This document shows, in pieces, positions 1 through 38,894 of a DNA stretch of 38,894 bases (the first letter of the stretch is position 1; the number at the start of each line of letters is the position of its first letter). The position numbers and the translations under genes are program-made. The DNA is from Candidatus Limnocylindrales bacterium. GTDB lineage: Bacteria; Chloroflexota; Limnocylindria; Limnocylindrales; CSP1-4. Below the pieces are notes generated by a model, which was given only the letters and a program-made list of their open reading frames with translations, ran no database searches and had not been told where the DNA came from. Location of the stretch: positions 1-38,894 of the forward strand of contig JBBSGX010000003.1 of the NCBI GenBank assembly GCA_038253685.1, in the 5' to 3' direction.

Positions 1-2293
<2,293 letters not shown>

Positions 2294-2376
2294 GTCCGGG
2301 CCCATCTTAGGGGCGTCTCGGCGTCGGTGCGGTCGCAGCGGAGGCGCGGCTCGGTGACGAGGACGCCCGCCCTCCG

Positions 2377-3402
2377 TTACGGGACGGTCACCGCCGCGTG
2401 CACGATGCAGTGGTCGCTGCCGCGCGGCGTGCAGTCGGGGGAGATCTGCAGCGGCGCCACTCCGTTCGCCGCGAAGACCATGTCGATGCGCAGCAGTCCG
2501 AATGGCAGCCACTTGACGGGGTCCGGCCGCCACGTGGAGCCGGGTCCCCAGCCCACGGCACGTTGTACGTCCAGCACGCCGGAAGAAAGCTCGCCGTAGA
2601 CCTGCTCCCGCTCGGTGGTGTTGAAGTCACCCATGAGCACCAGCGGTTCCCCGCCAAGGACGAGTGGATCGATCGTGGAGCGGATGACCCCGATCTCGGC
2701 GTCGCGCAGGGACGTATCGAAGTCAACGGGCAGCGGGCCGAGCGTTCGCAGCTGTGCCGGCTGCGGGTGTGTCACGACGACATCGAGGCTATGGCCGTTG
2801 CCCAGGTCCAGGAGCGCGTGGATCAGCGGCGGATCGAGAGCGATGCCGGGTGAGCCGACGAAGGGGTAGCTGCTGAGCAGCCCGACCCCCACGGAGCCGT
2901 CGCTTGGCGAGAGCACGCGGTAGGGAAATCGTCGGAGCAGCGCCGGATCCGCGGCGATCCTGGCGGAACTGTGCCGTGCCAGCTCCTCGAGCCCGACGAT
3001 CCCGGTCCCGGCATCCTGGAGGACGGCGACGGCTGCTGCGGGATCCAGCGTCTCTGCCTCCATGTTCCAGGTGGTCACGCCGAGCGCCAGGCTGCCGGCC
3101 GGCACAGGCGGAGATGCGGCCGGAATCCAGGCGGGCACGAACCGAACGACGGCGATGACCGCGCAGACGACCAGCCCGATTCGCAGCCACCGACGCGTGG
3201 CGTGGGCGACCGGACTCACCCGGATGACGGTCAGGGGCACGAACAGGAGGAGTGGCAGGTACAGGTACGGAGCCACGATCTGGCTGAGCGCGAGGAGGCC
3301 GTGGCGTTGCGGATAGAGCACGTTGAGGGCGGACAGCACGATCAGGGTGGCCGCGCAGACAACGCCGAGCACGGTCGCCGCCCGCCTCGCCGAGTGCCCC
3401 AT
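2377..3402 (-). CDS. Endonuclease/exonuclease/phosphatase (EEP) family protein with N-terminal membrane segments
   Basis: Motifs TWNM, GLEEL, THP, MGDFN, RIDMVF, GSDH; three hydrophobic N-terminal helices; ATG 3402 preceded by GAGGAG. Confidence 0.88.
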
Positions 3403-3524
3403 CAACGCTCCTCGTCCATGCTCCCGTGCCGGTCCCCGCGCGCGTCCCGGCGCTGCCCTGCGGCGGGTTCGCACGGGCCTCGTTCCCGCCATTCCGCCCA
3501 GGCCGCCGACGTATGCTAGCCGCG

Positions 3525-4496
3525 ATGCCCGACGCCGCCGCTCACTTCCGCGACGATCCGCCTGCACCGCCGCCCGGCACCCGGCTGACCGGCGTGGCGC
3601 TCGGCATCGACGTCGGGGGAACCGGCGTCAAGGCCGCGCTCGTCGATCTCGCGACGGCCGAGTTGGTGACGGACAGGATCCGCGAGAAGACACCGCAGCC
3701 GTCGAAGCCGGAGGCCGTCGCAGCGACGATCGGCTCGGTGGTCTCAAGGGTGCTGGCCGAGCATGACGCTCCCGCGGACCTGCCAGTGGGTTGCGGCCTC
3801 CCGGGCGTCGTCAATGACGGGCGACTGACGACAGCCGCCAACATCGATCACGCGTGGGTTGGCTGGCCGGCCGAAGAGGGCATCGGCGCTGCCATCGGGC
3901 GTCCGGTCATGATCATCAACGACGCGGATGCAGCGGGACTCGCGGAGGTGGCCTACGGTGCCGGCGAGGGGGTGGCGGGCACGCTGTTGTTGCTCACGAT
4001 CGGGACCGGCATCGGCAGCGCTCTGTTCATCGACGGCATCCTGGTGCCAAACACGGAATTCGGCCACATCGAGCTCAAGGGCCGGGACGCCGAGAGCCGC
4101 ATCAGCGGCGCAGCCCGGGAGCGCCGCGGCATCGGCTGGAAAGCCTGGGCGCGCGAGTTCGACTTCTATCTGGGCCACCTGGAGCTGTATGTGCAGCCGG
4201 ACCTGCTCATCCTCGGAGGTGGGATCTCCAAGGAGATGGCGAAGTTCGGGAAGTACCTCGAAGCCAGTGCCCCGATCGTCACCGCCAGGTACCTCAATAC
4301 ATCCGGGATCATCGGCGCGGCCTACGCGGCAGCATTTGCCCAGCGCATCGAGCGGGCGGGGTCGGGGGCCAGTGCGGCCGGGCGCCGGCGCATGGCCAAG
4401 GGCGACCCCGGGACCTACGGCGAGCTGCCGGGCAAGGGACTGACTGCGCCCAGGCGCAGCGCAGCCGCGGCCGACGCGGAGCCACCGGCGGTCTGA
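3525..4496 (+). CDS. ppgK: Polyphosphate/ATP glucokinase (ROK family)
   Basis: GIDVGGTGVK, TAANID, NDADAAGLAE, TIGTGIGSALF, PNTEFGH, GGGISK, GIIGAA; start placed at the ATG 7 nt after TATGCT. Confidence 0.88.
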   Translation: MPDAAAHFRDDPPAPPPGTRLTGVALGIDVGGTGVKAALVDLATAELVTDRIREKTPQPSKPEAVAATIGSVVSRVLAEHDAPADLPVGCGLPGVVNDGRLTTAANIDHAWVGWPAEEGIGAAIGRPVMIINDADAAGLAEVAYGAGEGVAGTLLLLTIGTGIGSALFIDGILVPNTEFGHIELKGRDAESRISGAARERRGIGWKAWAREFDFYLGHLELYVQPDLLILGGGISKEMAKFGKYLEASAPIVTARYLNTSGIIGAAYAAAFAQRIERAGSGASAAGRRRMAKGDPGTYGELPGKGLTAPRRSAAAADAEPPAV

Positions 4497-4531
4497 CGGC
4501 GGCCATGCGCCACCGCCGTTGACTTCATAAG

Positions 4532-5404
4532 ATGCAGCTCCACCTCCTCGACGCGACCTACGAGCTCTTCCGTGCCCATTTCGGGCGCCCGCCGCACGCG
4601 GATGCCGAGGGCAGGGCGGTGGGCGGCACGCTGGGCGTGGTCGAGAGCGTCCTGTCGCTGCTCCGCGAGGACGGAGTCACGCACATCGGGTGTGCCACCG
4701 ACCACGTGATTCGCTCGTGGCGCAACGAGCGCTACGCGGGCTACAAGACCGAAGCGGGGATGCCGCCCGAGCTGCTTGCGCAGTTTCCGCTGGTCGAGGA
4801 TGCGCTGCGAGCCATCGGCTGTGTGGTCTGGCCGATGGTCGAATTCGAAGCCGATGACGCCTTGGCCGCCGCGGCGGCGCGTTGGGCGGACGATCCCCGC
4901 GTCGAGCGGGTGGTGATCCTCTCGCCGGACAAGGACATGGCGCAGTGCGTCCGGGAGGACGGCCGCATCGTGACCTACGACCGGCGCAAGCGGCAATTCA
5001 TGGACGCAGACGCCGTGCAGGCCAAGTTCGGCGTCCGACCCGAGAGCATCCCCGACTTCCTGGCGCTGGTGGGCGACTCTGCAGACGGCTACCCGGGGTT
5101 GCCGGGGTGGGGCTCGGTTTCCGCGGCGGCAGTGCTCCGGAGGTATCCGCACCTCGAGGAGATCCCGGAGTCGGTTCGGGGCTGGGACGTGGGCGTCCGG
5201 GGCGCGGCCGCACTCGCCGTATCGCTGAAGGAGCATCGGCCCGAGGCGCAGCTGTATCGCGAGCTGGCGCTGCTGCGGACGGATGCGCCGATCCCCGAGG
5301 CCTCTCCCGACGAGCTCGAATGGCGCGGCGTCACGCGAGAGCCCTTCGAGCGGCTGATGGTGCGCTTGAACGAGCCGCGGCTCCGCTTCCGGGTGTCGCG
5401 CTGA
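4532..5404 (+). CDS. Stand-alone 5'-3' exonuclease / flap endonuclease (Pol I N-terminal domain homolog)
   Basis: LLDATYELFRA, RNERYAGYK, FEADDALA, SPDKDMAQ, LALVGDSADGYPGLPGWG (H3TH); no polymerase domain. Confidence 0.92.
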   Translation: MQLHLLDATYELFRAHFGRPPHADAEGRAVGGTLGVVESVLSLLREDGVTHIGCATDHVIRSWRNERYAGYKTEAGMPPELLAQFPLVEDALRAIGCVVWPMVEFEADDALAAAAARWADDPRVERVVILSPDKDMAQCVREDGRIVTYDRRKRQFMDADAVQAKFGVRPESIPDFLALVGDSADGYPGLPGWGSVSAAAVLRRYPHLEEIPESVRGWDVGVRGAAALAVSLKEHRPEAQLYRELALLRTDAPIPEASPDELEWRGVTREPFERLMVRLNEPRLRFRVSR

Positions 5405-5448
5405 CAGGACGGGGCGCCGCGCGAGCGGGAGGACGAGCGGGCAGCCCC

Positions 5449-5898
5449 ATGAATGCATCGCCGAGCGCGTCGAGGCCGGCGTCGCCGATTGCCGAGCCCA
5501 CATTCGTCGCCCGTCCGGCCGAATCGGATCCGGTGGTCCGCTGGACGCTTCGCGCCGAGTCGGTCGCTGCGTTCGTCGCGGGCGTCGCCATCTACAGCAG
5601 CGCCGGCGGATCGTTGCTGCTCTTCATCCCGTTGCTGCTCGGCCCGGACCTCTCGATGGCCGGATACCTCGTCAACCCGCGCGTCGGCGCAGCGATCTAC
5701 AACGCGGTGCATGGCTACGCGCCGGGCATCCTTCTCGCGATGCTTGGGTGGTGGCTTCGGGCCCCGCTCCTGCTGATGGCAGGCGGCGTGCTCATCGCGC
5801 ACATCAGCACGGATCGGGCCAGCGGCTACGGGCTCAAGTACCCGACTGGTTTCGGTGACACGCACCTCGGCCCGATCGACCGCCGGCGCCGAGCCTAG
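5449..5898 (+). CDS. DUF4260-like membrane protein
   Basis: LLGPDLSMAGYL...GAAIYNAVH...AHISTDRASGYGLKYPTGFGDTHLG matches the DUF4260 pattern; start uncertain. Confidence 0.82.
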   Translation: MNASPSASRPASPIAEPTFVARPAESDPVVRWTLRAESVAAFVAGVAIYSSAGGSLLLFIPLLLGPDLSMAGYLVNPRVGAAIYNAVHGYAPGILLAMLGWWLRAPLLLMAGGVLIAHISTDRASGYGLKYPTGFGDTHLGPIDRRRRA

Positions 5899-6866
5899 CG
5901 CAGCAGCTCGCGCAGGGCCGCGTGGTGTAGCGCCGCAGCGGCGATGATGCCGATCGAACGGCTGTTGCGGGAGAGGTCGAACCAGGGGCCCCCGGCGATG
6001 TCGGTCACCGTGGCGCCGCCCTCCTCGGCAATGAGCCCGGCCGCAGCCACGTCCCACAGCGACAGCCCGCCGTACTGCAGGTACGCGTCGAAGCGCCCGT
6101 TCGCGACATACGTCAAGGCGAGCGACGCGCTGCCCATGTTGCGCGCGATTCGAATGGCCCGGTGGATCCTGGTCTCGCGCCGTGCGAAACCGTGGCGCGG
6201 CAGCGAAAGGGAGACCACGGCGTCCGAGAGCTTCGCCTTCGCCGGGGGACGGATTTCGACCCCGTCAAGTTGGGCGCCACGCCCGGCAATCGCGGTGAAC
6301 ATCTCATCCCGCGTGGGGTCATAGACGGCGCCGAGGGTCGGCTTGCCACCGATTGCCAGGCCGATGCTCACGCAGAAGACGGGGATCCCGTTTGCATAGT
6401 TCACGGTCCCGTCGAGCGGGTCGATAATCCAGATGCGGTGGTCCGGCGGGATGGGGAGCGGAAGGGTTGGCTGGCTCATCGGCTGGCCCGAGGCTGCGCC
6501 CAAGGGTCCGTCGCTTGCTTCGCGCGCCGATCCCGCCGTGGACCCGGCCGTGGCTCCCCGCGCTGGTGTCGCGGCGGGTTCGCCGGCAACGGTACGCTTG
6601 CCGGCCCCAGGTGCGTCGGTGTCGCCGTTCCCGCGGCCGCCGGAGTGGCCGGATTCCTCGGCGAGGAAGGCGTCACCGGGAAAGACGCGGGTCAACGCCT
6701 CGATGATGAGTGCCTCGGACAGGTTGTCGACCTCGGTGACGACGTCGTGCTCGCCCTTGTGCACGATGCGCTCCAGGCGCTCGTAACGCTCCATCTGGAT
6801 GCGGCCGGCGCGCCGTGCGGCATCGACCGCAACATCAAGCTGTGCGTCCAGGTCTGGCAGCGGCAT
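5895..6866 (-). CDS. Inositol monophosphatase family protein (SuhB-like)
   Basis: DVVTEVD, AEESG, WIIDPLDGTVNYANG, MGSASL, LWDVAAAGLIAEEGG; low-complexity insert before WIIDP. Confidence 0.92.
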   Translation of the reverse strand: MPLPDLDAQLDVAVDAARRAGRIQMERYERLERIVHKGEHDVVTEVDNLSEALIIEALTRVFPGDAFLAEESGHSGGRGNGDTDAPGAGKRTVAGEPAATPARGATAGSTAGSAREASDGPLGAASGQPMSQPTLPLPIPPDHRIWIIDPLDGTVNYANGIPVFCVSIGLAIGGKPTLGAVYDPTRDEMFTAIAGRGAQLDGVEIRPPAKAKLSDAVVSLSLPRHGFARRETRIHRAIRIARNMGSASLALTYVANGRFDAYLQYGGLSLWDVAAAGLIAEEGGATVTDIAGGPWFDLSRNSRSIGIIAAAALHHAALRELLR

Positions 6867-6924
6867 GGCGCGATCGTAGCCGAGGCGCGCGGCCCGGAGA
6901 CGAGGGTCACGGCGACTTGTGCGC

Positions 6925-8607
6925 ATGACTGCAAGACCCGAAGATGAGAGACCGAAACACCGCCCGGAGAACCGCGTGACCCGATCTCAAACCACGGCAA
7001 GCGGACGCTGGATCCTTGCTGCTGTCGTCCTCGGATCGGGCATCGTTTTCCTTGACGGAACGATTGTCAACGTCGCTCTGAAGAAGATCGGCCAGGAGCT
7101 GCCGGCCACCCTGGTGGGCGCGTTCGAGGGTCAGGCCTACATCACGAGCGGCTACCTGGCGGTGCTGGCAGCCCTGCTCATCCTGGCCGGCGCGCTCGCT
7201 GATCGATACGGACGCCGGCGGATCTTCGCGATCGGGCTGGCCGGCTTCGGGGTGACTTCCGCACTCTGCGGGCTCGCGCCGAACATGGAGTTGATGATCC
7301 TGTTCCGGCTGCTCCAGGGTGGCGCCGGAGCCCTCCTGGTACCCGGGTCGCTCTCCCTGATCACGGCCAACTTCGAGGGTGAGGCTCGCGGCCGCGCCTT
7401 CGGGATCTGGGCAGCCTCGACGTCTGCGTTGACGGTGCTGGGGCCTCTCGTTGGCGGAGTGCTGGTGGATTCGCTGTCCTGGCGCATCGCGTTCCTCGTC
7501 AACGTGCCGCTGGTCATCCTCGCGCTCTACGCAACGATCCGCCACGTGCCCGAGTCGCGTGATGAGGAGGGGCGCGCGAGCCTCGACTGGCTGGGCTCCT
7601 TCGTCATTGCGCTGGCGATCGGGGGGATCTCGTTCGGACTGATCCGTGGCCAGGAGCGCCAGTGGAGCGACGGGCTGGCGTTCGGCGCGCTGGGGGTCGG
7701 GTTGGTGGCCGCCGTGGTCTTTCCGGTGCTGATGCTGCGTCGCAAGAATCCATTGATCCCGCCCGACCTGTTCCGGCGCCGGAACTTCACGGTCATCAAC
7801 ATCTCGACCTTCCTGATCTATGGGGCGCTGTACGTCACCCTCGTGATGCAGAGCCTCTTCATGCAGGGCGTGCTGGGGTACACAGCGCTCGGCGCCTCGG
7901 CCATCGGGTTGCCGGTCGGGATCATGCTGAGCCTGGGCTCGACCCGGGTGGGAACACTTGCCGGACGGCTGGGCCCGCGGCGGTTTCTGATCATCGGGCC
8001 GGTCCTGATGGCCGCGGCCATGGCCTGGTATGCCCGCACGCCGGTTACGAGCAAGCCATGGCAGATCGATCTCGCCAACCCGTCCAGCTATCTGCCGCCG
8101 GTTGACGTCTTCATCGACATCTTCCCGGCGATCCTGCTCTTCGGCGTGGGCATCACGCTCGTGGTGGCGCCGCTGACGACGGCGCTCATGAACTCGATCC
8201 CGGTGCGCAACGCGGGCCTGGGCTCGGCCATCAACAACGCGGTGTCCCGGGTTGGGCAGCCGCTGATCATGGCCATCCTCTTCATCGCGATCAGTGCGAC
8301 GTTCTACTCCTCGATCTCGACCCACATCACCGGCCTGGATACCTCATCGGCCCAGGTGCGCCAGGACATCCAGCCGTTGAACCCACCGAAGGTCCAGCTC
8401 CCACCGGATCAGCTCTCGACCGTGAACCAGGCATCCACGGACGCATTCCACCTGGCGATGTTTGTCAACACGCTCCTCCTCCTCGCGGGCGCGGGCGTCA
8501 ATGCCATCGGGCTCAGAGGCGGCGTGCCGGCGAAGGCCTCCGCCGAATCAGGTACCGATTCCGCGCCATCTGCAAGCGACGCAAAAGGTGCCGAGTCGGC
8601 AGGTTGA
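6925..8607 (+). CDS. MFS transporter, DHA2 (EmrB/QacA-like)
   Basis: FLDGTIVNVAL, motif A GALADRYGRRR, RLLQGGAGALLVPGSL, WRIAFLVNVP; many TM helices. Start may be GTG 6976. Confidence 0.92.
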   Translation: MTARPEDERPKHRPENRVTRSQTTASGRWILAAVVLGSGIVFLDGTIVNVALKKIGQELPATLVGAFEGQAYITSGYLAVLAALLILAGALADRYGRRRIFAIGLAGFGVTSALCGLAPNMELMILFRLLQGGAGALLVPGSLSLITANFEGEARGRAFGIWAASTSALTVLGPLVGGVLVDSLSWRIAFLVNVPLVILALYATIRHVPESRDEEGRASLDWLGSFVIALAIGGISFGLIRGQERQWSDGLAFGALGVGLVAAVVFPVLMLRRKNPLIPPDLFRRRNFTVINISTFLIYGALYVTLVMQSLFMQGVLGYTALGASAIGLPVGIMLSLGSTRVGTLAGRLGPRRFLIIGPVLMAAAMAWYARTPVTSKPWQIDLANPSSYLPPVDVFIDIFPAILLFGVGITLVVAPLTTALMNSIPVRNAGLGSAINNAVSRVGQPLIMAILFIAISATFYSSISTHITGLDTSSAQVRQDIQPLNPPKVQLPPDQLSTVNQASTDAFHLAMFVNTLLLLAGAGVNAIGLRGGVPAKASAESGTDSAPSASDAKGAESAG

Positions 8608-8626
8608 GGACCGCCGAGAGGCGGCT

Positions 8627-8815
8627 CGGGGTTCGTGGCCGATCGCTGTCGCTGGCCGGATGGCGGCCGGCAGGTGGCTGCGGGGTTCGTAGCCGATGGC
8701 TGTCGCGTGGCCGAAGGGCGACCCTCGGCGACGAGCCGCCGGCGCCTCGCGGTCATGGCAACTCGCCGCTGCACAGGCTCCAGGCCGCCTCTCGCTTGTG
8801 GCTACTCGCCGCTGC
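8627..8815. repeat. Two pairs of short imperfect direct repeats
   Basis: CGGGGTTCGT(G/A)GCCGAT(C/G)GCTGTCGC at 8627-8652 and 8681-8706 (24/26); TGGC(A/T)ACTCGCCGCTGC at 8756-8772 and 8799-8815 (16/17). Confidence 0.75.
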
Positions 8816-8985
8816 GTAGACCGAGGTGCCTCGGCGCCGAGTGCCGCTGCCTACGTCCCGCACCACACCCAGTCCGCTATGGGCATGGGATCCTCCGTGG
8901 GGCTGTCGGTCGCCGCTCGCCTGCGACAACGAGCTCTGCCCGACCGGTCAGCGAGACAGGCCGCGTTCTGTCCCGAAGTTTTCGC

Positions 8986-9204
8986 AGCTTTCAATCCTTC
9001 TGGAAACGCGGCACCTAACGCCTGGTTTTCCGGAATGGGTGAAAAGCCGAGCCGTGATCGAGGCCAACGGGCGGCGCTCTGCGGCTGTAGATCGGGGGTT
9101 TGCAGAATGAGTCTCGGTTAGGCCGCCAGGATCGACCGTCGTGACTGCCGGCAGCCGTCGGTAGGGCGGTGCCCGGTCGCTGTCAGCTTCACTCATTCCG
9201 CAAA
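8986..9204. repeat. Four degenerate copies of a ~20-bp motif in inverted arrangement (REP/BIME-like)
   Basis: Approximate consensus TTTSCRGAATGRGTGAA(A)GC: 8986-9006 (-), 9027-9047 (+), 9099-9112 (+, partial), 9185-9204 (-). Confidence 0.6.
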
Positions 9205-9297
9205 GTGCCGATGCAAGCTGCTGGAACGCGATCGACCGACTGTTCCATGCCCCGACCGGCATTGGCCACGACGAGGGCGCCCGGCGCCCTACGCCGC

Positions 9298-9813
9298 TCA
9301 GGTGCAGGAGAGCGTGATGCGATCGATCTGGTAGTCGGGCTGCCCGATCTGGGCGGCGGGAAGGATGCGCGCCTCGTCCGCGGAGTCGCCGGCTGGAATC
9401 TTCGAGGTGCGAAACACGACGTCATCGGGTCGAGGGCTGCCGTCGCGGGTCACGCGACACGTTGCGAAGGCGTCTTCCTTGCCCTCATTGACGACGTGGA
9501 TGATCACGGCGACGCCGCCACCCGCCTGGGTTGCCTGGCCGCTGACCGAGCCAACGAACGGGCCGGCGTGACCAACCGCAAGCCGCGCGATCAGCAGGAA
9601 CCCGAGGACGCCGAGCCCGACGCCGAGCAGCATCGTGCCATGGACCTGGGTCGCGCTCGGGGCCTTGATGTGGCCGGGGTTATCGGCCTCGCAGAGCGCA
9701 ACGCCGGCGGGTGTCGGCCGGCCGCAACGAACGCAACGGCTCTCCGGTTCGGCGCCCGGCCGCGGTGCGAGGAGGCCGCCCGACGGAGGTGCTGCGTGGG
9801 GTTCGCTGGTCAT
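9298..9813 (-). CDS. Hypothetical membrane-anchored protein with N-terminal zinc-ribbon-like motif
   Basis: MTSEPH...CVRCGRPTPAGVALCEADNPG, one TM helix (MLLGVGLGVLGFLLIARLAV), beta-rich C-terminal domain with two Cys; ATG 8 nt after TACCCT. Confidence 0.72.
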   Translation of the reverse strand: MTSEPHAAPPSGGLLAPRPGAEPESRCVRCGRPTPAGVALCEADNPGHIKAPSATQVHGTMLLGVGLGVLGFLLIARLAVGHAGPFVGSVSGQATQAGGGVAVIIHVVNEGKEDAFATCRVTRDGSPRPDDVVFRTSKIPAGDSADEARILPAAQIGQPDYQIDRITLSCT

Positions 9814-9900
9814 CCACGTCGAGGGTAGCGCGGACGGTCCCGGAATGCCCGCGCGGGCGACGCGGCCGCGTCGACGGCCAGAGGCGCCCCCGGGGCGCGG

Positions 9901-10096
9901 AGAGGCCGCTCGGCGGGGAGAGGCCGCTCGGCGCGTGATGCCCGACGGGCAGAGGCCGCTCGGCGGGGAGAGGCCGCTCGGCGCGTGATGCCCGACGGGC
10001 AGAGGCCGCTCGGCGGGGAGAGGCCGCTCGGCGCGTGATGCCCGACGGGCAGAGGCCGCTCGGCGGGGAGAGGCCGCCCGGCGGGGAGAGGCCGCC
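9901..10096. repeat. Tandem repeat: 3 perfect 50-bp units plus partial units built on an 18-bp subunit
   Basis: AGAGGCCGCTCGGCGGGGAGAGGCCGCTCGGCGCGTGATGCCCGACGGGC at 9901, 9951 and 10001, followed by 18-bp subunits to ~10096. Confidence 0.96.
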
Positions 10097-10100
10097 ACGA

Positions 10101-10297
10101 CCTCGTTCGTCCCTCCCATGAACGCCTGATGTGAGAATCACGGGGAAGACCGGCCACAAGGCCGCCGACGATGAGGCTTGGCCTCTGGAATTCACGTGTG
10201 GTGTGCGGCGGCCGCCGATGGTGGATAAGGGCCAGCCGCCGCTGTTGTTGTCAACGCCCTTGAGCGTGGGACGAACACCAGGCGTGAACGGGTGAGG
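10101..10297. ncRNA. Candidate structured non-coding RNA (unassigned family, strand uncertain)
   Basis: End-to-end pairing ACGCCTG 10122-10128 / CAGGCGT 10279-10285; hairpins 10151-10164, 10173-10185, 10205-10242 and 10244-10255; loop AAGGGC 10227-10232 complementary to GCCCTT 10256-10261; no credible ORF. Confidence 0.45.
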
Positions 10298-10348
10298 TCA
10301 GGGCGGTCGGGTGCGCGTCGGCTGCGCTCGGAGCTGGGCCCGGGGCAC

Positions 10349-10405
10349 AGGCCGCTCGGCGGGGAGAGGCCTCTCGGCGGGGATAGGCCGCTCGGCGGGG
10401 AGGCC
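10349..10405. repeat. Tandem repeat, ~3 copies of the same 18-bp subunit
   Basis: AGGCCGCTCGGCGGGGAG AGGCCTCTCGGCGGGGAT AGGCCGCTCGGCGGGG AGGCC, same orientation as the 9901 array. Confidence 0.92.
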
Positions 10406-10413
10406 CTCGAGCC

Positions 10414-11265
10414 CTACCCCTCCAGCCCGGCGCGCTCCCCCGCCGCCAGCACCGCCCCGAGTTCGTGCGGATGGATCCAGTGCAGAATCAACTCGTCGGC
10501 GCCGCGCTCTTGCCATTCGGTGGCGGTCGCGACCAGATCCGCGAGCAGCGGCTGCTTGTCCGGCGGGAGCTCGCCGTCGAGGTCGAGCCCGATCAGCACG
10601 GAGACGTCGGAGCGCGAGCGTCCGGCCGCGGCCAGAGCCTCGGTGAACACCGGCAGAAGCTCATTCCATGCGCTCGCGAAGGTGGTCCAGGCGTCCCCGA
10701 CGCGCGCCGCGAGCCGAGCTCCGGCGGCCTTCTCTCCTGCGACGATGATCCGCGGAGGTGGCGTCGGCGCCGGGAACGCATGCGCGGCGGTGAGCTGGTA
10801 GAAGCGCCCCTCAAAATCGACGGGCCCGCCCGAAAACAGCAGCCGCAAAACCTGCACCGCCTCCTCCAGCCGCGCCGCCCGCTCCGCCGGCTCCGGGAAC
10901 GGGATCCCGTATGCCTCGTGTTCCGCGGGGTGTCCACCGATGCCGATCCCGAGCTCCAGGCGTCCCTCGGACAGTGCGGACAGCGTCGCCGCTATCCGCG
11001 CGAGCACGGCCGGATGCCGGTTCATGACGTTGCTGACGAAGCTTCCCACGCGAAGCTTCCGCGTCCGCGCCGCCGTCGCGGCCAGCATCGTCCAGCACTC
11101 GAGCACAGGGTCGTCGAGCCGGCCACGGCTGACGAAGTGGTCCCACGACCATACCGTGCGGAAGCCGGCCGCCTCGACCCGAAGCGCTGACTGCAGCCAC
11201 CAGGCGGCTGGCACGCCGATGGTGGTCAGATCCACCCCGATCGGGATCGGTGCCCCAGCGCTCAC
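10414..11265 (-). CDS. LLM-class (luciferase-like) oxidoreductase, possibly F420-dependent
   Basis: GFRTVWSWDHF, LECWTMLAATA, RHPAVLARIAATL, SEGRLELGIGIG, RAARLEEAVQV. Confidence 0.9.
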   Translation of the reverse strand: MSAGAPIPIGVDLTTIGVPAAWWLQSALRVEAAGFRTVWSWDHFVSRGRLDDPVLECWTMLAATAARTRKLRVGSFVSNVMNRHPAVLARIAATLSALSEGRLELGIGIGGHPAEHEAYGIPFPEPAERAARLEEAVQVLRLLFSGGPVDFEGRFYQLTAAHAFPAPTPPPRIIVAGEKAAGARLAARVGDAWTTFASAWNELLPVFTEALAAAGRSRSDVSVLIGLDLDGELPPDKQPLLADLVATATEWQERGADELILHWIHPHELGAVLAAGERAGLEG

Positions 11266-11275
11266 GACAGTGCGC

Positions 11276-12019
11276 TCAGATCGTCGCCCCGGCCTCGAGC
11301 GCGACCTCGACCATCGTGTCGGTCGCCTTCTCCAGCGCGTCGAGGTCCAGGTACGTCGCCTCGGACGTCTCCTCCTCCGAGAGTGTGTCGCTGACGGTCA
11401 GGATGCACGCCGCCCGGACGTCCTTCCCGGATCCGGCGGCTCGCGAGGCGAGGAAGAACAGCGCCGCCGCTTCCATCTCGAAGCCCAGAATGCCGCGGCC
11501 CCTCCACTTGCTGACGTAGTCGGCATCGGGGTTGTAGAAGACATCGACGGTGGCGACCGGGCCGACGAACGGGCGGACGCCCTTGCGCTCGGCCGCGTCG
11601 ACCAGCGCCCGGGTGAGCCCGAAGTCGGCGGCGGGAGCGTAAGGATCGCCGTGGAGGTAGGTCGCCGTGGATCCATCGACCGGCGCTGCGGCGGTGGCAA
11701 TGATCAGGTCGGCAGTGTGGATGCCGGGCCCGATGCCGCCGGTCGTGCCGACACGAATGAAGCGCGTGACGCCCAGCATGAGGAGCTCCTCCACCACGAT
11801 CGACAGGGACGGCGTCCCCATGCCGGTCGTCTGGACGCTCACGGGATTGCCCTGGTATGTGCCTGTATAGCCGTACAGTGCGCGATGTTCGTTGACCTTG
11901 CGGGCCTTCTCCAGCCCACCGTCGAACATGGAGGCGATCCGTGTCGCGCGGTTCGGATCGCCGGGCAGTAGGACAAGCGGTGCGTAGTCGCCGGCTTCGG
12001 CGCGCAGGTGCAGGGGCAT
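11276..12019 (-). CDS. deoD: Purine nucleoside phosphorylase, DeoD-type (NP-I hexameric family)
   Basis: LLPGDPNRA, TTGMGTPS, IRVGTTGG, DVFY, FEMEAAALF, ILTVSD. Confidence 0.88.
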   Translation of the reverse strand: MPLHLRAEAGDYAPLVLLPGDPNRATRIASMFDGGLEKARKVNEHRALYGYTGTYQGNPVSVQTTGMGTPSLSIVVEELLMLGVTRFIRVGTTGGIGPGIHTADLIIATAAAPVDGSTATYLHGDPYAPAADFGLTRALVDAAERKGVRPFVGPVATVDVFYNPDADYVSKWRGRGILGFEMEAAALFFLASRAAGSGKDVRAACILTVSDTLSEEETSEATYLDLDALEKATDTMVEVALEAGATI

Positions 12020-12072
12020 CGGGAGGGCTCCTCGTCGACGTCGGATCAGATCGCCTGGGATCGCTGGGGAGT

Positions 12073-12630
12073 CTAGCGGTCGGCCGCCCGCGCGCCGAGC
12101 CGCTCGTCTGGCTCAACGGGCGACGAGCTCGCGGGCACGTCTCCGCTGGCGGAATGGGACGCAGGCCGCGCAGCACGCTCATAGACGAGGACCGTGCGCT
12201 CGAATTCGATGACCGTCTCGTCTCGCTGGTTGTAGCCGCGCGTCCGCACCCGAACGATCCCCTGCCCGGGTCTCGACCGGGACGACCGCACTTCGAGCAC
12301 GTCGCTCGAGGCGTACAGCGTGTCGCCGGCGAAGACAGGCGCAGGCAGGCGGACGCTGTCCCAGCCCAGGTTCGCGACCGCGTTCTGGCTCACATCCGGG
12401 ACGCTCAGGCCGGTTACGATCGCCAGCGTCAGGGTGCTCACGACGAGCGGCCGTCCGAATTCCGTGCGAGCCGCGTAGTCGGCGTTGATGTGGATCTGGT
12501 TGGCGTTGCACGTGAGCAGGCTGAACCAGGTGTTGTCGGTCTCGGTGATCGTCCGGCCACTCCGATGACGGTAGGTATCGCCGACCACAAAGTCCTCGAG
12601 GAATCGTCCTTCCCAGCCGTTGGTCGTCAT
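12073..12630 (-). CDS. MaoC-family (hot-dog fold) dehydratase
   Basis: GRFLEDFVVGDTYRH..GRTITETDN, NANQIH, PVFAGDTLYASS, NQRDETV. Confidence 0.92.
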   Translation of the reverse strand: MTTNGWEGRFLEDFVVGDTYRHRSGRTITETDNTWFSLLTCNANQIHINADYAARTEFGRPLVVSTLTLAIVTGLSVPDVSQNAVANLGWDSVRLPAPVFAGDTLYASSDVLEVRSSRSRPGQGIVRVRTRGYNQRDETVIEFERTVLVYERAARPASHSASGDVPASSSPVEPDERLGARAADR

Positions 12631-12634
12631 GGGT

Positions 12635-13924
12635 TCACCTTGCGCCCCGAGACGATTCCGCGGCCAGCTGTGTCGCCTCGTCGGCGGCGATCACCCCGAG
12701 ACCCAGCGCCCGGTCCGGGTCGAATCGGCCATTCGCGACGGCCCTTCGCAGAAGGGCGCGGGCATGCCGGTCGGTTGCACGGTCGGACATGACGCCGTCG
12801 ATCATGGTCGCTCCACGCCCCTCGCCCTCGGCGGCGCTGTAGGCAGCGAGCTTGGCCGCCTCAGCCTCCAGGGCCGACGGCGCGAAGGCAGCATCGAACG
12901 CCAGCAGCACCGCGAAGAGCTGAGCTGGGTGGCCGACCCACTTGCCGGTCATGCCGAGCTCGCGTGCCGTGATCGCATCGTCGTAGACAAGGCGCATCCG
13001 GGCAAGAAACCGCTCGCGGTTGGCCGCGGCGTCCAGGGACGGGTCGCTTACCGGGTAGTCGAGCGTCATGGCGTCGATGGCCGGCACACCCAGTGCCCCT
13101 GCCACCGCCACGATCTCCGCCCGGGCCCAGATCGCCAATGGGTGGTCGGTCGCGATCGTCGGCAGGCTCAGGTCGGCCGAGTAGTCTGCCAGCCCGAAGA
13201 TGAGCGCGCAGGTCCGTGAAGCAGCACGCACCGCGATCTCGGGCAGGCGGGCGGCGGCCCAACCGGACTCGATCAGGAAGGCGACGCGAACCGAGCCGTG
13301 CGCCAGGCCGAGAGCCGCCTCCGCCTGATCGAGGAGGCCGTACAACAGATCGACCTCGTCAGGGTGCTCGACCTTCGGGAAGACGATCCCATCCAGGTTG
13401 ATCTGTCCCGCCGGCGAAGCGGCCGCGACATTCCAGAGCACGGTGTACAGATCGTTGACCGTGCTACCCAACGCGAAGCCGGGGGGACGGAAGAAGCGCA
13501 GGGTGTCCGGGCCGCCGGCCGACCAGTCCGCTTCGGCCACCAGGCGTGCCGCATTGGCAAGCCCACGGGCGATGACGTCCTCGCGAAGGGCCTGCGCGTC
13601 TTCCCCGTCGAGCATCACCAGCGGCGCTCGTCGTGGCGCGTCCAGCAGTTCCTCGACCCATTCCAGGCCGATCTCGAGCCGTTCGGCCAGGTCGGCCGCG
13701 GTCACGCCGAACCGCTCGAGGATCCGCGTCATCGGCGCGGTGCCGCCCTCGATCGCCTTGCGGGCCATCACCTCGTCGCCGGCTGGCGTCGTGAAGTGCG
13801 CCGACTGGCGCAGGTAGCGCAGAGGGAGGTCGGCCCGCAGGCCCGCGAACGACAGCGAGGCCGCCTGCTGCCGCCGCCTGCCGTCGCGAATGTGGTCCTG
13901 GAGCGAGGCCTCGTCGACCGTCAC
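12635..13924 (-). CDS. HpcH/HpaI aldolase / citrate lyase beta-subunit-like (CitE/malyl-CoA lyase family) CoA-ester lyase
   Basis: MLDGEDA, GIVFPKVE, LIES, FGLADYSADL, VPAID, ARELGMTGKWVGHPAQ, GATMIDGVMSD. Confidence 0.85.
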   Translation of the reverse strand: MTVDEASLQDHIRDGRRRQQAASLSFAGLRADLPLRYLRQSAHFTTPAGDEVMARKAIEGGTAPMTRILERFGVTAADLAERLEIGLEWVEELLDAPRRAPLVMLDGEDAQALREDVIARGLANAARLVAEADWSAGGPDTLRFFRPPGFALGSTVNDLYTVLWNVAAASPAGQINLDGIVFPKVEHPDEVDLLYGLLDQAEAALGLAHGSVRVAFLIESGWAAARLPEIAVRAASRTCALIFGLADYSADLSLPTIATDHPLAIWARAEIVAVAGALGVPAIDAMTLDYPVSDPSLDAAANRERFLARMRLVYDDAITARELGMTGKWVGHPAQLFAVLLAFDAAFAPSALEAEAAKLAAYSAAEGEGRGATMIDGVMSDRATDRHARALLRRAVANGRFDPDRALGLGVIAADEATQLAAESSRGAR

Positions 13925-14009
13925 GCCGCGATCGCGATCGGGACCGCCAATGACCCACCTCCTGAGGTGGCGTTCCGTCCACGGCGGAAAGCCCGGGTCG
14001 GAAGGTACA

Positions 14010-14087
14010 ACAAACGATTGTGCGTACGCAACCTGTCTGCGGCTCGTGCTGGTCGTGTTGACAATCGTTTGTTCCTCCGCGTACGTT
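14010..14087 (+). promoter_or_regulatory. Sigma70-type promoter with two LacI-type operators
   Basis: ACAAACGATTGT 14010-14021 and ACAATCGTTTGT 14061-14072 (each one mismatch from palindrome ACAATCGATTGT); TTGACA 14058-14063, 18 nt, TACGTT 14082-14087. Confidence 0.8.
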
Positions 14088-14131
14088 CCTCGCCGTCAGG
14101 CACCGTGAACCAAGCCAGAGGGATCGCCGGC

Positions 14132-14944
14132 ATGGGGGAATTCGACGGCAAGGCAGCGCTGGTCACGGGGGGCGCGCTGGGTATCGGGCGTGGGATCGTC
14201 CGCGCCTTTGCCGCCGAAGGAGCTGGTGTTGCCATCGCGGATGTCAACGCGGAGGCAGCGGAGGTTCTGGCCGCCGAGCTTCGGGCGTCGGGCGCTGTCG
14301 CGGTTGCGGTCGTTGGCGACGTCTCGTCGTCGTCCGACGCCGCACGCATGGTGGCGGAGACCGTGGAAACCCTCGGTCGCCTTGATGTGCTCGTCAACAA
14401 CGCGGGCATCCTGCCAACCGACTGGTATTTCAGGCTGGAGGAGATGCCCGAGGAGGTATGGGACCGGATCCTGGCGGTCAACCTCAAGGGTGCCTTTCTC
14501 ATGTCGAAACATGCCCTGCCTCGAATCCGCGAGACCAACCGAGGCGGGGTCGTCGTCAACATCGCGAGCGTACAGGGGCTCCAGTCGATGCCCGGTGTGC
14601 CGGCCTATGCCGCAAGCAAGGGCGGGCTTCTTTCGCTCACCCGCAGCATGGCCCTCGACTACGCAGCCGAGGGGATCCGGGTGGTCAGTATCTGCCCGGG
14701 CACGATCGACTCGGAACTCGTTCGCGACCTGGCCCGCGCGGAAGGAGGGAACATCGAGTCGAACCTGCGACGCTATGGCTCGTTCCATCCCCTCGGCCGG
14801 ATCGGGCGGCCCGAGGACATCGCGCAGGCGGTCGTCTTCCTCGCCAGTGATCGAGCCAGTTTCATCACCGGGGAATACCTGACCGTCGACGGCGGCTTCA
14901 TGGCCAAGGGCGCATGGGCCTCGAGCGCCGGTGGCGATCCATGA
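14132..14944 (+). CDS. SDR family NAD(P)-dependent oxidoreductase
   Basis: TGGALGIG, ADVN, NNAG, ASVQG, YAASKGG, CPGTIDS. Confidence 0.95.
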   Translation: MGEFDGKAALVTGGALGIGRGIVRAFAAEGAGVAIADVNAEAAEVLAAELRASGAVAVAVVGDVSSSSDAARMVAETVETLGRLDVLVNNAGILPTDWYFRLEEMPEEVWDRILAVNLKGAFLMSKHALPRIRETNRGGVVVNIASVQGLQSMPGVPAYAASKGGLLSLTRSMALDYAAEGIRVVSICPGTIDSELVRDLARAEGGNIESNLRRYGSFHPLGRIGRPEDIAQAVVFLASDRASFITGEYLTVDGGFMAKGAWASSAGGDP

Positions 14945-16080
14945 GCACTCCGGACACCCTCGCCGCCGTCGAAGTCATGACGATCCAGGCGCAGCTTCCG
15001 GCACCGATTGTCTTCGGTGAGTGGATCATGAAGCATCGGGAGTTCGCTCTCGTCCGGGTGACCTCGAAGGCGGGCCTGCGCGGCTACGCCTACACGTTGA
15101 CGCGAGACGGGGCCGTCGCCGAGCAGATCCGCAAGACGATCGCGCAGATCTACGTGGGGACGGCCGTTGGAGAACAGGAGAAGACGTTCACCATCGCGTG
15201 GCGACGGAGCCTGGCGTCGCATGCGGCCGGGATCGGGCTCCGCGCGCTTTCGATCGTGGACCTCGCCTGCTGGGACCTCGTCGCGAAGTCGCGTGACCTC
15301 TCGATCGCCGGCCTGCTGGGTGGCACGAACCAAGCCATGCCGGCCACCGCGATCATCGGCTATCCGCCGGGCACGATGGGTCCCGAAGAGACAGGCGCGC
15401 AGACGGCCCAGCTCTACGCCTCGGGATGGCGGCGATTCAAGGCTCCGATCGCGGCCACACCCGAGCGAACCGCCGCCCGGCTGCGAGCAGCCCGCGCCGC
15501 GGCACCGGATGGCTGGCTGGGCCTCGACGCGGCCTGGGTCTACGACGACGTCGACGTCGCCTCGAGCTTCCTCAACTCGATCGCCGACGTTGGCCTTGGA
15601 TGGTTCGAGGACGTCTTTCCGCCCGGCAACGCCGGCCAGCTCCGACAACTGCGTGAACGTACGACCACGCCGATCGCGATGGGAGACGAGCAGGGCGGCA
15701 TCTACTACCCCGAGGCCCTCATCGCGCTCGAAGCGGTCGATGTTGTCCGTCTGGATCTCACCTGCATGGGAGGGATCACGCAGGGCAGGCGGATCATCGA
15801 TCAGGTTCTCGACGCCGGGCTCGAGTTTGCTCCCCACATGTTTCCGCACATCCACAGTCAGGTCCTCGGTGGGCTCGGATTCCCGGACTCACCGATCGAA
15901 TGGGGGATCCCGTTCACCGGGGTGCACCCGATGGACGACCCGCTCCCCCAGCCGACCATCGTGGCTGGTGGCCGGATGGCCGCGCTCGACGAAGCGCCGG
16001 GCTTCGGGAAGCTCGTCGACGCCGGGTGGATCCGATCCCAGCCACATCTCGATCCGGACGCCATCCTGGACGGCCTCTAG
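14941..16080 (+). CDS. Enolase superfamily, mandelate racemase subgroup (putative acid-sugar dehydratase), paralog 1
   Basis: ALSIVDLACWDL, RRFKAP, LDAAW, WFED, MGDEQ, RLDLT, APHMF, IEWG, PGFG; ATGA overlap with the upstream SDR. Confidence 0.9.
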   Translation: MSTPDTLAAVEVMTIQAQLPAPIVFGEWIMKHREFALVRVTSKAGLRGYAYTLTRDGAVAEQIRKTIAQIYVGTAVGEQEKTFTIAWRRSLASHAAGIGLRALSIVDLACWDLVAKSRDLSIAGLLGGTNQAMPATAIIGYPPGTMGPEETGAQTAQLYASGWRRFKAPIAATPERTAARLRAARAAAPDGWLGLDAAWVYDDVDVASSFLNSIADVGLGWFEDVFPPGNAGQLRQLRERTTTPIAMGDEQGGIYYPEALIALEAVDVVRLDLTCMGGITQGRRIIDQVLDAGLEFAPHMFPHIHSQVLGGLGFPDSPIEWGIPFTGVHPMDDPLPQPTIVAGGRMAALDEAPGFGKLVDAGWIRSQPHLDPDAILDGL

Positions 16081-16584
16081 GTGGGCGGTCGAGTCGAGGC
16101 GCCGGCTGGGGGGTCGCGATGGTCATTCGAGGATGCGCGGACCGGGCGCACCATCGCGCACCCCGGCGCGCGGACGATCGGTCGCGATGAGCACGTCTGG
16201 CTTGCCATGATCTCGAACAACGCGAGCGACCTGCACGCGAACGTCGAATTCGCCCGCTCGACCAGCTTCGGTGAACCGGTCGTTCTCGGCGCGTTGACGG
16301 TGGCCGTGGTCGTTGGCATGGCTGAGCCGCTCGAGTGGGCGCCGGCAGATGCCGCCTTTGCCCGCTCCAGGGGCTGGACCTCGATCCACCTGGCGGCGCC
16401 CGTATTCGGTGGCGACACCCTTCGTGCCGAGTCCCTGATCCTGTCCGTGGCAGCCCTCCCGGACGGCCGCGGAGGGACGGTTCGCAGACGGATCGTGGGC
16501 CGAAATCAGCACGCTGCGGTGGTGGCAACCATCGAGGAAGAACGCCTCGTCACGACTCGCCCTCATAGAACAAAGGATTGTTGA
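16081..16584 (+). CDS. MaoC-family dehydratase (second, divergent)
   Basis: WSFED..GRTIAH..ARTI, NNASDLHAN, FGEPVV, APVFGGDTLRAES, GRNQH. Confidence 0.85.
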   Translation: MGGRVEAPAGGSRWSFEDARTGRTIAHPGARTIGRDEHVWLAMISNNASDLHANVEFARSTSFGEPVVLGALTVAVVVGMAEPLEWAPADAAFARSRGWTSIHLAAPVFGGDTLRAESLILSVAALPDGRGGTVRRRIVGRNQHAAVVATIEEERLVTTRPHRTKDC

Positions 16585-16610
16585 CAATCGTTGGTCCCAG
16601 CGAGTAGGGT
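16570..16610 (+). promoter_or_regulatory. Sigma70-type promoter with two LacI-type operator copies upstream of the ABC transporter
   Basis: ACAAAGGATTGT 16570-16581 and ACAATCGTTGGT 16584-16595; TTGACA 16581-16586, 18 nt, TAGGGT 16605-16610. Confidence 0.78.
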
Positions 16611-16665
16611 GCCGCACGAGCGTGACCGTGCGGCTTGGCCGGGCGCTCGAAAGAGGAGGAGTGCC

Positions 16666-18231
16666 GTGGACCGCGATGCCACGCGGAGATCCGACGAGAA
16701 CATCTCGGATGCCGTGCAGGGGTTATTGGCTGGCCGGGTCAGCCGGCGTGAGTTCATGCGACGGGCAGCCATCCTTGGCCTGTCCGGCAGCGCGATAGGC
16801 GCGATCCTCGCCGCGTGCAGCGGGGCAATCCCCTCGGGCGCGGCCACGGTCGCTCCGGCCTCGGTCGCACCCGCTTCAGTCGCGCCGGCGACGGTGGCTC
16901 CCGCCTCGCTCCCACCGGCCACGGTCGCACCGTCGGCTGCCGGCGCCTACGACCCCATGAAGTACGCGGGGACCAAGCTCAGCATCCTGATGACCGGCAG
17001 CGAGAACGACCACCGGGCGCTGGGCGACAAGGTCGCGGACCTCAAGGCAGCGACGGGGATCGAGCTGACCATCAGCGCGCCGGCGCTCAACGACCTCATT
17101 CCCAAGACCGGCCAGGAACTGGCAGCTCCGCAGTCTGCCTTCGAGATCATCAACTACCTCGGGTTCCTCACGACTGGCTACATGAAGAACGACTCATTCG
17201 AGCAGCTGAACGCCTACAGGGACGACCCCACCCAAACGCCGCCGGACTGGGATTTCAATGACTTCGCGACGGCGAACCTCAACAACGTCGGCATCTTCGA
17301 TCCTGCGAGCAAGTCGATCGGCAAGGGCACCAACCTGTACGGGATCCCCGGCCTTCACAGCGGCTCGGTCGTGTACTTCTACCGGAAGGACCTGTTTGAC
17401 GCCGCGGGCCTCCAGCCCGCGAAGACGTGGGACGACTTCAAGGCCGCCGCCGTCAAGCTGAACAAGCCAGGGGAGGTCGCGGGCTGCAGCTTCATCGGGG
17501 CCAACGACTTCTCGCTGGCCACGGTTTCCTGGTATACGACCTTCCTCACCAGTGGCGGCGTTCTCATGACCGGCAGCCCTGCCACCAAGGACTTCAAGCC
17601 GAACCTCAACAGCCCCGAAGCTGTCAGCGCACTCCAGTTCCTCATCGACCTGCTGCCATACGCTCCCAAGAACGTGACCACCTACGGGTTCCCGGAGAAC
17701 GTCGACGGCTTTTCGTCGGGCAAGATCGCGCAGATGGTCTTCTGGTCGACGATCGCCGGCCCGGTATTCAATCCGGACACTTCAAAGGTCGCCGACAAGA
17801 CCGGGGTGACCCCGGTTCCGGCCGCGCCAGGCAAGACATCCCAGGCGATCCTCGGTGGCTGGGGCGTGGGGATCCCGAAGAACGCAGACCCTGCCAAGAA
17901 GGCAGCCGCGTGGCGGGCGATCACGTGGTTGACCAGCAAGGCAATGAACAACTACGAGGCGGAGAAGTACCAGATCGACGCAAGCCGGAATTCGACGTAC
18001 AACGATCCGGCGCTCGTTGCGAAGTTGCCGTACCTGCCAATCTCAGGTGCGGCGAACGCAGGAGCTCACACGATCGAGATCTCTGTGCTCGATGACTTCT
18101 TCGCCATGAATGCAGCCATGAACGTCGAGTTCAACAAGGCACTCGTCGGTGGGCAAGACGCGAAGACAGCCTGCGCCAACACCCAGACCCAGTGGGAAAC
18201 CTCGCTGCGGAAGGCCGGTGCGCTCGCCTGA
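16666..18231 (+). CDS. CUT1 carbohydrate ABC transporter substrate-binding protein, Tat-exported lipoprotein
   Basis: RBS AGGAGGAG before GTG; SRREFMRR Tat motif, lipobox LAAC; LYGIP, YFYRKDLF, KTWDDF, FSSGKIAQ, GGWGVGI. Confidence 0.93.
   Translation: MDRDATRRSDENISDAVQGLLAGRVSRREFMRRAAILGLSGSAIGAILAACSGAIPSGAATVAPASVAPASVAPATVAPASLPPATVAPSAAGAYDPMKYAGTKLSILMTGSENDHRALGDKVADLKAATGIELTISAPALNDLIPKTGQELAAPQSAFEIINYLGFLTTGYMKNDSFEQLNAYRDDPTQTPPDWDFNDFATANLNNVGIFDPASKSIGKGTNLYGIPGLHSGSVVYFYRKDLFDAAGLQPAKTWDDFKAAAVKLNKPGEVAGCSFIGANDFSLATVSWYTTFLTSGGVLMTGSPATKDFKPNLNSPEAVSALQFLIDLLPYAPKNVTTYGFPENVDGFSSGKIAQMVFWSTIAGPVFNPDTSKVADKTGVTPVPAAPGKTSQAILGGWGVGIPKNADPAKKAAAWRAITWLTSKAMNNYEAEKYQIDASRNSTYNDPALVAKLPYLPISGAANAGAHTIEISVLDDFFAMNAAMNVEFNKALVGGQDAKTACANTQTQWETSLRKAGALA
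16843..16932 (+). repeat. Coding 15-bp tandem repeat, (A-T/S-V-A-P)x6 linker
   Basis: ATVAP ASVAP ASVAP ATVAP ASLPP ATVAP just after the lipobox. Confidence 0.85.
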
Positions 18232-18332
18232 TCGGGTCGAATCGGCGCGGATCATTCTCATCGGTAGTTGAACACGGCCCCGCAGAAGGTCGTGTCCCGT
18301 TGAACCAGGGGGCGAGCAGGCCGGCGCGGTTG

Positions 18333-19205
18333 ATGTCCCGCAACAACCGTGACGTCCTGCTCCTCCTCGGTCCCTGCGTCATCTACCTCGTTGCGTTTTC
18401 GATCTTCCCGCTGCTCTACAGCCTGCGACTCTCATTCACCGACCTCGGAATCGCCAGGACCTCGGGAAACTGGATCGGCCTGGACAACTATGTCGCGATC
18501 TTCCAGGACCCGTTCTTCTGGAACGCTGCCGGCAACACCGCTGTCATGGTGGGGGCCGCCGTATTCGTTCAGGTCGTTCTTGGCGTCGCGTTGGCCCTTT
18601 TCTTCAACCTGGGTCTGCGCGGGTCCTGGTTCGTGCGCGGTGCCCTCATCCTGCCCATGCTGCTCACGCCGATCGTGGTGGGACTCATGTGGCGCGCGAT
18701 GCTCAATCCCGACTGGGGCATCGTCAACTGGGCCATCGACCGGCTGGGTCTTCCGTCCGTCAACTGGTTGGGCTCCACGGAATGGGCAATCCGGACGTTG
18801 GTCATCGCGGACACGTGGCAGTGGACGCCCTTCGTATTTCTCATCGTCTATGCCCGGCTGCAGGCGCTGCCCGAGCACGTCTTCGAGGCAGCCCAGGTCG
18901 ACGGTGCAGGACGGCTGAGCATGCTCCGGCACATCACCATGCCGCTCCTCCTGCCGGCGATCGCCTTCGCAGCCATCTTCCGAGCGATCGACGCGTTTCG
19001 CTCATTCGACCTCGTCTACGGTCTGACGTACGGCGGGCCCGCGCGCACCACGACCACGCTGAGCTTTCTCACCTATCAGCACGGGCGTGACTTCCAGCAT
19101 TACGGCTACGCGGCTGCGATCGCGTATGTGATGGTCGTCATCCTCATCGTGCTTTCCACGATCGCGCTCCGTTTCGTGCGGTTGCGCGGCCAGGAGGGCA
19201 TATGA
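18333..19205 (+). CDS. Carbohydrate ABC transporter permease (MalF-like)
   Basis: WIGLDNY, LPMLLTPIVVGLMW, DTWQWTPF, EAA loop FEAAQVDGA, LTYGGP; start uncertain (TTG 18300 possible). Confidence 0.93.
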   Translation: MSRNNRDVLLLLGPCVIYLVAFSIFPLLYSLRLSFTDLGIARTSGNWIGLDNYVAIFQDPFFWNAAGNTAVMVGAAVFVQVVLGVALALFFNLGLRGSWFVRGALILPMLLTPIVVGLMWRAMLNPDWGIVNWAIDRLGLPSVNWLGSTEWAIRTLVIADTWQWTPFVFLIVYARLQALPEHVFEAAQVDGAGRLSMLRHITMPLLLPAIAFAAIFRAIDAFRSFDLVYGLTYGGPARTTTTLSFLTYQHGRDFQHYGYAAAIAYVMVVILIVLSTIALRFVRLRGQEGI

Positions 19206-20035
19206 CGCGCGTCATCGGGAAGGTCGCGGCTTACGTTGTGCTGGCCCTCATCGCGTTCGTCGCCCTCGCCCCATTCGCCTATCTCCTCATCCTGTCATTG
19301 AAGAAACGGATCGAGATCTCGTCCGACGTGCCGCCGACCCTCTCCTTTGACTGGTCGACCATCGCCAGGAATTACACCGAGGTCATCCAGACGCAGGGGA
19401 TGCTTTCGATGGTGGGGAACTCGATCTTGGTCGTCGGCATCGCGACCCTCATCGGATTGGTCGTTGGCACGCCGGCGGCCTACGCCTTCTCACGGCTCCG
19501 GTTCCGTGGGCGCGACACGTGGGCGTCCACCATCCTGAGCTTCCGCTTCATGCCCGCCGTGGCCGTTGCCGTTCCCATCTTCCTGATGGTCACATTCATC
19601 CACCAACAGGACACCTACGTTGGTCTGATCCTGCCCTACGTGGCCTTCACGCTTCCGCTCGTCGTGTGGATCATGATCGGCTTCTTCGATGAGGTGCCGA
19701 TGGATCTCGACGACGCTGCCCTGGTGGACGGGTGCGGGCGGTTCCAGCTCCTCATGTTGGTGATGTTCCCGATCGTGCGCGGAGGGCTGGTCGTCGCCGC
19801 GATCTTCGGCGCATTGTTCGTGTGGAACGAGTTCCTGGTTGCGTTGTTCGTCATCAACTCACGCGGCCTCGAGACCGTCACCCTCGGTGCCGCCACGTTG
19901 GTGAGCGCGGATCGCCCGATCGACTGGAACATCGCGGCTGGTGTCGGAATCGTCACGATCGTCCCGATCTTCGTCTTCTCGCTGTTCATCCAGCGGTACA
20001 TCGTGCGCGGCATCACGGCCGGCGCGGTCCGCTGA
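19202..20035 (+). CDS. Carbohydrate ABC transporter permease (MalG-like)
   Basis: AAYAFSRLRF, FFDEVPMDLDDAALVDG, WNEFL, QRYIVRGITAGAVR. Confidence 0.95.
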   Translation: MTRVIGKVAAYVVLALIAFVALAPFAYLLILSLKKRIEISSDVPPTLSFDWSTIARNYTEVIQTQGMLSMVGNSILVVGIATLIGLVVGTPAAYAFSRLRFRGRDTWASTILSFRFMPAVAVAVPIFLMVTFIHQQDTYVGLILPYVAFTLPLVVWIMIGFFDEVPMDLDDAALVDGCGRFQLLMLVMFPIVRGGLVVAAIFGALFVWNEFLVALFVINSRGLETVTLGAATLVSADRPIDWNIAAGVGIVTIVPIFVFSLFIQRYIVRGITAGAVR

Positions 20036-20064
20036 CCACCCGGGAATCCAAGTCGGAGGCAGCG

Positions 20065-20943
20065 ATGAACATCGAACAGGTCGCGAGCGGACTCGGTTGG
20101 CCGGAAGGACCAACGGTGCTGCCGGACGGTCGAGTCGTCTTCGTCGAGAGCTACCGCAGCCAGCTCTCCGTCTGGAGCCCCGAGGGCGTCGAGCGTTACG
20201 CCTACACGGCCGGTGCGCCGAACTCCAGCGTTCTGGGTCGCGATGGAGAGGTGTATGTCTGCCAGAACGGAGGGACGGTGGGGCCGTGGCGGGCAGCAGA
20301 AATGAGTGTTCCGTCAATCCAACGCGTCGATCGCGAGGGTGGCTCCGCGGAAATCCTGATCACGGAGATCGAGGGCATCGCGCTGAACGGCCCCAATGAC
20401 CTCGTGTTCGGATCAGACGGCCGTCTGTACTTCACGGATCCGGGGACCTACAGGCCCGCTGCGCCCGACCCGAGCTACATCTTCGCGCTCGATCCTGACG
20501 GGACCGGCCACGTCGTCATCGCCTTCCACACCCCGGTCTTTCCGAACGGAATCGCGATCGAGATGGACGGATCGATCGTCTGGGATGAGTCGTACACGGG
20601 GCATGTTCGACGCCTGCGGCCGGGCTCGACGGACATCGAGGACCTGGGCAGGTTGCCCGGGGAGAACCCGATTCTCGACGGCATGAAGATAGGGTCAGAC
20701 GGCCGGCTGTACGTGACCGATATCACCGCCGCCGGCATCCATGTCATCCAGCCCGACGGCACGGTCGACGAGTTCATTCCGTGCGGCAACGCCGCCACGA
20801 ACTGCGCATTCGACGGCGAGATCCTGTACATGACGGACGCCGGGGTTCCGGCAGACAGCGCGGATCCGTCGTTCGGTGGGGCTCTGTGGCGGATTGCGCT
20901 GGAAAGGACCGGTCAACCGGTCCATCGCGGGAGGATCGGCTGA
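20065..20943 (+). CDS. SMP-30/gluconolactonase/LRE family lactonase
   Basis: GLGWPEGP, GPNDLVFGSDGRLYFTDP, FPNGIA, LDGMKIGSDGRLYV, TNCAF; RBS GGAGG. Confidence 0.92.
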   Translation: MNIEQVASGLGWPEGPTVLPDGRVVFVESYRSQLSVWSPEGVERYAYTAGAPNSSVLGRDGEVYVCQNGGTVGPWRAAEMSVPSIQRVDREGGSAEILITEIEGIALNGPNDLVFGSDGRLYFTDPGTYRPAAPDPSYIFALDPDGTGHVVIAFHTPVFPNGIAIEMDGSIVWDESYTGHVRRLRPGSTDIEDLGRLPGENPILDGMKIGSDGRLYVTDITAAGIHVIQPDGTVDEFIPCGNAATNCAFDGEILYMTDAGVPADSADPSFGGALWRIALERTGQPVHRGRIG

Positions 20944-21770
20944 TGGTCGACCGGACGCCATTTCCCGGTCTTCACCTGGATGGCTCGATCGCCCTGGTGA
21001 CCGGGGGCGGCTCCGGAATCGGGCGGGAAACCGCACTGACCCTCGCGGACCTCGGGGCGGACGTCGCCGTGTTCGACATCACACCCGGCGCAGCGGAGCT
21101 GGTAGCGGAGCTCGTCCGGTCCGCGGGGCGGCGCGCCATCGCCGTCGAAGGCGACGTCAGCTCGGAGGCGGACGTCCACCGAGCCTTCGAGGCCTGCCGG
21201 GCGCAGCTCGGAGATGTCGACATCGCCGTGGCCTGTGCCGGGATCCTCGGTGACTATCAGCCGATCGACACGACCTCCGTTGAGCACTTCGACGCGGTCA
21301 TGGGCGTCAACGTCCGGGGCGCCTTCCTCGTGATCCGGGAATCGGTGCCGCACATGCGCCGGCGGGGCCACGGCGCCATCATCGTGCTGTCGAGCCTCGA
21401 TGGCCTGCAGGCCGAACCGGGCATGGCGTCCTATTGCACTTCCAAGGGGGCGCTCCTCAACCTCGCCCGGGCCGCGGCCCTCGACCTTGCCCGCGAAGCA
21501 ATCACCGTCAACGCGGTCTGCCCCAGCGTCACGTTCACGCCGCTCCTCGAAGGTCGCCTCGCAACGCTCCCGGATGGCGCGGCGGTGCTGGCATCGTTCG
21601 CCGCGAAACATCCCCTCGGCCGGGTGCTGACCTCCCGCGACATCGCCGCGACCATCGCCTTCCTGGTGTCACCGCTGGCGACCGGCATCACGGGTGCAGC
21701 CGTGCCTGTCGATGCCGGCAAGGGCGCCGCCTGGGACGATTACCAGACGCCACCCTGGCTCAGGCAATGA
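20943..21770 (+). CDS. SDR family oxidoreductase
   Basis: TGGGSGIG, ACAG, SSLDG, YCTSKGA, VNAVCP. Confidence 0.94.
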   Translation: MVDRTPFPGLHLDGSIALVTGGGSGIGRETALTLADLGADVAVFDITPGAAELVAELVRSAGRRAIAVEGDVSSEADVHRAFEACRAQLGDVDIAVACAGILGDYQPIDTTSVEHFDAVMGVNVRGAFLVIRESVPHMRRRGHGAIIVLSSLDGLQAEPGMASYCTSKGALLNLARAAALDLAREAITVNAVCPSVTFTPLLEGRLATLPDGAAVLASFAAKHPLGRVLTSRDIAATIAFLVSPLATGITGAAVPVDAGKGAAWDDYQTPPWLRQ

Positions 21771-22855
21771 GCATGGAACCCGCTCGGCACCCGGAGCTCG
21801 GCGACATCGGCCAGATCGCCGGCGGCAGGTCCGTCCGGCTGCAGGATGGCGTCGAAGACGGCGTTCGGGCCATCGACGTCCGGACCGCCGGAGGGATCCA
21901 CGCGCTCGTGATTACCGACCGCGGCCTGGACATCGGTCCGGCGTGGTACGCCGGCCATCCGCTGGCCTGGCAGTCGCCGACCGGGATCGTGCATCCGTCG
22001 TACTTCAGGGACGACGTCTGGCTCCGATCGTTTCATGGCGGGCTGCTCTTCACGGCCGGCCTCCAGAACGTTGGATCGGCGGTTCGCGACGGCCAGGAGC
22101 AACACGGTCTGCACGGTCGAGTCTCGAACCTGCCGGCCCGGAATGTGAGTGTCCAGACGATTGAGGATGAGCGAGGGCTGGCGGTGCTGGTCCGCGGCGA
22201 GGTGCGCGAGACGAGCGTCTACGGCGTCGATCTGGTGCTTCATCGATCGCTCCGCTTCACCGTCGGCGACCCACGCATCGAACTCACGGACGAGGTCGAG
22301 AATCGCGGCTTCCATCCGGTCCCCGTCTTCCTCCTCTACCACATCAACGTTGGCTACCCCGTCGTGGCCGCCGCGTCCCGTCTCCTGGCTCCTCCAGCCG
22401 ATGTGATCGGCTGGGATGAGGTCTCGCGGGCGGCCGAGCCCGATCACGCCCGCTTCGTTCCGCCAACACCCGGCTTCGCGGTGCAGGTCTTCGAGCACCG
22501 CGTTGCGGCGTCTGCCCCGGATCGGGTCCAGGTCGGGATCGTCAACGAAGCGTACGAGCCGAGCGGCGGAATCGGCCTGGTCGTCGAGTACGACCGGCGT
22601 CAGCTCCCGCGCCTGTGGCAATGGCGAATGCTTGCCGAGGGCATCTACGTGGCGGGTATTGAGCCGGCCAACTGCGGATTGCTTGGGCGTGTCGCCGAAC
22701 GGGAGGCGAACCCGCCCGAGGAGCTTGCGCCCGGCGATCGTCGCGCCTTTGGAGTGACGCTGCGCGCTGCGACCGGGCCAGGGGTCAGCGAGCTGGTGCG
22801 AGAGGCCGGCGCTCGTCCCGGCGATGTCAAGCCCGCAAGAGGAGACCTGCCATGA
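21767..22855 (+). CDS. Aldose 1-epimerase-like protein (DUF4432 / galactose mutarotase-like fold)
   Basis: DRGLDIG, WLRSFHGGLLFTAGL, HGLHGRVSNLPA, LLYHINVGYP, QLPRLWQW, YVAGIEPAN. Confidence 0.88.
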   Translation: MSMEPARHPELGDIGQIAGGRSVRLQDGVEDGVRAIDVRTAGGIHALVITDRGLDIGPAWYAGHPLAWQSPTGIVHPSYFRDDVWLRSFHGGLLFTAGLQNVGSAVRDGQEQHGLHGRVSNLPARNVSVQTIEDERGLAVLVRGEVRETSVYGVDLVLHRSLRFTVGDPRIELTDEVENRGFHPVPVFLLYHINVGYPVVAAASRLLAPPADVIGWDEVSRAAEPDHARFVPPTPGFAVQVFEHRVAASAPDRVQVGIVNEAYEPSGGIGLVVEYDRRQLPRLWQWRMLAEGIYVAGIEPANCGLLGRVAEREANPPEELAPGDRRAFGVTLRAATGPGVSELVREAGARPGDVKPARGDLP

Positions 22856-23658
22856 CGCCGGCCGATGACGGCCTGGAGATTCCCGCCGGATTCGCCAGCG
22901 GCCTGTTCGATCTGCACGACCGTGTCGCCGTGGTGACGGGGGCCGGCAGCGGCCTCGGCGCCGCCATCTCCATCGGCTACGCCCAGGTCGGGGTCAGGCT
23001 CGTCCTGGCCGACATCAACGTAGAAGGCGCCACCGCGACCGCGACCGCCATCCACGAGCAGGGCGGAACAGCCCTTGTCCGCCAGGTGAACGTGACGTCC
23101 AGGGCCGAGGTGGACGCCCTGGCCGACAGCGTCGTCGAGGAGCTCGGTGGGGTCGACATTCTCGTCAACAGCGCCGGCACGGCGTTTCGATCACCCGCCG
23201 AGGAATTCCCCGAGGAACGCTTTGACTTCATCCTTGACCTGAACCTCAAGGGCACCTACCTGTGCTGCCAGGCGTTCGGGCGGAAGATGCTGGCCCAGGG
23301 CTCGGGCAGCATCATCAACCTCGGTTCGATCGGGTCGTTCATCGGCTACCCGTGGGCCAGCGCATACCTCGCTTCGAAGGGTGGAGTGCTCGGCATCACC
23401 CGTGGCCTGGCCCTCGAGTGGCGCAATCGTGGCGTCCGAGTCAACGCGATCGGGCCGACCCTGATGGATTCGCCGCTCACGCGCCAGGCGGCCCAGCGGA
23501 CCTCGCTCACCGCCGATTTCATCAAGTCACGGATGCTTCGCCCGCGGCTGGGGCTGCCCCGCGAGCTGATCGGCGCGGCGATCTTTCTCGCCAGCGATGC
23601 GTCCGAGCTCGTCACCGGGCACACCCTCATGTGCGACGACGGCTATCTGACCGCGTAG
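22852..23658 (+). CDS. SDR family oxidoreductase (gluconate 5-dehydrogenase/KduD-like)
   Basis: LFDLHDRVAVVTGAGSGLG, NSAG, YLASKGG, LALEW, VRVNAIGP, FLASDAS. Confidence 0.93.
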   Translation: MTPADDGLEIPAGFASGLFDLHDRVAVVTGAGSGLGAAISIGYAQVGVRLVLADINVEGATATATAIHEQGGTALVRQVNVTSRAEVDALADSVVEELGGVDILVNSAGTAFRSPAEEFPEERFDFILDLNLKGTYLCCQAFGRKMLAQGSGSIINLGSIGSFIGYPWASAYLASKGGVLGITRGLALEWRNRGVRVNAIGPTLMDSPLTRQAAQRTSLTADFIKSRMLRPRLGLPRELIGAAIFLASDASELVTGHTLMCDDGYLTA

Positions 23659-23671
23659 GGAGGCGACGACG

Positions 23672-24805
23672 ATCACCGACACCGACAAGATCACCCGCGT
23701 TCGCGTCGCGACGATCCTCCACACCCTGGAAGTGCCGATCCATTTCGGCACCTGGGTGATGCGCCATCGCGAGTTCGCCCTCGTCCGGATTGACGCGGAA
23801 AGCGACCTGCGCGGCTTCGCGTACTGCCTGACCAGGGACGGGCCCCTGGCAGCGATCGTGAACCGCACGATCGGTCCCGCCTACGTGGGAGAGCCCGCCG
23901 GAGATCCGGAGCGACTGTTCTTCAAGGCGCTCTGGACGAACAATGCCGTGCACGCGGCCGGAATCGGTATGCGGGCCCTGTCGCTGGTGGATCTCGCGGC
24001 CTGGGATCTCGCGGCCCGCGCGGCCGGCCAGTCGGTGTCCGCCTACCTCGGCGGCGGCCGCGAGCGGATGCCCGTGACAGCGATCGTCGGCTACCCGCCC
24101 TCGATCTCGGCGGAGGCGACGGTCGCGCAGATCGCTGCCCTCTGGACGAAGGGCTGGCGCCGATTCAAGCTCCCGATCGCCCCGACCCAGGATGGTTCGA
24201 TCGAGCGTCTGCGTTCAGCGCGTGAGGCCTATCCCGACGCATGGCTGGGGATCGATGCGAACTTCCTGCACAAGACCGCGGCGGACGCAATCGCGTTTGG
24301 AAAGCGTCTGGATGGCCTGGATATCGGCTGGTTCGAGGACATGGTCCCGCCAGGCGACGCTGCGATGGTGGCGGAGGTTCGAGGTGCGATTGCCACGCCC
24401 GTTGCGATGGGCGACGAGCAGGGCGGCTCATACCATCCTCAGGCCCTGCTGAAATACGACGCTGTCGATGTCAATCGGGTGGACGCCACCACAAACGGCG
24501 GGATCACGCGTCTGCGTCCCATCGCGGCAGCGGTCGCGGCGGCCGGCAAGCTCATCTCCCCTCACATGTACCCGCATATCCACTCCCAGGCGCTCGGGGC
24601 CCTCGGCCATACGCAATCGCCGATCGAATGGGGGATCCCCGGCACCGGCGTCCATCCGATGGACGACAGCCTCGCGCAGCCGGTGGTTCGAGACGGGCTG
24701 ATGGATCCACTGCCGGAATCACCCGGGTTCGGCCATCTCGTGGACCCGACGTGGATCGCATCACAGGCGGTCGTTGACCCCGATGGGCTTCTCGACGACC
24801 TGTGA
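23672..24805 (+). CDS. Enolase superfamily, mandelate racemase subgroup, paralog 2 (probable ATC start; GTG 23732 is the first canonical start)
   Basis: Colinear with paralog 1: RRFKLP, IDANF, WFED, MGDEQGG, RVDAT, SPHMY, IEWG; AGGGAGG 8 nt before ATC 23672. Confidence 0.88.
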   Translation: MTDTDKITRVRVATILHTLEVPIHFGTWVMRHREFALVRIDAESDLRGFAYCLTRDGPLAAIVNRTIGPAYVGEPAGDPERLFFKALWTNNAVHAAGIGMRALSLVDLAAWDLAARAAGQSVSAYLGGGRERMPVTAIVGYPPSISAEATVAQIAALWTKGWRRFKLPIAPTQDGSIERLRSAREAYPDAWLGIDANFLHKTAADAIAFGKRLDGLDIGWFEDMVPPGDAAMVAEVRGAIATPVAMGDEQGGSYHPQALLKYDAVDVNRVDATTNGGITRLRPIAAAVAAAGKLISPHMYPHIHSQALGALGHTQSPIEWGIPGTGVHPMDDSLAQPVVRDGLMDPLPESPGFGHLVDPTWIASQAVVDPDGLLDDL

Positions 24806-24828
24806 ACAGGAAGGAGCGCTCCGTTCCC

Positions 24829-25311
24829 ATGGCTACCATCACACGACCGCATCACGTGGGTCTCCAGGTGCGCGACCTGGAGCGGTCCATGGCGTTCTAC
24901 AGGGACGTGCTCGGTTTCGAGGTCGTATTCGCCTGGAACCCGCAGGCACCGTACGTCGGCGAGCTGGTCGGCTATCCCGAGGTGGACCTTCACTCGGCGA
25001 TCCTGCGGCCGCCGAACTCCGAGGTCTTCCTCGAGCTGCTCGAATACCGGAACGTGGAACGCACGCCCATCGACACTCGCACCGCGAACCCGGGCACCGC
25101 GCACACCGCGTACTTCGTGGACGACCTCGACGCACTGTACGCGGAGCTCGTAGCGAAGGGCGTGGATTCGGTCTCCGCGCCTGTGACACCGACGATCGGC
25201 CCCAACAAGGGCGGTCGCGCGGTCTACATGATCGATCCGGACGGGATCCGCGTCGAGCTCATTCAGTCGAAAGTCTCATTCTCCGAGTACGCCGCGGAGC
25301 AGGGCCGATGA
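24829..25311 (+). CDS. VOC/glyoxalase family protein (methylmalonyl-CoA-epimerase-like metal ligand pattern)
   Basis: PHHVGLQVRDLERS, LELLEY, AHTAYFVDDL, DPDGIRVELIQ; RBS AAGGAG. Confidence 0.9.
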   Translation: MATITRPHHVGLQVRDLERSMAFYRDVLGFEVVFAWNPQAPYVGELVGYPEVDLHSAILRPPNSEVFLELLEYRNVERTPIDTRTANPGTAHTAYFVDDLDALYAELVAKGVDSVSAPVTPTIGPNKGGRAVYMIDPDGIRVELIQSKVSFSEYAAEQGR

Positions 25312-26609
25312 CCGACGAGGCGACTGCCGCCCGGCCCGGGCCGCGCGCCACCCCCGGCGCTGATCCCGCCTCGCCGGGACCGTTGAGCGGGCTGCGGGTC
25401 ATTGATGCCGGGGTGCTGTTCGCTGGCCCGGTGATCGGGACGCTCCTCGGCGACTTCGGCGCGGACGTCATCAAGGTCGAGCACCCACGCGGCGACGCGC
25501 TGCGCACACTCGGCTGGCAGAAGAATGGAGTCTCTCTGTGGTGGGCGTTCGTCAGTCGCAACAAGCGATTGGTATCGCTCAACCTCAGCACCGCCGCGGG
25601 AGCCGATCTCCTGAAGGAGCTGATCGCCGACGCCGATGTCCTGATCGAGAGCTTCCGTCCGGGAACGTTCGAGCGTTGGGGCCTGGGTCCCGATGTGCTG
25701 CACGCCATCAACCCGCGCCTCGTGATCGTGCGCACGAGCGGGTTCGGTCAGACCGGCCCCCAGAGCCTGCGCCCGGGGTTCGGGACGGTCGCCGAATCGA
25801 TCAGCGGCTACGCGCACATCAACGGGCAGCCCGACGGTCCGCCGACGCTCCCTCCATTCGCTCTCGGGGACGGCGTTGCCTCGCTCTTCGGAACGTTCGC
25901 CACCATGTTCGCGCTGTATCACCGCGACATGCACCATGCGCCGGGACAGGTGATCGACCTGGCAATCTACGAACCCCTGTTCTGGATCCTTGGCCCGCAG
26001 GCGCTGGTTTACGACCAGCTCGGGATCGTTCAGGGCAGGACCGGCAGCAGCACCGAGTGGACGGCCCCACGCAACGCCTACCGAGCCAGTGATGGGCGAT
26101 GGTTCGGCCTGTCTGCAAGCTCGCAGTCGATCGCAGAACGGGTGATGAACCTCGTCGGGCATCCGGAGGTCACGGCTGAGCCGTGGTTCGCCGACCACAC
26201 CGGCAGAATCCTGCATCGCAGGGAGCTCGACGTCCTCATCGGCGGCTGGATCGCGGAGCACACCGGCGCCGAGGTGATGACGGCCTTCGAGGCTGCCGAG
26301 GCAGTCATCGGACCGATCTACTCGATCGCCGACATCTTCGAAGATCCCCAGTACCTCGCTCGGGAGACGATCACGACCGTCGACGATCCGAAGCTTGGCC
26401 GCGTCCGGATCCAGAACGCGATCCCCCGCCTCTCCGACACGCCCGGGAAGGTGCGCCATCTCGGCGGCGACCTCGGCCAGCACAACCACGAGATCCTCGG
26501 CCGGGAGCTTGGCCATTCGGATGAGGAGCTCGAACGCTGGCGTTCGACTGGCGCGATCGGCGGCCGGGACGCGATGGCGCCGGCGCATCCCGACGGAGGC
26601 GAGGCGTGA
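25308..26609 (+). CDS. CoA transferase family III (CaiB/BaiF)
   Basis: GPLSGLRVID, AGP, LGDFGADVIKVEHP.GD..R, RNK, ADVLIESFRPG, SGFGQTGP, catalytic-type LGDG, GQVIDLA. Confidence 0.95.
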   Translation: MTDEATAARPGPRATPGADPASPGPLSGLRVIDAGVLFAGPVIGTLLGDFGADVIKVEHPRGDALRTLGWQKNGVSLWWAFVSRNKRLVSLNLSTAAGADLLKELIADADVLIESFRPGTFERWGLGPDVLHAINPRLVIVRTSGFGQTGPQSLRPGFGTVAESISGYAHINGQPDGPPTLPPFALGDGVASLFGTFATMFALYHRDMHHAPGQVIDLAIYEPLFWILGPQALVYDQLGIVQGRTGSSTEWTAPRNAYRASDGRWFGLSASSQSIAERVMNLVGHPEVTAEPWFADHTGRILHRRELDVLIGGWIAEHTGAEVMTAFEAAEAVIGPIYSIADIFEDPQYLARETITTVDDPKLGRVRIQNAIPRLSDTPGKVRHLGGDLGQHNHEILGRELGHSDEELERWRSTGAIGGRDAMAPAHPDGGEA

Positions 26610-26658
26610 GTGCGCCGGCGAACGCGCGCGCCATCCTCAGTGCTGGGCGTGTGGAGCG

Positions 26659-27699
26659 ATGCCGAACCTGAAGGACGTTGCCCGCGCGGCCGGCGTGGAC
26701 CCGTCAACCGCCTCGCGCGTGCTTCGCGGCGATCCCCGCCAGGCTGTCCGCGCTGACACGCGCGAACGAATCCACGAGGCCGCCCGAACGCTCCAGTACC
26801 GACCCAATGCGCTTGCACGCGGCCTTCGGACCCGGCGCACGGACACGATCGGTCTGGTGATCCCCAACCTCGACAACCTCGGGTTCAGCGAGGTCCTGCA
26901 TGGGATCCAGGCTGCTGCCGCGGAGGCGGGCAAGCTCGTGATCATCGTCGAGGCCGATTCTCTGCGGCGAATCCGGCACGGAAGCACCGAGCACTACGCG
27001 CGCCTGATCGCTGACGGACGGGTCGACGGTCTGATCGTCGCCTTCGCGACGCTCGAAGATGACGTGGTTGCGCAACTTGCCGAACGCGCGCTCCCGCTGG
27101 TCCTCGTCAACCGACGAACCGTCGGCGTCCATGGCTCGGTCGTGGTCGATGATGAAGCCGGCAGCATGCAGGCGGTACGCCACCTGATCGAGTTGGGACA
27201 CAGGCGGATCGGGTTTGTGGGACTCGAAGCCGATACGGACACCGCGCGGCGACGCGAGCGGGGATATCGACGGGCGATGGAGGTCAGGCACCGGGCGATC
27301 AGACGCGAATGGGTGGTCACGGCGCCCCCGACCGAAGACGGCGGGCACGACGCGATCGGGAGGCTCCTTGCCGAGACATCGGCTGACCGCCCGACGGCTG
27401 TCTTCGCGGCGAGCCTGCTGGGGGCGATGGGGGTCCTGGCTGGAATGCGCGAGGCCGGCTTGGCGATACCCCTCGACATGTCCCTCATCGCGTTCAACGA
27501 CCACCCGCTGGCGGCTCACATGGCGCCGCCGTTGACGACCATTCGCATGCCGAATCTGCGCATGGGCCAGGAAGCAGTCCGAATGCTCCTTCGAGCCGTC
27601 GAGGGCGAGTCCGTCCAGGATCGCATGATCGAGGACACGCCGGAGCTCGTGGTAAGGGCTTCGACCGGGCCACCACCAGCGCAGCACTCCCCCCGGTGA
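26659..27699 (+). CDS. LacI family transcriptional regulator
   Basis: LKDVARAAGVDPSTASRVL HTH, YRPNALARGL hinge, GHRRIG, PTAVF, PPLTTI. Confidence 0.96.
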   Translation: MPNLKDVARAAGVDPSTASRVLRGDPRQAVRADTRERIHEAARTLQYRPNALARGLRTRRTDTIGLVIPNLDNLGFSEVLHGIQAAAAEAGKLVIIVEADSLRRIRHGSTEHYARLIADGRVDGLIVAFATLEDDVVAQLAERALPLVLVNRRTVGVHGSVVVDDEAGSMQAVRHLIELGHRRIGFVGLEADTDTARRRERGYRRAMEVRHRAIRREWVVTAPPTEDGGHDAIGRLLAETSADRPTAVFAASLLGAMGVLAGMREAGLAIPLDMSLIAFNDHPLAAHMAPPLTTIRMPNLRMGQEAVRMLLRAVEGESVQDRMIEDTPELVVRASTGPPPAQHSPR

Positions 27700-27832
27700 T
27701 CCCCGCGCCCACGTAGACGGTCCGCTCGACACAACGGTGACCGGCCTGGCGCATCGAATGGCGCACGCCGTGCCCGCCACTGGTGTTCGCAGGAGCACGG
27801 CGCCGGTTGCGCGCGTCCGGTAGGGTGCGGCC

Positions 27833-29080
27833 ATGCATGCCACCCATGGAAGCGCTCAGCCCGATGCCCCTGACGCGACCCCTGGCGCCGACACAACGCG
27901 GGCAACGACCGCCGGCGGCGCGACCGTCGAGTTCCAGCGCGTCACCAAGCAGTACGACCCAGGCCAGAAGGGGCCGGGCGCGGTCAACGACCTGAGCCTG
28001 ACCGTACCCGCGGGCAAGATCTGCGTGCTGGTCGGGCCGTCGGGCTGCGGCAAGACCACCAGCCTGAAGATGGTGAACCGGCTCATCGAGCCGACGAGCG
28101 GAAAGATCCTGATCGAAGGCCGCGACATCGCAAAGGAGGATCCGATCCAGCTGCGGCGGCGGATCGGATACGTCATCCAGCAGGTCGGGCTGTTTCCGCA
28201 CCTCACGATCGGGGCCAACGTCGCGGTCGTGCCGCGACTCCTCGGTTGGGACGCTGAGCGACAGCGCAGGCGCACCGACGAGTTGCTGACCCTCATCGGC
28301 CTCGAGCCCGACGTCTACCGCGGCCGCTACCCGAGCCAGCTCTCCGGCGGGGAGCGCCAGCGCGTCGGGGTGGCACGGGCGTTGGCGGCCGATCCGCCCG
28401 TGATGCTGATGGACGAACCCTTCGGCGCGGTCGATCCGATCGTCCGGGAGCGCCTCCAGAACGAGTTCCTGCGCCTCCAGGAGGGCCTCGCCAAGACGAT
28501 CCTGTTCGTAACGCACGACATCGACGAGGCGATCAAGCTCGGCGACCTGGTCGCCGTGATGCAGGTCGGCGGCAAGCTGGCCCAGTTCGGGCCACCGGAG
28601 GAGATCCTCACCAACCCGGCATCCGATTTCGTGGCTCGCTTCGTCGGCGCCGATCGTGGCCTCAAGCGCCTCTCGCTGATCCACGTGGGCGACCTGCCGC
28701 TCAGCCGGCCGATAACGGCACGAGCCGGCGAGGACGCCGCCGAAATGCGCCAGCGGATCACCTCGCAGACCGACCGTTATCTGCTGCTGCTCGATTCCGA
28801 TAACCGTCCGATCGGCTGGGTCGATCGCAACAAGCTCCCCAGCTCGGGCCCGTTGTCAGCCGATCCCGCCGTCCCGATGTCCCCGCTCCTCGACCGCGAG
28901 ACCACGGCGAAGGACGCGCTCTCGATGCTGATCGCGGCCGGGGTGCAGTCGGGCATCGTGGTCGACCGCCAGGGGCGGGTCGAAGGCATCATCAGCATCG
29001 CCGACATCAGCGAGCAGCTGACAACAGGCCCCGCGCCATCACCGAGCCCCGCCCCCGAGCCGGCCAGAGCGACTGGCTGA
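27833..29080 (+). CDS. Osmoprotectant (betaine/proline/choline family) ABC transporter ATP-binding protein with CBS domains
   Basis: Walker A GPSGCGKTT, LKMVNRLIEPTSG, LSGGERQRVGVARALAADP, MDEPFGAVDP, VTHD; C-terminal CBS-like region. Confidence 0.95.
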   Translation: MHATHGSAQPDAPDATPGADTTRATTAGGATVEFQRVTKQYDPGQKGPGAVNDLSLTVPAGKICVLVGPSGCGKTTSLKMVNRLIEPTSGKILIEGRDIAKEDPIQLRRRIGYVIQQVGLFPHLTIGANVAVVPRLLGWDAERQRRRTDELLTLIGLEPDVYRGRYPSQLSGGERQRVGVARALAADPPVMLMDEPFGAVDPIVRERLQNEFLRLQEGLAKTILFVTHDIDEAIKLGDLVAVMQVGGKLAQFGPPEEILTNPASDFVARFVGADRGLKRLSLIHVGDLPLSRPITARAGEDAAEMRQRITSQTDRYLLLLDSDNRPIGWVDRNKLPSSGPLSADPAVPMSPLLDRETTAKDALSMLIAAGVQSGIVVDRQGRVEGIISIADISEQLTTGPAPSPSPAPEPARATG

Positions 29081-29733
29081 TGGACATCGGGTGGATCGTC
29101 GACCACCTCGACGACCTGGCCTATCGCACCATCCAGCACATCTGGCTGGCGGGCATCGCCGTGGTCGCGGGCTTCCTGATCTCCCTGGTGCTCGCCATCC
29201 TGGCGGTGCGCCGGCGATCCACCTACGGGCCGATCCTGGCCGCCTCGGACATCCTGTTCACGATCCCGAGCGTGGCCGTTTTCGTGGCGCTCGTCCCGAT
29301 CACGGGCCTCACCACGACCACGGTCGAGGTCCCGCTGGTCATGTACACGCTGCTGATCTTCGTGCGGAACATCACGGCCGGGCTGGACAGCGTCCCGGAG
29401 GAGGTGCTGGAGGCCGCGGACGGGATGGGTTTCACGCGCCGGCGTCGCCTCTGGGAGGTCGAGTTTCCCCTGGCGATCCCGCTCATCGTGGCCGGCCTGC
29501 GTCTGGCCAGCGTTTCCACGATCGGGCTCGTCACCGTTTCGGGCATCCTCGGTGACAACTTCGGCGGGCTCGGCTACTTCATCTTCGCCGGCTATCACAT
29601 CGGCTTTCCGACCGAGATCTACTTCGGTGCCGTGCCCTCGATCCTGCTGGCCATCGGCGCCGATGTGGCCTTCGTCCAGCTCCAGAACCGGGCAACTCCA
29701 TGGGCTCGAGTGGCAGCCGGGCGGGTTGCCTGA
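29080..29733 (+). CDS. Osmoprotectant ABC transporter permease
   Basis: FTIPSVA, RNITAGL, EAADGMG, VEFPLAIPLIVAGLR, GGLG. Confidence 0.93.
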   Translation: MDIGWIVDHLDDLAYRTIQHIWLAGIAVVAGFLISLVLAILAVRRRSTYGPILAASDILFTIPSVAVFVALVPITGLTTTTVEVPLVMYTLLIFVRNITAGLDSVPEEVLEAADGMGFTRRRRLWEVEFPLAIPLIVAGLRLASVSTIGLVTVSGILGDNFGGLGYFIFAGYHIGFPTEIYFGAVPSILLAIGADVAFVQLQNRATPWARVAAGRVA

Positions 29734-30473
29734 TGGACATCCTCAGCCAGGCCGTCACGTGGCTAACGGATCCGGCCAACTGGGACGGACATCGGGGAAT
29801 TCCAAACCGCCTGCTCGAGCACCTGCTGATCTCCGGGATCTCGCTGGCGATCGCACTCGCCATTGCCCTGCCGATCGGGGTGTGGGTGGGGCACACCCGC
29901 CGGCACGCCACGCTCGCCGTGAACATCGCCAATATCGGCCGAGCCGTGCCGTCGCTCGCTGCTATCTCGATCGCGGTGCCGATCATGGCGGCCATCGATC
30001 CCCAGCTCGGATTCAAGGTCTATCCCACCATCTTCGGCATGGTGGTGCTGGCCGTGCCACCCATCCTCGTCAATACCTATGCGGGGATCGCCGGCGTCGA
30101 CCGCGATCTGGTAGAGGCCGGTCGAGGCATGGGCATGCGGGAGCGCCAACTCCTGCTCAGCGTTGAGCTTCCACTCGCCGTCCCGATCATCGCGGCCGGC
30201 ATCCGCTCGGGCGCGGTACAGATCGTTGCGACCGTGACGCTGGGGGCCATCTTCGCCTTCGGAGGACTTGGCCGATACCTGATCGACGGCTACGCCGTCG
30301 GCGACTACCCGCAGATCTGGGGAGGGGCGGTCCTTGTGGCCGCACTCGCCATCGCCACGGAGCTGATATTCGTGCTGCTCCAGCGTCGCTTCACGCCGCG
30401 TGGCCTGCGACTGCAGCAGCCCCGCTCCGGCGCGGAGCCGGAACCCGAACGCGAGCTGGCGCCAGCCTCGTGA
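29733..30473 (+). CDS. Osmoprotectant ABC transporter permease
   Basis: GRAVPSLA, PPILVNTY, EAGRGMGM, VELPLA, GGLGRY. Confidence 0.93.
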   Translation: MDILSQAVTWLTDPANWDGHRGIPNRLLEHLLISGISLAIALAIALPIGVWVGHTRRHATLAVNIANIGRAVPSLAAISIAVPIMAAIDPQLGFKVYPTIFGMVVLAVPPILVNTYAGIAGVDRDLVEAGRGMGMRERQLLLSVELPLAVPIIAAGIRSGAVQIVATVTLGAIFAFGGLGRYLIDGYAVGDYPQIWGGAVLVAALAIATELIFVLLQRRFTPRGLRLQQPRSGAEPEPERELAPAS

Positions 30474-30477
30474 GCGA

Positions 30478-30587
30478 GGCGGTCTGCTCGACTTCCGGCG
30501 CTGGAAGAGAAGATCGACCTGGACCTTGTCGAAAGGCGAACGATCGGTTCGTCGATCCTGTGCCTGAAAGACCACCGCCGGGACTGA
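30478..30587 (+). pseudogene. Possible 3' remnant of a dihydrofolate-reductase-like (RibD C-terminal domain) gene
   Basis: Frame from 30492 reads LPALEEKIDLDLVERRTIGSSILCLKDHRRD*, resembling the C-terminus of RibD_C-family proteins; no start codon or N-terminal part. Confidence 0.4.
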
Positions 30588-30681
30588 ATAGATCCCGACA
30601 CACTGCTGTCACGTAAGGACCGGTATAGTCGGGAGACCTGCGCGGCCGGACCAGAGACCGTGAGGAAGCAAGGAGGTACCC

Positions 30682-31740
30682 ATGCGGCAAACCCGCATGC
30701 TCGCCCTCGGGGCGTCTGTGCTCGCGCTCATCAGCGCCTGCACGACGGGTGGGGGCGGCGCATCACCAACGTCGGGAACGAGCGTCGTCCCGCCGACGAG
30801 CGCACAGGCCAGCGGAACGCCCGCCGGCCAGAAGGCAACCGTCAAGATCGGCTCTGACGACTTCTATGAAGCCAAGCTCATGGCCGAGATCTACGCGCAG
30901 GCCTTGGAGCACGGCAGCTTCACCGTCGAGCGCACCGGCATCGGAATCGGAACCCGCAGCGTCAGCGCCGCCGCGCTCGACAGCGGCCAGATCAACCTCA
31001 AGCCCGAGTACATTGGCAGCGGCCTCGGCTTCTACGCCAAGACCGATCTGGCGTGCGCGGCACCCTCGCCCAGCGCGTCGGGCAGCGCCGCACCCGCGAT
31101 GACCGGCTGCACTCCGACCGGCGATGCAGCGGCCAACTCGGCGGCGCTCCAGGCGCTGCTGAAGCCCAAGGGCATCACGGTGCTCAAGTACTCACCCGCG
31201 GCAGACCAGAACGCCTTCGTCGTCCGTCCGGACACGGCGACCCAGTACAGCCTCGCCAAGATGAGCGACGCCACGGCGGTGCAGGACAAGATCAAGTGGG
31301 GTCTGGCCACCGACTGTGCCAAGAACCCGCTCTGTGGTGCACCGGGAGGTGCGCTCCAGACCGCCTACGGGATCACCCAGAAGACGATCGACAATGCCAC
31401 GCCGCTTTCCGCGTGCGACCAGCCGATGGTCAACGCGCTGACGGCCAAGACCATCGACCTGGGCGAGCTTTGCAGCACGCAGCCCGATATCGCCAAGAAC
31501 AGCTGGATCCTGCTCCAGGACGACAAGAACACCCAGCCCGCGGACAACCTCGCGCCGGTCGTGCGAGACGACCTGCTGGCCGGGGTTGACGCAACAGGCT
31601 TCGAGAAGATCCTGAACGACGTCTCCGCCAAGATGGACACGGCCACCTTGACCAAGCTCAACGCTCAGGTCGCCATCGACAAGAAGGACATTGCCGCCGT
31701 GGCCACCCAGTGGCTGAAGGACAACGGCTTCGTCCAGTAG
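30682..31740 (+). CDS. Osmoprotectant ABC transporter substrate-binding lipoprotein (OpuAC/OsmF-like)
   Basis: RBS AAGGAGG; lipobox ISAC; KIGSDDFYEAKLMAEIYAQAL, PEYIGS, DQNAFVV, LQDDK, LTKLN, ATQWL; TATAGT at 30624-30629. Confidence 0.93.
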   Translation: MRQTRMLALGASVLALISACTTGGGGASPTSGTSVVPPTSAQASGTPAGQKATVKIGSDDFYEAKLMAEIYAQALEHGSFTVERTGIGIGTRSVSAAALDSGQINLKPEYIGSGLGFYAKTDLACAAPSPSASGSAAPAMTGCTPTGDAAANSAALQALLKPKGITVLKYSPAADQNAFVVRPDTATQYSLAKMSDATAVQDKIKWGLATDCAKNPLCGAPGGALQTAYGITQKTIDNATPLSACDQPMVNALTAKTIDLGELCSTQPDIAKNSWILLQDDKNTQPADNLAPVVRDDLLAGVDATGFEKILNDVSAKMDTATLTKLNAQVAIDKKDIAAVATQWLKDNGFVQ

Positions 31741-31767
31741 GCAGATCCGTTCCGGAACGTTGACCAT

Positions 31768-31797
31768 GAGGCGGTCGCCCTGACGGGTGGCCGCCTC
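31768..31797 (+). terminator. GC-rich hairpin, probable intrinsic terminator
   Basis: GAGGCGGTCGCCC-TGAC-GGGTGGCCGCCTC downstream of the SBP stop, followed by a T-enriched tract. Confidence 0.6.
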
Positions 31798-31834
31798 GGT
31801 CGTTCTGTCTTGTTCCACAGCGCGAGGAGAGCGC

Positions 31835-32527
31835 ATGGCTGACGAGCATCTCGAAGTCGCCGATTGGCGGCGACGCGTCGCGGCGATGTGGGTTGCGTGG
31901 CGGGAGGCGTCCGCGGCGGACCCGGAGGGCGCGACGCAGCGGTTCCGCGCCGACAGGGACCGGCTGTTCGCGGAGCACCCGCAGTCACCGCTGCTCCCCG
32001 GGGAGCGCGCCTCGTTCGGCGGCCTTGCCTACTGGCCGTACGACCCGACCTGGCGCATGACCGTTCGGTTCGAGCCGGTCGGCGAGGAGCCGGCGCCGAG
32101 CGTCACGCCTGCCCCGTCGCCGTTCGGCGGCTTCGGTAGCTTGGCCCCGATCGCACTGCCCAATTCCGGCGCCGAGACGATCGCATTCCGCAAGATCGGC
32201 CGCGTGACATTGGACGGACCGCCAGCAGGACAAGCGCTTCCCGTCTTCTGGATCGAGGGCTACGGCGGCGGCATCTTCCTGCCATTCCGCGACGGGACAT
32301 CGGGTGCGGAAACCTACGGCGCGGGACGCTATCTGCTCGACACCATCAAGAGCGCCGACCACGGTGGCGATGCGGAAGCCGGCACGCTGCTGCTGGACTT
32401 CAACCTCGCATACCACCCTTCCTGCGCCTACGACCCGGAGTGGAGCTGCCCGCTCGCGCCTCCCGAGAGCATCCTGCAGCTGCCGGTCCAGGTTGGGGAG
32501 CGGCTTCGCGGCGAGGCGCACGGGTAG
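31835..32527 (+). CDS. DUF1684 domain-containing protein
   Basis: RDRLF..HPQSPL, YWPYDP, FLPFRDGTSG.ETYGAGRYL, LDFNLAYHPSCAY..WSCPLAP, VQVGE. Confidence 0.92.
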   Translation: MADEHLEVADWRRRVAAMWVAWREASAADPEGATQRFRADRDRLFAEHPQSPLLPGERASFGGLAYWPYDPTWRMTVRFEPVGEEPAPSVTPAPSPFGGFGSLAPIALPNSGAETIAFRKIGRVTLDGPPAGQALPVFWIEGYGGGIFLPFRDGTSGAETYGAGRYLLDTIKSADHGGDAEAGTLLLDFNLAYHPSCAYDPEWSCPLAPPESILQLPVQVGERLRGEAHG

Positions 32528-33501
32528 TGCGCGTCACCGTCCTGGCCGGGGGGTACGGCGGCGCCAAGCTCAGCCATGGCCTGGCGCTCGAGTCGGCCAG
32601 GCTCGCCTCGTCGGGCACGGCTCCGATCGCCCTGGACATCATCGTCAACACCGGCGATGACCTGTTGCTGCACGGCCTCCACGTCTCGCCGGACCTGGAC
32701 ACCGTCATGTACACGCTTGCGGGGCTCGCCAATGACGAGACGGGCTGGGGAGTTCGCGACGAGACATGGTCCGCGGCGGCGCAGCTCGAGCGGTACGGCG
32801 CGCAGACCTGGTTTCGCCTCGGCGACCGGGACCTGGCCACCCACATCCGCCGCACCGAGCTGCTGCGCGCAGGCGAGGGCCTGACCGAGATCACGCTCGG
32901 GCTGGCCGCCGCGCTGGACGTCCGAGCGCGACTGCTGCCGATGTCCGACCAGCCGGTACGGACGGAGCTGCTGACCGACGAGGGCTGGCTCGAGTTCCAG
33001 GACTACTTCGTGCGCCGCGGTCATCGCGACGAGGTGCGGGAGATCCGTCAGCGCGGCATCGAGACGGCACACCCGACCGCCGAGGTTTTCGACGCGGTCC
33101 GGGCAGCGGACCTCATCGTCTTTGCGCCCTCCAACCCGTTCGTGAGCGTTGGGACGATCCTGGCGCTGCACGGAATGAGCGAGGCGCTGGTATCGGCTCC
33201 GGCGCGGATCGTGGCCGTCAGCCCGATCGTTGCGGGCGAAGCGTTGCGCGGCCCGGCCGACCAGATGCTGGCCTCACTCGGCGGCGAGGCGAGCGCCAAA
33301 GGGGTCGCGGGCCATTACACATCGCGCTATCCGGGCCTGCTGGACGCGTTCGTAATCGACCGCGCCGATGCCGGCGTTACGGCCGAGATCGAGGCACTCG
33401 GGCTCGAGGTGCTCGTGACCGGGACCGTGATGCGCGATAACGAGGATCGCCGGCAGCTCGCGGCCGAGATCCTGGAGCGATTCGCGCCTAGAGGCGGCTG
33501 A
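32527..33501 (+). CDS. cofD: 2-phospho-L-lactate/phosphoenolpyruvate transferase (CofD/FbiA)
   Basis: LAGGYGGAKL, IVNTGDD, VSPDLDTVMYTLAG, WFRLGDRDLATH, LPMSD, FQDYFV, PSNPFVS, VSPIV. Confidence 0.96.
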   Translation: MRVTVLAGGYGGAKLSHGLALESARLASSGTAPIALDIIVNTGDDLLLHGLHVSPDLDTVMYTLAGLANDETGWGVRDETWSAAAQLERYGAQTWFRLGDRDLATHIRRTELLRAGEGLTEITLGLAAALDVRARLLPMSDQPVRTELLTDEGWLEFQDYFVRRGHRDEVREIRQRGIETAHPTAEVFDAVRAADLIVFAPSNPFVSVGTILALHGMSEALVSAPARIVAVSPIVAGEALRGPADQMLASLGGEASAKGVAGHYTSRYPGLLDAFVIDRADAGVTAEIEALGLEVLVTGTVMRDNEDRRQLAAEILERFAPRGG

Positions 33502-34066
33502 TCGCGATCTTCGCGAGCCCCTGTGCGATCGGAAAGTAATCCTGGTCCAGCGGCGAGCCGATGGGGATGATCTGGACCTGAAGGGTCCGGCCGTTGCCGA
33601 GATCCACCCAGAGTTCGGTGATGCTCGGTGACCACCACGCGTCGCTGCCCAATCCGGTCACGGTATGGCCGTCGGCGAAGTCGCGTCGGGCTCCGGAGAT
33701 GTTGTTCGCGTTGTCCGTCGAGACGACGATGGTCATGTCGTTGCCTCGCGTCGTGTCCCCGACGAAGTCGCAGTCCGAGCCGTCTCGCCGCCCGGCCGCA
33801 AACGGCAGCCCCGCCGCCTGCTGAACTTCCGCCTGGGTCACCAGCCTGCAAGGGTCAAGACCGGTCCCGGTGCTGGGGAGGGTCCCACCGCTCGTCGGAC
33901 CTGGGGAAGCGGGCGCAGTCAATGCTGAAGCGGTTGGACCGGCGGGGTTTGGGCTGTCCGTGAGCGTGGCCGTGCCGGGCGACGCCGGAACCGTCTGCGG
34001 AGAACAGCCCCACAGCCAGATGGCAGCGAGGGCCGGGACGAGGAGCCGTATGGACGCCGAACGCAC
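33488..34066 (-). CDS. Hypothetical lipoprotein (DUF3558-like)
   Basis: Lipobox LWGC, Pro/Thr/Ser linker, DPCRLVTQAEV...CDF...VTGLGSDAWW...AQGLAKIAISRL. Confidence 0.75.
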   Translation of the reverse strand: MRSASIRLLVPALAAIWLWGCSPQTVPASPGTATLTDSPNPAGPTASALTAPASPGPTSGGTLPSTGTGLDPCRLVTQAEVQQAAGLPFAAGRRDGSDCDFVGDTTRGNDMTIVVSTDNANNISGARRDFADGHTVTGLGSDAWWSPSITELWVDLGNGRTLQVQIIPIGSPLDQDYFPIAQGLAKIAISRL

Positions 34067-34081
34067 GATCGCCCCTACAGC

Positions 34082-34707
34082 CTACTGCGCGAAATAGGCG
34101 TTCGCGAGCTTCTGCGCCAGGTCCAATCCCGCGGCGTCGTCGCTGGTGACGAGCAGGATCACCAGGGTGTCCCGCCGAGATCGACGTACAGCTGGTGAAA
34201 CGACGGTCCCCAGAAGGCAGCGTGGCCCGCCACGGTCATGTCCTGGCCCGCGGGATCGACCAGCTTGGCCGTCGCGATCGTCTCCTTCGTGCCCTTCCGC
34301 ACGTTGAAGCCCGATACGGTTCCTGAGAGGCTCGCGTCGACAAAGGTGCAGTTGTTCGCGGTGCCTGCGTCAGCGAGTGTCCAGTTGATCCCTGTCGCCG
34401 CATCGGCCTTCGCGATGCTCAGGACTGCGCAATCCCCGCCGACGCCGAGCGATGGGATCCCGAAGCTCGGGATTTCGACGCTCGGGATGGCGATGCTGGG
34501 GATGGCGATGCTCGGGATCGAGAGGCTCGGAATGGCGATGCTCGGGATCGAGATGCTCGGAATGGGCGGCAGGCTGACGCCCGGCGGAAGCGTTGGAAGG
34601 CCGGGACCGCTGCTGGCCGGTGCGCTGACGGTGACGCACGCTCCGAAGACGACCAGCGCGAGCACGGACGCGGCAATCGGCCGCACTCCGGCCCAGAATT
34701 TCGGCAC
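34082..34707 (-). pseudogene. Lipoprotein paralog of the neighbouring gene with a frameshift near 34172
   Basis: Lipobox FGAC; frame ends YVDLGGTPW* at 34159, but the adjacent frame continues DTLVILLVTSDDAAGLDLAQKLANAYFAQ* to 34082, paralleling the neighbour's C-terminus. Confidence 0.7.
34444..34563 (-). repeat. Coding 15-bp tandem repeat, (IPSxx)x8
   Basis: IPSIS IPSIA IPSLS IPSIA IPSIA IPSVE IPSFG IPSLG. Confidence 0.9.
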
Positions 34708-34917
34708 CTATATCTCCCCTTGATGACGGCCTCGCGGGGCCCGTGGTCCCCCAGCGGTGGCTCTTATACCACGAACCCTGCCGCCAGCCCTGGTGCCCGA
34801 TATCTCGTCCCTCGATGACGGCTATGCGGGCCCGTGGCCCCGGCGCCGGGTCCAATACTACGAATCCTGTCGCGGGCCCGGGCTGGCGTCCGCATCACCC
34901 CGGCTACCATGCGGCAC

Positions 34918-35628
34918 ATGGAAACCTCTCGCCGAGCGCCTCGAATGCACGGCGCCGGCCTCGAATCGCTCGATGCACTGGTGCCCATCCGCAGCCTCGC
35001 AGGCGGCAAGGCGCGGCTCGGCGGAGCGATCGACGCCGAAGAGCGCGAGGAGCTGCTGGTCGGGATGCTGCGCCGGACCCTGGAGCTGTTGGTGGAGTGG
35101 CCGGCCTGTCGCACCGTCCAGGTCGTGAGCGCAGACCCGCGGGCCCTGGCGGTCGCGGCCGCCGCCGGAGCGCACGCCCTCTCGCAACCCGGAGAGGGAC
35201 TCAACGCGGGCCTTCGGCTCGGCCTGGATACTGCGCGCGAGGCGGGCGCGACCGCAGTGCTGATCCTTCCCGCGGACCTGCCACTCCTCGCGACCTCGTC
35301 GCTGGATCGGCTGCTGGACGCCGCGGATGCCGCGCTGGCCGCCGGTTCGGGACGGCCGCTGGTGGTGATCGCGCCGTCCGATGCGCGCGGCGGCACGAAC
35401 GCGCTGCTGCTCTCCCCGGCGGATGTCATCACGCCCTGCTTCGGCACGGCCAGCTTCGAGGCACACGCCCGGGCAGCGGCGGCTGCCGACGCCACGCTCC
35501 AGCTGGTCACGGATCCCGGCCTCGGCTTCGATCTCGACACGCCGGAGGACCTGGACATCCTGCCCACCGACCTCGTCGAGGAGCTCATGGCGCTCGGGCG
35601 AGATCCGGTCAGGACGACCGCCGAATGA
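34918..35628 (+). CDS. cofC: 2-phospho-L-lactate/PEP guanylyltransferase (CofC/FbiD)
   Basis: LVPIRSLAGGKARL, GLNAGL, ILPADLPL, APSDARGGTNALL, FGTASF..H, FDLDTPEDL. Confidence 0.94.
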   Translation: METSRRAPRMHGAGLESLDALVPIRSLAGGKARLGGAIDAEEREELLVGMLRRTLELLVEWPACRTVQVVSADPRALAVAAAAGAHALSQPGEGLNAGLRLGLDTAREAGATAVLILPADLPLLATSSLDRLLDAADAALAAGSGRPLVVIAPSDARGGTNALLLSPADVITPCFGTASFEAHARAAAAADATLQLVTDPGLGFDLDTPEDLDILPTDLVEELMALGRDPVRTTAE

Positions 35629-35647
35629 CGTCGATGCCGGAGCGACC

Positions 35648-36421
35648 TTGAAGGGACGTCTCCTCGCGGTCGCCCTGCCGGAGCTCCCGGAGGTGCGGCC
35701 CGGCGACGATCTCGGCGCGCTGATCGTCGAGGCCTGGCGGGAGCTTTCAGCGGCGGACCCGGAGCTCGCGGCCGCGCCCGGGGACGTTCTGGTCATCACG
35801 CAGAAGATCGTGTCGAAGGCCGAAGGCGCGCTGGTCGACCTGCGCACGGTCGAGCCCCGCCCGGAGGCCGTCGAGTTCGCGGAGCGCTTCGATCGCGATC
35901 CGCGCCAGGTCGAGGTGGTGCTGCGCGAGTCGGTGCGCGTGGTTCGAATGGAGCGCGGCGTCATCATCAGCCGGACGAAGCACGGGTTCGTGTGCGCCAA
36001 TGCGGGCGTGGATGCCTCCAACATGGGCACGGACGACACGGTGACGCTGCTTCCCGAGGACCCGGATCGGTCCGCGCGCGAGCTGCGCGATCGCATCGAG
36101 CGTGAGCTCGGCGTAGCCGTCGGGGTCGTCATCAGCGACTCCTTCGGGAGACCCTGGCGCTGGGGGATCGTGGACGTCGCGCTGGGCGTCGCCGGCTTCC
36201 TGCCTCTCGACGATCAGCGAGGGCTGCCGGACACCGCGGGCCGCGTCATGCGCGCCACGATCGTCGCGGTCGCGGACGAGATCGCCTCGGCCGCGGAGCT
36301 GGCCTCGGGCAAGACGAGCCGGCGTCCGCTGGTCCTGGTTCGCGGCGCAACGCTGCCAGCGGGAGAGAGCTCGATCAAGGCGGACGTACTGATGTCACCA
36401 GAGGCGGATCTGTTCACCTGA
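35648..36421 (+). CDS. cofE: Coenzyme F420-0:L-glutamate ligase (single-domain CofE)
   Basis: LPEVRPGDDL, GDVLVITQKIVSKAEG, GFVCANAGVDASN, LLPEDPDRSA, SDSFGRPWR.G, ADEIASAA, DLF; TTG start after GGAG. Confidence 0.95.
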   Translation: MKGRLLAVALPELPEVRPGDDLGALIVEAWRELSAADPELAAAPGDVLVITQKIVSKAEGALVDLRTVEPRPEAVEFAERFDRDPRQVEVVLRESVRVVRMERGVIISRTKHGFVCANAGVDASNMGTDDTVTLLPEDPDRSARELRDRIERELGVAVGVVISDSFGRPWRWGIVDVALGVAGFLPLDDQRGLPDTAGRVMRATIVAVADEIASAAELASGKTSRRPLVLVRGATLPAGESSIKADVLMSPEADLFT

Positions 36422-36464
36422 CCGCTGCAGGCCTGGGACCGCCCTCCCGTTAGACTTGGCGACG

Positions 36465-37382
36465 ATGAAGATCGGCCTCCAGATCAACTCGTTCACATGG
36501 CCCGGCGGAGAGGCGCAGATCGCTTCGACGCTCGCAGGCATCGTTCGTGCCGCCGACGACGCAGGCTTCGATTCGATCTGGGTGATGGACCATTTCTTCC
36601 AGATCCGCGGCGTCGGCAAGCCCGAGGAGCCGATGCTCGAGGGCTACACGACGCTCGGCTACCTCGCGGCGCTGACCCGCCGGGCGCGGCTCGGCCTGAT
36701 GGTGGGCGGCATCCACTACCGCATGCCCGGACTATGGGTCAAGGCAGCCACCACGCTTGACGTGCTGACGGGCGGGCGCTCGTACTTCGGCATCGGCGCG
36801 GCATGGAACGAGGAGGAGTCGGACGCGCTGGGCTTTCCGTTTCCGCCACTGCGCGAGCGTTTCGTCCAGCTCGAGGAGACACTGGTCATCGCCGGGGAGA
36901 TGTGGAGCGGGGAGCACGGCAGCGAAACGTCGTTCGACGGGCGCGCCTTCCATGCCAACCGGCTGCTCAACAGCCCGCAGGCGCTGAGCAGGCCGCATCC
37001 ACCCATCCTGATCGGAGGCGGCGGGGAGCAAAAGACGCTGCGCCTCGTGGCCCAGTACGCGGATGCGTGCAACGTTTTCGGCAACCCGGACATGCTGCGC
37101 CACAAGTACACGATCCTGCGCGAGCACTGCGAGGACCTGAAGCGCGATTACGACACGATCGAGAAGACGAACCTCGCGAGCGTCTCGCTGACGCCGACGG
37201 GGGCACAGGGCTCCTTGACGCCGTCGGCGCTCGTCGATCGACTCGGGGCGTGGGCGGAGGCGGGCTCGATGCAGACGATCTTCAGCCTGCGCGAACCCTG
37301 GGATCTCTCCAAGTTCGAGCTGATCGCGCTGGACGTGGCGCCGCAGGTCCGGGACATGGGGCCGCGCAGCCCAATCTCCTGA
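36465..37382 (+). CDS. LLM-class F420-dependent oxidoreductase
   Basis: GFDSIWVMDHFFQI, EPMLEGYTTLGYLAA, TLDVLTGGR, GIGAAWNEEE, NSPQ, ILIGGGGEQKTLRLVAQYADACN; directly after cofE. Confidence 0.93.
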   Translation: MKIGLQINSFTWPGGEAQIASTLAGIVRAADDAGFDSIWVMDHFFQIRGVGKPEEPMLEGYTTLGYLAALTRRARLGLMVGGIHYRMPGLWVKAATTLDVLTGGRSYFGIGAAWNEEESDALGFPFPPLRERFVQLEETLVIAGEMWSGEHGSETSFDGRAFHANRLLNSPQALSRPHPPILIGGGGEQKTLRLVAQYADACNVFGNPDMLRHKYTILREHCEDLKRDYDTIEKTNLASVSLTPTGAQGSLTPSALVDRLGAWAEAGSMQTIFSLREPWDLSKFELIALDVAPQVRDMGPRSPIS

Positions 37383-37400
37383 GGCGGCGCCGGCGGCGCC

Positions 37401-38051
37401 CTACGTGTGCTCGACGCTCCCCGGGGAGTCGCCGCCGATCTGGGTGCCGCGAAGCTTGTCCGGCACGTGGGTGCCCGCCGGGGCCCGCGGCGCAGGATCG
37501 GGTGGGCGCGGCAGCGTGGGCGCACCGGACACCGCTGGCACCTGCGAGGTCTCGTCCTCCTCCGCGAAGCGGGCCCGCAATCGGGCACTGAGAAGCAGGT
37601 ACAGCCCGGTCACGATCGGCACGAGCGGCCACCAGTCGACCGCCACCTGCAACAGCTGCACTCCCAGACCGGCGGTGTAGACCACGGCGCCAGCGGCGAG
37701 CAACAGGCTTCCGGGCACCACGGGCCACCAGCGGACCTCGCGAACATCGAATACGAGGCCCAGGATCCAGGCCAGGTAGAAGCCGCCGGCGAGGCTGATC
37801 AGGAAACCCGCGGCGCCGACGTCGGGGCTGCCCCTCGTGGCGACCAGGATCCCGAGACCGAGCCCGCTGATGACGCCTCCGGCCACGAGGGGACCGAGCG
37901 ATCGCATCAGGAAGAAGAGCCCGAGCAACCCGAGCCCCACGAGCAGCGGCACAATCGTCACAAGGTCGGGGAAGAGCCGGTTCCCGAGCCGCTCGAAGCC
38001 CACCAGCAGCAGCATCGCGCCGATGATCCAGTCGCGATTCAGGAGCCTCAC
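37401..38051 (-). CDS. Hypothetical multi-pass membrane protein
   Basis: About six Gly/Leu-rich TM segments with WWP motifs; GTG 38051 lies 7 nt after CATACT. Confidence 0.75.
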   Translation of the reverse strand: MRLLNRDWIIGAMLLLVGFERLGNRLFPDLVTIVPLLVGLGLLGLFFLMRSLGPLVAGGVISGLGLGILVATRGSPDVGAAGFLISLAGGFYLAWILGLVFDVREVRWWPVVPGSLLLAAGAVVYTAGLGVQLLQVAVDWWPLVPIVTGLYLLLSARLRARFAEEDETSQVPAVSGAPTLPRPPDPAPRAPAGTHVPDKLRGTQIGGDSPGSVEHT

Positions 38052-38094
38052 GCAGTCCAGTATGCCACCCGCCGATTCGCGTACAGTCGGGGCC

Positions 38095-38460
38095 ATGGAC
38101 CGCGTCGCTCGCGCCGCCGCGCACCTGCGTAAGGTGGCACTCGCCTACCCCGAGGCGTGGGAGGACCACCCATGGGGCGATGACGTGATCAAGGTGCGCA
38201 CCAGGATCTTCCTCTTCCTGGGCGAAGGCGAGAAGTTGTCGGTGACGACCAAGTTGCCGACTTCGAGCGGGATGGCCCTCGCCGAGCCCAATGCGCGCCC
38301 GACCCCCTACGGGCTGGGCCGCGCCGGGTGGGTGTCGATCACCTTCGACGCGGACGCGGAGCCGCCGCTGGACATGCTCGAGCTGTGGATCGACGAAAGC
38401 TACCGCGCCGTCGCGCCCAAACGGCTTGTGGCAGCCTTGGACACGCGTAGCGAGGGCTGA
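38095..38460 (+). CDS. MmcQ/YjbR family DNA-binding protein
   Basis: ALAYPEAWEDHPWG...KV..RIF...YGLGRAGWVS...WIDESYRAVAPKRL. Confidence 0.9.
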   Translation: MDRVARAAAHLRKVALAYPEAWEDHPWGDDVIKVRTRIFLFLGEGEKLSVTTKLPTSSGMALAEPNARPTPYGLGRAGWVSITFDADAEPPLDMLELWIDESYRAVAPKRLVAALDTRSEG

Positions 38461-38664
38461 GCGCCCGAGGGCCGGTCCTGGCCGCCCGTCCAAGGCGACC
38501 CTGATCGGTTGACCGATCAGACGGGCCTCGAAGTCCGGCTCGGGCGCCTGGAGGCGGACCTTCGGACTCAGTTCGATCGGTTGGTCCTCGGAGCCGCCTC
38601 CCAGACACGCAGAAGGCCGCTCGGCGATACTGGGGCAAGGTTGCGCTCCGGGGAGCGGTTGGAC

Positions 38665-38706
38665 GGATACTCCCGGGGAGTATCCAGGCGCACAGAATGC
38701 TACGAT
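38665..38706 (+). promoter_or_regulatory. Inverted repeat (CsoR/RcnR-like operator) and extended -10 of trxB
   Basis: GGATACTCC-CGG-GGAGTATCC 38665-38685; TG-C-TACGAT 38698-38706. Confidence 0.6.
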
Positions 38707-38714
38707 GGGGCTCG

Positions 38715-38894
38715 ATGACCCAGACGCGTTTTCCCACGATTTCCATCATTGATGACGGTTCCACGGCGGCGGCCGACGTACTCGTTCCTCGCACGGCCGG
38801 CGGCAACGGCGCGTCCCCCGAACCCGGCAGCAACCACAGTCACATGGTGATCGTGGGCTCGGGCCCGGCCGGTCTCACCGCCGCCATCTACGCG
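38715..38894 (+). CDS. trxB: Thioredoxin-disulfide reductase (5' part; runs off window)
   Basis: MTQTRFPTIS...HMVIVGSGPAGLTAAIYA, the FAD-binding start typical of TrxB; only 60 codons visible. Confidence 0.75.
   Translation, partial: MTQTRFPTISIIDDGSTAAADVLVPRTAGGNGASPEPGSNHSHMVIVGSGPAGLTAAIYA

What the first reader, a model, noticed from the sequence alone, without database searches (positions are those of the whole stretch)
12073..27699. Catabolic island joining a non-phosphorylative sugar-acid route to a CoA-transferase/hydratase/lyase module
Seen: 15 contiguous genes, many translationally coupled: CUT1 ABC importer (3 genes), mutarotase-like DUF4432 protein, 3 SDRs, SMP-30 lactonase, 2 mandelate-racemase-subgroup enolases, VOC, family III CoA transferase, 2 MaoC, a CitE-like lyase and LacI. 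No sugar kinase or DHDPS-type aldolase is present. Established: dehydrogenase, lactonase and dehydratase define oxidative sugar pathways (Weimberg/Dahms, non-phosphorylative L-rhamnose/L-fucose). CoA transferase, MaoC hydratase and CitE-like lyase define itaconate degradation (Ict/Ich/Ccl) and related mesaconyl/citramalyl-CoA chemistry. Inference: the two modules form one pathway in which an unusual, possibly branched-chain or deoxy, sugar is oxidised to an acid, CoA-activated and cleaved by a retro-Claisen lyase. I do not recognise this combination as a described pathway, and the substrate cannot be read from sequence.
Basis: partly seen in the sequence, partly recalled or inferred. Interest (0 to 1): 0.85.

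Follow-up and report, generated by a model that had tools for sequence, protein, structure and literature searches.

The report
Sugar-oxidation cluster wired to CoA-lyase
A soil Chloroflexota genome carries a conserved, probably single-regulator gene cluster that joins sugar uptake and oxidation enzymes to enzymes that cleave CoA esters of small dicarboxylic acids, a combination that matches no described pathway, and its substrate is still unknown.

Summary

The two modules are interleaved, not merely adjacent:
- A MaoC gene sits between enolase 1 and the binding protein.
- VOC and the CoA-transferase follow enolase 2.

Evidence that the modules belong together:
- Adjacency across 100 comparison loci: enolase1->MaoC 13 of 13; enolase2->VOC 7 of 7; lyase->MaoC 61 of 64.
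- Of 36 same-genus genomes, 10 have enolase 2. All 10 have the CoA-transferase and 8 have the lyase. 22 have none of the three.
- A LacI-type palindrome (ACAAWCGWTTGT) lies in the divergent lyase/SDR promoter region and before the binding-protein gene. It recurs at orthologous places in 7 of 9 related loci.

The lyase is a divergent malyl-CoA-lyase/CitE-fold enzyme. Its partner hydratase is closest to beta-methylmalyl-CoA dehydratase.

Two complications:
- The lyase-hydratase pair also occurs beside other gene sets.
- In relatives, but not here, it usually follows a split E2 acyltransferase.

The substrate is unknown. Chemical logic favours a branched C5 (or C4) sugar or polyol. My searches found no described pathway that matches. 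All evidence is comparative and comes from one bacterial class.

The parts
12073..12630 (-). MaoC-A: single-domain (R)-hydratase-type acyl-CoA hydratase, partner of the lyase
   Evidence: Pfam MC_hydratase 76.6 bits and MaoC_dehydratas 74.1 bits. NCBIfam RipB/Ich 198.9 bits, below the 340 cut-off. Best solved relatives are beta-methylmalyl-CoA dehydratase 8hgn and Chloroflexus 4e3e at 127 bits. Directly downstream of the lyase in 61 of 64 loci.
12635..13924 (-). 429-aa divergent malyl-CoA-lyase/CitE-fold C-C lyase with a conserved ~95-aa N-terminal extension
   Evidence: Pfam HpcH_HpaI 64.4, DUF6986 60 (profile positions 167-394 only) and MS_TIM-barrel 40.4 bits. The family profile A1 aligns to malyl-CoA lyases 5ugr and 4l9y in both halves. 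AlphaFold model pLDDT 88.5. Top Foldseek hits are malyl-CoA lyases 4l9z/4l9y/5ugr/4l80, then CLYBL and CitE.
14010..14021 (.). Predicted LacI-type operator ACAAACGATTGT in the divergent lyase<>SDR1 intergenic region
   Evidence: 0 mismatches to ACAAWCGWTTGT. The orthologous region in related loci carries the same palindrome.
14061..14072 (.). Second predicted operator ACAATCGTTTGT in the same intergenic region
   Evidence: In the window, 5 sites at <=2 mismatches against 0.98 expected; 0 of 100 shuffles reach 5.
14132..14944 (+). SDR1, candidate aldose/polyol dehydrogenase
   Evidence: adh_short_C2 222 bits. Passes the NCBIfam subfamily model named 'glucose 1-dehydrogenase' (258.8 bits against cut-off 215); this is a generic SDR model.
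14941..16080 (+). Enolase-superfamily enzyme 1 (MR_MLE N and C domains); longest ORF starts at 14914
   Evidence: No NCBIfam equivalog (best ManD 73 bits against 550). Best solved relatives 3bjs and 5olc at <80 bits. 52% identical to enolase 2. The ATG at 14941 overlaps the SDR1 stop and matches the N-terminus of enolase 2.
16081..16584 (+). MaoC-B: second MaoC-type hydratase, embedded in the sugar operon
   Evidence: MaoC_dehydratas 36.2 bits. RipB/Ich 56.9 bits. 38% identical to MaoC-A. Directly downstream of enolase-1 orthologues in 13 of 13 loci.
16570..16595 (.). Two adjacent predicted operators (ACAAAGGATTGT, ACAATCGTTGGT; 1 mismatch each) between MaoC-B and the binding-protein gene
   Evidence: Same position in L063, L071, L117 and L122.
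16666..18231 (+). CUT1 solute-binding protein with a long N-terminal linker
   Evidence: SBP_bac_1 99 bits. GAGGAGGAG lies before the GTG at 16666. Solved relatives are 5iai, MalE3, trehalose/maltose BP, sorbitol SBP 4rya and SmoF, all aligning to residues ~111-465.
18192..19205 (+). ABC permease 1 (start uncertain: 18192, 18300 or 18333)
   Evidence: BPD_transp_1; UgpA/GlcT-like; start candidates.
19202..20035 (+). ABC permease 2
   Evidence: BPD_transp_1; GlcU/MalG-like.
20065..20943 (+). SMP-30/gluconolactonase-family lactonase
   Evidence: SGL 88.8 bits. In the variant cluster L028 a PTE-family lactonase gene is present and no SMP-30 match was found.
20943..21770 (+). SDR2
   Evidence: adh_short_C2 197.6 bits.
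21767..22855 (+). DUF4432, aldose-1-epimerase-like (candidate mutarotase)
   Evidence: PF14486 291 bits. Only solved relative is 3ty1 'hypothetical aldose 1-epimerase', 97.6 bits.
22852..23658 (+). SDR3 (GolD/DthD- and KduD-like)
   Evidence: NCBIfam GolD/DthD 216 bits, below the 286 cut-off, and KduD 191.6 bits.
23672..24805 (+). Enolase-superfamily enzyme 2; probable non-canonical ATC start at 23672 (first canonical start is GTG 23732)
   Evidence: MR_MLE domains. Best NCBIfam hit is L-talarate/galactarate dehydratase, 104 bits against 500. Best solved relatives 4ggb and 2pp0. Homologues are 377-378 aa. GGAGG lies 9 nt upstream of the ATC. The extension aligns with enolase 1.
24802..25311 (+). 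VOC / glyoxalase-fold metalloenzyme (candidate isomerase or acyl-CoA epimerase)
   Evidence: Glyoxalase 68.9 bits. Weak, non-discriminating hits to glyoxalase I, methylmalonyl-CoA epimerase and extradiol dioxygenases. Directly downstream of enolase-2 orthologues in 7 of 7 loci.
25308..26609 (+). Family III (CaiB/BaiF) CoA-transferase
   Evidence: CoA_transf_3 367 bits. Best NCBIfam hits are succinate-glutarate CoA-transferase 201.5 bits (cut-off 750), formyl-CoA transferase and succinyl-CoA:mesaconate CoA-transferase. Solved relatives 4ed9 and SUGCT 9br7.
26659..27699 (+). LacI-family repressor
   Evidence: LacI HTH plus Peripla_BP_3. Orthologues lie next to the CoA-transferase in L028 and L104.

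Best explanation
This is one LacI-controlled catabolic locus of a soil Limnocylindria-like Chloroflexota bacterium. An imported neutral sugar or polyol is converted to an acid, and that acid is finished off as a CoA ester.

Proposed order of steps:
1. Uptake by the CUT1 ABC system.
2. Anomer equilibration by the DUF4432 mutarotase-like protein.
3. NAD(P)-dependent oxidation by an SDR to a lactone.
4. Ring opening by the SMP-30 lactonase.
5. Further oxidation by the remaining SDRs, and beta-elimination by one or both enolase-superfamily enzymes. This would give a hydroxy-, oxo- or unsaturated dicarboxylic acid.
6. CoA transfer by the family III transferase.
7. Stereochemical or keto-enol adjustment by the VOC enzyme.
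8. (De)hydration by the MaoC hydratases.
9. Cleavage by the malyl-CoA-lyase-like enzyme into an acyl-CoA plus glyoxylate or another 2-oxoacid.

Shown: the families, the fold of the lyase, gene order, conservation, phyletic co-occurrence and the shared palindrome.

Inferred: every reaction, the order of steps, and that LacI binds the palindrome.

A malyl-CoA-lyase-type cleavage needs a carboxylate on the hydroxylated beta-carbon. A straight-chain sugar acid longer than C4 cannot supply that. I therefore infer a branched C5 (apiose-like or 2-C-methyl-tetrose/tetritol-like) or C4 substrate, giving a substituted malyl-, citramalyl- or beta-methylmalyl-type CoA ester.
For: Gene content and coupling.

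Interleaving: CoA-type genes sit inside the sugar operon.
- MaoC-B lies between enolase 1 and the binding protein.
- VOC and the CoA-transferase overlap the end of enolase 2.

Adjacency across 100 comparison loci: enolase1->MaoC-B 13 of 13; enolase2->VOC 7 of 7; SDR1->enolase1 11 of 12; SDR3->enolase2 8 of 10; lyase->MaoC-A 61 of 64.

Both modules stay together despite rearrangement:
- DUF4432 is moved in some loci.
- A second ABC system is inserted in some loci.
- The split E2 is present in some loci and absent in others.
- In L028 a PTE-family lactonase gene is present and no SMP-30 match was found.

Phyletic pattern in 36 same-genus genomes:
- Enolase 2 is found in 10. All 10 have a CoA-transferase orthologue and 8 have the lyase.
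- The 2 without the lyase are 74% and 80% complete.
- 22 genomes have none of the three.

The 5 lyase-positive genomes re-checked all have one CoA-transferase orthologue at 77-81% identity.

Operator:
- In the window there are 4 sites in two regulatory gaps; 0 of 100 shuffles reach the observed count.
- The palindrome recurs upstream of the lyase (or E2-lyase) operon and before the binding-protein gene in 7 of 9 sugar-linked loci.
- It is found in 0 of 4 lyase loci that lack the sugar genes.

Lyase and hydratase identity:
- The lyase has the malyl-CoA-lyase/CitE fold, and both halves align to Mcl.
- MaoC-A is closest to beta-methylmalyl-CoA dehydratase.

No aldolase, kinase, FAH hydrolase or aldehyde dehydrogenase in the cluster could otherwise finish an oxidative sugar route.
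Against: - No enzyme reaches an NCBIfam equivalog cut-off, so no substrate is assigned.
- All comparison sequences come from one class and are mostly MAGs or metagenome contigs. They are not independent, and gene order could partly reflect shared ancestry.
- The lyase-MaoC-A pair is not exclusive to this sugar module. Of 12 metagenome loci with lyase >=60% identical and >=8 kb upstream, 7 carry these enolases. The other 5 carry PTE lactonase, other SDRs or an ABC ATPase instead (list printed).
- G023 has a 48% identical lyase with three other CoA-transferases and no sugar genes.
- VOC->CoA-transferase adjacency holds in only 3 of 7 loci.
- In relatives the lyase usually follows a split E2: 19 of 33 loci with >=3 kb upstream. 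That hints at a 2-oxoacid-dehydrogenase link that my scheme explains only loosely (oxidation of the 2-oxoacid product).
- Two of the 9 sugar-linked loci have no operator at <=1 mismatch.
- The roles of the second enolase, the third SDR, the VOC and the second MaoC are not individually accounted for.
- No expression data exist.
Confidence: 0.6

Rival explanations
1. One regulon, two chemistries. The sugar module is a self-contained oxidative route whose cleavage step is done by an enzyme outside the cluster or by one of the unassigned enzymes. The CoA module (transferase, MaoC x2, lyase, VOC) only assimilates a small by-product, for example glyoxylate or glycolate via malyl- or beta-methylmalyl-CoA. 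That would resemble the glyoxylate-assimilation half of the Chloroflexus 3-hydroxypropionate bi-cycle (recalled, not from a call).
For: - The lyase-MaoC-A pair is more conserved (MaoC-A 71-88% identity) than the sugar genes. It is re-used beside other upper modules, as expected for a trunk handling a common small intermediate.
- Structural neighbours include the trifunctional Chloroflexus and Roseiflexus malyl-CoA lyases.
- The frequent neighbouring E2 fits handling of a 2-oxoacid.
Against: - No aldolase, hydrolase or aldehyde/glycolate dehydrogenase that would generate such a by-product is in the cluster.
- MaoC-B and the CoA-transferase are embedded in the sugar operon, and MaoC-B is invariably linked to enolase 1 (13 of 13). 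That is tighter than expected for a general assimilation module.
- The CoA-transferase scores only 49 bits on the intramolecular mesaconyl-CoA transferase model.
Confidence: 0.22
2. The 429-aa protein is a class II (HpcH/HpaI-type) aldolase that splits a 2-keto-3-deoxy sugar acid into pyruvate plus an aldehyde. On this view the cluster is a conventional non-phosphorylative pathway, and the CoA genes are accessory.
For: - Pfam HpcH_HpaI is the best Pfam hit (64.4 bits).
- The family includes 2-keto-3-deoxy-acid aldolases (established knowledge, recalled).
- This would fill the missing aldolase step.
Against: - Every close sequence and structure neighbour is a CoA-ester lyase or synthase: malyl-CoA lyase, CitE, CLYBL, citramalyl-CoA lyase, malate synthase.
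- The C-terminal region aligns to the corresponding region of malyl-CoA lyase (GKW.GHP.Q). I recall that region as the lid closing over CoA.
- The gene is almost always followed by an acyl-CoA hydratase (61 of 64).
Confidence: 0.08
3. The two modules are functionally unrelated neighbours that travel together only through shared ancestry within Limnocylindria.
For: - All comparison loci come from one class.
- The lyase pair also occurs in other contexts.
Against: - The genes are interleaved and translationally coupled.
- Both modules are retained through several rearrangements.
- Presence and absence within one genus are patchy but concordant.
- The shared palindrome occurs only in the sugar-linked lyase loci.
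Confidence: 0.05

Closest known systems
[quoted passage not shown] Seen only as a search listing and the start of the abstract of PMC12290011.
   Same: The same three enzyme families in one locus: family III CoA-transferase, single-domain MaoC hydratase (best NCBIfam hit RipB/Ich), and CitE-fold lyase.
   Different: - All three score far below the equivalog cut-offs: Ich 198.9 against 340, Ccl 62 against 375.
- The lyase is 429 aa with a conserved N-terminal extension.
- There is a second MaoC and a VOC.
- The module is embedded in a sugar-uptake and oxidation operon.
Malyl-CoA / beta-methylmalyl-CoA / citramalyl-CoA lyase with mesaconyl-CoA hydratase (3-hydroxypropionate bi-cycle, ethylmalonyl-CoA pathway, methylaspartate cycle). 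The pathway roles are recalled; the structures 4l9y, 4l80, 6kin, 5ugr, 8hgn and 4e3e were seen.
   Same: - Best structural and sequence neighbours of the lyase and of MaoC-A.
- The Mcl-type regions around the presumed metal site, and the C-terminal region, align.
- The methylaspartate cycle also pairs an enolase-superfamily enzyme with this CoA trio (recalled).
   Different: - 19-22% identity to Mcl.
- The hydratase is a single 185-aa domain, not the fused ~350-aa double domain.
- The enolases are MR_MLE-type, not methylaspartase.
- The context is catabolism of an imported sugar, not carbon fixation or acetate assimilation.
Non-phosphorylative oxidative sugar pathways (Weimberg/Dahms; L-rhamnose and L-fucose diketo-hydrolase routes). 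Recalled, not read here.
   Same: The dehydrogenase -> lactonase -> enolase-superfamily dehydratase front end, under a sugar-type repressor and with an ABC importer.
   Different: - None of the known finishing enzymes (DHDPS- or HpcH-type aldolase, FAH hydrolase or dehydratase, 2-oxoglutarate-semialdehyde dehydrogenase) is present.
- CoA enzymes take their place.
Oxidative deoxyribose/deoxyribonate catabolism ending in acetyl-CoA plus glyceryl-CoA (Price et al. 2019, PMC6365646; passages read).
   Same: This is the only precedent I found for a sugar oxidised to a sugar acid and then cleaved at the level of CoA esters, with a CoA-transferase in the cluster (Klebsiella michiganensis variant).
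   Different: It uses a beta-keto-acid cleavage enzyme, or CoA synthetase plus 3-hydroxyacyl-CoA dehydrogenase plus thiolase. It has no enolase-superfamily, MaoC or CitE-fold enzymes. Its Fig. S1 is supplementary and I could not see it.
Known D-apiose / D-apionate routes via ApnO oxidoisomerase (PMC13753588; abstract and two passages read).
   Same: A catabolic route for a branched-chain pentose that starts by oxidation to the aldonic acid.
   Different: The route runs through ApnO. The word 'dehydratase' has 0 occurrences in that paper. No ApnO-like enzyme was detected here. CoA esters are not part of those routes as far as I recall.

Membership tests
Non-phosphorylative oxidative sugar pathway | Aldose 1-dehydrogenase | tested here: inconclusive
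   There are three SDRs. SDR1 passes a generic NCBIfam subfamily model named glucose 1-dehydrogenase (258.8 against 215), but no equivalog.
Non-phosphorylative oxidative sugar pathway | Sugar lactonase | tested here: met
   SMP-30/SGL domain, 88.8 bits against cut-off 26.3. This is family level only.
Non-phosphorylative oxidative sugar pathway | Acid-sugar dehydratase | tested here: inconclusive
   Two MR_MLE enzymes. Best equivalog scores are 73 against 550 and 104 against 500. By eye, the sequences printed contain residues that look like the metal ligands and a Lys plus His-Asp set; the motif positions are recalled.
Non-phosphorylative oxidative sugar pathway | A known finishing step (aldolase; second dehydratase plus semialdehyde dehydrogenase; or 4-dehydrogenase plus FAH hydrolase) | tested here: not met
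   No DHDPS, FAH or Aldedh domain in any of the 16 products.
Itaconate degradation (Ict/Ich/Ccl) | Ich equivalog | tested here: not met
   NF038241: 198.9 bits (MaoC-A) and 56.9 bits (MaoC-B) against cut-off 340.
Itaconate degradation (Ict/Ich/Ccl) | Ccl equivalog | tested here: not met
   NF038242: 62.1 bits against cut-off 375.
Itaconate degradation (Ict/Ich/Ccl) | Itaconate CoA-transferase | tested here: inconclusive
   Family III domain, 367 bits. No model reaches its cut-off; the best is succinate-glutarate CoA-transferase, 201.5 against 750.
Malyl-CoA lyase / CitE-like superfamily | TIM-barrel fold with C-terminal lid, as in Mcl/CitE | tested here: met
   Model pLDDT 88.5. Foldseek top hits are 4l9z/4l9y, E 1e-13, TM(target) 0.76-0.77.
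Malyl-CoA lyase / CitE-like superfamily | Conserved catalytic-region motifs aligned to Mcl | tested here: met
   The profile alignment to 5ugr and 4l9y covers LD.ED, PKV..E(S/T) and FG.ADY in the first half, and GKW..HP.Q and G.GA...G...D.A in the second. These residues are invariant in 22 family members. Which residues are catalytic is recalled.
Malyl-CoA lyase / CitE-like superfamily | Equivalog-level similarity to a characterised lyase | tested here: not met
   Malyl-CoA lyase 65.6 against 500; citE 43.7 against 443. It is a separate subfamily: 760 members at E<=1e-10, and the named ones are Chloroflexota.
Malyl-CoA lyase / CitE-like superfamily | Cleavage of a 3-carboxy-3-hydroxyacyl-CoA | not testable with these tools
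   This needs an enzyme assay.
DUF6986 (PF22484) | Full-length match to the family profile | tested here: inconclusive
   60 bits, above cut-off 27, but only profile positions 167-394 of 408 are covered.
Mesaconyl-CoA hydratase | Fused double MaoC architecture (~350 aa) | tested here: not met
   MaoC-A is 185 aa and matches residues 5-170 of the 356-aa 8hgn chain. The Pfam MC_hydratase hit covers profile positions 20-172 of 353.
LacI-family repressor regulon | HTH_LacI plus periplasmic-binding-like effector domain | tested here: met
LacI-family repressor regulon | Palindromic operator in the promoters of the regulated operons | tested here: met
   Four ACAAWCGWTTGT sites lie in two regulatory gaps. 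They are conserved in 7 of 9 related loci. Binding is not testable here.
CUT1 ABC importer | SBP_bac_1 protein plus two permeases plus an ATPase | tested here: inconclusive
   The binding protein and two permeases are present. No matching ATPase is in the cluster. A shared ATPase elsewhere is common for CUT1 systems (recalled) and was not searched for.

The most novel reading that the evidence does not exclude
The cluster encodes an undescribed CoA-dependent route for a branched-chain C5 sugar or polyol of plant or atmospheric origin, such as D-apiose or a 2-C-methyl-tetrose/tetritol.
- Paralogous enolase-superfamily dehydratases turn the oxidised sugar into a substituted malate or fumarate.
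- That acid is CoA-activated, epimerised by a VOC enzyme, hydrated, and split by a new subfamily of malyl-CoA-lyase-like enzymes.
- The lyase-hydratase pair, often with a stand-alone split E2, would be a common trunk into which Limnocylindria plug several different lactone- and acid-forming upper pathways.
Probability: 0.2. Interest if true: 0.8.

Novelty: new variant of a known kind. Interest (0 to 1): 0.6.

Why it matters
Limnocylindria-like Chloroflexota are uncultured. Relatives of the lyase number 760 at E<=1e-10 and relatives of enolase 2 number 991 at E<=1e-30 in the protein collection, and the runs that hold this stretch are labelled soil or sediment metagenomes.

If the two modules are one pathway, the cluster would add three things:
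- A third way to finish an oxidative sugar route: CoA-ester cleavage, instead of aldol cleavage or dehydration to 2-oxoglutarate.
- First functions for DUF4432 and for a DUF6986-related lyase subfamily.
- A concrete entry point (binding protein, LacI, operator) for finding which sugar these organisms consume.

If only the regulon link is real, it still shows how a portable hydratase-lyase trunk is recruited to different upper pathways.

Tried and rejected
- Literature: searches for DUF4432 (2 irrelevant papers), for enzyme-family combinations, for sugar-acyl-CoA names and DUF6986, for Limnocylindria/itaconate terms and for branched sugars/apiose found no paper describing this enzyme combination. 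This covers only the held open-access and bioRxiv library.
- The PF22484 family search over 301 Chloroflexota genomes mostly hit ordinary ~320-aa CitE-like genes through a partial match. It was of little use for orthology. The 14 control genomes gave 0 hits.
- The promoter/terminator consensus scan of 11000-29000 found 0 promoter-like sites and 2 terminator-like sites, both inside a permease gene and fewer than in shuffles. It was uninformative.
- The 10-mer TTGACAATCG first caught my eye (4 hits at <=1 mismatch; 3 of 100 shuffles reach that). I replaced it with the full palindrome.
- Expression: no RNA holder was listed for the stretch. I did not use read laying because contigs cannot show expression.
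- NCBIfam, PDB-sequence and Atlas searches could not assign a substrate to any enzyme.
- I considered straight-chain schemes: aldarate double dehydration; 2-keto-3-deoxy-acid CoA esters; and oxidative decarboxylation to 3-hydroxyacyl-CoA. I rejected them as primary models because none yields a substrate for a malyl-CoA-lyase-type cleavage. They are not excluded if the lyase has different chemistry or if the E2-linked route matters.
- I considered predicting a MaoC-A/MaoC-B or lyase/MaoC-A complex and did not run it. I make no binding claim, and paralogous hot-dog dimers would probably pass by likeness alone.

Full report
OBSERVATION. The window is about 68% G+C, so I picked genes by third-position G+C and checked them against Pfam and NCBIfam. 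Region 12073-27699 is filled by 16 genes.
- Minus strand: a MaoC hydratase (MaoC-A) and a 429-aa HpcH/CitE-like protein.
- Plus strand, divergently: SDR1, enolase-superfamily 1, MaoC-B, an SBP_bac_1 binding protein, two permeases, an SMP-30 lactonase, SDR2, DUF4432, SDR3, enolase-superfamily 2, a VOC protein, a family III CoA-transferase and LacI.

Its count of 15 should be 16. Gene ends overlap by 4 nt at six junctions and by 1 nt at a seventh, so translational coupling is real.

None of the 16 products hit a kinase, DHDPS, FAH or aldehyde dehydrogenase family. The flanks are unrelated:
- On one side: purine-nucleoside-phosphorylase-family and luciferase-like genes.
- On the other side: an OpuA-type betaine ABC system, then F420-biosynthesis genes.

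The stated boundaries therefore hold.

WHOSE GENOME. The window is contig C3 of a 2.84-Mb, 398-contig, 81%-complete assembly. The nearest public loci are Limnocylindrales/Chloroflexota MAGs. Named relatives of the lyase and of enolase 2 are Chloroflexi/Limnocylindria. The DNA is held by runs labelled soil metagenome.

ARE THE TWO MODULES LINKED? Four lines of evidence say yes.
1. They are interleaved. MaoC-B starts one base after the enolase 1 stop and precedes the transporter genes. VOC and the CoA-transferase overlap the 3' end of enolase 2.
2. Conserved neighbourhood.
   - L001 repeats 15 of the 16 genes in order at 74-92% identity.
   - Across 100 comparison loci (genome and metagenome; 50 own or duplicate loci left out), adjacency is: enolase1->MaoC-B 13 of 13; enolase2->VOC 7 of 7; SDR1->enolase1 11 of 12; SDR3->enolase2 8 of 10; lyase->MaoC-A 61 of 64.
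   - Weaker links: VOC->CoA-transferase 3 of 7 and MaoC-B->binding protein 7 of 11.
   - The clusters differ by rearrangements yet keep both modules. DUF4432 moves between SDR1 and enolase 1. A second ABC system is inserted next to the lyase. The split E2 is present in some loci and absent in others. L028 has a PTE-family lactonase and a distant DUF4432 instead of the SMP-30 lactonase.
3. Phyletic pattern in 36 same-genus genomes.
   - Enolase 2 is found in 10, the CoA-transferase in 12 and the lyase in 12.
   - All 10 enolase-2 genomes have the transferase, and 8 have the lyase. The other two are 74% and 80% complete.
   - 22 genomes have none of the three.
   - None of the three was found in 24 small genomes of the neighbouring family.
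   - Kin are not independent, so I give no statistic.
4. A LacI-type palindrome, ACAAWCGWTTGT.
   - It occurs twice (0 mismatches) in the 207-bp divergent gap between the lyase and SDR1, and twice (1 mismatch) between MaoC-B and the binding-protein gene.
   - The window has 5 sites at <=2 mismatches against 0.98 expected, and 0 of 100 shuffles reach 5.
   - In 13 related loci examined, 7 of 9 sugar-linked loci carry it at <=1 mismatch. In 6 of these it lies within 57-170 bp of the start of the lyase or of the lipoyl-E2-lyase operon, and it also lies in front of the binding-protein gene.
   - 0 of 4 lyase loci without the sugar genes carry it.
   - That LacI binds it is inference.

WHAT THE CoA ENZYMES ARE.
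- Lyase. The family (22-sequence alignment A1) has an invariant, conserved N-terminal ~95 residues. Its profile aligns to malyl-CoA/beta-methylmalyl-CoA lyases in both halves. The AlphaFold model (pLDDT 88.5) finds malyl-CoA lyases of Rhodobacter, Methylobacterium, Chloroflexus and Roseiflexus first, then CLYBL, citramalyl-CoA lyase, CitE and malate synthases. Identity is only 16-25%, and equivalog models are missed by a wide margin. It is a new subfamily of a known fold.
- MaoC-A. It is closest to beta-methylmalyl-CoA dehydratase (127 bits) and to RipB/Ich.
- MaoC-B. It is a 38%-identical paralogue of MaoC-A.
- CoA-transferase. It resembles dicarboxylate-type family III enzymes without reaching any cut-off.
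- VOC. It cannot be placed.

WHAT THE SUGAR ENZYMES ARE.
- The two enolases are 52% identical paralogues. They are remote from every characterised member; the best hits are galactarate/talarate dehydratase, a 4ggb protein and anhydrogalactonate cycloisomerases at <105 bits.
- DUF4432 resembles only a hypothetical aldose 1-epimerase.
- The binding protein's solved relatives bind disaccharides, sorbitol or sulfoquinovosyl-glycerol. That does not name a ligand.

COMPLICATIONS.
- The lyase-MaoC-A pair is a portable unit. Among 12 metagenome loci with lyase >=60% identical and >=8 kb upstream, 7 carry these enolases. The other 5 carry a PTE lactonase, other SDRs and an ABC ATPase (list printed).
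- L057 and L059 put the pair next to 26-28%-identical enolases, SDRs, VOC proteins and a 28%-identical CoA-transferase.
- In 19 of 33 loci with >=3 kb upstream, the lyase is preceded by a small lipoyl protein and a separate 2-oxoacid-dehydrogenase acyltransferase domain. This includes the close relative L063.
- L057 also has an E1 beta-subunit-like gene nearby.
- The window has no trace of the E2. L001 keeps a 45-aa remnant.
- The window's own genome has an E2 homologue on C318 and a second lyase-MaoC copy on C316.
- I read the pair as a trunk fed by several upper modules, and the E2 as probably acting on the lyase's 2-oxoacid product. That last point is a guess.

MECHANISM. The scheme in Best explanation is inference from family chemistry. 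One argument narrows it. Malyl-CoA-lyase-type enzymes cleave 3-hydroxyacyl-CoA esters whose hydroxylated carbon also bears a carboxylate, releasing a 2-oxoacid (established; recalled). A straight-chain sugar acid can offer this only as a C4 dicarboxylate. Longer skeletons must be branched. If the pathway is linear and the lyase is canonical, the substrate should therefore be a branched C5 or a C4 sugar or polyol. I rate a branched C5 sugar at about 0.2.

COMPARISON AND NOVELTY.
- The CoA half works like the itaconate (PMC12290011; listing and abstract start only) and mesaconyl/beta-methylmalyl-CoA modules, but it fails their equivalog tests.
- The front half works like non-phosphorylative sugar oxidation, but it lacks every known finishing step.
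- The nearest precedent for a sugar acid ending in CoA esters is deoxyribonate catabolism (PMC6365646), which uses different enzyme families.
- The known apiose routes use ApnO (PMC13753588).
- I class the cluster as a new variant of a known kind: known folds, an undescribed combination, one bacterial class, and no experimental data.

Noticed in passing
window 23659-23734: Enolase 2 has no ATG, GTG or TTG between the upstream stop and the GTG at 23732. Homologues are 377-378 aa, and the 20 codons from the ATC at 23672 (GGAGG 9 nt upstream) align with enolase 1. The gene probably starts at a non-canonical ATC.
   Followed up: partly
L063 9070-10004; L057 3396-4451; L074 651-1765; absent from window 13925-14131: In many relatives a small lipoyl-domain protein and a separate 2-oxoacid-dehydrogenase acyltransferase (E2 catalytic) domain lie directly upstream of the lyase. 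Usually no E1 or E3 is beside them. The window lacks them, and L001 keeps a 45-aa lipoyl remnant. Their role is unexplained.
   Followed up: partly
G000 contigs C316 (L035) and C318 (L143): The window's own genome has a second lyase plus MaoC-A copy (69% and 81% identity) on a 2.6-kb contig, and an E2-catalytic-domain homologue (56% to the L063 one) on another short contig. These may be a second, E2-linked trunk locus that assembled poorly.
   Followed up: partly
L027 (G015:C9:419000-438900): This same-genus copy of the cluster gives fragmented, low-identity tblastn pieces for most sugar genes, and the enolase 2 match contains a TGA. Its lyase, MaoC-A and CoA-transferase look intact. It looks like a decaying sugar module.
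   Followed up: no
L074 1770-3239 (also gaps of ~1.5 kb in L066, L069, L083): In several loci a ~490-aa ORF sits between the E2 domain and the lyase. Its only Pfam hit is a weak one to the neutral ceramidase N-terminal domain (33 bits).
   Followed up: no
L004 5200-11330: A ~6-kb insertion separates VOC from the CoA-transferase in this Chloroflexota MAG. The two ORFs tested there have no Pfam hit.
   Followed up: no
G017:C12:5825-6871, G007:C57:3067-4113, G003:C49:7096-8142, G031:C146:658-1704: Some same-genus genomes have a third enolase paralogue, 40-44% identical to enolase 2. In G007 it is on the same contig as the CoA-transferase.
   Followed up: no
window 2-2626 (-): A homodimeric-type pyruvate/2-oxoacid dehydrogenase E1 gene (PDH_E1_M, Transketolase_N) runs off the left end of the window, about 9.4 kb from the cluster, with unrelated genes between. 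It is probably housekeeping.
   Followed up: no
window 32440-36421, 10414-11265 and 36456-37382: Homologues of cofD, cofC and the F420:gamma-glutamyl ligase (F420 biosynthesis) and two luciferase-like monooxygenase genes flank the cluster. The organism probably makes and uses F420.
   Followed up: no
window 7061-7070 (-): A third exact copy of TTGACAATCG lies inside the 5' part of the MFS transporter ORF (6919-8607). The full palindrome is not present there.
   Followed up: no
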